From assembly GCF_006345805.1 (NCBI RefSeq), contig NC_043014.1:36580001-36644000 (forward strand): a stretch of 64,000 nucleotides of DNA. Reading direction: 5' to 3'. Of this stretch, positions 1 through 64,000 are shown one piece after another. Both the position numbers and the translations under genes were made by a program. Source of the stretch: Octopus sinensis. Taxonomy: Eukaryota. Position 1 is the first letter of the stretch. Every line of letters starts with the position of its first letter. The notes under the pieces are model-generated. The model was not told the DNA's origin and did not search any database. It saw nothing but the letters and a program-made list of their open reading frames with translations.

Positions 1-460
1 ATGAAGTTAATGCATTCTCCGTGTCCTGCCCTAGCCAGTGCCTCATTGTAATAAGGTGCATGCAGGTCAAATAATTTCGGAGTCAGACAGTCGCGAAACC
101 CTGGTCTGAATATTCTATGCAAGATACCGTATAATGGAGGGTGGATGATTCGACCTGGAATTAATGTATTTTAGGTTGGAATTTGGTTTGGTGAAAGGCT
201 CGTAAGAGTCTGGTGTCAAAGTTGAATGCGGCACATAGGAAGTTAACCTTGCGGTATTACATTTCTACAGTTACTGCTAGTCCAGAATTCTTGAATAATT
301 ATATAGTTTCTTCTTATAGCTTTCAAGTTCTACATTAGTGCAACGGTTAAAATAGAAGCTCCCTCCCATCCCTGGGAGAGTGGTCTGGATTAAGGATAGG
401 ATGCAGGCCCCAACTGTGTCAGTGCATTGTGCGGAGTCGGAAGATCCCATCTCTATATTG
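1..460 (-). mobile_element. Penelope-like element (PLE) reverse-transcriptase fragment, degenerate
   Basis: Minus-strand translation gives NIEMGSSDSAQCTDTVGACIL (cf. PLE DVTMGSxDGAExCELVG) and SYEPFTKPNSNLKYINSRSNHPPSI (PLE thumb region), with stops and frameshifts. Confidence 0.8.
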
Positions 461-721
461 TGCACCACATGATATAGGTATGTACGTATGTAAATGTATA
501 CATGAATGTGCGTGCGGATGGGCAGGCGCACATACGTGTGAATGTATACTGGCGTGTGTGCCTGAATAAACTTATGATCGTTTAGTGTCTGTCTGTGCGT
601 CTGATTAAACGTTCAGAGCCACGAGGTCATATGGCCTTAAACTGACCAAGCCGTGACACTTGGCTGCCATAGCCACCATATATCAAAGACTTACATACCA
701 TTGGGGAGGCCCATGAGAAAA

Positions 722-1132
722 TGATCTTTTCGGTTTGAACGGCAGTTTAAAAAAATAATTTCCACTTAACTAAACACTTTTAAACTTCGTTTACTGGTAG
801 AATGTGTTTATAAAACATCTTTTTTTCTTGGCTTTATTGAGAAGACTCTATAGTTTGTAAGATATTTGTTGTTGTTTTTCTTCAATTTCTACAATTTCAA
901 CCAATCAATGACGTCTATTGAGGTGAAAACATTCTGTGCCGTATGAATATGTCCCTCGTTGGGTTTATTTACATTTCTGAAGAAAAAAAATATATCCTTC
1001 CCCGCACCCCTAACCCTAACCCCAACCCTAAAACAGATTGAAATGCAATAGATCGATACTAGGGTCATAATTATGGGTGATAATTTCATATGACACCGCT
1101 AGAAAAAATTGCCGTTCAAACCGAAAAGATCC
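722..1132. mobile_element. MITE with ~22-bp TIRs and 8-bp TSD
   Basis: GATCTTTTCGGTTTGAACGGCA at 723 and its reverse complement ending 1131. TGAGAAAA is duplicated at 714-721 and 1133-1140. Internal CCTAACCCTAACCC tract. Confidence 0.85.
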
Positions 1133-1432
1133 TGAGAAAATTTGGTTTTAATGTTTGACAACTCAGCACCTTCCATTGGACGGGGGCTGTTTTGCTCGTA
1201 ATATATAAAGTCAAAGAATATTCTTCATGTGTAATGGATATGCGATGAATGCCTCTTCGAGGAAAACATTATGAACTATTAGAAAAATGAAGAAAACTGT
1301 GATAATTCTAAATTTACTCAGACAAATAGCGACTGAGCTTTTTGTTCTTCGTTTGAATACTTGCAAACAACATAAAACGCATGCACACTCACACACATGC
1401 TACGTACGTACATACATACATACATACATACA

Positions 1433-1463
<31 letters not shown>

Positions 1464-1640
1464 GTACATATATACATACAAACAAACAAACATACATACA
1501 TACATACATACATACATACATACATACATACATACATACATACATACATACAAACGTACATGTAGATGCATAAGTGTTATATATATTTATATAATGTAGA
1601 TGTAAAAATTATATAAATATATATGCATATTCTATATTCT

Positions 1641-1671
<31 letters not shown>

Positions 1672-1945
1672 TATATATATATATATATATATATATATTT
1701 ACATGTACTATGTACATATATATATGTACTATGTTAACAAGGGAAAATACACACATCTATTTATATATGTACTATGTATGTATGGTTGCATGTATGTATG
1801 TATGTATGTATGTATGTATGTATGTATGTGTATATGTATGTAGGCATATATAGTGCGTTTTGCGACAATCAAAACATTAAATCTAAAACAAGCAGATTCA
1901 GCGTTGGAAATGAAAAAATAATATTTTTTGTTAGTTTAAACTTAC

Positions 1946-1994
1946 AGGCGGAAGTGTAAGGAGCAATCATCAGCATCATCATAGCTAACAACAT
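1946..1994 (-). CDS. Signal-peptide (leader) exon of an IgSF-cluster paralogue; gene body lies left of the window
   Basis: ATG...GCC T|GTAAGT encodes MLLAMMMLMIAPYTSA + phase 1. Same 49-nt length and motif as the leaders at 39.0, 53.5 and 58.2 kb; upstream flank 2060-2700 is homologous to theirs. Confidence 0.7.
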
Positions 1995-2059
1995 CGTTGA
2001 TCTTGAGAGACCAGTATAAGGCAGAACTAGAAATAATCGTCGGATCCCAGACACCATTA

Positions 2060-2404
2060 ATATTACGAAAAGATGTGTCTAATACAAAGAGTGTAGTCGA
2101 AACAAAGAGCTTTATATAGAGAGAGATTAGTGATAGCGTTTACAAAAATAGAAAGGAAAGCGCAATATATGTAAGCGTGAATGAGAGAAAGAGTGAAGCT
2201 TGAGTAGAGTTTGAGTGAAGCTGAGATTATTTCATCTGGCTGTTTGCTTCTCTCGCTCCTCTCTCTCCCTTCGTCCCTCTCTCTCTCTTTCTCTCTCTCT
2301 CTCTCTTCCTTTCTTTCTTTCTCTCTCTCTCTCTCTGTTACTTTCTTTGTGCTTCGAGAAGTCATGTAGATCACATGAAAAACGGTTTGACAGAAAGTAA
2401 AAAC

Positions 2405-2436
<32 letters not shown>

Positions 2437-2700
2437 CACACACACACACACAAAAACGCACACGCGCGCACAAATGCACACACACACATACACACACACG
2501 TATACATACATACATACAAAGAGGGAACAGAGACGGCCACTAAGAACGTGTGTGAGGAAAGCGACGACGAAATATAAAAGTGAAAGTGAAAAAGGAGATA
2601 AGAAGACAGATAAATGCTAGAATGAAAGAGTATAAAAAACTCCATGAGAAAGAGAGAAAAGATAGACAAAGACAGAGGGAAAGAGGAAGAGGTAGAGAAA
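2060..2700 (-). promoter_or_regulatory. Putative promoter/5'UTR block shared by leader-exon modules
   Basis: Shares GAGTGAAGCTGAGATT, CTTCGAGAAGT and GAGACGGC-ACTAAGAAC motifs plus (CT)n/(CA)n tracts with 39230-39830, 53690-54260 and (inverted) 57460-58150. Promoter role is inferred from position only. Confidence 0.4.
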
Positions 2701-2831
2701 CGGTAAAAGCATTCTCTTTTTTTTAATACAGTTAGTTTATTATTTTCCTAATAGATTTTCCAATACGGCACTCAACGGGGGGGGGTGCTGATTGGAGAGC
2801 TGCCTTAACTTCCCGGTATTTTTTCAAACTT

Positions 2832-3440
2832 AAGGCGGCGAGCGGGGAGAAACGTTAGCACGCCGGGCGAAATGCTCACCGGTATTTCGTCTGCCGCTAC
2901 GTTGTGAGTTCAAATTCCGCCGAGGTCGACTTTGCCTTTCATCCTTTCGGGGTCGATACATTAAGTACCAGTTACGCACTGGAGTCGATGTAATCGACTT
3001 AATACCTATGTCTGTCCTAGTTTGTCCCCTCTGTGTTTAGCCCCTTGTGGGTAATAAAGAAATAGGTATTTCGTCTGCCGCTAGGTTCTGAGTTCAAATT
3101 CCGCCGAGGTCGACTTTACCCTTCATCCTTTCGGGGTCGATTAAATAAGTACCAGTTACGCACTGGGGTCGATGAAATTGACTTAATCTGTTTGTCTGTC
3201 CTTGTTTGTCCTCTCTGTGTTTAACCCCTTGTGGGTAGTAAAGAAATAGGTATTTCGTCTGCCGCTAGGTTCTGAGTTCAACTTCCGCCGAGGTCGACTT
3301 TAACCTTCATCCTTTCGGGGTCGATTAAATAAGTACCAGTTACGCACTGGGGTCGATGTAATTGACTTAATCTGTTTGTCTGTCCTTGTTTGTCCCCTCT
3401 GTGTTTAACCCCTTGTGGGAAGTAAAGAACTAGGTATTTT
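2832..3440 (+). mobile_element. tRNA-derived SINE with three tandem 184-bp bodies
   Basis: Head AAGGCGGCGAGC..., B-box-like GTTCAAATTCC. GGTATTT recurs at 2881, 3065, 3249 and 3433. Confidence 0.8.
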
Positions 3441-3960
3441 CCCAACTTAGTTGATTCACGTTAAAGTGAGTTGTTAGGGAAGGGAGAGGTGATGGGTTTA
3501 TTAGGGTTATATCTTGTTCAGGCTCCCACCTTATTTCAGGGTCACCCTGGCAGTTGAGAGAAAGTGGTGTCTACTCGACCCGGTGAGCATTCGGGATTGC
3601 TGCTACACATGTCTACAAGTAACTTACTGGTGAAGCAGAACAGGTTGGGAGTGAACCCTGTACATTCTTTGACTACTTTGTCTTCAAATTCTATTACATT
3701 GTGCTCAGCGACAAGCTATCAGTTTCTTCCTCAGAATGTCTTAGTAGGTTACTGTTCCTCTTCACTGGATTCTTTGTGCTGCTTCTTAAAAGTTCTCAGT
3801 TCATCCTGCCATAGTTTTATTCGGTAACCGAGCAGAGTTATCTGTATGAGTTATTGTTACTTCAATGAGGCTGAATCTGGCAAATGTCATTAACCTCAGC
3901 CATCTGCCAGCATTTCCTTTCCTGTTGACCGTCCGATCTTGCATGCATCATGTTCAAACA
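3440..3960 (-). mobile_element. Hero/R2-superfamily non-LTR retrotransposon relic
   Basis: Minus strand LWQDELRTFKKQHKESSEEEQ*P resembles the Hero pre-RT helical region. Homologous to 18480-18840, 39900-40300 and 54330-54780. Confidence 0.65.
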
Positions 3961-4177
3961 GCTGAGCTACAATGCATTCTTCTGAGTATACAAGCACAAT
4001 ATATATTCATACATACATACATGCATACATACATACATACATACATACATACATACATACATACATACATACGTGCATGCATATATTCACACACACACAC
4101 ACACACACACCCACACCACCAACACACCACACACACACCATATATATATATTATATATATATATTATATATTATATA

Positions 4178-4740
4178 TTGGGTTGTCCGGAAAGTTCGTG
4201 CCGATTTATAGTAGCCTAAACTTTCAACATATTTTAGAATATGGTTGAGTCCATAAAATAGGATTTGACTACACCTCCATTTAGAGCACAGTTTAAGCTA
4301 TCTTTTCGTGGAAGAAGGTTTATGTTCCTATAACCTGTGTTAATTCTGTAACCCTTTAAGATAGAAGGTAAGAAAGTTCACTTTTGGGCACTTGATGCTT
4401 TGGGAACCAGACAAAAGTTGCTGCAGCTCGGCTGGGATGTGTTACCACACCCTCCATATTCACCAGATATTGCTCCTTCGGATTTCCACTTATGCAGGTA
4501 TTTGCAGTCTTAATGGTAAAAGTTTCAATTCCTTGGATGACGTAAAAAGATATCTTGATGAATTCTTTGCTATGAAAGCACCTCAATTCTGGGAAGGGGG
4601 TATTTTCAAGTTAAAGGAAAAATGGAGATACATTGTGCAACAAAATGGCTCATATTCGGTTGATTAAAAATGTAATGGCAAATATTTATTAACCTTTTTC
4701 TTTCCTTTAAAAATCGGCACGAACTTTCCGGACAACACAA
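4178..4740 (+). mobile_element. Internally deleted mariner transposon
   Basis: TIRs GTTGTCCGGAAAGTTCGTGCCGATTT and its reverse complement, in TA context. Residual N-terminus is fused to C-terminal LGWDVLPHPPYSPDIAPSDFHL...WEGGIFKLKEKW. Confidence 0.9.
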
Positions 4741-4741
4741 C

Positions 4742-4776
<35 letters not shown>

Positions 4777-5143
4777 ATATATAGCATTAAGGACACTACT
4801 TAATAAGGAAAACTTAACAAGAAATTGTCAGGTAGATAGCGTAAAAACCCATAAGAGAAAAAATTTCGAAAATAATTATTCTTATGAACATATTAATTTA
4901 TATATAGAGGGCATTATACATACATGCCAGGAGGCATCTACATACACGCCATACGCTAAGAGGGGACAATCAGTCATTTCTACCAAAATATACTAATCCC
5001 ACCGAATGCAATTTTTCAAAGAAGACATTTAAAAAATATATAGACCTGTATCACAGTGATTTCATACTTACGTAATCATCAGCAGGCCTGAATATACCAT
5101 AAATAAACAACGAACCCGCTTCGCTTATATATATATATATATC

Positions 5144-5177
<34 letters not shown>

Positions 5178-5731
5178 CGTATGTATGTATGTATACTTAC
5201 ACACACACACATTATATACATGAATACATATACATATATAAACACATGCCACGCACACATAACATAAGAGCATTAAAGAATGAAGTCAACTAACTACGTT
5301 TATAGTTTAGTTTTTGCATGTTTCATTAGCTTCAGTAAACCAGTCTTGCATAACACGTTTTATAGCCTTGAATATACGGAGCGGCGTGAAGCAGGGCTGT
5401 ATGCTTGTCCCCTCACTCTTTGGTATCTTTGCAGTCATACTTAAACTCGATTATTTTTTCAGTTATACCTAAAGTTTTGTATGCCACCATAAGGAAATCG
5501 AGAAAGAACGAATGCAATTGAACGAAATACAGGGAGAAAGAAATTAAAATAGATGGAGAGGGGACAAAATAGTTTAACAGAAAACTAAATCTGCTATCAG
5601 ACTGACAGTATTACACACCAACACAGTTTGTATTCAGCTAAGGCTATGGTATATTATTAGTATGACAGCCCCCTATTTGGAGCTTTGTACGATAATTCAC
5701 ATACATCACACACACACAAATATATATATAT

Positions 5732-5779
<48 letters not shown>

Positions 5780-5794
5780 CATATGCATGTATAC

Positions 5795-6960
5795 ATACCA
5801 AGGCTTTTGACCAAGTCAGTATAGACGACCTGTTCAAAATCCTTGCCATGATTAACTGCCCTCCAAGACTCCTCAGGATTGTCCAATCATTTAACGCAGG
5901 CATGAAAGGGGTCGATGGCTCTTTTTCGGATGCCTTGAATTTACGGAGCGGCGTGAAGCAGGGCTGTATGCTTGCCTCCTCACTCTTTGGTATCTTTGCA
6001 GTCATACTTAAACAAGTATTTGAGACATCAACTGATAGTGTTTACCTTCATACCAGATCAGACGGTAAACTGTTAAGTCTGTTGAGGCTGAAAGCAAAAT
6101 TCATGGTGCGCCATGTACGCGGCACTGACAGCGCACTCTGAAGAGCAAATGCAGCACATCGTGGACAAACTTCCAACGGCCTATCAGCAATTCAGCCTGA
6201 CAATCAGTCTGAAGATCTAAGTAATGAACTAAAGTGCCAAGTACCCACGACGACGACGATCACCATCACCATCAGCAACTACAAGCTGGAAGTAGTCCAT
6301 CAATTCACCTATCCCAGATCTGCCATACTGATGGCCTCTCTTTGGACCCTGAGATCAACAGGCGAATCGGACAAGCATCCTCCACATTTGCAAGGCTCAC
6401 ATAGAGAGTTGGGAAACAAACAAACAAAAAATACTGGCTGCAAACTTCAGGATTGCTGTCTATAAGGCGTGCATCCTTAGTACACTACTTTACAGTAGTG
6501 AGACGGGGAGCCTCTTCTCCAGACATGAACGATGTCTCAACGTCTTTTACTTTCGTAATTTGAGACGCATCTTGGATATCACGTAGACCAACTATATCAC
6601 CAACATCGAAGTCGTCAACTGAGCCAAGATGCCCAGCATACTCACTCTGCTTTATCAGCGTCGTTTGCGCTAGTTCGGTCATGTAGATCTCATGCTGGAC
6701 GGAAGGATTTCAAAAGACCTCCTGTATGGGGAATTGGCACCGGTGTAAAAGCACGAGGACGACCTCATCTTCGTTTCCAGGACGTCTGTAAGAGGGATAT
6801 TAAGTCGCTTGATCTGGACGTGTTGAGATGGGAGGAGGTTGCAAATGACCGCCCAGACTGGAAACAAAGAGTGATGAAGCCAGCGGGAATAAAACAGGAA
6901 CTAGCTACCACTGAAAATTGAACTCGACGGAAGAAAAAAACCCAGTAGCGCTGGCAGAGA
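5795..6960 (+). mobile_element. RTE-clade LINE RT/C-terminal fragment
   Basis: KAFDQVS...GVKQGCMLASSLFGIF...HTRSDGKL; later GRISKDLLYGELA; frameshifted. Short duplicate fragment at 5357-5445. Confidence 0.9.
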
Positions 6961-7267
6961 GCTCTCGACATTCTGAGAAACGTTATCACTAATCTCTCTC
7001 TATAAAAACCTTTTGCTTCTCTGTCTGTCTGTCTGTTCCCTATGCATTTTCAAACTGCTCGACCAAATCAAATCCAATTTTACAAGGTAATAGTATCGGA
7101 CCCCGTGAGTGTTAACATGTGATTTTTGTTTCATTTGGATTAAAACAATATAACATTGGCACTGGTTTGGTATTACGTGTCAAAATTGAAAGAATAGCAT
7201 GTGACCTCGTGTGTACCGTTGGCGATTTTTTTCCTCTGTTTTCCCTTCTCTGGATCTTTCCTTCTCC

Positions 7268-7345
7268 TATGTTTCCGACGAAGAGCTCCGCTCGAAACGT
7301 TAAACCCTCCTTCTTCCCTTCTTTCCTGAGCGTCCAATAATACTA
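7268..7345 (+). ncRNA. Hammerhead-like motif (variant core) in a PLE-type tail repeat
   Basis: CCGACGA-A-GAGC/TCC/GCTC-GAAA-CG...CG-TC. Perfect 4-bp stem II and GUC site, but U4C core change and weak stem I. Second copy at 40426-40500. Confidence 0.4.
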
Positions 7346-7440
7346 TACTTGTTCCACGTCCTCGCGTTGTTGTGTTTTTTTGTGTTTTCTTGTTTGGATT
7401 AACTATAATATATATATATATATTGTAATGTGATATAATA

Positions 7441-7635
7441 TTGTTTCATTTTTATTCTTTTACCTTTGATAAGACTATAATAATGTTTCACTTTTATTCT
7501 TTCACTTTCGATAAAACTAGTATATTATTTCATTTTTATTCTTTCAATATTGATAAGACTATAATATTGTTTCACTTTTATTCTTTCACTTTTCATAAGA
7601 CTATAATATTGTTTCACTTTTATTCTTACACTTTT
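7441..7635. repeat. 42-bp minisatellite, ~4.5 copies
   Basis: Unit TTGTTTCACTTTTATTCTTTCACTTTTGATAAGACTATAATA; produces the 14-aa periodic ORF 7441..7683. Confidence 0.9.
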
Positions 7636-8149
7636 AATTCTAATGTGGTTACACTAAGATTATCAGATTTCTTTTGTATTTGAAATAAATGAATAATTCA
7701 TAACCTAATGTGAACAACATTAAGCATCGGCAACTTTCCGTCTTTACGGCCACGACAATAGAATGATGTGTCAGTCTATGTGTGTTGATTGACATAACGA
7801 ACGGCTGGAGGTGAAACTCTTGACAAAAAACAATGAGGTGGCAGGTCCAAGGTATATAAAAATGCACATTTACCATTCGAGTACCAGTTAATAATCATCG
7901 CAACAGTTGCAAGGTTGCAAGATATTTACAATTACAAATTAGCAATTCATACATGTGCTTCTATTTGGTAAATTTGCTTATATTTGGTTAATTTATACTG
8001 TATACAAAAATAAAAACATACTACATACATACAACTACTTGCAAAAATAGAGATTAATGTATAATTTTTTTCTATGTTCATAATTTTTTGTTTACAATAT
8101 TGAAAGATGCCACTAAAGGAAAAACGTAATCTCTCTAGAAACAAGTATA

Positions 8150-8500
8150 AAGCAAGGAGGATTGTAGAAAACTGAAGGCGAGTGCTTCAAGAGAGAAGGG
8201 AGATGAGACTTTATCAAGATCAGCAAACGCATGCTGCAGACGACAAATGCAGTCTCATGAGAGAAGATGAGACTTTCCTAGTATCAACAAATGCATGCTG
8301 CAATACGTCAAATGGTACGTCTTAAAAGAGAAGGGAGATGAGACTTTCTCAAGATCAGCAAAGACATGCTGCAGCACGTCAGATGTAGTTTCAATACAGA
8401 CGGGAGATGAGATTTTCGCAAGATCTGCAATGGCATGCTGCAGCACTTGACGAGGAATCATTAAAACAACAATTTAATGAATAGAGAGAGCGCCAATAAA
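8150..8500 (+). mobile_element. Degenerate ~63-bp coding repeats, Helitron N-terminal-like
   Basis: Repeated GAGATGAGACTTT..AAGATCAGCAAA..CATGCTGCAG translates as EMRLSQDQQRHAAARQ, like the R-rich repeats preceding Helitron Rep (recalled similarity). Confidence 0.45.
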
Positions 8501-8559
8501 ATAGCTCTCAGAAACAGATTACGTACAAATTCATTCTTTACAACTCCTGGGGCTGCTTT

Positions 8560-9200
8560 CAGATATGATCCATCCTATTCTTATAAAAATGATAATGTGT
8601 GATCGTTGCATTGACCATGAGAAAGTTGTCATGGTGATACATGCTCAGAGGCCTACGCAAAGTTGCAAAAATGTGTATAGAGAGGAAAGTATGAGTAGCA
8701 GACAAGTGTCCGAGTGGTTCAGACGTTTCCAAGATGACCGAAAGTATGTCGATATTGACAAACGTTCTGAGAGACCCGAAACCAGCAAAATTAAGAAATT
8801 GTCGAATCGCCATCCGTGAGATTTCAGAGGATGCGCAGACTAGTTACGGTTCAGTTCAGTCCATTATCACACTCGGGTTTCAGTTGCACAAGATCTTCTT
8901 GACTGTATAGAGAAAGATGAAAACGTTTTGAAAACTTTGCATAGGCCTCTGGGCAGGTATCGCCAAGCTTTTGGCAAAATTTGATGCAGATTCTCTGTTC
9001 AACTTTCTGTCATGGGCAATGCGACCGATCACACGCTACACACCTTTCTTCGAACCACTACTGTACAGAGGACAAGTGAGCTAGAACGGTAAAACTTAGT
9101 GCGCATGCACAGCAGAGTTCAAGGTGGAGCTGTACCAAGCGGCTTTACTCTGCGTGGTTTATCTTTGTTACTATGGCAACATCCCAGATACTTATTGATG
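8560..9200. mobile_element. Rearranged mariner fragments
   Basis: Plus strand VYREESMSSRQVSEWFRRFQDDR...RSERPETS (mariner HTH region). 8940-9200 matches the mariner end at 45470-45690. Confidence 0.7.
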
Positions 9201-9888
9201 TATGTATGTCATTATTCAGTATTATTTTAAGATTTCTTGCCAATAGAGAAAGAGCCGGTTTCTAATCTATATCCAAGACTCCTTCACTGGAATTTCAACA
9301 TCAACCACAGGGTATCTTCGTATGTATGTATGTATGTATGTATGTATGTATGTATGTATGCATGTATGTATGTATGCATGTATGTATGTATGCATAGGTG
9401 CAGATTTGTATGCTTTGTCTTATGTATGACTTCACATGCATATTCTTGCATATCTAGACATGCTCATATGTACTTAAATGATAAACTTTTGGTAACATTT
9501 TTCTTAAACAACAAAAAAATAGAGTACAGGACAAATGACACAAGGAAAATGCCCCTTCTTCAATCGCCATGGTTTCATCTACTCTGCGTTTCGAAGGTGA
9601 AGGCGATACGCATCTTCGATAGAAACTTTCCTTCCTGCGAAAAGCAAATCAAATAAATTTGATATCTTTTTGCAGAGGGGTAAAATGGTAACAAAAACAG
9701 GACAGTAACGACAGTACAAAATATAAACAGTAAAAGACAGGACAATGAGAATAACAAGACAAGAAGGGCTGTTAAACCGAACGAAAAAAAGTATTACGAA
9801 CGCTATTTCTGAGGACGGCGAACGCACGCATCCATTTCTAAGTAAGATTTTCTCTATATATAAATATATATATATATACATACATACA

Positions 9889-9923
<35 letters not shown>

Positions 9924-9924
9924 G

Positions 9925-9964
<40 letters not shown>

Positions 9965-10234
9965 CATATATATACATATATATACATACATATATATACA
10001 TACACATATATATATATATATAATATATATATTAATACTAATAAATCTTAGGGTAGCAAAAAAATTTAGAAAAATTCCTAGCTACCAGTGATCTAGGGAG
10101 AAGAAAAAACTAGTCAATAAACTATAAATTATTCATATTAGATACAGTGTACATTTAAACACATAAGAGATGGCTATAACAGGACATCTGACCCGCTAGA
10201 TTTTGAAAATTTATAACATATAAACACAAGGCAT

Positions 10235-11210
10235 TTGCTGATGACACTAAGCTCCAGCAAATAATGAATGAAGAAGACCGAACTCAACTCCAATCTGATC
10301 TATATGCGGCGAGTAAATGGGCAAACAAAAACAAAATGCAACTAAACGTAGGAATTTTTGCGCTGATGCATTTTGGAAGAAAGACTATACTAAAACAGCC
10401 ATACTCTGTTCCTTCAGTGGAATCGCTTACAGTATCTAATAATTATCAGAGACCTAGGAGTAATTGTTGATAACCATCTCATTTGGAGTGCTCACATCAA
10501 CAATAAGGTCGATATCGCTCGTAGGATGAGCTCCTGGATCTTAAGAACCCTCCGGTTCAGAGAACAATGTGTCATCATTCCACTTTTCTCCTCCTTTGTA
10601 CGGCCACACCTCGAATACTGTTGCCCCCTGTGGTCTCCCTATACAAAACAAAACATCTCGAAAATTGAATCAGTCCAGAGGGCATTCACTAAACGAATTA
10701 AGGGCATGACTGACCTCGATTACTAGGACAGCTTTAAAGCTTTGAAACCCTACTCTCTCCAGCGTCGCCGCGAGCGGTACATCATTTGCACGATGTGGAG
10801 AATATACCACCAGCATTGCCCAAACGACCTGAACATTAATTTCAAGGTTCATCCAAGGCTGGGACCACGGGCCATACGTCCCCTGCTCAATTCAGGATCA
10901 CATCATATAGGCACACTGCGACACAATTTCTTTTCCTCAATAGGCCCTGCCCTGTTTAACATTGTCCCAAAACTGATCAAAGAGAAAAAGGATCCCATCA
11001 CGTGTAAACGGAGTCTGGGCAAATTTTTTCAAGAAATACCAGATAAGCCATCTATACCTGGATATAACTCACTCAACAAGAACTCACTACTTAAATGAAC
11101 CATGATACCACAAAACTTGACTTTAAAAGGATTTAGATAATCCTATCAGGTGGTGCTATTAAGTTAGACGTAGCCAAGACCAATCATTGGTCGAAACATA
11201 CCTAAGTTTA
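10235..11210 (+). mobile_element. CR1/L2-clade LINE 3' fragment
   Basis: AFADDTKL...LQSDL...VRPHLEYCCPLWSP...IESVQRAFTKRI...YSLQRRRERY; stops and frameshifts. Confidence 0.9.
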
Positions 11211-11532
11211 TCTAAGTTTATATATAAGAGATAATGGTGTCATTGAGACCCAAATGTGTCAGGTAATGCTGAATAAGTGATATAGACAGACCATAGTTAA
11301 GTTCCAGATTCGGTAATATTGCGAATAAAGGGTTCAACGTTGGTTCTATGTCAGCGAGTGTATATATGATTTTTTTTGTGTAATGAGATAAAAAAACCAA
11401 GGCTGTATAGATATTAGATCATTTATAGATAGGTCTTACAGCTGTTCCTAGAATATATATATATACTCCAATAAAAAAAACAAGGAAAATACATTAGCGC
11501 AACTTTAATTATATCCTTCCGTAACATTTGCA

Positions 11533-11620
11533 ACACTAGTTTACGCTAAAATCCTAAAAGAAAAATCACGTAATATTTGCGGTTTTAGGCGTTCGAGAGT
11601 TCACTTCATCAGACTAGTAT
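11533..11620 (-). ncRNA. Degenerate type-I hammerhead-like motif
   Basis: ACTAGT-CTGATGA-AGTGAACTCTC-GAA-CGCCTAAAA...TTTTAGCGT-A-AACTAGT. Stems I and III pair; GAAA lacks one A. Confidence 0.4.
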
Positions 11621-12002
11621 CAAAGGCGTGCTCTGATGCAAATGATTACATTGTGCGTCTTTAATATCAGAGGAAATAAAAAAGGAAAAAAAAAATTAAA
11701 AGTGTGTATGCGGGGTGAGTATGTAGAGAAGATATTTTGTGTGTGTGTGTGTGGAGGGAAATAAAGAGGATATGTATATTGATTGGAGGGAGAAAGGGAA
11801 GATGTGGGGAGGAAAAGGGAATAGAAAAAGACGAAAGAGAAGTACTTGAAGGGGAAGAGAAAGAAGATGAAAGAGAAGGAAAGGAAGAAGAAGAAGAAGA
11901 AGAAGAAGAAGAAGAAGATGATGATGATGATGACGATGATGATGATGATGATGATGATGGTTCGTATATTAGTTCTTTAGAAGGTGGTGTACAGGTCAAG
12001 TG

Positions 12003-12389
12003 TGGAGGCGCCATTGCCCAGTGGTTAGGGCAGCAGACTCGCAGTCATAGGATCGTAGTTTCGATTCCCAGATCAGGCGTTGTGAGTGTTTATTGAGCGA
12101 GAACACCTAAATCTACACGAAGCTCTGGCAAGGGGTGGGATAGCGAACCCTACTGTATTCTTTCACCACAACTTTCTTTCACTCTTTCTTTCTGTTTCTG
12201 TTGTACCTGTATTTCAAAGGGCCAGCCTTGTCACACTTTGTGTCACGCTGAATCTCCCCGAGAACTACGTTAAGAGTACACGTGTCTGTGGAGTGCTCAG
12301 CCACTTGCACGTTAATTTCACGTGCAGTCTGTTCCATCGATGGGATCAACTGGAACTCTCGTCGTCGTAAAGGACGGAGTGTCCCGACG
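12003..12389 (+). mobile_element. tRNA-derived SINE with 9-bp TSD
   Basis: A/B-box-like TGCCCAGTGGTTAGG and GTTTCGATTCCC. ACAGGTCAA flanks both ends (11991-11999, 12390-12398). Same family as 57070-57448. Confidence 0.85.
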
Positions 12390-13044
12390 ACAGGTCAAAT
12401 GCTTTTTCTGACATCGATTCGAAAAGCGTAAGCTTGGTTTAATTCCAAAATTTGAAAATGCTTTACACTCCTGGTCAGGCGTATCACATAGACATAAATT
12501 GACACTGAATACTATCATGAAAAGACGATATCAAATATATCAGCTCATACTATTTCCAAACTTCTTCATAACAAAACGACTGGTTCTCTTCCAGAATAAT
12601 CCACAGTAGTGACAAATGAGAGACAATCTGCAGCAACTTAAATGACAATGTTAAGGTGTGTTAGAATGATAAACAAGAGGATTTATGAGACAAGTCTAAA
12701 ACATACTATAAATTCGTATCAACTGAGATGAAACATATTTTGCAAGACCAAGGTATTATGAATATTGATTTAGCAAACAGTAAGAATAGAAATGTGATAT
12801 ATGTAAACAATATTATGGAAATGCTCATTGGTGTGATTATATCTGAAATGTTAGACCAAAACAATCTCACATTGTTTTAACAAAATGGCTAAAGAGATGT
12901 TGAACTCACAGAGAATGCAACTCCTGAAATGCTAATTAAACATATCAAAGGATGTAAATCTGTGTTCGATCGTACAATAGAAATAAAATTGAAGACAATG
13001 GAGCTGAATATTTTTTTGAAAAAATATGGACTGCAAAAACTTAC

Positions 13045-13368
13045 CTTTTAAAATCTTAGGCTTTGAAGATTCCTTAGCTGAACTACATGTATAGTATGTC
13101 GCATCCTTGCATGTGGGATTAAATTTCCAGCAGGTAATGCTACCTTTATCACCATCAATAGAAGTACAGACGAAACCATTCCTCTGGATTGTTTTCTTAT
13201 AAACTTTTTCATTTTTGTTATATTCAATTTTGTAAACAACTTCGGTGAAGTTTTGTGTCAGACGAAACTCACTAAGATTTCTCACATCGTATCGACATGT
13301 TAAAATTAGTGCAATATTGTGTCTGAACTTAGAGAAACTAGAAGGTGAAAAACTTACCATCTCAACAA
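13045..13368 (-). CDS. Ig V-like domain exon (paralogue C), phase 1-1
   Basis: TTTCTATACAG| ... AAAG|GTAAGT; 324 nt open. xVEMVSFSP...LILTCRYDV...FVCTSIDGDKGSITCWKFNPTCKDATYYTC...SKPKILK has the Ig B-strand C and D-x-x-Y-x-C. Paralogous to 35504-35821. Confidence 0.85.
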
Positions 13369-13481
13369 CTGTATAGAAAAAAAACATAAATCAGAGATAG
13401 ATGTCACAAAAATATATAAGCGATGTTATAGAACTTGGAAGAATAAGAATATGCATATATGCATATATACATATGTGTGTA

Positions 13482-13515
<34 letters not shown>

Positions 13516-13523
13516 CATACATA

Positions 13524-13572
<49 letters not shown>

Positions 13573-13699
13573 CATGGGTCAAGGTTCGGTCCCACTGTGA
13601 CTTGGACAAGTATCTTCTACTATAGCCTCGGGCCGACCAAACAGCCCAGTGAGTGGATTTTGTTGACAGAAACTGAAAGAAGCTCGTCGTATCTATCTA

Positions 13700-13747
<48 letters not shown>

Positions 13748-13757
13748 ATATTATATA

Positions 13758-15307
13758 TATCCACATTGTCCTTATACGATAAGTATATTTTTTTCTCAAG
13801 CTTTGATACGACTCTTAATCTGTCTCTTTTTCTCTCTCTCTCTCTCCTCCCTTATTCCACTCCCTTCTTTCCCTCTCCATCCGTCCCCCCCCTTTCTACG
13901 TTTCTCTATCTCTCTCACCTCCAGCCCCCTCGATCTGTCTCTTTCTTCTCCTCCCTCGTCCACCTTCTCTCCCTTTTCATCTGTCCCTTTCTCCTGTCTT
14001 TTGTTCTCACGTGACAGCTAGCCGCTGTTGAGCGCTCTTTTCGTTTTCAGCAGCCTCAGAAGCAACACGTATTTGTTCGTCTCCCCGTGGCCTTTAGGCA
14101 CAACTTCACAAGCCAGCCCCATTCTCAAATCGTCCTGTCGAAAGACCCTTGTCCTACGTCCTGGTTTTGTTTTGTTGTTTATTTTTTATTTTTTATTTTT
14201 ACCGTTATTGTTTTTACGTTTTTGTATTCTTATTGGTGTCACGTATTCTGTATTTTTGTTTGTGTACTTCGATCGTTTTCCGTCCTTTCGTTGTATACAT
14301 TCGAAGCTTTCTTCCAGGGGATCTAATGCGCTTGGCTTAGATTTCCCTTGGCGGGCTGGCCATATCGGAGCAATCTCAAGATTAATCAGCCGAAATTGCT
14401 AAGATGATCTGGTTCTTGACTGATGACTGAGGGCTTCGAATGTCCCGTCCTGTGGTTCTTGTGTCGTCTCTGTGGTGTTTCATGTTCTTGTCCATGTCTG
14501 TAATTAATTTTACTGTTTACCTATATAATCGGCGGCTACGTATCCACAATTGTCCTTATACGATAAGTATATTTTTTTCTCAAGCTTTGATACGACTCTT
14601 AATCTGTCTCTTTTTCTCTCTCTCTCTCTCTCCTCCCTTATTCCACTCCCTTTCTTTCCCTCTCCATCCGTCCCCCCCCTTTCTACGTTTCTCTATCTCT
14701 CTCACCTCCAGCCCCCTCGATCTGTCTCTTTCTTCTCCTCCCTCGTCCACCTTCTCTCCCTTTTCATCTGTCCCTTTCTCCTGTCTTTTGTTCTCACGTG
14801 ACAGCTAGCCGCTGTTGAGCGCTCTTTTCGTTTTCAGCAGCCTCAGAAGCAACACGTATTTGTTCGTCTCCCCGTGGCCTTTAGGCACAACTTCACAAGC
14901 CAGCCCCATTCTCAAATCGTCCTGTCGAAAGACCCTTGTCCTACGTCTGGTTTTGTTTTGTTGTTTATTTTTTATTTTTTATTTTACCGTTATTGTTTTT
15001 ACGTTTTTGTATTCTTATTGGTGTCACGTATTCTGTATTTTTGTTTGTGTACTTCGATCGTTTTCCGTCCTTTCGTTGTATACATTCGAAGCTTTCTTCC
15101 AGGGGATCTAATGCGCTTGGCTTAGATTTCCCTTGGCGGGCTGGCCATATCGGAGCAATCTCAAGATTAATCAGCCGAAATGCTAAGATGATCTGGTTCT
15201 TGACTGATGACTGAGGGCTTCGAATGTCCCGTCCTGTGGTTCTTGTGTCGTCTCTGTGGTGTTTCATGTTCTTGTCCATGTCTGTAATTAATTTTACTGT
15301 TTACCTA
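13758..15307. repeat. Near-identical direct tandem duplication, period ~783 bp
   Basis: Units start TATCCACA(A)TTGTCC at 13758 and 14541. They differ mainly by single-base indels; flanked by (TA)n. Confidence 0.9.
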
Positions 15308-15323
15308 TATATATATATATATA

Positions 15324-16518
15324 TCTTATTATAAAAGGCAGATTTTATCTGCCTCCCTTTGTCACTTATAGAAATCTACAATATAGGATTTCTTCAATTA
15401 CAATTTACGTAGCATTTTTAAGAGTAGAATGCATCGGGTCATGCCAGGTCCACTTTTTAAAATTTAAACTCCAATTAAGCAAAATTACAGAAAACTCACA
15501 TTCTGGTGTGTATGTCAAATGCTTTTCTTAGTCTGGTTTACAGCACACGCAAACGCACACACACAGTGTGCAACGAATAAAGTGAAACTAGATGTAATAT
15601 TTGTTTCTGTCTATCACGCTGATAGATACATGAGTAAAATGTATGGCAAGCTAAGAGATAAGAGTGAGTGAAAATGTTCTTGGAAGAGAGTAAATAGCGA
15701 CAGAGTGATTTGAGGAAGACTAAACTGAAAGTATGAAACAGTGTTTATGTATAAACAGACGACACTTATATATAGTTATTAATAATGTATGCATCCGTTT
15801 ACCCTTTCGTTACCAAACCGCCCGAATTTATTCATATTTAAATGAGAATATCAGAGTAAATCTCTTTAGTACATTCGTGAAAACACGTATTATACTTCGT
15901 AAACACTTCAAATACAGTTTTGTACAAAAATCGAAGTGTAATTTTAATTCCGTGAATTATGGGAGATTTTTTTCCGAAATTTGTTCCTATTGTGTTTTCA
16001 AAATTTGTAATTCTGACAAAAAATGGATACGAATTTCATTATATCAGCAGCGAGTCAGAATTCGAAGGATTTTCTACTGAAGACCTTCATAAATCTAACT
16101 CTATGACTGAAAAAAAAAAGCATCTTTATATAAGAGTGAAGTTGTGTGTCTGTCTCCTACGATTTAGATTCCTAACTACTCCCACATTTTGCGGTGCAGT
16201 GTAACCAAAACCGGGTATCTTATAGTCGTGATTCATATCGAGCCCTTCTGGGTATTAGCGCGCGTCTACGATGAGTCTACGATTTTTAAAAAATTTACCA
16301 TCATATTTTTCCATTTTAATGCATTTTTTTCGATTTTATATAAGGGAAGTAACTCTCTAAAAATATCTACGATGTGTCAACGATTAAAAAAAAAAATTAC
16401 CTTAATTGTTTTCAATTTTTAATGCATTTGTTTGTTATTTTTTGGCTATAACTCTCTAAAAATGCTTATATAGTTATTTCCCTTACAAACCCGAGCAACG
16501 CCGGGCGATACTGCTAGT
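15324..16518 (+). mobile_element. Composite non-autonomous Helitron
   Basis: 5' TC in (TA)n, a second 5' end near 16122, 3' hairpin CCCGAGCAACGCCGGG followed by CTAGT. Confidence 0.8.
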
Positions 16519-17165
16519 ATTATCTCTATATATAAAACTGAAATGCGTTTTTACCGCTTGGATGGCTTTCAATGCCACTACATCCCGTCCGATTCGCTCC
16601 AAAATTTACAGGGACATGTAGAATGAGGTGACGATGCGCGTGGGCTACCTTAGAAATCTCTATCTTAAAATGTGTGGTTGCTAGGGGCCATCTTCCTACC
16701 TCACCCTATTTCCTCCAGTACTCTGTCACTCCTCTTCATAACTTTCAGAAGTCCACTACGGTTATTTAAAGTATCTGTCACTATCGCTATTTCCTTTCTT
16801 TTTCACTGACTCTGTTTCCTACCTTCCTATCACTTCGGCGGCGTTCTTTTAAGTATATGTCTGTCACCAACAAACAACACACGAGCATGAGAACAAATAT
16901 TATGAATCAGATATTTTTGCGTTCATTTATGTGTGTGTGTGTGTGTGTGTTCTATATATAAATATTTATATATAATGTATGTGTGTGTGTGTGTGTTCTA
17001 TATATAAATATGTATATATAATGTATATATACAAAGTGTATATATCTGTATTTATGTATATTAAACTTTTTCATAGTTATATATATTTTTAAACAAATTA
17101 TAAATATAATTTAATAATTTTTATTTTCAATTTAAATAATTTAAAGTTTTCAATTTTATATTTTA

Positions 17166-17960
17166 CTAGCAGTATCGCCCGGCGTTGCTCGGGTTTGTAA
17201 GGGAAATAACTATATAAGCATTTTTAGTGAGTTATAGCAAAAAAAATAGCAAAAAATGCATTAAAATGGAATAAAAAATTATAGTAATTTTTTTTTTAAA
17301 TCGTTGACTCATCGTAGACATTTTTAGAGAGTTACTTCCCTTATATAATAGCGAAAAATGCATTAAAATGGAATAAAAAATGATGGTAATTTTTTTTTTA
17401 ATCGTTGACTCATCGTAGACATTTTTAGAGACTTACTTTCCTTATATAAAAGCGAAAAATGCATTAAAATGGAATAAAAAATGATGGTAAATTTTTTTTA
17501 AATCGTAGACTCATCGTAGACGCGCGCTAATACCCAGAAGGGCTCGATATGAATCACGACTATAAGATACCCGGTTTTGGTTACACTGCACCGCAAAATG
17601 TGGGAGTAGTTAGGAATCTAAATCGTAGGAGACAGTCACACAACCTTACTTTTATATATAAAAATTTGTGCAACAACTAAAACATTCGGTTGTGCAAATT
17701 GTTTGCACAGGAAACCTGCCCTGTGTGGCGGTTTTTGCCGTTTTTGTGGATCTGTTTCAGCTTTTTTAGCGATTTCTGTTTTGGCGACTTCAAGCCATGA
17801 AGTCGTTGTTCTAAAAGAACGCTGGTCTCCTTGACAACGCATTACGACGTTGATTTCCTTACACTCCCTTCCCCACAGCTTCACGAGGGAGGGAAGAAGG
17901 GGGAGAAGCAACACAGGTGCAGGCGTGAGCGTGCATGCCATCTCCGCCGCCATCGACACA
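17166..17960 (-). mobile_element. Non-autonomous Helitron, same family, inverted, with internal tandem subrepeats
   Basis: ACTAGCAGTATCGCCCGGCGTTGCTCGGG is the reverse complement of the 3' end at 16487-16518. Confidence 0.8.
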
Positions 17961-18199
17961 CAAAAAAATATGCATTAAAATGGAATAAAAAATGATGTTA
18001 AATTATTTTTAAAATCGTAGACTCAGCGTAGACGCGCGCTAATAATGTATATATACAAAGTGTATATATCTGTATTTATGTATATTAAACTTTTTCATAC
18101 TTTTTCATAGTTATATATATTTTTAAACAAATTATAAATATAATTTAATAATTTTTATTTTCAATTTAAATAATTTAAAGTTTTCAATTTTATATTTTA

Positions 18200-18470
18200 C
18201 TAGCAGTATCTCCCGGCGTTGCTCGGGTTTGTAAGGGAAATAACTATATAAGAATTTTTAGTGAGTTATAGCAAAAAAAATAGCAAAAAATGCATTAAAA
18301 ATGGAATAAAAAATGATAGTAAGTTTTTTTTTAAATCGTTGACTCATCGTAGACATTTTTATAGAGTTACTTCCCTTATATAATAGCGAAAAATGCATTA
18401 AAATGGAATAAAAAATGATGGTAATTTTTTTTTTAATCGTTGACTCATCGTAGACATTTTTAGAGAGTTA
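18200..18470 (-). mobile_element. Third Helitron 3' end within a local duplication (17020-17430 ~ 18045-18470)
   Basis: CTAGCAGTATCTCCCGGCGTTGCTCGGG at 18200; the left flank is duplicated too. Confidence 0.75.
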
Positions 18471-18479
18471 TACATATCA

Positions 18480-18840
18480 CCAAGTAACTTAATGGTGCAG
18501 CGGTAGAGGTTGGGACTGAAAACGGTACGTTCATTGGTACCTTTCTCTTCGAATTCTATGACACTGTGCTCAGTGACATGCTGTCAACTTCTTTCTCAGA
18601 ATGCTTCATAGTTCTGCTTAGTGGGTTGGCGTTCCTCTTCATTGGATCCTTTGTAAAACTTCTTGAGAGTTCTCAGTTCGTCCCGTTCACAGCTGGATTT
18701 TGTTGTGTAGCGTGTAGCCATTTTCAAATAGTACCGCCAATTTGTGGTAGCTGGCAGTATGACGTAATGTCGTATTGCCGAAGAAATATGATTGTCGTTT
18801 TCCCGTTGTTTGAAATAAGTGCTCATAGAGGAATTCTGAA
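18480..18840 (-). mobile_element. Hero-like LINE relic (upstream marker of a cluster unit)
   Basis: ERDELRTLKKFYKGSNEEERQP; aligns with 3615-3800. Confidence 0.65.
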
Positions 18841-19807
18841 AATTAGTTAAAGAATATTTTTATGTGATTTCAATTCTTTAAAGTCAAGTTGAGCAGTTAT
18901 AAAAACCCTGAATTTTGGGGAAAACTTTAGTGTTTTGTGGGATGTAACTAAACTCCACGACACTCACTCCTTTGAGACATTGGTTATTTTTTTATGCCAT
19001 GTCTATGAAAAATCTAACAAGACTTGTTTGAATTGTTGAGATCTATATAGTTAGTATGAAGAATTAGTTAACGTAAATTTTAAGTCGTAATTCTCTGCGA
19101 CAAAATTACTTTACTTCAAATTGTATTATAAATATTAAAAATGCTAAATGTAGGTAAATAAAATAATGTAGTAATTATTTTCTCTTTCTTCACGTTCTTC
19201 AGCTTATTAATGAAATGTATTTCTGTAATTATGAAACTATATTTTTTTATAGCGGTTAAAAGAACACGAGTTTATCTATCTTCAACATACATGCACGCAT
19301 AAAATACATAGCCAACAATGAGTGCTGTCACTTCCCTCAGCCATTTATCAGCCACGCCCACTTTACTGCTGACCCACCGATCTTGTATATATCATGTTCA
19401 AATATTCAAACTATTGCCACTCACTTTTGTTGCTTGGTGGAGGCCATCAGACCTGGCGAATTACACTGCAACACAACAAAAATAATGCGTAAATTATCCC
19501 TTATAAGTCGGAAAAAGTTGTCAACAAAATTTCAACGGACAGTTCAGCATAATGGTAAAGCACACATATTGGGGGATGTGGGTTAGAGTCTCATGGCTGT
19601 TTGTTAACCTTTTCCGCTTTATAAGGGTAATTTACTTCATTATTCTTGATGTTCTAACGGCAATACTGCGCTCGGGAAAAGTATCACCTCTTATTTGTAT
19701 CGTAGAATGCCCATTTCCCTCCTTGAAATAGAAACAAGTATATATATAATGAATTCATTTAAACAAAATAATCAAGTAAGACTACATGTGTGTATAAATA
19801 TATATAC

Positions 19808-20200
19808 GGCGCAGGAGTGGCTGTGTGGTAAGTAGCTTGCTTACCAACCACATGGTTCCGGGTTCATTCCCACTGCGTGGCACCTTGGGCAAGTGTCTTC
19901 TACTATAGCCTCGGGCTGACCAAAGCCATGTGAGTGGATTTAGCTGACGGAAACTGAAAGAAGCCCGTCGTATATACGTATATAACGTGTGTGTATATGT
20001 TTGTGTGTCTGTGTTTGTCCCACCACCATTGCTTGACAACCGATGGTGCTGTGTAACTTAGCGGTTCAGCAAAAGAGACCGATAGAATAAGTACTAGGCT
20101 TACAAAGAATAAGTCCTGGGGTCGATTTACTCGACTAGAAGGCGGTGCTCCAGCATGGCTGCAGTCAAATGACTGAAACAAGTAAAAGAGTAAAAGAGAG
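19808..20200 (+). mobile_element. tRNA-derived SINE (second family)
   Basis: GGCGCAGGAGTGGCTGTGTGGTAAG...GGTTCCGGGTTCA... with GTAAAAGA tail; matches 28313-28710. Confidence 0.85.
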
Positions 20201-20500
20201 CAAAGAGTATACATGCATACGCATTCATATATACACATACATATATATGCACGGGTACATACATATATGCACATATGCACACCTATAAAAGGATATTAAA
20301 TAAGAAATGTAGAAATAAGAAAAGATACAGAAATTTGATATGTTAAGTGGGTGGGCTGGATTATAGGAAATGGATCTGAAATATATAAACTAAACCATGC
20401 ATAGCACTGTAAAAACGAGTGTCATTCCTATATATGCCTTCCCTAATTTAGTTGGAAAAAGATAGAGACTATAGGTGAAACTTTGTTTTATTATATCTAT

Positions 20501-20668
20501 TTAGATGCATATGCTTGGGCACGTATGTACAAATATATATTGCACACATACAACCAGACATATTCTTATAATGTTTTCAGCATCAGAAAACAATGAACGG
20601 TAACTGGAGAAAGCACTCAATGTATAGTGTAGCGTCAAATATTTATATCCGGGGAAAACGTGAGTTGG
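20501..20668 (-). CDS. Candidate terminal exon with hydrophobic C-terminus (copy 1)
   Basis: CAG|55 codons + TAA, AATAAA 8 nt after the stop. Versus 63351-63518: no indels, 5 synonymous and 2 non-synonymous changes by hand. Acceptor is weak. Confidence 0.3.
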
Positions 20669-22010
20669 CTGTTACTTGAAAGATTCGCTGAATCAGGCAG
20701 TAAGCTGAAACAAAAGAAAGTTTTGTCAATTTAGAAAGAAACGATATATATATATATATGTGTGTGTGTGTGAGTGTGTGTGTGTGTGTATACGTGTGTA
20801 CGTAAGTATGTATGTGTGTATGTATGCATGAATGTGTGTGTGTGTGTGTGTAGGTTTGTAGGAAGGTAGGTAGGTTTGTACGTAGGTAGATATGTAGATA
20901 GATAGGTTTGTAGGTAAGTAAGTAGGCCGGCAAGTGGGTAGGTAGCTTTGTAAGAATATATGTATGTATGCTTTTATGTATGTATGTATGTAGGGTTGGA
21001 TAGATGGATGGTTGGATGGATGGATGGATGGATGGATGGATGGATGGATGGATGGATGGATGGATGGATGGATGAGTGGATGTATTTGACCCTAACCTCT
21101 AGCTTCGTAAGAAGTGTTGCTGGAATAAGGCCCTGTAGCTTAGTGGTTCGGCAAAGGTTGCAGTCAAAATAAGTACCTGATATACAAATAAGTGGTGGGG
21201 TCTATTTGTTTGACATTTCAAGGTAGTAACCAAGTATAGTCGTAGTCCAGTGGTTGAAGCAAGTAAAAGAGGACCAATTGAGATGATCTACGTCCAGAAA
21301 TATGGTATGTTCAGTGCTCTAACTCATTTTGCTCGATGAATGCTAATCTAAACATTAAAGAAAATTGATGACAACGATGAGTTTGAAAGAGAAGCGTTGC
21401 AGTGACCAGAAACTATATCAATATTATTTTATATAAGGATAACAAAATCAAAGAAAAGAAAAAGAAACGAAAAAAAGGCATTGGAGGGGCGATGCACACC
21501 CTGTGCGCAAAGAAAACTTTCGTAAATATGAGCGTTGCTTGCCCATGCTTTTAAACTGAACTGAATTAAGCTTGGTAAGTGTTTGAGTAAAAGAGGATTA
21601 GAAGCGTAAGTAAATGACAGCTAAAAGTAGACCTGATCTATGTCTACGAAAAACGCATTTCAGTAAAGTTAGTATATGACTAAATAGATAATTATTCAAA
21701 TAATAATCATGATTATGACAAAGAAAGTGATCAAAATATTGCATAGGATTGCAAAGAAAATATTGCATAGAATTTGAGAAGTGATTTCAACGTCTTTCAA
21801 TGCAGGCAGGCGGATGAAACATACTGTCGTTCGTTGTAGGATACAAGCAATATGACCACTTGCTTATGGGGAAATTTATAAATTCGATTTTTAAAACAAT
21901 TTTCATTAGTCTTTTTAAGTATCATCATTACAGGTATTCATACTTCGGTGAAATTAAGAAATCAACTCATAAATAAATGAAACGATGGAATCCATCACTG
22001 TACACACGCA

Positions 22011-22080
<70 letters not shown>

Positions 22081-22569
22081 GAGTCTCATTTCTATTTATA
22101 TTTATATATGTATTATGTATGTACCCACACGTGTCAACGTGCTTAGGTACTTCATGATCTATACACATGCAGACGAGGGTCGAAGGTATATATGATACTA
22201 ACCGGGTGGTTTCTGTTACTTTTTCGTTTTCGTTTTTGCAAGATCCTTAATGAAGATTGCCCATAAAAAGCAGGATTGCGGCAAATGCTAGAATTTTCGT
22301 AATTATATCCGCACCATTCAATTTATCTGCAATAGAGAGAAAAATATATATTCCTTCCCAAATTTGGTAAAATGTCAGAAATTTCAGAAGAGGGGAAAAA
22401 TCGATTAGGTCGATTCCAGTACTTGACTGGTAACTATTTTATCGATCCCGATAGAATAGAAGTCAAATTCGGTGGAATTTGAACTCAGAAAGTAAAGCCA
22501 CACAAAATGCCTCCAAGCATTTTTCCGGCGTCCAATGTTCCTGCCAGCTCGCCGCCTCAGAAAAGATAA

Positions 22570-25430
22570 TCAAGGATATTGAGGATTTATATAAGCACGT
22601 GTAAACAATAAATAAACAACATCAAGAAATCAGAACTAAATTCCACATTAAAAGGGATAACAAAAAATTGCACAGATCCCGAGTCACCCTGTTCATCATA
22701 GCCATTCTTTGGCATTGCTAGGCAAGCGATTAATAGATTCAAGACTGCAGCTTTGACGAGCTTTGGAAAAACACCTCTAGCAAACGGTGACCGTATTTAC
22801 TCACAATCAAGCAAATGCAGATGTCGTATCCTCAGCGTGTATTTTTTTTTAAATGTTATAAAATCTTTCATGAGGATGTTACTAAGCTTTGTTGGGAAGT
22901 TTTTTTATCTAATGTCTGAGGGGTTTCGTTAAACTTTTACAAACACACGCGCTCTTAAAGAGGAAGTTGTTATTTTTGTGGTAATGGTAGTATTATTTCC
23001 GGTTTATTTTCGGACTTTTGATTTTGGTCATAGATATTCTTTTATTATTGTTTATAATATGGCGTGTTGGCAATTTTTGGATTAATTTCGGATTTAGAAT
23101 TCTTCGTAGCTGTACATCTTCATCGTTTATTTTGTAAAATCAGAATATTTCAAATTTTCCATTTGCACAGATATCTAGTTATTCACTACATAGGACATTC
23201 CTAAGAGATTAATCCCTAATTTATTGTTTATTCTCATTTACACAGCTGGTCAGTTTCCTACCCGTCTCTCCAATGTAGTTTTCATCGCATTGTGGACATG
23301 TGATGCAGCAGATGAGATTTTATTCTTTTGCAATTCATATTTTCATTCACTTTTAATTCCTCTCATTCTTGAGTCATTTGTTTGTGTCTTGCTCAATTAA
23401 TTTCCATGTCCCTCAACGGAGGTGTGTACAGCTGACTACTTGCATCGTTTCTTTTTCAAATGTGAGTCTCGACTTTCTTAGGAATCTCTTGAGGTTAGGT
23501 GGTTGTCTTCGAGTGTTGATAATCTGTGATTTGAAATTATTCGCTGAAGATTTGGTGATTGATGTAGAATATTGGGAGGTGGTGTTAGCCTTAGTGCAGG
23601 ATGCTGTGGTTTCTAGGACTGTGGGTGACTGCACATAGAATATTTGTATTTTTATTTTCACACCTAACCCAAGTGTTTAGCTGTAAGGTAGAGATCGGGA
23701 TTTCCTTTGATTGTTATGGCATGCTGAATTAACTTGTTGGGATATTTTGGTTTCTGAAGGAATATATTAAGTTCTTCCAGTTGTTTCTCTCGTCTAACAG
23801 TATCTGTAACAATTGAGCATATGTGCCTTTCCATATTAAATTGTATGTTTCTTTTTGTATGAGAAAAGTAGCAAGATCTAAAATCTAAATGTTGGTGTGT
23901 GTCTGTGTTCTTGTAGTAGAGGTCAGTTGTAACTGTCTCAGTTTCTTTAATTACTAATAATCATGTTTTAGATGTCTAGAAAGGGTAGTTCCTTTTCAGC
24001 CACTTCCATTGTGAATAGGATTGAGACATGAATGCTATTTGTTAATTTAAGTAATTTTGTAACGCCCTCCTTATTTCGATTAAAAAATATAAAACAGCTA
24101 TTTAAGGATCTTTTCCAGTTTCCTATAAAGTAGGTTTGGAAGTGATGGTCAAAAATAGTTCTGGATAGGATATAGACTTTTTCTTCTGGGTATCCCTTTA
24201 CTAGTGTGGAAAATGTTGGTGCGGCTTTCGTCACCATCGCTGTGCCTTGTATTTGTAGATAATATTGATTATCAAAACTGAAATAGTTGTTTACCCGTAC
24301 TATCTTTAACCCTTCAATTATGAATTCTTTTGAGAATCTCCCCTGAATTCTTTGTGGATGTTTATTTATCCAGAATTCTACTGCTTATAGTTCATATATA
24401 TGGGGAATATTTGCGTAGAGAATAGTTACGACAAATCTAACTAGTTCTATCTCTTTACCCGTCATAGGATATGGATTAAGACGTCAATGTCATCTCTGAT
24501 TTGAGATCAGTTGGATTGGGGAATTTTTATATATAGAGTATGGAGGTCTTTTAAACTGTTGTTGATCTATTTGGATTTACGGAGTTTGGGATGTGCATAA
24601 AAATTACGTTTTCAGGACAAAACTGGTGATGTAAGTCATCGTCAAATTTGTTGATAAATTTGCAAATTTTGCCCATAGTGCGTTTATAAATATTGATATC
24701 TAGTTTTCAGTAGAATTACTGGTCATTGAATTGTTCTAAGACCATTTCCCTGTAATGGGTATTGTCCATTATTTCAATGGCTCCTCCTTTGTCAGCTTCT
24801 TTAATGACTATAGATTAGTCTTCTTGTAGACATTGTAATGCTTTTTGTTCCTCATCTGTAATATTTTGTTTTATAGGGTTTGCTGGAATGTTTAAATTAG
24901 CAGACCTTTTCTGGCATATTATATATTCTTCCGGGTGCTTGTTTCGGTTTATCGGAGATTTAAAAACAGTTTTGTTCTGCAGAAGCGATGAATCATCGTT
25001 GTGATTCTTTTGAAAAAATTACCACTGGAGATATTTTCTGCAAAATTCCTCGGTATCTTTTATAAAATCTGTTGTATTGGATTTAGGAGTTGGTGAGAGT
25101 TTTAGACCATATTGTAAAATTTTTATTTCCCTTTTCATAAAATTCCGTTGTGAGAGGTTGATTATTTTTGAGTAAGTCGGACCAGTATTTTCATGATTCT
25201 TCATATCGGTGAACATAAACAGGATTCGCTACAAACATGGAAACCATTCCTTGTCATCACTCGCCGAATGTTGTAGAGACGTTGAGCAACTATCATGGAG
25301 TCCGTGAAACTTGTTACTCTGCTGAGAGTCTGGCGTCGAAGAGGGAGTTGATGCAATGATTACAGCGGAGAATTGTGAGGACTGTGTCGAAGAGCTGTGT
25401 GGTGTGAGAGAATGAAATTAAACCTGATCA
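22570..25430 (-). mobile_element. Penelope-like element, degenerate, RT + GIY-YIG
   Basis: TKAAPTFSTLV...WKRSLNSCFIF...FTMEVAEKELPFLDI (RT) and ICCITCPQCDENYIGETGRKL (GIY-YIG). Confidence 0.9.
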
Positions 25431-25438
25431 GGAAATTG

Positions 25439-27466
25439 TGATCTTTTCCTTAAGATAGACAGGATTCAACCCAATTTCTAGTTAAATAAACAATTTGAAA
25501 CTTCGTATACTGGTAGAATGTGTCAAAAGAAAACATTATTTTCACTTGGCTTTTTTGATAAGTTTGTAATTTGTAAGTTTAACGTAGTTTAATTCTTCGA
25601 ATTTTAACCAATGAATCGCCAGTATTTGAGCTCAAATCCTTTGCTGCGTCTAAAAACCCAGACAACATCCTGTTACTGTTTGCTTTCGTTTTCCTTCTCT
25701 CACTCAGTCCGTCTCTCTATGATCTACATATGTAAATACAAACATACGTATAAACACTCATGTATGAATGTGTATGGCTATATGTCTGTCTGTTGGTATG
25801 TTGCTATGGATATGATTTACAACTATCTCCAGTAGCAAGGCCCTGGTCTGGGAATTCCAGGATTTTGTGGAACCACTTCTTACGGGATGGAGAAAGATGC
25901 TGTGTATGATCAATGTGTGTAACTTGCCTCATCTTGGTCTCCACGCTCCACAAAGCATTGCTACAACTGCCCACCCCTCCATTGAACCATGAAGATTTCT
26001 TCCCGGAGCCTGCCTGACCCAGGCTTCGCATGCAAAAGCAGGCAACCCCTAATATGCTAATTAACCCATAGCTGTGATGTAGTGTAGCAGACCTCATCAC
26101 TGCCTGGCCTGTTAGAGTCCAGACTGTTGCAGCAAGCATTTAGACCAAATCCTTGGTTCAGTGCAGACCTTGGAACGACAGGAGCTAAGAAGTGGTTCCA
26201 CAAAATCCTGGAATTCCCAGACCAGGGCCTAGCTACTGGAGATAGTTGTAAATCATATCCATGGCAACATACCAACAGACAGACATATAGCCATACACAT
26301 TCATACATATGTATCCAATATTTACTTCCCAAAATTGCACTAAATATATATTTTCCTCAAGAGAATACTCATGTATGGAGGATCGTATTGTACATGTGTG
26401 ACATGTTTCAGTATCTGTGTATATTTAGAAATATGTTCGTGGATTCTTGTTTTTTTTCTAGTTATTCGTGTGTGTATATATTTTGGAGATGTACTTGCAT
26501 AGCAAGTGACCTGATCTGAGATCATGTGCTGGAACAAAAACAATTACAGCGTGGAAGGTTTTTATGAGCCATTTAAGAAACACACAAAATCCGTTTTATA
26601 TATATATATATATATAACAAACACCATCCGATTGTGGCCGTTGCCAGCCTCGCCTGGCCTCCGTGCCGGTGGCACGTAAAAAGCACCATCCGAGCGTGGC
26701 CGTTCGCCAGCCTCGTCTGGCACCTGTGTCGGTGGCACATAAAAAGCACCCACTACACTCTCGGAGTGGTTGGCGTTAGGAAGGGCATCCAGCTGTAGAA
26801 ACACCGCCAGATCAGACTGGCCTGGTGCAGCCTTCGGGCTTCCCAGACCCCAGTTGCAACGTCCAACCTATGCTAGCATGGAAAGCGGACGTTAAACGAT
26901 GATGATGATGATGATGATGATGATATATATATATATATGGATGCACACACGTGTATATAAACATATATACACACAATATGGGAATACATACATACGCATA
27001 CAAATATATAAATACACATACATATGTAAATACAAACACACACATTTCATATAATCTTCCACATTCTTTGTACGTTTCACAAACATACACACACAACACA
27101 TTCTACACATCTTTATACACACTCTCAGTTTCACTATCACACACCATCGCACATCTTCAACAAGCTGCATGAAGGCCTCTACATCCACTGCTTTTCATTT
27201 TACTGTCCGCATAAGCATCACATCTTCTACACACCACATACATACACCTTTATATATACTGTTATACACTATCGCACGTTTTATACACTCTACATATAGT
27301 CCTGTATACACGCTGTCATACATATCACATCTACGCACCATATATACACCTAAGTACATTTATATATCATTACATAATATACACCAATTGCCTGTAGTCT
27401 TGTGTATATATACGATTAAATCAAGGATATAAAAACCCTCGTAAAGGGATGTTATCAGTTCTTTTT

Positions 27467-27511
<45 letters not shown>

Positions 27512-27982
27512 TACACACTACTGTACATCACACATTTATACACACCACAAAGTCCTCTACACTACAAATATTATACACACTTCATGTCGTCCTCAACATT
27601 GACTGTCCGTCCACACAGCATATACATATATATATATATATATATATAATATATATATATATATTATATTATATATATATATTATATACATGAGTGTTTA
27701 TACGTATGTTTATATTTACATATGTAGATCACAGAGAGACGGACTGAGTGAGAGAAGGAAAACGAAAACAAACAGTAACAGGCTGTTGTCTGAGTTTTTA
27801 GACGCAGCAAATGATTTGAGCTCAAATACTGGCGATTCGTTAAACTTACAAATTACAAATTTATCAAAAAGCCAAGTGAAAATAATGTTTTCTTTTGACA
27901 CATTCTACCAGTATACGAAGTTTCAAATTGTTTAGTTAACTAGAAATTGGGTTGAATTCTGTCTATCTAAAGGAAAAGATCC
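25439..27982. mobile_element. Foldback TIR element with ~440-bp arms and 8-bp TSD
   Basis: Termini TGATCTTTTC / GAAAAGATCC; GGAAATTG at 25431-25438 and 27983-27990. Left arm 25439-25880 mirrors 27685-27982 plus 26187-26310. Confidence 0.85.
26620..26922 (+). mobile_element. SINE/LINE-tail repeat ending in (GAT)n
   Basis: ...GGCGTTAGGAAGGGCATCCAGCTGTAGAAAC...GGACGTTAAACGATGATGAT; nested in the foldback element. Confidence 0.7.
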
Positions 27983-28240
27983 GGAAATTGACCTAGAAGA
28001 AATTCAGATGACTTCATCTGTTAGCCGGATTATAATAATACTAGACACATTGATGTCTATAAATCTGTGAGTCAGAATAATAGGGAGTTGTATATTGGGT
28101 AATGGAGTGGATATAGTACTGTCATTAATATAATACAAAATTACACAATTTTATTGTAGTTACATTACTAACTGGTTCAATACCTGTGGTATAGATCTAT
28201 CATGTAACTATAATATAATATTATATAAATAATAATTATA

Positions 28241-28301
28241 TTCAGTGGTAGAATGCTCGCCTGCCACGCGGGCGGCCCGGGTTCGATTCCCGGCCGATGC
28301 A
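28241..28301 (+). pseudogene. 5'-truncated tRNA-Gly(GCC)
   Basis: TTCAGTGGTAGAATGCTCGCCTGCCACGCGGGCGGCCCGGGTTCGATTCCCGGCCGATGCA has D-loop, GCC anticodon, T-loop and 3' acceptor strand, then TTTT. The first ~10 nt are replaced by AT-rich sequence. Confidence 0.85.
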
Positions 28302-28312
28302 CATCGCTTTTA

Positions 28313-28710
28313 GGCGCTGGGGTGGCTGTGTGGTAAGTAGCTTGCTAACCAACCACATGGTTCCGGGTTCAGTCCCACTGCGTGGAATCTTGGGCAAGTG
28401 TCTTCTGCTATAGCCCCGGGCCGACCAATGCCTTGTGAGTGGATTTGGTAGACGGAAACTGAAAGAAGCCTGTCGTATATATGTATATATATATGTGTGT
28501 GTGTTTGTGTGTCTGTGTTTGTCCCCCTAGCATTGCTTGACAACCGATGCTGGTGTGTTTACGTCCCCGTCACTTAGCGGTTCGGCAAAAATGTCCGATA
28601 TTATAAGTACTGGGCTTACAAAGAATAAGTCCCGGGGTCGATTTGCTCGACTAAAGGCGGTGCTTCAGCATGGCCACAGTCAAATGACAGAAACAAGTAA
28701 AAGAGTAAAG
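28313..28710 (+). mobile_element. tRNA-derived SINE (second family)
   Basis: Full-length match to 19808-20200. Confidence 0.85.
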
Positions 28711-29183
28711 AGAGTATATCTGGATGGGCTTGTACACGGTATATAACGTGGTATATTTTATCTAAGTTTGGTTTTGGCCATTAGTGGCCCAGACCACGTG
28801 AAACTTAACAATATCGCTTCGTGTAGTCTTGTAAGTCATACTTTAAGAGGGAAAGCAACTGTTATTTGCAGAGAAGTACCCGGATGTCGGTGGATTGTTT
28901 CGTATTTCTCGGAGGAATTTGTTAATTTTCTGTTTGAATGCTGCGAAGTCGTATTATTTTGATTTGTTTCGGAATCATGTTAAGCAAGGCAGGAACCCTT
29001 CAGTGAAAGAAAAACTAATTGTAGTGCAATTCGTAATGTTGTCATGTGATATGAACTTGGCTTTTGTCGCAAATATGTATGGCGCGGGGACCAAGACATT
29101 AGTAAATATCTTCTACAAGAGTCCAATGATGTCCAATGCCTCTTAAGTGAGTTTGGTCGAAGGAAAATCTGTTGAAGTCTGTC

Positions 29184-29327
<144 letters not shown>

Positions 29328-29400
29328 CTATCTATCTATCTATCTATCATCTATCTATCTATCTATCTATCTATATATATATATATATATATATACATAT

Positions 29401-29458
<58 letters not shown>

Positions 29459-29883
29459 CATATATATATATATGTATGTGTGACAAAGAGAGACAGAGAA
29501 AGAGAGAAAGAGAGTGAGAGAGAGAGCGTATACATGTATGTGTTTATCATTCGTTCCCCCACAATCACTTGAGAACCTGTGTTGGTTTGTTTACATCCTT
29601 GTAGCTTTGCAGATCGGCAGTAGAGAGGGTTATAATAAGCACTGGTGTCCATTTGTTCGACGAAGACCTTGCATGGCCACGGTGAAATAAGTGAAAGAAG
29701 CAAAAGTTAAAGTACAAAGGATACCTGCATTAGCTTTTCCTTCGATTGCTGGCCGCAACTCTCCTAGAATAAAATATAATAAATTAGAAACAAAATAGTA
29801 TTTGATATATTGATACAGTTTTTTTCCAAACTGGAAAGTGAAATCAAAGCAAAATGTGTGCATGCGTGTGTGTGTGTGTGTGT

Positions 29884-29932
<49 letters not shown>

Positions 29933-32103
29933 GTGTGTGTGGTGTGTGTGTGTGTTGTGTGTTTTAACGACCTCTACTAAATAGAGGTCGTTAAAATTGA
30001 TAATCCTATCTTCGTTGTCAGGAATTAGTCAAGGGATCGAAGAATTCTCTCACTCATCCAACCACAACCCGTGTAAACATTGAGAGTCATGAAGGACGGT
30101 AATAGCAGGAACCGAAATGAATAGGAATTCAATCTTCACAATAATATTATGGGAACTAAAAACTAGAGGCAGGCAGACGTTTTCGAAAACATAGAATAAT
30201 GATCACCCCGAATGAAAACAATTGAAAAATCATTAAGGCCTCCGAAATGTACATCTCCCATGAAGAGAACACGCTCTGCTCTGAGGTACCTATCTCCTAT
30301 GAAAGAACCGACCTTTAGTGAAGAATCCAGCGAGAACTGAAAGAGTATATATATGTATGTGTATATATGTTTGCATGCGCGTCTACCTGTGTGTCTAGCG
30401 GTGGAGTCTAGCAGCTCAGTTCATGGATGAGCAACTCCACTACAATCAACACGATAACAAAAGTCAAAACAAGCTTATCAACAATAACAACTAAACGCAG
30501 AGTAAAACACAGACGCCGAACCTCGAGCCCCTCCTCATCAACACTGCTTATAGTGGCGGTGATGTTGGCCATAGGAAGCGAAATTATTCTTGCAAAGGTG
30601 GGGATTCGATGAATACCTTTCGAAAACTACCACAAAAGGGCTATTAATTTAAACTAGCACAAGCACATGTATCGAACTAAAAATATATTCTATAAAAATA
30701 AGGGTTTCAGGATGAAATAAGGGTTTCTGGACAACAGAAGCTTAGAAAGGTTTTTATTGTTTTTTTCCACCTCACTTGACAAGAGGGCCCTTCTCCAAAA
30801 ATATTGCTAGTGGCATTTCCAGATTTACCCTTAGATGTCGGTCGATTTAGATTAGATCCATAAAGAGAAACTCGGTTAGAGGAAGCTGAATGTATACTTA
30901 TCGGCGCGCAAAACTACAGGGTTCGGCTTAGCGAATTCGATAAGCGATATTTAATGGAAGAGTTCAGTTAGATCAGTATCGTGAACGTTTAGTAAATCAG
31001 TAATGATAGAGAGGAATAAATTGAGATGAGCTCTAGTGAGTAATCTAGAAGAGGCTATTAATAAAGTGACAGCTAGCAGCAGCAATAGGAATCATTTATT
31101 TCTATTCATGAAATGTGGATGATGTATTGACAAAGTTGTGTTCGTGTGCTAAAAGAAAGAAGAATCGAAGGCTGTCTGATAGAACCAAACAGGGAAAATA
31201 TGATGTAAAAGAAAAACTACAATCCAAACATTGTTTTGAACCATCGCATTCATAGTTCCCAGCTTTTTACCATGACTGCCATACAACAAACCCAGGCGAT
31301 TGTGTCTCAGCCAATCAAATCCATTGGAGAGCTAAAATCTTGTCAAATGACTTACATAGAATGTTCTAGAACTGTGCCGACGAAATATTAAAGGCGAACA
31401 AACCTAAAGAAAAGGACCGACATCAGATTCTACAAGGGGTTATGTCATTTTCTCTATCTTCAAATATTAACAACAGTGGGAGACACCAAGGATTTATGTC
31501 GGTAAATCTCACGTTTCTTTAACTGAATCTGTCCTCTCCAATTATGCATCATTGTTGTGTTATATATCAGCACGTTAAACTAACTAAATGTTTGTTTATT
31601 CGTTAAATCTAAAATGTCATCTCTGTACCTGGTTAAATAAACAAAATGAAATATTATATTCAATTTTGAGTAATGTTAAGAATTAAACACGAAGCACATG
31701 TTCTCTATTGTCGATTCTTAATTAGCTGCATCACAATCACGCTAAAATATTAACCCTGCTCATTTCAACCTTACAAGGACTGCTTTCCTCTCAATCATTT
31801 TCTGAAAGAGTTAGGCCATTTACCACGCAACTACTTCCAAATCAATCAGGAAATCTAAATCGAACCCAAACCTTCGAAATCTAATCACCTAGTCGATAGG
31901 GAGTAGACCATTTTGATTTGTCTCTGTATCCTATACTATAATGGTGACATCGTCCTCTAATGCAGATACGATACTTCTTACATAGCTAAGTTTTTCAAAA
32001 TATCCAACTTCTATTAGTAAAGATCTGAGGTTACATAGCAACAGTAACATTAACAGAAAAAGTAAAAACGCAAACCAAAATAACATAAAGGGCATTTGCT
32101 CAC

Positions 32104-32402
32104 CTTTTGCGATGATTGGTATACTAAATGTTTTGCCGAAAACAAAACACGAGATCACTGTGACGTCAAGGTCGTCCTTTTTTACAGTGTAATTAAAAGT
32201 TGACTCTACTAGAACATAACATTTGCCAGCAGTTGAAACATTTACATAAAGTTTATGTTCAGTTTTGCCGCGAAAACTGTTTTCAATCCAAAAAGGCATG
32301 ACGATCAAAAGGTGAACCGACATATGCTCTACATCTGAAGGTCGATGTCTTGTCAACTGCAAAGGGAGGGTTAAAGTTCCAGATCCTTAATGTGAGGTTT
32401 TG
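32104..32402 (-). pseudogene. Ig C2-like domain exon (paralogue B) with two apparent +1 frameshifts
   Basis: TTTACTTTTCAG| ... AAAG|GTGAG; 299 nt = 297+2. Restored: AKPHIKDLxFNPPFAVDKTSTFRCRAYVGSPFDRHAFWIENSFRG...GKCYVLVESTFNYTVKKDDLDVTVISCFVFG. Could be an assembly error rather than a pseudogene. Confidence 0.75.
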
Positions 32403-32784
32403 CTGAAAAGTAAACAAATTAACATTTGTTAATTTTAGGATAATAGATCTTTTAGGAAAATATATTCAGTGGTTTCACTGATATAAACTACAATCTTCAT
32501 ACTCAAACAAAGAGTATAACAACACTCAAACTATCTGTGAAGCTAAGCCCTTTGAACTCCTGCTTCTAAGTGTTCAACTGTATAACTTTGTTTTAAAAAC
32601 GCTGGTGCTAGAGCAGTGTGGAGCCGTGTCAATAGCAATAACCATACAAGCTCATCAATAATACATTATACTTATATAAAAATATATATATATATTCTTA
32701 TATATATATATATAATATATATATATATATACACTATTGGTGAATTGAAGAAATGGAGCTGAACGCAGATTGAACAGAAATCGT

Positions 32785-32880
32785 TTTATTTCATTCTACA
32801 CGTGTTTCGAAAGGCACAAATTACCAAAATCCGATTGAATAATGGGACCATATTGTGTCTTTCTCTTCAGGAAGAAAAAA
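32785..32880 (-). ncRNA. Type-I hammerhead ribozyme motif (left arm)
   Basis: CTTC-CTGAAGA-GAAAG..CTTTC-GAAA-CACGTGT-A-GAA. Canonical core, long stem II, palindromic stem III, predicted cleavage after 32797. Confidence 0.75.
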
Positions 32881-32997
32881 GGCAATCCGTTGGAAAAACA
32901 AAACAGAACAGAGTTTCGCCCATGGCTCTTAGGAGCACAGTTCGATTTGTTTTTTGCTCTGCCTCTGTTCTGTTTTTTGTTTTTCCAACGGATTGCC

Positions 32998-33090
32998 TTT
33001 TTTCTTCCTGAAGAGAAAGACACAATATGGTCCCATTATTCAATCGATTTTGGTAATTTGTGCCTTTCGAAACACGTGTAGAATGAAATA
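32998..33090 (+). ncRNA. Type-I hammerhead ribozyme motif (right arm)
   Basis: CTGAAGA 33008-33014, GAAA 33069-33072, ACACGTGT helix III, GUA site at 33078-33080. Confidence 0.75.
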
Positions 33091-33318
33091 AAACGATTTC
33101 TGTTCAATCTGCGTTCAGCTCCATTTCTTCAATTCACCAATAATGTTTTAATTCAATTATCCGCACAACGCACGGTTGCAACGCCAGATGGTTGTACCTC
33201 CAACCGTGCTGTTCACTGCTGTGATTTTTGCTACTAAGGTATCGGTTAACTTTTGATTAATCCACTACAAGATTATTCATCTTTCTATTTCACATTATAA
33301 TATATAATATATATATAT

Positions 33319-33355
<37 letters not shown>

Positions 33356-33369
33356 CAATATATCATATA

Positions 33370-34200
33370 TATAGTATAAATATCAATGTCTGTGTGTTCG
33401 TGTGTTCATGTGTTACTTATACACTCGAAAACTACTGTACCGACCCTAATGAAATTTGGAACACTAAATGCAAGCCTAGTGAGAAGGGTTATGTTATATG
33501 TTTCATACAATTTTGAGGGGGTGTAAAGGAGGATGTAGAACCCCACCCCGCCCCGTCAAAATTCATATCCTTCCGATTTTGATGAAATTTGATCCCTAGG
33601 TATTAGAAATAAATTTTAAAATATACCCAAAATTGACATTTCTTTGGATGATTCTAAAACCACATAATGCGGGCTTAACCCCCAAATATCAGTCCTTTTT
33701 TATGGACCAAAATTACTGGATGGATCCTTAGGATATTTAGAACTTAGATTCAATGCATAAGGGCAAGTATAATGCGGTATGTTTGGTTTGAATTTGTGGG
33801 GCTTAAAGGGGGCAGAACCTTCCATGAAAATTCATAAATTTCTCTTGTTGATGACATTTCAACCATAAGTAATTGACACAAATCAAGAAGTATTCCCAAA
33901 GTTTCCGCTGCTTATGAAGATTCTAAGACCCCCAAATTTTAGTCATTTTTTTATGATCCAAAATAAGGTCAAAAGTACTGAATGGATGTTTATGAAATTT
34001 GGAAATTATATTCTATGCATAAGGGTAGATATAAAGTTTGAATGTGAGGGGTATAAATTCATATATTTTTACTGTTGATGAAAATTTAACCATAGATATT
34101 AGACACAAATGAATGTATATTCCTAAAATTTCAACTACTTACGAGATTAGTAAGACACCTCAATGGGGGATTAACTCCCATAATTTAGTCATGTTTCCTA
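33370..34200. mobile_element. Non-coding element with recurring ATGAAATTT(G) subrepeats (Helitron-/MITE-like)
   Basis: Repeated TGAAATTTG...AAATTCATA motifs after a (TA)n tract; termini not resolved. Confidence 0.35.
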
Positions 34201-34659
34201 AGCTAAAATGTATACAATTGTAGTCTTGGAAACTGTAGAGTCACCCGGGAATACAAGATGAGCGTTATTTGTAAGAGTTTGCTTTGAGATATATTTAGAT
34301 TGTGATTTCTGCTGTGTGCATAAATTGTCAAGTAAAGGAGAGCCAAATTTGCCTCCACTGGTTTCGTTGCAAAGTGTTATTTTGAGCAAAGTTATTTGGT
34401 TGTAGACCTCCTTTGCGACTTTTTATTATCACTGGGTCAGAGACAGTCCCCAAATGGTGTCATTGATTTCAAGGCCTTTCCAGATAAGTGATTGGTCATT
34501 CAAAGAGACTTATAGGTTGCAAATTTCTGTTCAGTTACCTATCGGCATATTGATTAATGGCAAACTCCAGAGGTGACACTTTCATTTCCCCTTACCCCTC
34601 ACGTCACACAGTTGTTATTGTTTATTTGAGTTGGGTCACGCCCTTCCAATAAATGATCT

Positions 34660-35330
34660 CGTCTAGAACATTCAGAGGAGCTGACGACAGATGAACTCCT
34701 GCAGCTTCAGGAGCAACAGCATTTGGATGCGGTGGAAGGGATTGGTTCCTCGGAGGAACACAGTGTAGCAGGGAATGTTATCACTATTAGTATCATAGAT
34801 GCAGTGTTGGCAAAGTTGCAGTATTTTTTCTAAATTGGTAGAAAAATATTATCTTGAAAAAGTAACTACTTATCATGCAGCTGCTTTATTCAGTGACACT
34901 GCACCGGCGCATTTTCGATATATTTTTGATATATTTCTAATGAAACGACCTGCAAGTGTAAAAAGTGAAGAAAATGTGTCCCAAAATGTTAAATTTATCG
35001 AAGTGAGACAGAAAATGCCAGAGGTTGTTCTTTATGAAGTCTTAATGGAAGGAGATTCTCCTCCCCAACAGTATTTCTCCTCCCCTCTCTCTATCGTCTT
35101 CCTCACGCATATATCGTCCCATTTTTAAGATAATTCAGCTAATAAAACCTGTTTACATATTTCTTTTACGTTCTCTATTTTATAATTGTCATTTTAATTG
35201 GAAGTACACCTTTTCTGTCTTAAAACTCATAAAAAATTGTTTTTGGACTGTTTGGCGGGCCTGGAACGGATTAATTATATTGCAGTTAATTTCAATGGGG
35301 AAAATTGATTTGTAAAATGAGTAAATTGCA
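34660..35330 (+). mobile_element. Tigger/pogo-like transposon 3' fragment
   Basis: EELTTDELLQLQEQQH...VEKYYLEKVTTYHAAALFSDTAPAHFR resembles Tigger transposase C-termini; GGAACGGATTAAT...CAATGGG subterminal motif. Confidence 0.7.
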
Positions 35331-35503
35331 CAACTATTACAGTACACAATACGTAGATTATTTCTGCAATAGAAAATACAAAACCAGAGTAAAATATTGC
35401 ACATATGAAATGCTACAAATCTGTCCACATCAGTGCAGTAGAAACACGCAATAGAGATAAAAGTAATATTGGGGCTGAAACAAATAGAACTAGTAAAACT
35501 CAC

Positions 35504-35821
35504 CTCCCAGAAGTTTAGGTTTTGAAGCTTCTAAAGGTGTATTACATGTGTAGTATCCCATATCCTTGCAGGAGAAAGGCAGCTTCATGCAGCTAATCTC
35601 AATTAAATCATCAGTCATTGTACAATTGAAATCTTTCTCCTCGGTTGTTTTCTCAAAGACACCATTCTCCTTGTTGTGTATAAATTTTGCAATGGTAATT
35701 TTCTGATCTTTCACCAGAGAAATCTCAGTAACATTATCTACATCACTCCTACATGTTATAGTTAATAGATTATATAATTCAAATTCAATACCATCAGCAG
35801 GGGTTATGTCCATTTCAACAA
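35504..35821 (-). CDS. Ig V-like domain exon (paralogue B), phase 1-1
   Basis: TTCCTACACAG| ... GGAG|GTGAGT; 318 nt open. xVEMDITP...LTITCRSDV...FNCTMTDDLIEISCMKLPFSCKDMGYYTC...SKPKLLG. Confidence 0.88.
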
Positions 35822-35904
35822 CTGTGTAGGAATAAAGGAAAAGAATAAATCAGAGGAACTGTTTGTAGTAATACATAACTGCATTTACAGAACGACTTCA
35901 GAGA

Positions 35905-36270
35905 AGGAGGAGAAGAAGAAGAAGAAGAAGAAGAAGAAGAAGAAAAGAAGAAGAAGAAGAAGAAGAAGAAGAAGAAGAAGAAGAAGGAGAAGAAGAAAAA
36001 GATGAAGAAGAAGGAGAAGAAAAAGAAGAAGGAGAAGAAGAAGAAGAAGAAGAAGAAGAAGAAGAAAAAAGAGAAAAGGAAGGAAAAGAAGAAGAAGAAG
36101 AAGGAGAAGAAGAAGAAGGGGAAGAAGGGGAAGGAGAAGAAGGAGAAGAAGAAGAAGAAGAAGAAAAGAAGAAGAAGAAGAAGAAGAAGAAGAAGGAGGA
36201 GGAGAAGAAGAAGAAGAAGAAGAAGAAGAAGAAGAAGAAGAAGAGAAGAAGAAGAAAAAGAAGAAGAAGA
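35905..36270. repeat. Long imperfect (GAA)n polypurine tract
   Basis: Direct reading; source of the poly-K/R/L/S pseudo-ORFs. Confidence 0.95.
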
Positions 36271-36659
36271 ATATAGTGATAGTCATGAAAAAGTAGGAGA
36301 AAAATGACCAATAGAAATTATGGGTGTAAATTTGAATATGGATTGCATTGTGCTCAAATAAATTTAGCATAATGATTTAAATGCTCTTTTTTAATGTTTA
36401 TTGTTATATTATGTATTGCTGTTGTCATTTAAGACGCAAGGAAACACCAATTTTTCCCTATTTTACTGTCACTCCGAAAGTTACTTGGGAAATTTTCTGA
36501 GTAATATTTTAAAAGGTCTTCATCATTCTCGACACAATCAAGATCTTGTGCAATTGAAATCTAAGTGTCTTTCGTAACTTGTATATCATATCATATAATT
36601 TTACATCACTGTGTCTTATATTATATCATACTATCTGTATATATAAGTCACAGAATGTA

Positions 36660-36864
36660 CGTGTATACATTTCCACAATTCTCTACCGATTTGGTCAGCT
36701 GATATCAGTTTTGGCACACACTTGGTAACATGCATCTCATACCCAAATCTTCAGTGATAAAGGACTGAACTGAACCATAACTAATCTGAACATCCTCTGA
36801 TAACTCACGAATTGTGGTTCGACGATTTCTCCTCATGGCTCATACATTCCTCTCCATACACATA

Positions 36865-36906
<42 letters not shown>

Positions 36907-36932
36907 TTTGCGTGTGTGTGTGTTTGTGTGTG

Positions 36933-36986
<54 letters not shown>

Positions 36987-38060
36987 ATATATTTACTTTT
37001 CCTTTATTTCAGCATGTCATAATTGTCTTTTTAACCAACTGAAATCAGTAGCAAATTTTGATAGAAATTTAAGCACTTTCTTTCTTTTAGCCATGATGGA
37101 GTGTTCTAAGCATTTTCATCCTGTTGATCCCTGTTCTTACATATAAATTTACTCGTGTGAAACCCCTTTGCCTTTTCAGTATTATCTAATACTAGCAAAC
37201 GTACCCATCCTTTCACAGTTTAAGTTGCATTTATGCCCATGACACCTGATTGAGACTAGAGGTGAATAATCTCGCGTGTCCATAACTTTCAGTGTTCTAA
37301 CACCGATGCTTTGAGAGAGTATTCTTCACCGCGCCAGGTTTCAGGCAGCCGGAAAATGTATGAGTTTTCTTGCATGCGGTAAGATTCCCAGGATGTCAAA
37401 AGAAAGTATACTATCCCATGTTCATAAAGCGGGGAGCAGAACAGAAGCTAGAAGTTTCAGGCCTATCTCTCTGACGTCACATATTTGTAAGTTTATGGAA
37501 CGCATTGACTGAAGGGGGCTAATCACGTTCTTTTAAGAAAGTAACTTGCGCACACACAACACACGACAGAGCTTCCGTCGGGGGAGAAGCTACGTCTCAC
37601 AGCTACTACACACAGTAGATCCTCTGTTTCCGCTTTTAAATCACTTTTAGTCATCCACAGCCATCTTTTATCTCTGTATGTCTTATCTTTACCGTCTTTA
37701 TGAAATTGACCATGCATTCTTTTCTTTACCCACCTATTTTCAGTTTCATTCGTTTTCAATTACTTGCATAGTGCTTTATCTTTGCAATCTTTGATCCTAC
37801 ACAAGCCTGACTTTCTTACTTCTCATAATAGTGGTTCTGTGGAACTTTTTATATACCATGCTATGTTGTTGTCTTCCGCTCTAATGGTGTGTTCGCATCC
37901 AATAGATCCCCTTCCCCTTCTTTTTCTTGTTACATACAGTCTGTCTGTGTCACTTTTTGTGTGTAGTGACCCATATATAGTGAGCAACTTTCTCAATTTC
38001 TGTCCAAGCTGTTTAGCTCGTCTACTGTCCAAGCGATTACTCCTGCTCTATATCTAAGGA
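36660..38060. repeat. Segmental duplication, copy 1 (copy 2 at 45250-46890)
   Basis: Same order in both: mariner fragment, unique block (TTTATTTCAGCATGTCATAATTG...), CR1 RT piece (RSFRPISLTSHI), R4 fragment. Confidence 0.9.
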
Positions 38061-38953
38061 AAAGCGTATTCTACCATCATTTCATCGTGTATATGTAAAG
38101 TATCAGTTAATATGATAGCCAGATGATCTTATGTGGCGAAGAGTGTGTAGAACAGCCATGCTTTTTGAAAATACTAAGAGTAGAAAGTTGCAACGAATGA
38201 CTTATCTCAGGTTTTTCTATTTGAGGTCTTCATCGCGTACGTCAGTTCTCTTCGCCACGGTTTCTCTTCGCCAACTTACCTTGGTAATCTACCTGCGCAC
38301 TCGGTCACCACACCAGAAATTTCTCAGTACTCCAGCATATATGTGTATATATAGAGAGAGATGTGTGTGTGTGTGCGCGCGCGCGTGCCGATAAGCCACT
38401 AAACGTTCTTCTACGGATCGCGTGAATCTCATTCACTTCCAGCATCTTGATCTTTCGATCTTACCTTTACACACATGTGTTTGTATGTATGTATATACAT
38501 GAATAAATATATGTGTATATATATGCAGAGTGGACTATAGTAAATGCTATATTTTGATTATTCATATTATCTTATAATATTTCGAAATATAAAAATTCCT
38601 TCTTCAGATATTGCTGAGAATTGATTGAGTGACGTCTATAATCAGTTTTCCAACGGTTACTGAAATTTTGTTTTCGGAAGCGTCTCTGCAGTGGTTTCTA
38701 TAAGCTCGTTCCGGCATTCCTTATGAGAACTGCGTGAGGGCCGCCATGTTCAGAGCTCGTGTGTGTTAGCATTATAGTTATGCATTATACGTGCATTTTT
38801 GTTTTATATAACACATGAGAATGTTAAAAGAAATGGTCATATACGCATCCAGATGTAACTAAATAATATATTCTTTGCATGGGTTGGGTGTACAAAAAAG
38901 TTAGGGAATCGGCACAGTGGGCAACAATATACTGTGTGTGTGTGTGTGTAATG

Positions 38954-39015
<62 letters not shown>

Positions 39016-39045
39016 AAGAAAATAATGTCTTGCATCTTAACTTAC

Positions 39046-39094
39046 GGGCTGAATTGTAAGGAACCATCATCAACATTAATATAACTAATAACAT
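39046..39094 (-). CDS. Signal-peptide exon (paralogue B)
   Basis: MLLVILMLMMVPYNSA + C|GTAAGT. The phase-1 end joins in frame to V exon 35821 (CTT GTT GAA). Confidence 0.8.
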
Positions 39095-39899
39095 CCCTGA
39101 TCTTAACAGGTAGGTATTAGGCAGAAAGGGAAATGATCGTCGGCTCTCAGCAAAAGAAAACAACGAAAAGACGTGTCTCACTCGAAAAGTGAAGTCGAAA
39201 TAGTCAAGCAAACACAGAGACAAAAACTCAATATATGTAAGTGTGACTGAGAGATGGAGTGCAATTCGAAGTGTGAGTGAAGCTGAGATTGTTCCATTTC
39301 CTGTTTCTTTCTGATTGTTTCTGTCTGTCAGTCTCTCCCAGGCTCACTTTCTCTCTCTCCCTCTCTCCTCTCTCTCCCTCTCCCCCTTTCTCTCTCTCAT
39401 TCTGATTTATCGTTCTCTTTCTGTTTCGAGAAGTAGACAGGTAAAATACATTAAGAAACACAGTTTCAAAGAATAAAAGAACGAGAAACACAGGCGCGCC
39501 AACACACGGAACACGCGCTGCAAGCACACACACTCGGACACACACACACACACACACATACACACACACACATGCACACACAAACACACCACAGAGCAGA
39601 GAGTGAATTTCAGCATACTGAGAGAATGAGTGAGGGGCAAAGTAAATTGATTAGGAAAGAGACGGCGACCAAGAATACGTAAGAGGGAAGAGAGGGAAAA
39701 ATAAAGACGTGAACGTGAGAAAATCGGCAAGGTTGTGATGGAATGAAAGAATATAACAAACACCAAGAGGACATCAAAGAGTGAACGAGAGGGAGAGAGA
39801 AAGAGACAGACAGAATGAAAAGATAGTATGGTGTAAGGGGCACATTTTCCTTATTTGTTGAAATATCTTAAAATTTTTCCTTATTGACTTCAGCAGGCT

Positions 39900-40300
39900 A
39901 CTGCAAAGAGCCCCGGTAGCAGAGGCTAAACTTATATAAACGAAAGCTGTATTTATCTGGCCCCTTTCTCTTCGAATTCCATGACATTCTTCCTAAGATT
40001 GTCTTAATAGGTTGCTGCTCTTCTTCACTAAATCCTTTGTACTGCATTCCCAGTTCCCGCAACAATTGTATTTGGCAACCTAGAAGATTTTGTTGCATAA
40101 ATTTCTTGGGGTTACCTAACATCGATGAAGCTGCACCTGGCAAATCTATAGGCAACATTTGAGTGCTGTGATTGCTGTCATTCGACTATCAGCCACATCT
40201 TTAGCTGTTGTCTGTCCCATCCTGCATACATTGAGTTCAAACTGCTGCCACTCATTGTAGATATATGGTGGACGAATTTTATCTGCTGAACTACTCTGCA
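39900..40300 (-). mobile_element. Hero-like LINE relic
   Basis: EWQQFELNVCRMGQTTAKDVADSRM and ELGMQYKGFSEEEQQP. Confidence 0.7.
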
Positions 40301-40789
40301 TTGGGTTGGGTGTGCAAGCACATTAAGGGAATCGGCACAGTGAGCTTTTTTTCAGTATGTGACCTCGTGAAGACTACTTGCATTTTTTTCCCTCTGTCCT
40401 CCCACCTCGGGATCTTTCTTCCTCCTATGTTTCCGACGAAGAGGTCCGCTCGAAACGTCATACCCTCCTTCTTCCCTTCTTTCCTGAGCGTCCAATAATA
40501 CTTTATTTGTTCCACATCCTCGCGTTGTTGTCTTTTTGTTTTCTTGCTTGGATTAACTTTATATATATAATATATATATATATATATTATATATATATAT
40601 AGTGTGTGTGTGTGTGTATGTGTGGTGTTGCGCTTGCGCAGAAGGTGGAAAAGACGGTGAGTGTGAAAAGGCGAAAAAGCAGATTCTACCGTCATTTCGT
40701 CGTGTGTATGTTATGTATTAGTTATGAAGATAGCCAGATGATTTTAAGTTTGTGAAAGAGCGTGTAGCACAGCAGGCCCTTTGAAAATA

Positions 40790-43750
40790 CTAATAGAAAA
40801 GTTGTTGCAAATATTTTCCTCAAACTCAACGAACAACATATCTCGGTTTTTACCGTTAGAGGTCTTCATCTCGTATGTCTGCATTTCTGGGTGTCAGAAG
40901 TTTTATAGATGTTATATTTCACTGAATCGCTACCGAGAGCCTGGTCTTATGCAGCACTGATCAGGCTTTCTGTGGTTACACTTCAAATCACCTTGCCCAA
41001 AACATGCCCTCGATGCTGTATTATCCTTAATGTCCTGTGCATTCGTTTCAAACCATCCATGTATTCTCATTTCAAGAAGGTCTTCTTTTCTCTTCTCCTC
41101 GGCTCTTTGGTTAAACACTTTCTTGCCCATCACTTCATCTGCATTTACACCCATATTTTTCGCGGCATATTTCAGCAGATCTTCATCACTATTTATCAAA
41201 TACTCGGCAAGCGTTCTCCTTTCACTCCTTATAGAATGGTCTATACTAATTAGTCCTCTGCTACCATTCTTTTTTTCTTTTCATATACAGTCTGTTTACA
41301 TTTGCTTTAATTTGTAGCGCCCCATGCAGCGTCATCAACTTTCTCGTACTTCTATCCAGTGTTGATATTTCATCTTTAGTCCATTTGAGAAGGGCGCACT
41401 ATATCTGACCTCCGCAACTGCCCAGATATTCATTGCAGTAATCAAATTTTTGGCATTTATGTTGGATTTCAACACAATATTCACTCTTTTTTATATGCTT
41501 CGCTAATCCAAAGTTTCATTCTCCGTGTAGAATATTATCCAGCTCCAACATCTTTAAATATCTATACCCACTACCGTTCACCCATGGTCTCTCCTGATGG
41601 TAGCCGCAATCCTCTGAAGGCTACTTTCGTCTCTCTTTTCATATTAAATACTCAGCGTTTGGTAATCCCACATTCCATATCGATGTCCCTACCACACTTC
41701 TGCACTTTTTTGGTTAAGGAATCTATCTGTTTTTCAGATTTCCCAAACAATTTCAAACGATGGTTCAAAAGATCGTTAATCCACCTTAACTTCCCTAAGT
41801 GTCATTGTTATAGGTATTAGTGCAATTACAAAAAGTAACGAAGAAAACGAGTCACCTTGGAAGATTCCCCTTTTAATATTAACTTCTCTAAGGAATATAT
41901 TACTTGAGTACAATTTAGTTTTCTACTCTTTCATGCTATGCATCAGAAAGTTTGTGATGTTGTCAACAACACCAAACATCTGCAGGCATTCAACGATCCA
42001 AGAATAAGGCATCATATACGCACTCTTAAAGTCAATCCAAGCCATAGACATGTTTGTATGATGTTTTACAAGGCCTCAAAACTGTTTTATAGATGACCCG
42101 ATGATCCTTGGCACCCTGAGAACTCTTCCTACATCTTTTTTGTTCCCTTGGATTGGTAGTATTTCTTCCAGTGCCAGGAAATTGTATGTCTTTGCCGCAC
42201 ATATTTTAGTTAGTATTTTCCAGATTATGTTTAGGCATGCTTTCTTCTATCTTTCATTACAAGTTCTGTTCCCCCAGTCACCATCCACGCGGAGATCGTA
42301 CCTTTCTGGACACACTCATTCACATGGGCTGTTAGACTTTCATGCACCGCGTGGCCTCTCTTCAGCCAGAAGCCATGAATCCTATCTGGTCCTGGGGCTT
42401 TCCAGTTAGGTACTTTACCCACTTGTTCTTTCACATCACCTGTGCTTATTCCTTTGTTGCTTTCCCCATTGTAATTCTATCTTGATAGCCCCTATCCACA
42501 TTGCATCCCTTTTATGCACCCAATTTGTTTCCCCATCATCTGCTCCAGTACTCCTTGGCTTGATTTCCATCAGGAGCAACTTTTTCCCCCATAGTGTCCT
42601 TCTAACGTTCTGAAGAATTGCTTCGGGTTATTTTTGAATAATCTGTTCTCGAACTGCTTATTTCTGTTCACAAATCTTCTGAGCTTCTGGCTTTTTGCCA
42701 TGATCCTTTGTTTTAATTGCTCTGTTACTGCATCAAACCAGTTCTTTTGTATTTTATATTTCTTCTCTAATCTTTCTCAGTCGGTTTTTGTCCTATTTTC
42801 CCAGTTTCCTCTTAACTATTGCTCAGTTTTTCCTAGATCTTGCCTTGCCCGCATTATCTCCCTTCCAATGTGTCGTTTCCACCATTTTTTGTTCTCTTAA
42901 GTTGCAACTTCTCCTCAACAAGTAGCCCAATAGCTCGGAGAAGATTCCTTGTTTGTGTTATGTCCTCTGTCTGGATGAATATTCTGACAGTATTTATCTT
43001 TCGTGTTACGTTATTTATCATATTTCTATCTACCCTTCTCATATTCATAAAGAATTTTTCTCCTGGAGCATTCATCAAGTCGGTGAATTGTCTTTGAATT
43101 TCAAGCAACTCATTATCTAATTGGTTCTTTTCCCCTTCATGTCCACCCACCACAGTATCAGGATTTAATGTATAGCGTTCCTGTTCTTCATTCCTAACAG
43201 CCCCATCACCCTTCCCCTGTTCGTCCTGTCTACTCTTCTCCTTGCTTTCAACTCTTACTTCTCTGTTTTCATCTCCGACCATCCTTTGTAGCCCATCGGC
43301 AAGGTCTCTCAGACTCTCACTAATCCGAGATATTTCTTCTCCAGTTAAGTAATCCTTCCTCCTAATCACTCTCACTAGGTTCATTAGTTTGTTTTCTGAC
43401 ATAGGGCACATATCTTTTTCCATCCAAAATTACAAGGTACCTCGGCCTACTCCACGACTTCTTTCCAGCTTTGCTCTTTCATGACATTCATAAGTGTATC
43501 GTACTCTTCCTTTGTCCACTTATGTCTGTTTATGCGCACACCGAGTATTTGATCTGTTGCGACATAACGACCGTCCGAGACCAGATCACTGCCCCTGATG
43601 CGGGCACTTTCGGACGTACCGGGCCTGAAACCTTGACCATGATCGGCTATAGCTTCATTCTCGCCGTTAATTCTTTCCTTGTGTTGCAACATGATTTCAT
43701 GAGTCGTTGGTGGGTTTCCCACAAGAGTTGTTATTGAGATACCGTCCCTC
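40790..43750 (-). mobile_element. R4/Dong-clade non-LTR retrotransposon, long and degenerate
   Basis: N-terminal SENKLMNLVRVIRRKDYLTGEEI, then NWKAPGPDRIHGFWLK, RT remnants, EMRIHGWF and a CCHC remnant. Confidence 0.85.
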
Positions 43751-44386
43751 TCTTCCTCTCTTTATTTGTATATACATGCGCACATGTATATACATACACA
43801 TATATAAATAACGCGCTTGAAGTATGTCACCTCCATAACCACAGTGATTATCATTACCACGATCGTTCTATCTGTAGCATTTAAAATTATCAATAATAAT
43901 ATGGGTCCCGGTATATTGCAACAGATCTTCGTCACTATTTATCAAATACTCGGCAAGCATTCTCCTTTCACTCTTTATACAATGGTCTTTACTAAGCAGT
44001 CCTCTACCACCTTTCTTTTCATATACAGTCTGTTTACGTTTGAGGTTAACACTTAATACTATGTTTGCCCTCCCTGCATAAATTGTATTTGCCGAACAAT
44101 TCTTCTGTGCCGATGAAGAGAAATAGCCCAGCAATCGCGATACACAGATATTGTTTTGAGCTGAGTGGGGATGCTAGATTCCCTTGTTCGAAAATATAAG
44201 AACACAGATCGTGCCATATAGTCAGCAGGAGACGATGTCTCCTGGGGCTAAATTACAGTAACATTAGTCCTAAACTAGGACTACCATGTTATGTTGGCAA
44301 ACAATCTTTACTACAAAGTACTGTTGCTGAATATCTCACGTTGTGAGATTTAAAAATAGTAATTTTCTAATTATCAACTTGCTTTA

Positions 44387-44960
44387 AGGCGGCGAGCTGG
44401 CAGAAACGTTAGCACGCCGGGCGAAATGCTTAGCGGTATTTCATCCTTTCGGGGTCAATAAATTAAGTACCAGTTACGCACTGGGATCGATCTAATCGAC
44501 TTAATCCCTTTGTCTGTCCTTGTTGGTCCCCTCTATGTTTAGCCCCTAGTGGGCAATAACGAAATAAGAATCGTTAGCACGTCGGGCGAAAAGCTTAGCG
44601 GTATATTTCGTTTGCTGTTAGGTTTTGAGTTCGAATTCCGCCGAGGTCGACTTTGCCTTTCAACCTTTCGGGGTCGGTTAAATAAGTACCAGTTACGCAC
44701 CGGGGTCGATATAATCGACTTAATCCGTTTGTCTGTCCTTGTTTGTCCCCTCTGTGTTTAGCCCCTTGTGGATAGTAAAGAAATAGGTATTTCATCTGTC
44801 TTTACGTTCTGAGTTCAACTTCCGCCGAAGTCGATTTTGCCTTTCATCCTTTCGCGGGCAATAAATTAAGTACCAGTAGCAAGCTAAGGTCGATCTAATC
44901 GACTGACCCCTTCACCCAAAATTTCGGGCCTTCTGCCTAGAATAGAAAAGAAAAGAATAT
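44387..44960 (+). mobile_element. Tandem SINE array (same family as 2832-3440)
   Basis: AAGGCGGCGAGCTGGCAGAAACGTTAGCACGCCGGGCGAAATG head followed by repeated bodies. Confidence 0.85.
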
Positions 44961-45135
44961 TCAACTTGCTTTCTATATTGTTACTTCTCTTGTAATACTT
45001 CTTATTGAAGGTTACGATCGTTGCAAATGGCTAGTAGAACCATTTCACCACAAATATATGCCTCTCTACACCAAATTAATTAACTAATCAGTTGACTAAC
45101 GAAATAGTTTTCTCCCACCAATCACGTCAGATTCT

Positions 45136-45235
45136 NNNNNNNNNNNNNNNNNNNNNNNNNNNNNNNNNNNNNNNNNNNNNNNNNNNNNNNNNNNNNNNNN
45201 NNNNNNNNNNNNNNNNNNNNNNNNNNNNNNNNNNN
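45136..45235. other. Assembly gap (100 N)
   Basis: Run of 100 N. Confidence 1.
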
Positions 45236-45697
45236 GTATATTGACTAACGTATACATTTCCACAAATCTCAACGATTTGGCCAGCTGATATCAGTTTTGG
45301 CACAAACTTGGCAGATATGCATCTCATACCCAAATATTCAGTGATAATGGACTGAACTGAACCATAATTAATCTGCACATCCTCTGATAACTCACGAATG
45401 GGGACTCGACGATTTCCCCTCACGGCTCATACACTCCTCTCCATACACTTTCTGCAACTTTGCGTTGGCCTCTGAGCATGTATCGCCATGGCTACGTTCT
45501 CTTTCATGGTCAATTCGACGATCACACGTTTTTAACCACCTTCATTCTAAACACTGTTGTAAACAGCGGAAGTGAGCTAGAACGTTAAAATATAGTGCGC
45601 ATGCTCAACAAAAGTCAATCTTTGCTAAGAGGTTTGACTCTGCGTGCTTTAGCTTCGTTACTACAACAACAGTCTGGATACCACTGATCAGACCTCG

Positions 45698-45700
<3 letters not shown>
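45236..45700 (-). mobile_element. Mariner 5' fragment
   Basis: NRRVPIRELSEDVQINYGSVQSIITEYLGMRCISAKFVPKL; end ...GATCAGACCTCGTA. Confidence 0.8.
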
Positions 45701-45733
<33 letters not shown>

Positions 45734-46379
45734 TACATTTATGTGTATGTGTTTGTGTGTGTACATATTTATCTATACATATACATATACATGTATATCT
45801 ATGTGTGTGTGTGTGTGTGTGGTGTGTGTGTGAGTGTGTGAGTGCATATATTTGTTTCCTTTATTTCAGCATGTCATAATTGTATTTTTAAGCAACTGAA
45901 ATCAGTAGCAAATTTTGATAGAAATTTAAGCACTTTCTTTCTTTTAGCCATGATGGAGTGTTCTAAGTATTTTCATCCTGTTGATCCCTGTTCTTACATA
46001 TAAATTTACTCGTGTGAAACCCCTTTGCCTTTTCAGTATTATCTAATACTAGCAAACGTACCCATCCTTTCACAGTTTAAGTTGCATTTATGCCCATGAC
46101 ACCTGATTGAGACTAGAGGTGAATAATCTCGCGTGTCCATAACTTTCAGGTGTTCTAACACCCGATGCTTTGAGAGAGTATTCTTCACCGCGCCAGGTTT
46201 CAGGCAGCCGGAAAATGTATGAGTTTTCTTGCATGCGGTAAGATTCCCAGGATGTCAAAAGAAAGTATACTATCCCATGTTCATAAAGCGGGGAGCAGAA
46301 CAGAAGCTAGAAGTTTCAGGCCTATCTCTCTGACGTCACATATTAGCAAGTTTATGGAACGCATTGACTGAAGGGGGCT

Positions 46380-48400
46380 AATCACGTTCTTTAAAGAAAG
46401 TAACTTGCTCACACGCAACACACGACAGAGCTTCCGTCGGGGGAGAAGCTACGTCTCACAGCTACTACACAGATTAGACCCTCTGTTTCCGCTTTTAAAT
46501 CACTTTCAGTCATCCACAGCCATCTTTTTTCTCTGTATGTCTTATCTTTACCGTCTTTAAGAAATTGACCATGCATTCTTTTCTTTACCCACCTATTTTC
46601 AGTTTCATTCGTTTTCAATTTCTTGTATAGTGCTTTATCTTTGCAATCTTTGATCCTACACAAGCCTGACTTTCTTACTTCTAATAATAGCGGCTATGTT
46701 GCTTTTTCTGCTCTAATTGTGTGTTCGCATCCAATAAATCCCCTTCCCCTTCTTTTTCTTGTTACATACTGTCTGTCTGTGTCACTTTTTGTGTGTAGTG
46801 ACCCATATCTAGTGAGCAACTTTCTCAATTTCTGACCAAGCTGTTTAGTTCGTCTACTGTCCATGCGATTACTCCTGCTCTATATCTAAGGAGTGAAACC
46901 ACCCAGGTGTTGATATATTAGATCTTATTCCGTCCGTTTAATTTCGACTTAAGGATCCGTCATTTGTTTCTCCATCAATTTATCCATTGCTAAAATCCAT
47001 AAGTACGTATAGCCCGTCTCTTCTACCTGCTTCATAATCACCCCCTCGACGGTATCGTTAGACCGTACATAGATTTGATTTTTCCTCTCTTCAAGACTAT
47101 CACACCACACTTTCTCAGTCCGAACACTATTCTGATATCAGTACTGAAAGCATACACCGTATCAACGATGGAATGACTTGGGCTTCATCATCACCATAAA
47201 TTTTGAGGTCAGTCATGAATAACAAATGGCTGACTTTTTGTTGGCGGATTTTGAATACATGCCCAGCTTTTGCTTTCCTCACAATTAGTGTTAGTGGTAT
47301 CAAGCAAAGTACAAAGATCAGGGGGACACTTCCCAAGCTAACCTATCATATCCCTCGACATTTCTTTTTTCCTTATCGCATATCTTGTTGTCAGCTCAGC
47401 ATGCTATTTTTATGATACAACATCGTTATTTTCTCTTTCTCAATTAACATTATGTCTGGATTCCTATTTTCTATGACATGGTCACACTGAATCATAGAAA
47501 CCCATAGGATCATTGCATTATCATTTTCGATGATGCCTTCGGTTTTATGTATTGCTCTTTCAAGTCCATGCTTGTTGCAAAGTGTCCAATGAACAATCCT
47601 TGCTATATAGTCATGACGTCTCATATTTTTTCTGGGCTAGTGGCGTACATATGCCATACAGTTTTACCGTTCTTTACACAGATTCTGCATTGATCATTTT
47701 CTGATGTGCTGTCTATTCTGTATTTGATGTAATTCGTTTTTAGGGCTTGCTCTTGGGCAGCACAGATTAGAGCCTCCGTTTCCGGTTTTAAATCACTTTC
47801 ATTTATTCATAGCCACCTTTTCTCTCCGTCTATCTTATCTTCAACATCTCTATGTAATTGTTAATGCATTCTGTTCTTTATCTACCTATTTTCAGTTTCA
47901 TTCATTCTGAAGTTCTTCTACAGTGCTTTACAGTGCCTCCATCCTACACATGCCTCACCTTCTTACTTCCAATGATAAATAGCATGGAAGCAAAAAACAT
48001 GTACAGTCGGTTTGCAACAGATACGAACTTCAAGACAGATATTGAAGAACGGTGGTAATCGATACGGAGAAGTGACTGGAAGATAGAGACATTAGTTAAT
48101 TATATCCCTGCCAGGGTCTGTACATTGCCTTTTTCTACGTTCATTATACCATATTTCTTGAGCCTGAATTCCATCTCAATGTCAACTCTAAAACAGTAGA
48201 CCATGTTCACCAAAGAACTCACTTGTGCCTCATCCTTGCCATGTAGCTCCAAATCATCCATGAAGAGGTAGTGGTTGATTCCTTCAGATTTTCTCTTTAA
48301 CTGATATACCAGGTTCATTTTCCTCAGCACCAAAACCAAAGGTATCATAGAAAGAGTAAAATACAATGGAGATAAGATCTATCCTCAGAACGTCCGTCCT
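46380..48400 (-). mobile_element. Scrambled R4/Dong LINE fragments
   Basis: KRMHGQF, LKPETEALICAAQEQAL, RRHDYIARIVHW, NHYLFMDDL. Confidence 0.85.
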
Positions 48401-48419
48401 TGTCGACGATGACCAAGGA

Positions 48420-48740
48420 CATCAGGTAGGAGAAGAAGACGGGGCACAGTGCGTCCAGCAGTGGTCAATAAGTCCGGTGCGTAGTTGGAAATCTTAGCTG
48501 CAGGTTCGGCACTTTGAGATGGAAAACTTTGAGTGTGTCCTTGAAGTACTTTTTCTGTTCACCTTGCGTGTGCTTACCTTCCAGCAGTTCACTGTTGAAC
48601 AGTCTCTTGAGGAGAAGCATGTCAAACATTCGAAAAAGTGGTCTGTTTACCTGTCTTGCGCTCTCCTCAGAAGTATGTAAATGCTTGGCAGAGCAGCTCG
48701 AGAGAAGACCTCCGTGTCTGGCATGTTGTCTTGCCAGGTG
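48420..48740 (-). mobile_element. RTE LINE C-terminal fragment
   Basis: KRLFNSELLEGKHTQGEQKKYFKDTLK. Confidence 0.75.
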
Positions 48741-49192
48741 ATTTTGCAAAAGCTTTCTCAGGTAATTCATATACATTCATTCTTGGTTTATTAAAATTAT
48801 CTCTGCCTCTAAAGGATGTCATGTATGTATGTATGTATGTATGTATGTATGTATGTATGCATGTATGTATGTATGTATGTATGTATGCATGTATGCATGT
48901 ATGTATGTTTGGATCCAAAACTTCTGAACACTGTCGCGTAACACTGATCTAAAACGATGAATCCGTTAATATGTAAAGTCAAAAATATTCTACGTTCGAA
49001 ATGGACGTGTTGAACGCTTCTTGAGCGAAAGAAATATGAATTAGAAAAAAAAAAGAGAAGTCGACTTTAATATTTCTATATTTACTCTTCTATACGTATT
49101 GACTACATATTTCTATCTCATTTGAATTACTACTCGCAAACAACATAGCACGCACGCATACATACACAAGCACATACTATTCATATATGTAT

Positions 49193-49245
<53 letters not shown>

Positions 49246-50527
49246 CGAGTGACGTTCAATACGTAATGCCTCTGACCCACTTGCAGTTGTTTGATCTAGC
49301 TGTAATGTTGCATGTGCAATCATTTATATCTCTATAGAGTAAGTGGCAAATTACAGCTCTGAATTAATTGTGGTTTCTGATTTACAGGTGTTTGAACCGA
49401 GTCAAGTGTGAAATGGAGTCTGTTGAGTGTCGAGCACTGATCCGGTTTTTGTATTTGAAAGGACGCACACCACGGGAGACTTTTGATGAAATTAAAGTAA
49501 CTTATGGTGATGATGCCCCATCATATGACCTTGTAAAACGCTGGCATCGTGGATTCAAACATGGTCGGAACTCTGTGGAAACAGCTCCCACATCTGGTCG
49601 ACCCCTTCTGCCATTGATGAGGCATCTGTCCGTCAAGTTGAGGCTGCCATTTTGGAAGATCGACGCATAATTATTCGCCAAATAGCCCATGAGGTCAAGA
49701 TTAGTACCGGGTCTGTGGAAACAATCATTCATGACCATTTGCATATGCAAAAGGTGTCTGCCAGATGGATTCCCAGGTTGCTCACGCCTTTCCAGAAGCA
49801 AGAACGCGTCGAGTGCTCGAGGGTGAATTTGGTGATGTGCCAAGAAGATGAGTCAAAATTTTTCAAAAGACTGATTACACAGGATGAAACCTGGGTCCAT
49901 CACGATGATCCAGAGACCAAAGCCCAGTCAATGCAGTGGAAGCACCGTGACTCACCCCCTCCAAAGAAGGCAAGGGTGCAGCCCTCCGCTGGCAAGGTCA
50001 TGCTCACAGTCTTCTGGGACCAGGACGGAGTAGTGATGACAGATTTCCTGGCAAAGGGTACCACAATTGCAGGAGCCTATTATGCTTCACTTTTGAGGAA
50101 ATTAAGAGAAGTTATCAAAATCAAGAGGCGGGGCAAGATCAGCAAAGGCATCCTCCTCCTGCAGGACAACGCTCCGGTCCACAACTCGCTTGTCGCCAGA
50201 TCAGAAGCACAGGCGTATGGCTATGAACTCCTCCCCTACTTTCCTGACCTTGCACCCTCTGATTTTCACCTCTTCTCAATCATGAAGTTGTTTTTGAAAG
50301 GAAAGCGTTTCCCAGATGATGCAGCCTTGATTTCTGAAGTCACGTTGAGGTTGGAGGACCAAGCTGGGTTCTTCTACAAAAACAGTCTCCAGAGCCGCAT
50401 CAAACGATGGGAGAAATGCGTAACTCTGGGTGGTTCCTATGTAAAAAAAGACTAATAACTGTGCCAAGTTTCGTTGCTCTACTGCTATGTGAAGTGGGTC
50501 AGTGGCATTACTTATTGAACGCCCCTC

Positions 50528-50528
<1 letters not shown>
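49246..50528 (+). mobile_element. Full-length (1283-bp) mariner transposon, defective
   Basis: TA-flanked TIRs CGAG..CGTTCAATA.GTAATGCC and its reverse complement; contains the transposase pseudogene. Confidence 0.95.
49413..50455 (+). pseudogene. Mariner DDD transposase, frameshifted
   Basis: MESVECRALIRF..., frameshift near 49600, WIPRLL, ITQDETW, LQDNAPVH, PYFPDLAPSDFHLF (3 codons missing before YSPDL). Confidence 0.9.
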
Positions 50529-50597
<69 letters not shown>

Positions 50598-51020
50598 CCA
50601 TACATACATACTTACATACATACATACATACATACATGCATACATACATACATACGTACATGCATACGTACATACATACATACATACATACCCACATACA
50701 TAGATACGTACATACGTATTATATATGCATTATGTTTGCATGTACGTACCTATGTATGTATGTATGTATGTATGTATGTATGTATGTATGTATGCATGTA
50801 TGCATGCATGCATGTATGTATGTATGTCTGTATGTATGTATGTATGTATGTATGTATGTATGTATGTATGTAGAGGTATGCTAATGCAAAGAGGAAAAAA
50901 GGAACTCAAAATATGATTTTGCAAAAGCTTTCTCAGGTAATTCATATACATACATTCTTGGTTTATTAAAATTATCTCTGCCTCTAAAGGATGTCATATG
51001 TATGTATGTATGTATCTATG

Positions 51021-51054
<34 letters not shown>

Positions 51055-51517
51055 TGTATGTATGTATGTATGTATGCATATATGTATTTATGTATGTATG
51101 TATGCATGTATGTATGTTTGGATCCAAAACTTCAGAACACTCCGTCGCGTAACACTGATCTAAAACGATGAATCCGTTAATATGTAAAGTCAAAAATAGT
51201 CTACGTTCAAAATGAACGTGATGAACGCTACTTGAGCAAAAGGAATATGAATAAGAAAAAAAAAGAAGTCAATTTTAATAACTCTATATTTACTCTTCTA
51301 TACGTATTGACTACATATTTCTATCTCATTTGAATTACTACTCGCAAACAACATAGCACGCGCGCATACATACACAAGCACCTACTATTCATATATATAT
51401 ATATATATTCTGTTGTGTCTGAGGAGAGTCATTCTCTTTTAGTGCCTTATTATTTAACAGAATATACTTCAACACACGAACTCATATAAAGAATCTTGCA
51501 AACCAAATCCAGAAACG

Positions 51518-51584
<67 letters not shown>

Positions 51585-51980
51585 ATATATACATACATAT
51601 ATATCCATACATGCATACATACATACTTACATACATACATACGTACATACATACATGCCCGCATACATAGATACGTACATACGTATTATGTATGTATTAT
51701 GTTTGTATGTATGTATGCATGAATGTATGTATGTATGTATGTATGTATGTATGTATGTATGTATGTATGTATGTATGCATGCATGTATGTATGTATGTAT
51801 GTATGTAGGGGTATACTAATGCAAGCAGGAAAAATAGAACTCAAAATATGAGTATCTGTGTAGGGGGAGATAGAACAATATAGTAAGCACAGGCACTCAA
51901 TGAATGTAAGTATGAGATCTAAAAAAGAACGATGCAATGTTGGAGCTGAAAAGAAAATGTTTTCTTGAATCATAATTTTT

Positions 51981-52029
51981 GGGCCGAATTGTAAGGAACC
52001 ATAATCAATATCAATATAACTAATAACAT
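51981..52029 (-). pseudogene. Leader-exon copy with lost donor
   Basis: MLLVILILIMVPYNSA followed by AAAAAT instead of GTAAGT. Confidence 0.7.
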
Positions 52030-52353
52030 CCATGATCTTAACAGGTAGGTATTAGGCAGAAAGGGAAATGATCTTCGACTCCCAGCAACACAAAATTGTA
52101 CTTAGTAACCCAGAAGATTTTGCTGCATAATTTCTTGGGGTTACCTAACATCGATGAAGCTGCACCTGGCAAATCCTCAGGCAACATTTGAGAGCTGTGA
52201 TTGCTGTCATTCGACTATCAGCCACGTCTTTAGCTGTTGTCTGACTCATGCGGCATAAATTGAGTTCAAACTACTGCCACTCGTTTCAGATGCTTACTGG
52301 ACGTATTTCATCTGCTGAACTACTCTGCATTGAGTTGGGTGCATGTGCACTGA

Positions 52354-52422
<69 letters not shown>

Positions 52423-53297
52423 TGGTTGTGAAAGAGCGAAAGAGCAGATTCTACCGTCATTTTGTCGTGTATATGTAAAGTATCAGTTAATATGATAGCC
52501 AGATGATTTTAAGTGGCGAAGGGTGGGTAGTACAGCCAGGCTATTTGAAAATACTAATAGCAGAAAGTTGTTGCAAATATTTTCCACAAACTCAACGAAC
52601 GACATATCTTAGGTTTACCTATTAGAGGTCTTCATCTCATATGTGAGTTCTCTTCGCCACGGTTTAGTACCTGCGCACTCGGTCACCAAACCAGAAATTT
52701 CTAAGTATCATGCATATATGCATATATAGAGATATGTGTGTGTGTGTGTCTGTATGCATGTATATATATGTATAAATATATATATAGATATATATAGATA
52801 TATTTATGTGTGTGTATGTGTGTGTGTGAAATATAACTTTCTTGAAAAGCACAACAATGCAGAGTTGACTATAGTAAATGCGATAATTTGACTATTCATA
52901 GTCTCTTATATTTCGAAATATAAAACGTTCTTCTTCACATATTGCTGAGAATTGATCGAGTCACAGCTATAATCGGTTTTCCAACGGTTACTGATACTTT
53001 GTTTTTGGAAGCGTCTCTGCAGTTGTCTCTCGAAGCTGCTTCCAGTCTCCTTATGAGATTTGTATGTGGGCGGCCATGTTTAGAGTTCGTGGTGTTAGCA
53101 TATCCGTAGCGCTGCTTCTAAGTTATGCATTATACGCGCAGTTTTTTTTTTATATATATATATATAATACATGAGCATACTAAAAGAAATGGATATACAT
53201 ACATCCACATGTAGCTAAATAATATATTGATTGCATGGGTTGGGTGTACAAGCAATTTAGGGAATCGGCACAGTGGGCTACAATATACTATATATGT

Positions 53298-53351
<54 letters not shown>

Positions 53352-53498
53352 AAGAAAATGCGAGTGTAAAAGGGCAATTAGGGCGAGATAGAAATATATA
53401 GTAAGCACAGGCACCCAAAGAATGTAAGTATGAGATCTAACACAGAAAGAATGAGTGTTGGAGCTGAAAAGAAAATACTGTCGTGAATCTTAACTTAC

Positions 53499-53547
53499 GG
53501 GCTGAATTGTAAGGAACCATCGTCAATATTAATATAACTAATAACAT
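53499..53547 (-). CDS. Signal-peptide exon (paralogue A)
   Basis: MLLVILILTMVPYNSA + C|GTAAGT. Confidence 0.72.
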
Positions 53548-53953
53548 CCCTGATCTTAACAGGTAGGTATTAGGCAGAAAGTAAAATGATCTCCGGCTTC
53601 CAGCAACACAATAAAACGAAAAGACGTGTCTGACTCGAAAATGAAGTCGAAATAGTCAAACAACAAAAACAGAGACAAAAAACTCAATATATGTAAGTGT
53701 GAATGAGAGATGGAGTGCAATTCGAAGTGTGAGTGAAGCTGAGATTGTTCCATTTTCTGTTTCATTCTCCTTCTGTCTGTCTGTCTCTCTCTTTCTCTCT
53801 CTATCTCTCTCTCTCTTTCTCTCTCTCCCTTATCCCTCTCTTTCTACTTCGAGAAGTAGACAGGTATATATAAAACAAAAAACAGATGAGAACAATTTAG
53901 AACAAGACACACACGCGCGCCTACACACACACGCTCACGCAACACGCGCGCCG

Positions 53954-53990
<37 letters not shown>

Positions 53991-54329
53991 CAAAAACACA
54001 CACACACCACAGAGCAGAGTGTGAATTTCAGCTTACTGTGTGAATGAGTGAGAAGAAAAGTAAAGTGATTAGGAAAGAGACGGCGACTAAGAACACGTGA
54101 GCGGGAAGAGAGGGAAAAACAAAGACGTGAACGTGAGAAAATCAACAAAGAAGTGATAGGATGAAAGAATATAACAAACACCAAGAGGAAAAGAGAGAGC
54201 GAACGACAGGGAGAGAGAGAGAGAGAGGAAGAGACAGACTGATAGTATGATTTAAGCGGCACATTTTCTTTATGTGTTGAGATATCTTAATATATTTCCT
54301 TATTGGCTTTCAAAGAGCCTCGGAAGCAG

Positions 54330-54780
54330 AGGCTAAACGTTCTGCCTTAACAACGTCCTGAATTTTCTTCATGCTCAATTGCTTCATGTAAAACTCGGTC
54401 GTTGGTGATGTCAGGTTTATGAGGTTTATATCTTGTCCATACTCCTTTTTTTTTTTTTTGCAGGGTCACCCAGGAAGTCGAGAATAAAATGTATTCCCTC
54501 CACCCACCGAGCATTCGAGAAAGCCACTTCACGAGTAGCTTTTTGGTAGAGCCAAATAAGTCAGAAACGAAAGCTGTACTTCTCTGACTCCTTTCTCTTC
54601 GAATTCCATGACATTCTTCCTAAGAATGTCTTAATAGGTTGCTGTTCCTCATCACTGGATCCTTTGTACTGCATTCCCAGTTCCTGCAACTGTTGTATTT
54701 GGTAACCCAGAAGATTTTGTTGCATAATTTCGTGGAGTTACCTAACATCGATGAAGCTTCACCTGGAAAATCAATATGCA
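54330..54780 (-). mobile_element. Hero-like LINE relic
   Basis: Aligns with 3440-3800 and 39900-40150. Confidence 0.65.
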
Positions 54781-54799
54781 ACGTTTACAACGATGTTTT

Positions 54800-56830
54800 G
54801 CAACACCCTAGTAGGATACCTTCTTGGCTAGTTAATGGTTTGGCATTCTGCTTCCAAAAAGTGAAGAAACAAATGAACCAAAAAACTATAGACCCATAAC
54901 CTGCTTAACAACTATGTATAAAAGGCTAACATCTGCCCTGACTGAATACACCAATAGTGTTTTAATAGAAAGCAGCATATTCCCTAATTATAGTTGTAAA
55001 GATCAGCTACTCATCAATAAAATGATCTTAGAAGATTGTCACAAACGACGCAAAAACTTGTCAATAGCCAAGATAGACTATAAAAAAGCTTTTGATAGCC
55101 TACAACATAGCTGGATTAAGAAATGCCTGGAAATGTATAAAATAGCGCCTACACTGCGAAACTTTTTGTCTGTAAGTATGAGATCATGGAGAACCACACT
55201 AACTTTGAACAGTGACAATGAATCTCTAAATGCTGGTGATGTAAAAACTTAATGTGGCATTTCCCAGGGTGATTCACTATCACCACTCCTCTTTTGTTTA
55301 GCCTTAATACCTTTCTCAAAATTGCTCAATGATGCACAGTACAGTACGGTTATAAAAGTTTGATAAAAATATAAACCATCTCATTTACATGGATGATTTA
55401 AAGCTCTTTGCAAAAAATGACCAACAACTCAAGGGCTTATTAGCAATTGTTAAACAATTCAGTGATGACATCAGAATGCAATTTGGCCTCGATTAATGTA
55501 CAAAAGCTACCTTTATCAAAGGAAAATGACAGAAACATCTAACGTTAACCGTGACCAGCAGAATGTCATCAAAGAGTTAGACCAAGCAGAGAGCTACAAG
55601 TACCTAGGAGTAATTGAAGGGGACGGAATAAGGCATTCAGTGATGAAAGAAAGGATCAGGAGAGATTGTTATCGCAGAGTAAGAGCAATACTCAAGACAG
55701 AGCTGAATGCGAGAAACAGGATCGAAGCGATCAATGTTTTGGCCATACCAGTCGTGACTTACAGTTTCAATATCGTTAACTGATCAATTACTGAAATATA
55801 TCAGCTCGACAGGAAAATAAGAAAACTGTTGACAATGCATAGAATGCACCACCCTAAGGCAGATACAGAACGACTTTATCTGCCAAGAAAAGAGGGAGGC
55901 CGTGAACTTTTACAACTGACAATAACAATGAAGATTGCTACAATTGGCCTAGACACCTACCTGAAAAACTCTGAGGACGATGTTAAAATTTTTCTCAAAA
56001 CATGAAAACAAGAAAGCATCATACTCAGTAACAAAACAGGCAAAGGAATATCTAAGTGAATTCCGAATACAACAAATTTCGGAATTAGACATACAAGACA
56101 CAAACGCAGCAAAAGCTAAGAGCATGAAAAACCGTGCTAAAACTGCCGCCTTAGATATTCTGATTGATAAATGGCAAGAAAAACCTCTCAATGGCAAATA
56201 CCCAAAGAGATCGAATAATGCCGATGTTGACAAAGCCCTCACCCATCAATGGCTAATGGCCTCTGGCTTAAAATCTGAAACAGAAGGGTTTATCATAGAA
56301 GGAACTACCAGGCCAACATATTAAACAACGGCAGTAGCCCAACATGTCGTGTATGCCGACAACAAAATGAAACCATTGACCATGTTGTCTCCAAATGCAG
56401 TCTTCTAGCGCCTACAGAGTACCTCAGTAGGCATGATAGAGCTGCACAATATATTCACTGGGTAATTTGCAAAAACCTGGATTTGCCCCATGAAAAAAAC
56501 TGGTGGGAACACAATCCACCTCCTGTGTTTGAAAATGACCACATCTCACTCCTCTGGAACTTCACCATTCAAACTGACAGGAAGATAGATGCAAATAGGC
56601 CAGACATTATATTGAAAGACTTCAGACAAAGAACATGCCTCCTCATTGATATGACTGTCCCAATCGATATAAACATATCTGTCAAGACCTACCAAAAACT
56701 GAGCAAATATAAAGATCTTGAAATAGAAATCAGAAAAATGTGGAACCTGAAGACTAAAACAATACCTGTTGTCATAGGTGCCCTGGGAATGATAGCAAAA
56801 GAGGCTGATGCTGCATTTTTAAAGAACAAT
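54800..56830 (+). mobile_element. R4/Dong-clade LINE, RT + CCHC + RLE, frameshifted
   Basis: NYRPITCL, IDYKKAFDS, GIxQGDSLSPLLF, YMDDLKL, YKYLG, CRVC..ETIDHVVSKC, NRPDIILKD...LIDMTVP, IPVVIGALG. Confidence 0.95.
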
Positions 56831-57069
56831 GTTTAAGAGAAGCAGAGGATCGGCGGGCGCTTTCTGCCTTCTCCCATCTTTATCATTTTGGGATCATTCG
56901 CCTCATTAATGTCTATGTCCAGCCCGCAAAGCTACCCATCTTTGTGCTGCCTCTACGGCAAATGAAATGAAATAAGTTTAGCCTCTCCTACCGGGTTTCT
57001 TTGCAGTAGCCTACTGAAGCCAATAAGGGAAAATATTAAGATATTTCAACAAATACTTCATACTATCAG

Positions 57070-57448
57070 TGGAGGCGCAATGGCCCAGTGGTTAGGGCAG
57101 CGGACTCGCGGTCATAGGATCGCGGTTTCGATTCCCATACCGGGCGTTGTGAGTGTTTATTGAGCGAAAACACCTAAAGCTCCACGAGGCTCCGGCAGGG
57201 GATGGTGGTGATCCCTGCTGTACTCTTTCACCACAACTGTCTCTCACTCTTACTTCCTGTTTCTGTTGTACCTGTATTTCAAAGGGCCGGCCTTGTCACT
57301 CTGTGTGTCACGCTGAATCTCCCCGGGAACTGCGTTAAGGGTGCACGTGTCTGTGGAGTGCTCAGCCACTTACACGTTAATTTCACGAGCAGGCTGTTCC
57401 GTTGATTCGGATCAACCGGAACCCTCATCGTCGTAACCGACGGAGTGC
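57070..57448 (+). mobile_element. tRNA-derived SINE
   Basis: GGAGGCGCAATGGCCCAGTGGTTAGGGCAG...GTTTCGATTCCC; matches 12003-12389. Confidence 0.85.
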
Positions 57449-57487
57449 TTCAGAACATACTATCATTGCATTCTGTCTGCCTGTCTC

Positions 57488-57541
<54 letters not shown>

Positions 57542-57738
57542 CGAACTCTCTTTTTTCCTCTTGGTGTAAGTTATATTCTTTCATTCTATCACTTCTTTGT
57601 CAATTTTCTCATGTTCACATCTTTACTTCTCGCTCTTCCTTCTCTCGTATTCTTAGTCGCCGTCTTTTCCCTAATCACTTTACTTTTCCCCTCACTCATT
57701 CATTCACTCACTGTGCTGAAATTCACTCTCTGCTCTGT

Positions 57739-57789
<51 letters not shown>

Positions 57790-58241
57790 GTGTATGTGTG
57801 TGTGCCATCGCGCGTGTTGCGTGAGCGTGTGTGTGTAGGCGCGCATGTGTATCTTGTTCTAAGCCTCTTTCAATCTGTTTTTTGTTTTATATATATATAT
57901 ATTCTACCTGTCTACACCTCGAAGCAAAAAGAGGGGGATAAGAGAGAGAGAGAGACAGAGACAGAGAGGGAGAGAGAGGAAGAGATAGAGAGACAAAGAA
58001 AGAGAGAGACAGAAACAAGGAGAATGAAACAGAAAATGGAACAATCTCAGCTTCACTCACACTTCGAATTACACTCCTTCTCTCATTCACACTTACATAT
58101 ATTGAGTTTTTGTCTCTGTTTTTGTTGTTTGACTATTTCGACTTCACTTTTCGAGTCAGACACGTCTTTTCGTTTTATTGAGTTGCTGGGAGCCGAAGAT
58201 CATTTCACTTTCTGTCTAATACCTACCTGTTAAGATCAGGG

Positions 58242-58290
58242 ATGTTATTAGTTATATTAATATTGATGATGGTTCCTTACAATTCAGCCC
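58242..58290 (+). CDS. Signal-peptide exon, inverted copy, intact
   Basis: MLLVILILMMVPYNSA + C|GTAAGT on the plus strand; no plus-strand V exon seen in the window. Confidence 0.6.
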
Positions 58291-58441
58291 GTAAGTTAAG
58301 ATTCACGACAGTATTTTCTTTTCAGCTCCAACACTCAATCTTTCTCTGTTAGATCTCATACTTACATTCTTTGGGTGCCTGTGCCTACTATATTTTTCAA
58401 TCTCCCCTAATTACCCTTCTTTACTCGTATTTTCTTCTGCA

Positions 58442-58500
<59 letters not shown>

Positions 58501-59028
58501 ATACACACACATACACACACACATATAGTATACTGTAGCCCACTGTGCCGATTCCCTAAATTGCTTGTACACCCAACCCATGCAAACAATATATTATTTA
58601 GCTACATGTGGATGTATGTATATCCATTTCTTTTAGTATGCTCATGTATTATATATATACATAAAAAAACTGCACGTATAATGCATAACTTAGAAGCTTC
58701 GCCGCGGATATCCTAACACCACGAGCTCTAAACATGGCTGCCCTTCACGTAATTCTCATGAGGAATTCCCGAACGAGCTTCGAGAGATCACTGCAGAGAC
58801 GCTCCCGAAAACAAATTGTCAGTAACCGGTGGAAAACCGATTATAGCTGTGACTGTCACTCGATCAATTCTCAGCAATATCTGAAGTAGGAATTTTTATA
58901 TTTCGAAATATTATAAAAGACTATGAATAATTGAATTATAGCATTGTTGTGCCTTTCAAGGACGTTATATTTCATAAATGTATATATACACATATATATA
59001 TATATATATATATGAATGTATATATATG

Positions 59029-59118
<90 letters not shown>

Positions 59119-60478
59119 TGTGTGTGTATGTATTAATGTCAGGTTACTTTCGAGTGCTACTGGTAACATGTAACCCAATACAACCTGTTGCATGGTCGGG
59201 TCGTCGGCGACTAAGCTGGCAACCCCACCAAGCTTGCTTGGTGAGGAGGGTGTTTATTGGACACCCTGCAGGATGAAAAACACAACTCGTCAAATGGCAG
59301 AGAAACTCTTGAGAGTCAACGGCCATCCAATAAATGTCTTAAGGCTGTATCATGCGCGGGGACATAGAAATAATCGGACTGAATACCCGATCGCGCGGTT
59401 AAACCATTGGGAGTGAAGGACTCCTAGCCTTTGTTAGGGCATCCTTCTAAGAGAAGGTAACTCAGGTAACTGGGATAACTCCGATATAAAACCTGCGGTT
59501 CAGTGGTTACCGATGATGTTGACTTGTTCTTCTTTTCGGATTATGGCTGCTGTTGCTTAGTGAGTGGGATTGACTCAGTGCACAGCCTTTCCTCACTTAA
59601 AAAAAATCTTCTTGCACGGGCATTGCACGATAATAACATTGATTAAGCTTCGTGCAATGGCCATACTCGATAACGAGGGGGCAATTACCATGTATTAATG
59701 TATGTATGTATATATATACACACACACACACACACACGCACACCTCTCTCTATATATATACATATATGCTGGAGTACTGAGAAATTTCTGGTGTGGTGAC
59801 CGAGTGCGCAGGTAGATTACCAGGGTAAGTTGAAATCTAAACCGTGGCGAAGAGAACTGACGTACGAGATGAAGACCTCAAATAGAAAAACCTGAGATAT
59901 GTCGTTAGTTGCATCATTGGAAAATATTTGCAACAACTTTCTGCTATTGGTATTTTCAAATAGCCTGGCTGTACTACACACTCTTCGCCACTTAAAATCA
60001 TCTGGCTATCATCTTAACTGATACTTTACATATACACGATGAAATGACGGTAGAATATGCTTTTTTGCTCTTTCACTCTCACCGATCCTGTCCCCTGCGC
60101 TCGCGTACACAAACACAATGCATACATATTGTAGCCCCCTTTGCCGATTCCCTTAATGTGCTTGTACATCCAACTCAATGCAGAATAGTTCAGCAGATAA
60201 AATTCGTCCACCTAGCATCTGAAACGAGTGGCAGTAGTTTGAACTCAATTTATGCCGTATGAGTCAGACAACAGCTAAAGATGTGGCTGATAGTCGTATG
60301 ACAGCAATGACAGCGCCCAATGTTGCTTATAGATTTGCCAGGTGCAGCTTCATCGATGTTAGGTAACCCCAAGAAATTATGAAACAAAATCTTCTGGGTT
60401 ACCAAGTACAATTTTGTGTTGCTGGGAGTCGAAGATCATTTCCCTTTCTGCCTAATACCTTACCTGTTAAGATCAGGG

Positions 60479-60527
60479 ATGTTATTAGTTATATTAATAT
60501 TGATTATGGTTCCTTACAATTCAGCCA
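60479..60527 (+). pseudogene. Leader-exon copy with lost donor (inverted)
   Basis: MLLVILILIMVPYNSA followed by ATAAAT; mirror of 51981-52029. Confidence 0.7.
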
Positions 60528-60989
60528 ATAAATTAAGCTTCAAGAAAATATTTTCTTTTCAGCTCCAACATTGCATCCTTCTTTTTTAGATCTCATACTT
60601 ACATTCATTGGGTGCCTGTGCTTACTATATTGTTCTATCTCCCCCTAATTGCCCTTTTTCACTCATAAATACACACACGCACACATACACACACACACAT
60701 ATACACACACACACAAACACACACACACACTGCGGCATGCAAACGCACGCACAGACACGTGCACATTATTAAGTCGCCGTTCATGACGACGCAATGATCA
60801 AATGGAGCAACCAAGGCCACAATACTCGTATTGCGGTCATAAGAGATGTGATACTTTCGCCACAAGACGCGCTGTACATACAAACATATATACGTGTTCG
60901 AGCTTAGTTTGAAGAATTCTTGTCCCATCTCTTCGTGAATTGTTTGATGTAATGGTGAACAGTCAATGGTATAGGAGAAAATAATGATG

Positions 60990-61760
60990 AGAGTTCTGGT
61001 TGTTGAGAAGTTAGCTGACATGGTAGACTGGAAGCCATCTGAATACTGGAAAAGAGATGCCTGTTCCACGTTGATTCGCGACGGATATCAAAATGTCGAT
61101 ATTATGAGTGTTGCTCAATGGTTTGTGAACGCTGTAAACGTTATAAGACGTAACATGGATTTCATGTAAACCAAGTGACCCCAAAATATGATGGTTTTGT
61201 GTGTGTATGCTTTTTGTATGTGCCTCTAGTGAGGGTGACCTCACTGAAGTGAGCCTTAGGCCTTAAACGGAGCCTTAGGTTTTGAACTGAGTCGTGGGCT
61301 CAATTCAGATGGCTAGGTGAAGCTGCTGGAGATTATGGTCAAACCGTTCTGGAGTTGGTTGCTGCTGAAAGGCTATATGTGTGTCAGCAGGATTCGGCTC
61401 TTTGTCACACTTCCGGAAAAAAGTCAGAGGTGGTGGTCAGAGAAGTGGTAGTTGGAGAAGTTCTATAATTTCACCAGTCTCAGTTTCTGGCCTCTTAATT
61501 CTCCCAGTTGTGATGTCATGGAATATTACGTGCAGAGTTTAGTTAAAAAAGACACCAGCTGCTTTTGCCTGCTGCAACGAGGCTGAGCGCGTAACCAAGT
61601 TCGGAAAGATGTCTGAAGACGTTCTTCCCAGGGACTCAGTGATAAACGCATGCGTCACACCCCGGAGCAGTCTCGAGGCCGTAGTGGAAGCTGAAGCAGC
61701 AATCTTCATTAAAAAATTATCTCCCAGCCTTAATCTAGTTGATAATTCCTGTTTTAAAAT
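60990..61760 (+). mobile_element. Tc1/mariner (maT/DD37D-like) degenerate transposase
   Basis: KPSEYWKR, YVCQQDSALCHTS, FWPLNSPSCDVMEYYV, SSLEAVVEAE. Confidence 0.7.
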
Positions 61761-62788
61761 ACATTTATTTTGAAAAGAATATTGTGTTTTCATTTTGTGC
61801 CAACTGTTAAATTTATTCCAAACAGCCTAAAAATGTGCATTTGTCTGTGTGCGTGTGTAAGTGCGTGTGCGTGGTGTGTGTGTGTGTGCTGTGTGTGTGT
61901 GTGTGTGTATATGCACGTAATTATATGTTTATATAATGTATATGTATATGTATATACATATATATATATATACACACCATACACACACAAACACACACAC
62001 GCATACATATATATATATATATATATTGTAAATATCGGATAAAATCTTTATAAGAACTTATCAAGTAGTTAGCGTGAAAGACCTCATAAGGGAAAAATTT
62101 ATTTATTATTCCCTATAAATATATTTATTTATACTAAGGGCATTACTATACATAAATGCCTCACGCTACGAGCGAATCTTAAAGTCAATACTACCATAAT
62201 ATCCACATTGTACCGAACGTGAGGAAATGCAACTCTCGAACCGAGCCTCCTAAAATAGATTTAGCTGCATATCATATGATTTCCTAATTAGTGCACAAAA
62301 TGCACTATTTACTCGTCAGTACAAGCATAGTCAAGACATAAAAATAAACATACCAAACTAGTTGATTTTTGTTTATTTTTCTAGTCTCTTATAATATTTC
62401 GAAATATGAAAATTCTTTCTTCAGATATTGCTGAGAATTGATCGAGTCACGGCTATAACCGGTTTTCCTACGGTTACTGAAATTTTGTTTTCGGAAGTGT
62501 CTCTGCAGTGGTCTCAGGAAGCTCGTTTCGGAATTCATTATGAAAATTGCGTGAGGTGGCCATGTTTACAGCTCATGTGCGTTAGCATATCCGCAACACT
62601 GCTTCTAAGTTATGCATTATACGTCCATTTTTTTTATATAATACATGAGCATGTTAAAAGAAATGGATATACACGCATCCACATGTAGCTAAATAATATA
62701 TTGTTTGCATGGGTTGGGTGTACAAGCAATTTAGGGAATCGGCACAGTGGGCTACAATACATTGAATGTGTGTGTGTGTGTGTGTGTG

Positions 62789-62834
<46 letters not shown>

Positions 62835-63350
62835 AGAAGAAAATGCGGATCTTTTCACTTTGACCGGCAAATTTTAAAAATAATTTTTGTAACTAGTCAC
62901 TTTTAAACTTCGTATGCTGGTAGAACATCGTTTTCTCTTGGCTTTCTTGCGAAAATTCTGTAGTTTGTAAGCTATTTGTTGTTAAAATTCTTGCATTTCG
63001 GCAATTTCAACAAATCAATGACGTCTATTTCACCGTTGCCATGTTGATAGCCAAAACAAGAAATAACGTTGCTAAGATTCTCGTTTGGTTTATGGTAAGG
63101 TGCATATAATCTTACTTTTCAGCCTGGTACATGTAGAAAAGGAGCAGGTCTGTAATCCGTTTCTATTGTGACTGATGAGCCAAACTTTACGAAGAATTTA
63201 AACGACATTTTCCTATAACTTTCTAGTTCTGCTAAACCATGCATATCAATGTAAAAGAGAGTGTCATCCCTATATATGCCTTCCCTAATTTAGTTGGAAA
63301 AAGATAGAGACTATTTACCTATAGGTGAAACTTTGTTTTATTATATCTAC

Positions 63351-63518
63351 TTAGATGCATATGCTTGGACACGTATGTACAAATATATATTGCACACATA
63401 CAATCAGACATATTCTTATAATGTTTTCAGCATCAGAAAACAACGAACGGTAACTGAAGAAAGCACTCAGTGTGTAGTGTAGAGTCAAATATTTATATCC
63501 GGGGAAAACGTGAGTTGG
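63351..63518 (-). CDS. Candidate terminal exon (copy 2)
   Basis: 168-nt open frame ending ...[25 protein letters not shown], followed by AATAAA; paralogue of 20501-20668. Confidence 0.3.
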   Translation of the reverse strand, partial: PTHVFPGYKYLTLHYTLSAFFSYRSLFSDAENIIRICLIVCVQYIFVHTCPSICI

Positions 63519-63593
63519 CTGTTACTTGAAAGATTCGCTGAATCAGCAGTAAGCTGAAAAAGAAAGGAAGTTTTGTTAATTGAGAAAGAAACG

Positions 63594-63624
<31 letters not shown>

Positions 63625-64000
63625 TGTATGTATGTATGTATGTATGTATGTATGTATGTATATATGTATATATGTATGTATGTATGTATGCGTTGCTTAC
63701 CCATGCTTTTTAACTGAACTGAATTAAGCTTTGTAAGTGTTTGAGTAAAAGAGGATCAGAAGCGTAAGTAAATGACAGCTAAAAGTAGACCTGATCGGTG
63801 TCTACGACAGACGCATTTGAGTAAAGTTTGTATTTGACTAAATAAATAATTATTCAAATAATAATCATGATTATGATAAAGAAAGTGAACAAAATATTGC
63901 ATAGGATAGCATAGAAAATATTGCATAGAATTTGAGAAATATCTTCAACGTCTTTCAATTCTGGCAGGCACATCAAACGTTCGTTGTAAGATATAAATAA

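What the first reader, a model, noticed from the sequence alone, without database searches (positions are those of the whole stretch)
39046..60527. Six copies of a promoter + signal-peptide exon module, four with live donors
Leaders at 1946(-), 39046(-), 53499(-) and 58242(+) end in GTAAGT; 51981(-) and 60479(+) have lost the GT. All encode 16 aa with conservative swaps (I/M/T) and synonymous changes (TTA/TTG, TCA/TCG). Leaders outnumber visible V exons 6:2. Every phase-1 leader could splice to either phase-1 V exon, so alternative first-exon or V-exon choice is possible (inference).
Basis: partly seen in the sequence, partly recalled or inferred. Interest (0 to 1): 0.72.

Follow-up and report, generated by a model that had tools for sequence, protein, structure and literature searches.

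The report
Duplicated first exons, octopus Ig-like cluster
The six repeated signal-peptide exons are real, but they are leftover copies of the front end of genes in a duplication-prone, octopus-only cluster of two-domain Ig-like surface proteins, not a system for mixing leaders with V exons.

Summary
The window has exactly six copies of a 49-nt, phase-1, 16-aa signal-peptide exon. Four keep a GTAAGT donor; two have lost it. The window is Octopus sinensis chromosome CM016876.1:36,580,001-36,644,000. It lies inside a tandem cluster of an octopus-only, uncharacterised gene family built as leader, V-like Ig domain, second Ig domain, short exons and a hydrophobic (GPI-like) tail.

The 6:2 excess of leaders over V exons has ordinary causes:
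- Leader 1946(-) is exon 1 of the next gene, LOC118766815. Its V exon lies about 13 kb beyond the left edge of the window.
- Leader 39046(-) pairs with the V exon at 35504-35821.
- Leaders 53499(-) and 51981(-) belong to one unit, a full module followed by a decayed tandem twin. The homology of that unit to its paralogues stops at the assembly gap, where its V exon would be expected.
- Leaders 58242(+) and 60479(+) are an inverted copy of that same 5' fragment. No co-oriented V exon follows within 37 kb.

Only 39046 and 53499 are upstream of, and co-oriented with, the two V exons. All available gene models pair each leader with the nearest V exon. Combinatorial leader-V splicing is therefore unsupported, though not excluded for 53499 to V35.

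The parts
39046..39094 (-). Leader exon (coding part), MLLVILMLMMVPYNSA, phase 1, GTAAGT donor. Exon 1 of the gene that carries the V exon at 35504-35821. The full module (upstream region, 5'UTR, leader, start of intron 1) spans 38523-39931.
   Evidence: The peptide is identical to the leaders of O. sinensis XP_036366492 and O. bimaculoides LOC106880707.
35504..35821 (-). V-like Ig exon 'V35': 318 nt, phase 1-1, AG acceptor and GTGAGT donor, 3.2 kb downstream of leader 39046.
   Evidence: It is 93.5% and 88% identical to two V exons inside O. vulgaris CAI9737736. The family's conserved cysteines are present.
32104..32402 (-). Second Ig-domain exon of the V35 gene, broken. It is 299 nt where 303 are expected, with two frame shifts and in-frame stops relative to XP_036366492.
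   Evidence: sequence; tblastn splits into two frames at about 32289/32290, 58-62% identity.
29725..29763 (-). 39-nt phase 1-1 mini-exon encoding (G)ELRPAIEGKANA. In the O. vulgaris model it is spliced directly after the V35-like exons.
22247..22326 (-). Terminal coding exon, DKLNGADIITKILAFAAILLFMGNLH*, a hydrophobic GPI-signal-like tail with a phase-1 acceptor.
   Evidence: It matches the C-termini of family members P0003, P0005, P0007, P0029 and P0039.
13045..13368 (-). V-like Ig exon 'V13': 324 nt, phase 1-1, intact. It is an isolated relic, with no leader between it and 22247 and no second Ig exon downstream.
   Evidence: It is 72% identical to the V domain of O. bimaculoides LOC106880715 X1. 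Only 12605-13449 is orthologous to that gene.
1946..1994 (-). Leader exon MLLAMMMLMIAPYTSA, GTAAGT donor, diverged module at 1881-2499. It is exon 1 of LOC118766815, whose V exon lies about 13.1 kb further on, outside the window.
   Evidence: O. vulgaris CAI9737735 carries the identical leader joined to the V exon found in L003 at 9893-10219. The phase base T plus TT gives the observed Phe.
53499..53547 (-). Leader exon MLLVILILTMVPYNSA with GTAAGT donor and a full module at 52762-54338. No V exon of its own is assembled.
51981..52029 (-). Dead leader copy MLLVILILIMVPYNSA. Homology starts only 65 nt before the ATG, so the upstream region and most of the 5'UTR are missing. The donor is mutated to AAAAAT. 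The truncated module spans 51734-52093 and lies inside intron 1 of the 53499 unit.
58242..58290 (+). Leader exon MLLVILILMMVPYNSA with GTAAGT donor and a full module at 57505-59039. It is the inverted duplicate of the 53499 module and has no co-oriented V exon downstream.
   Evidence: (I1, I4).
60479..60527 (+). Dead leader copy MLLVILILIMVPYNSA, donor ATAAAT, truncated module at 60414-60758. It is the inverted duplicate of the 51981 copy.
   Evidence: (I10, I17).
51734..54338 (-). Left arm of the inverted segmental duplication: full module, X/Z and Y pieces, truncated module.
   Evidence: 52762-54238 matches 59039-57505 at 83.8%, and 51861-52789 matches 60647-59690 at 84.5%.
57505..61939 (+). 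Right arm of the inverted duplication. It stays collinear with intron 1 of the neighbouring gene (L001 9532-13184) as far as 61939.
54836..56836 (+). LINE-type retrotransposon remnant (reverse-transcriptase ORFs) filling the spacer between the two inverted arms.
   Evidence: (RVT_1, E=5.5e-7).
62372..62847 (-). Seventh, leaderless module fragment. Only the first ~500 nt of intron 1 remain. Upstream, the module homology gives way to another repeat, 62838-63029, which also occurs at 716-919.
45136..45235 (.). Assembly gap of 100 N. The right flank is intron-1-type sequence that lies 0.8-1.2 kb upstream of the V exon in paralogues. The left flank is intergenic-type sequence found upstream of leader modules.
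45250..46892 (-). Intron-1 block of the 53499 unit, collinear with 36663-38060 of the 39046 unit and with L001 17022-17836.
   Evidence: (94% and 90.5% identity).

Best explanation
The six modules are copies of exon 1 (a 5'UTR of at least about 210 nt, a 16-aa signal peptide and a phase-1 donor) of one octopus-specific gene family. The family is arranged in a tandem cluster on O. sinensis chromosome CM016876.1. Each normal gene has one leader, one V-like Ig exon, one second Ig exon, short linker exons and a hydrophobic tail exon. All internal exons are phase 1-1.

The surplus of leaders arose by nested segmental duplication of gene 5' ends.
1. An old tandem duplication of the segment [upstream region + exon 1 + start of intron 1] placed a second leader inside intron 1. 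That inner copy lost its upstream part and its donor (51981 and 60479). In the neighbouring gene it was deleted altogether.
2. A later inverted duplication copied at least 4.4 kb of this 5' fragment head-to-head, so that 51.7-54.3 kb matches 57.5-61.9 kb. A LINE now lies between the arms. This step produced 58242(+) and 60479(+), which point away from any V exon.
3. Leader 1946 belongs to the next gene, off the window.
4. Leader 39046 is the working partner of V35.
5. The 53499 unit has lost its gene body, or that body is hidden by the assembly gap.
6. V13 is a stranded V exon from a decayed unit.

Shown: the copies, their states, the duplication map, the organism and family, and the pairing of 1946 and of the neighbouring leader with their own V exons.
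Inferred: the order of events, that the plus-strand copies are non-productive, and that the gap hides a V exon rather than marking a deletion.
For: Copies and donor states.

Duplication map:
- Self-BLAST and the repeat finder (I1-I17) show one inverted duplication that pairs 53499 with 58242 and 51981 with 60479.
- The alignment shows that homology of the two dead copies begins only at -65.
- The dead copies share +1 G>A and +5 G>A in the donor, so the donor was lost before the inversion.

Organism and family:
- L001 positions 31462-36671 equal window 64000-58791 at 100% identity.
- A profile search returned 36 representative proteins. All 20 whose names were looked up are Octopus proteins or unnamed Logan sequences.

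One-to-one pairing of leader and V exon:
- LOC118766816 has one leader, one V exon and one second Ig exon.
- O. bimaculoides locus L002 has compact tandem genes, with a leader directly upstream of each of the two V exons in the 27.6 kb and no orphan leaders.
- O. vulgaris CAI9737735 joins a leader identical to window 1946 to the V exon found in L003. L003 itself holds no leader.

The gap:
- The right flank, 45250-46892, is collinear with the intron-1 sequence that ends 0.8-1.2 kb before the V exon in two paralogous units.
- The left flank matches sequence found upstream of leader modules.
- O. vulgaris CAI9737736 contains two V35-like exons where the O. sinensis assembly shows one. Its gene model spans 106 kb, against about 77 kb for the same end points here.

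No further family exons were found anywhere else in the window.
Against: - The two orphan full copies keep consensus donors. Their -240 to +49 core is significantly less diverged than their flanks: 11/268 mismatches against 72/644 in the intron and 78/424 in the distal upstream region. That could mean they are still used.
- The dead, donor-less pair shows the same pattern: 4/104 mismatches against 114/745. Gene conversion therefore explains the pattern at least as well as use does.
- No transcript data could be consulted.
- The intron from 53499 to V35 would be 17.7 kb. This is comparable to the 9-13 kb first introns of the neighbouring genes, so use of 53499 as a distal first exon is not excluded.
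- I could not scan the whole genome for further copies.
- I could not read the O. vulgaris DNA, because the gene range was too long for the tool.
Confidence: 0.78

Rival explanations
1. Alternative first exons and promoters are in use. Leader 53499(-), and possibly leaders further upstream, act as distal alternative first exons spliced to V35. Leader 39046 or 53499 can skip on to V13, because all exons are phase 1. The result would be regulatory or V-domain diversity from one locus, which is the first reader's idea restricted to the two leaders that are geometrically able.
For: - 53499 and 39046 are upstream of and co-oriented with both V exons. Both have intact GTAAGT donors and a full upstream region.
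- All internal exons are phase 1-1.
- RefSeq predicts exon-skipping and alternative-first-exon isoforms in the O. bimaculoides family members (P0005 against P0039, and P0038 against P0039).
- The core of the orphan copies is better conserved than their flanks.
Against: - The leaders encode near-identical cleaved signal peptides, so no protein diversity would result.
- Reaching V13 would need skipping of a complete downstream gene body, including its terminal exon at 22247-22326.
- All inspected gene models pair a leader with the nearest V exon.
- The dead copies show the same raised conservation.
- The gap and the extra O. vulgaris V35-like exon suggest that 53499 had, or still has, its own V exon.
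Confidence: 0.12
2. Assembly artefact: the extra leader copies are uncollapsed haplotypes or misjoined contigs around the gap, not real paralogues.
For: - A scaffold gap lies in the middle of the array, and the paralogy breaks exactly there.
- The window's V35 looks like a mosaic of the two O. vulgaris V35-like exons.
- The second Ig exon carries frame shifts at homopolymer-like runs, which could be sequencing errors.
Against: - The copies differ by 9-16% outside the core and by many indels and transposon insertions. That is far more than allelic divergence.
- The arms are inverted and separated by a LINE.
- The same X/Y/module architecture is seen in the independently located neighbouring gene.
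Confidence: 0.05
3. The module is part of a mobile or dispersed repeat that happens to carry a leader-like ORF and is scattered genome-wide, unlinked to Ig genes.
For: - The copies sit among transposon fragments: mariner, LINE and a 184-bp repeat.
- A whole-genome scan was not possible with these tools.
Against: - The same leader and its 5'UTR are the annotated N-termini of many family proteins in three Octopus species.
- In the four loci read, about 150 kb in all, every copy lies inside the Ig-like cluster, in the expected position upstream of a V exon or as a fragment of such a unit.
- The module has no terminal repeats and no transposase association of its own.
Confidence: 0.03

Closest known systems
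Octopus 'uncharacterized protein' family: O. sinensis LOC118766816 (XP_036366492) and LOC118766815; O. bimaculoides LOC106880707, LOC106880713, LOC106880714 and LOC106880715; O. vulgaris CAI9737731 to CAI9737738
   Same: - The 16-aa leader of 39046 is identical to that of XP_036366492 and LOC106880707. The 1946 leader is identical to that of CAI9737735.
- The exon order is the same, with phase 1-1 internal exons.
- V35 and V13 align along their whole length and carry the conserved cysteines.
- The window is physically inside this cluster.
   Different: - The orphan and truncated leader copies, the broken second Ig exon and the stranded V13 exon are not part of any annotated model.
- The O. sinensis RefSeq model of LOC118766815 lacks the 1946 leader.
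Partial (5'-end) gene duplicates and pseudo-exons in tandemly duplicated receptor clusters, for example vertebrate KIR/LILR or butyrophilin-type Ig receptor clusters (comparison from general knowledge)
   Same: - A rapidly evolving tandem cluster of small Ig-domain surface proteins.
- Segmental and inverted duplications, transposon insertions, gene fragments and pseudogenes.
- The predicted fold is most similar to IgV-IgC ectodomains such as butyrophilins.
   Different: - There is no detectable sequence homology to vertebrate families: no Pfam hit, and the best PDB sequence match has E=0.04.
- The family is restricted to octopods in the database searched.
Variable-first-exon gene clusters such as clustered protocadherins and UGT1A (comparison from general knowledge)
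   Same: Several first exons, each with its own upstream region and donor, lie upstream of shared downstream exons. This applies to 53499 and 39046 relative to V35.
   Different: - In those clusters the first exons encode the variable part of the protein and are all co-oriented.
- Here the first exons encode an almost invariant signal peptide. Two of the six are inverted, two lack donors, and no shared constant region is demonstrated.

Membership tests
Octopus leader / V-like / Ig2 / tail family (LOC118766816-like) | 16-aa hydrophobic leader (MLL...P/SY.SA) on its own exon, ending in phase 1 | tested here: met
   (six copies). The peptides are identical to the annotated N-termini.
Octopus leader / V-like / Ig2 / tail family (LOC118766816-like) | V-like domain exon of about 106-108 codons, phase 1-1, with the invariant Cys, F.C, C.D..Y.C and SKPK motifs | tested here: met
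   (the invariant columns include both window exons). The profile search gave E-values down to 1e-90.
Octopus leader / V-like / Ig2 / tail family (LOC118766816-like) | Intact second Ig-domain exon following the V exon | tested here: not met
   For the V35 gene this exon (32104-32402) has two frame shifts and stops. For V13 no such exon exists in the window. Skipping it would keep the frame, as in O. bimaculoides isoform P0005.
Octopus leader / V-like / Ig2 / tail family (LOC118766816-like) | Hydrophobic C-terminal tail exon (ADKL..ANIITKIL.FA..L...GNL.) | tested here: met
   Window 22247-22326.
Immunoglobulin superfamily (Ig fold) | Significant match to a curated Ig-domain sequence model | tested here: not met
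   No Pfam family for the window exons or for five family proteins. The best PDB sequence-profile match is FcγRII at E=0.04.
Immunoglobulin superfamily (Ig fold) | Two beta-sandwich domains superposable on solved Ig domains | tested here: met
   The AlphaFold2 model of XP_036366492 has pLDDT 85-92 over residues 20-225. Foldseek against PDB gives butyrophilin, VCAM-1 and Fab chains at probability 1.00, E about 1e-4 and TM 0.44-0.55. This rests on a predicted structure only.
Rearranging antigen-receptor V gene segments | Short leader intron, and a V exon that ends in a recombination signal (heptamer, spacer, nonamer) rather than a splice donor | tested here: not met
   The leader introns are 3.2-13 kb. 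Both V exons end in ordinary phase-1 GT donors (G|GTGAGT and G|GTAAGT), with no CACAGTG in the sequence read after them.
Variable-first-exon clusters (protocadherin / UGT1A type) | Co-oriented first exons, each encoding a variable protein part, all spliced to shared constant exons | tested here: not met
   Two of the six copies are inverted, two lack donors, and the leaders are near-identical. Actual splicing could not be tested here.

The most novel reading that the evidence does not exclude
The donor-competent orphan modules may still be active. Leader 53499 would serve as a distal alternative promoter and first exon for the V35 gene. The inverted 58242(+) copy would drive antisense transcription towards the 3' end of LOC118766816. 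Together they would give promoter-choice or antisense control over which member of an octopus-specific, butyrophilin-like Ig receptor cluster is expressed. The unusually conserved -65 to +49 segment would be the element under selection. That segment is retained even in dead copies and is recognisable in the distant transmembrane branch of the family.
Probability: 0.1. Interest if true: 0.6.

Novelty: new member of a known kind. Interest (0 to 1): 0.25.

Why it matters
The array of leaders looked like a possible invertebrate system for combinatorial leader-V joining. It turns out to be the debris of segmental duplication in a fast-evolving gene cluster.

Three practical results follow:
- The 1946 leader is the missing first exon of the O. 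sinensis gene LOC118766815.
- The gap at 45136-45235 probably hides, or marks the loss of, a whole gene body.
- An uncharacterised, octopus-only family of two-Ig-domain surface proteins is delimited, with GPI-like and transmembrane branches. It could be worth studying as a candidate recognition-receptor family.

Tried and rejected
- Word-indexed homologue search with the V35 exon found nothing. The exhaustive profile search was needed.
- Exact-sequence look-ups of two window ORFs, a mariner-like one and a transposon-like one, were not on record, so they did not identify the organism.
- AlphaFold2 on the V exon with only two sequences was too poor to use (pLDDT 56). It was repeated with the family alignment.
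- The O. vulgaris locus of CAI9737736 could not be fetched because the gene range of 106 kb is too long. P0041 and P0043 are not on record.
- The second word-indexed search with a family alignment returned only 9 proteins and missed some of its own input sequences. I did not rely on it for counts.
- Three literature searches, by gene identifiers and by topic, found nothing on this family.
- I first took the raised conservation of the core in the orphan pair as a sign of selection. I rejected that reading as decisive once the dead pair showed the same pattern.
- I looked for a leader for V13 between 13368 and 32104 with the nhmmer profile and a peptide-pattern scan. None was found.
- I considered haplotig duplication and rejected it because the copies differ by 9-16%.
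Full report
**1. The observation**

The leader at 39046-39094(-) reads ATG TTA TTA GTT ATA TTA ATG TTG ATG ATG GTT CCT TAC AAT TCA GCC C|GTAAGT. A 49-nt pattern search with up to 3 mismatches finds four copies, where none is expected by chance. An nhmmer profile built from -65 to +12 around the exon finds exactly six copies in the window, with E-values of 1e-34 to 1e-41. Nothing else scores below E=1.

One search lists the six copies side by side:

| Copy | Peptide | Sequence after the exon |
|---|---|---|
| 1946(-) | MLLAMMMLMIAPYTSA | gtaagt |
| 39046(-) | MLLVILMLMMVPYNSA | gtaagt |
| 53499(-) | MLLVILILTMVPYNSA | gtaagt |
| 58242(+) | MLLVILILMMVPYNSA | gtaagt |
| 51981(-) | MLLVILILIMVPYNSA | aaaaat |
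| 60479(+) | MLLVILILIMVPYNSA | ataaat |

All six are 16 codons plus one base, so they end in phase 1.

**2. The gap (tested first, as requested)**

The N run is exactly 100 bases, at 45136-45235. It lies in no leader and no V exon. The ORF listed through it is an artefact of reading through N.

The two flanks are not neighbours in the paralogy map.
- Right flank. 45250-45448 and 45802-46892 are collinear with 36663-36861 and 36942-38060 of the 39046 unit, and with L001 17022-17836. In those units this block ends 0.8-1.2 kb upstream of the V exon.
- Left flank. 44384-45135 matches sequence that lies upstream of leader modules (L001 2296-3509 and 7950-8003; window 2830-3439).

The gap therefore sits exactly where the rest of intron 1 and the V, second Ig and tail exons of the 53499 unit would be. 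Continuity across the gap cannot be assumed.

**3. What the exons belong to**

Two phase 1-1 exons, at 35504-35821(-) and 13045-13368(-), encode 39%-identical domains. Both begin (L)VEM and end SKPK(L/I)L. Pfam sees nothing and the word-indexed search found nothing.

An exhaustive profile search found 36 representative proteins. The 20 whose names I looked up are Octopus sinensis, O. vulgaris or O. bimaculoides proteins, labelled 'uncharacterized' or 'Ig-like domain-containing', plus unnamed Logan sequences.

O. sinensis XP_036366492 (LOC118766816) starts with MLLVILMLMMVPYNSA, identical to the 39046 leader. Its locus, L001, overlaps the window: L001 31462-36671 equals window 64000-58791 at 100% identity. 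The window is therefore CM016876.1:36,580,001-36,644,000, and LOC118766816 lies just to its right on the minus strand.

The family plan is as follows:
- a leader;
- a V-like domain with five conserved cysteines;
- a second Ig domain;
- short linker exons;
- a hydrophobic tail.

An AlphaFold2 model of XP_036366492 built with the family alignment is confident over residues 20-225 (pLDDT 85-92). It resembles two-Ig ectodomains such as butyrophilins, VCAM-1 and Fab chains (Foldseek probability 1.00, E about 1e-4, TM 0.44-0.55). Sequence models of Ig domains do not reach significance. 'Ig-like' is thus supported at the level of the predicted fold only. Three literature searches found nothing on the family.

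**4. Gene content of the window (minus strand, read from high to low coordinates)**

- Leader 39046, then a 3.2-kb intron, then V35.
- A second Ig exon at 32104-32402. It is broken: 299 nt instead of 303, with two frame shifts and stops.
- A 39-nt phase 1-1 mini-exon, (G)ELRPAIEGKANA, at 29725-29763.
- A tail exon at 22247-22326.

Every internal exon is phase 1-1, so skipping the broken exon keeps the frame. O. bimaculoides has a predicted isoform that skips this exon (P0005 against P0039). The O. vulgaris model CAI9737736 joins the V35-like exons directly to ELRPAIEGKANA. The V35 gene may therefore still encode a single-Ig, GPI-type protein. This is inference.

V13 follows further down. Only 12605-13449 is orthologous to its O. 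bimaculoides counterpart (87-92% nucleotide identity). It has no leader upstream and no second Ig exon downstream. It is a stranded exon.

**5. Where each leader belongs**

*Leader 1946(-).* O. vulgaris CAI9737735 reads ...MLLAMMMLMIAPYTSA-FFEIEY... Its V, second Ig and tail exons are found at 97% identity in L003, the O. sinensis stretch that begins 1.25 kb to the left of the window. L003 contains no leader. The last base of the exon, T, joined to TT gives the observed Phe. So 1946 is exon 1 of LOC118766815, with an intron of about 13.1 kb. The RefSeq model of that gene (P0014) starts inside the V exon and misses this leader.

*Leader 39046(-).* This is the partner of V35.

*Leaders 53499(-) and 51981(-).* These form one unit, a full module followed 1.5 kb later by a truncated one. 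The homology of the truncated copy to the others starts only 65 nt before the ATG, and its donor is dead. The pieces between the two copies (X/Z at 52417-52749 and Y at 52094-52341) are the same pieces that lie upstream of the 39046 module (40652-40879 and 40064-40346). They also lie in intron 1 of LOC118766816 (L001 11712-12503). This is the signature of an old tandem duplication of the segment [upstream region + exon 1 + start of intron 1].

*Leaders 58242(+) and 60479(+).* These are the mirror image of that unit. 52762-54238 matches 59039-57505, and 51861-52789 matches 60647-59690, at about 84% identity. A LINE remnant lies in the spacer. The plus-strand arm stays collinear with intron 1 of the neighbouring gene up to 61939. 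Both dead copies share the +1 and +5 G>A donor changes, so the donor was lost before the inversion. Downstream of 58242(+) there is no co-oriented family exon in the rest of the window or in the following 31.4 kb.

*A seventh fragment.* 62372-62847(-) keeps only the start of intron 1. Upstream of it, the module homology gives way to another repeat.

**6. The 6:2 ratio and the splicing inference**

Of the four donor-competent leaders, only 39046 and 53499 lie upstream of V35 and V13 on the same strand. Leader 1946 lies 3' of both V exons, and 58242 is on the other strand. The statement that every leader could splice to either V exon is therefore wrong for half of them.

The excess of leaders has three causes: a window edge (1946), partial duplications (51981, 58242, 60479), and a missing gene body at the gap (53499).

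O. vulgaris supports the last point. CAI9737736 contains two V35-like exons, 88% and 93.5% identical to the window's single V35. Its model spans 106 kb, against about 77 kb between the same end points here. I could not read the O. vulgaris DNA.

In every locus I could read, each leader is paired with the nearest downstream V exon:
- L001: one leader, one V exon, one second Ig exon.
- O. bimaculoides L002: a leader directly upstream of each of the two V exons in 27.6 kb, with no orphan leaders.
- L003 together with leader 1946.

**7. Are the orphan copies alive?**

The -240 to +49 core is better conserved than its flanks in all pairs of full copies. For the orphan pair 53499/58242 the mismatch counts are 11/268 in the core, 72/644 in the intron and 78/424 in the distal upstream region (p = 6e-4 and 9e-9).

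The promoter-less, donor-less pair shows the same contrast: 4/104 against 114/745 (p = 7e-4). Selection on a spliceable coding exon cannot explain that. Gene conversion among modules is the more economical reading. A DNA- or RNA-level role of the -65 to -1 segment cannot be excluded.

That segment is in frame with the leader. Its translation (VAGSRRSF..LP) is recognisable even in the distant transmembrane branch of the family.

**8. Verdict**

The identity of the module as the signal-peptide first exon of Ig-like genes is supported. The combinatorial leader-V reading is not supported.

The feature is an ordinary product of nested tandem and inverted segmental duplication in a lineage-specific gene cluster. 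Its interest is modest. The gene family itself is uncharacterised and may deserve attention.

Noticed in passing
Family proteins P0043, P0044 and P0025 (O. sinensis / O. vulgaris LOC115221679), same chromosome: A distant branch of the family has the same two Ig-like domains, plus a transmembrane helix and a cytoplasmic tail with tyrosine motifs (for example LHYAEL, which is ITIM-like by eye). The cluster in the window has GPI-like tails instead. GPI and transmembrane versions of one ectodomain recall paired immune-type receptors.
   Followed up: partly
window 1946-1994 and L003 9893-10219: The O. sinensis RefSeq model of LOC118766815 (XP_036366491, 185 aa) starts inside the V exon. Its real first exon is very probably the 1946 leader in this window, as in O. 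vulgaris CAI9737735.
   Followed up: yes
window 32104-32402 (-): The second Ig exon of the V35 gene has two frame-shifting length differences (net -4 nt) and in-frame stops relative to its 62%-identical paralogue. One lies next to a T5 run (GCCTTTTTGGATTGA). It is either a pseudo-exon or an assembly error. Skipping the exon keeps the reading frame.
   Followed up: partly
window 35504-35821 compared with O. vulgaris CAI9737736 residues 273-381 and 392-500: The window's V35 is a mosaic of the two O. vulgaris V35-like exons. Its ends match copy b and its centre (KDQKITIAKFIHNKENGVFEKTTEEKDFNC) matches copy a. This suggests gene conversion, or a collapsed assembly of two paralogues.
   Followed up: no
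window, 65 nt upstream of each leader ATG (for example 58177-58241): The last ~65 nt of the 5'UTR are in frame with the leader, nearly invariant among copies, and retained in the dead copies. In distant family members this stretch is annotated as coding, from an upstream ATG (MSCSYIIVAGGSRRPFLL..., MMSCGYITVAEGTWGSSRL...). It may be an ancestral long N-terminal region or a conserved regulatory element.
   Followed up: partly
window 2830-3439 and 44384-44904; L001 2296-3509; O. bimaculoides L002 8338-8569 and 12503-12744: A repeat with a 184-bp period, present as two or three tandem units, recurs upstream of the gene units. It is 85-93% conserved between O. sinensis and O. bimaculoides. It is either a repeat family or a conserved intergenic element.
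   Followed up: no
window 13758-15311: An almost perfect (99%) tandem duplication of a ~785-bp unit lies just upstream of the stranded V13 exon, where its leader would be expected.
   Followed up: no
window 49368-50455 (+); 54836-56836 (+); 42854-43722 (-): A mariner-type transposase ORF (Pfam Transposase_1, E=8e-24) is flanked by an 88%-identical repeat pair (48739-49197 and 50914-51405). There is also a LINE reverse-transcriptase remnant, and further long ORFs (42854-43722) that look transposon-derived. Together with abundant (CA)n and (CATA)n microsatellites, these fill most of the space between the family exons.
   Followed up: partly
O. vulgaris proteins P0001 (1202 aa), P0002 (726 aa), P0003 and P0037: Several O. 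vulgaris predicted proteins string together 2-5 V or V-Ig2 units. They are probably fusions of neighbouring tandem genes, made possible by the uniform phase 1-1 exons. One of them ends in a transposon-derived exon that maps to window 6488-6709.
   Followed up: partly
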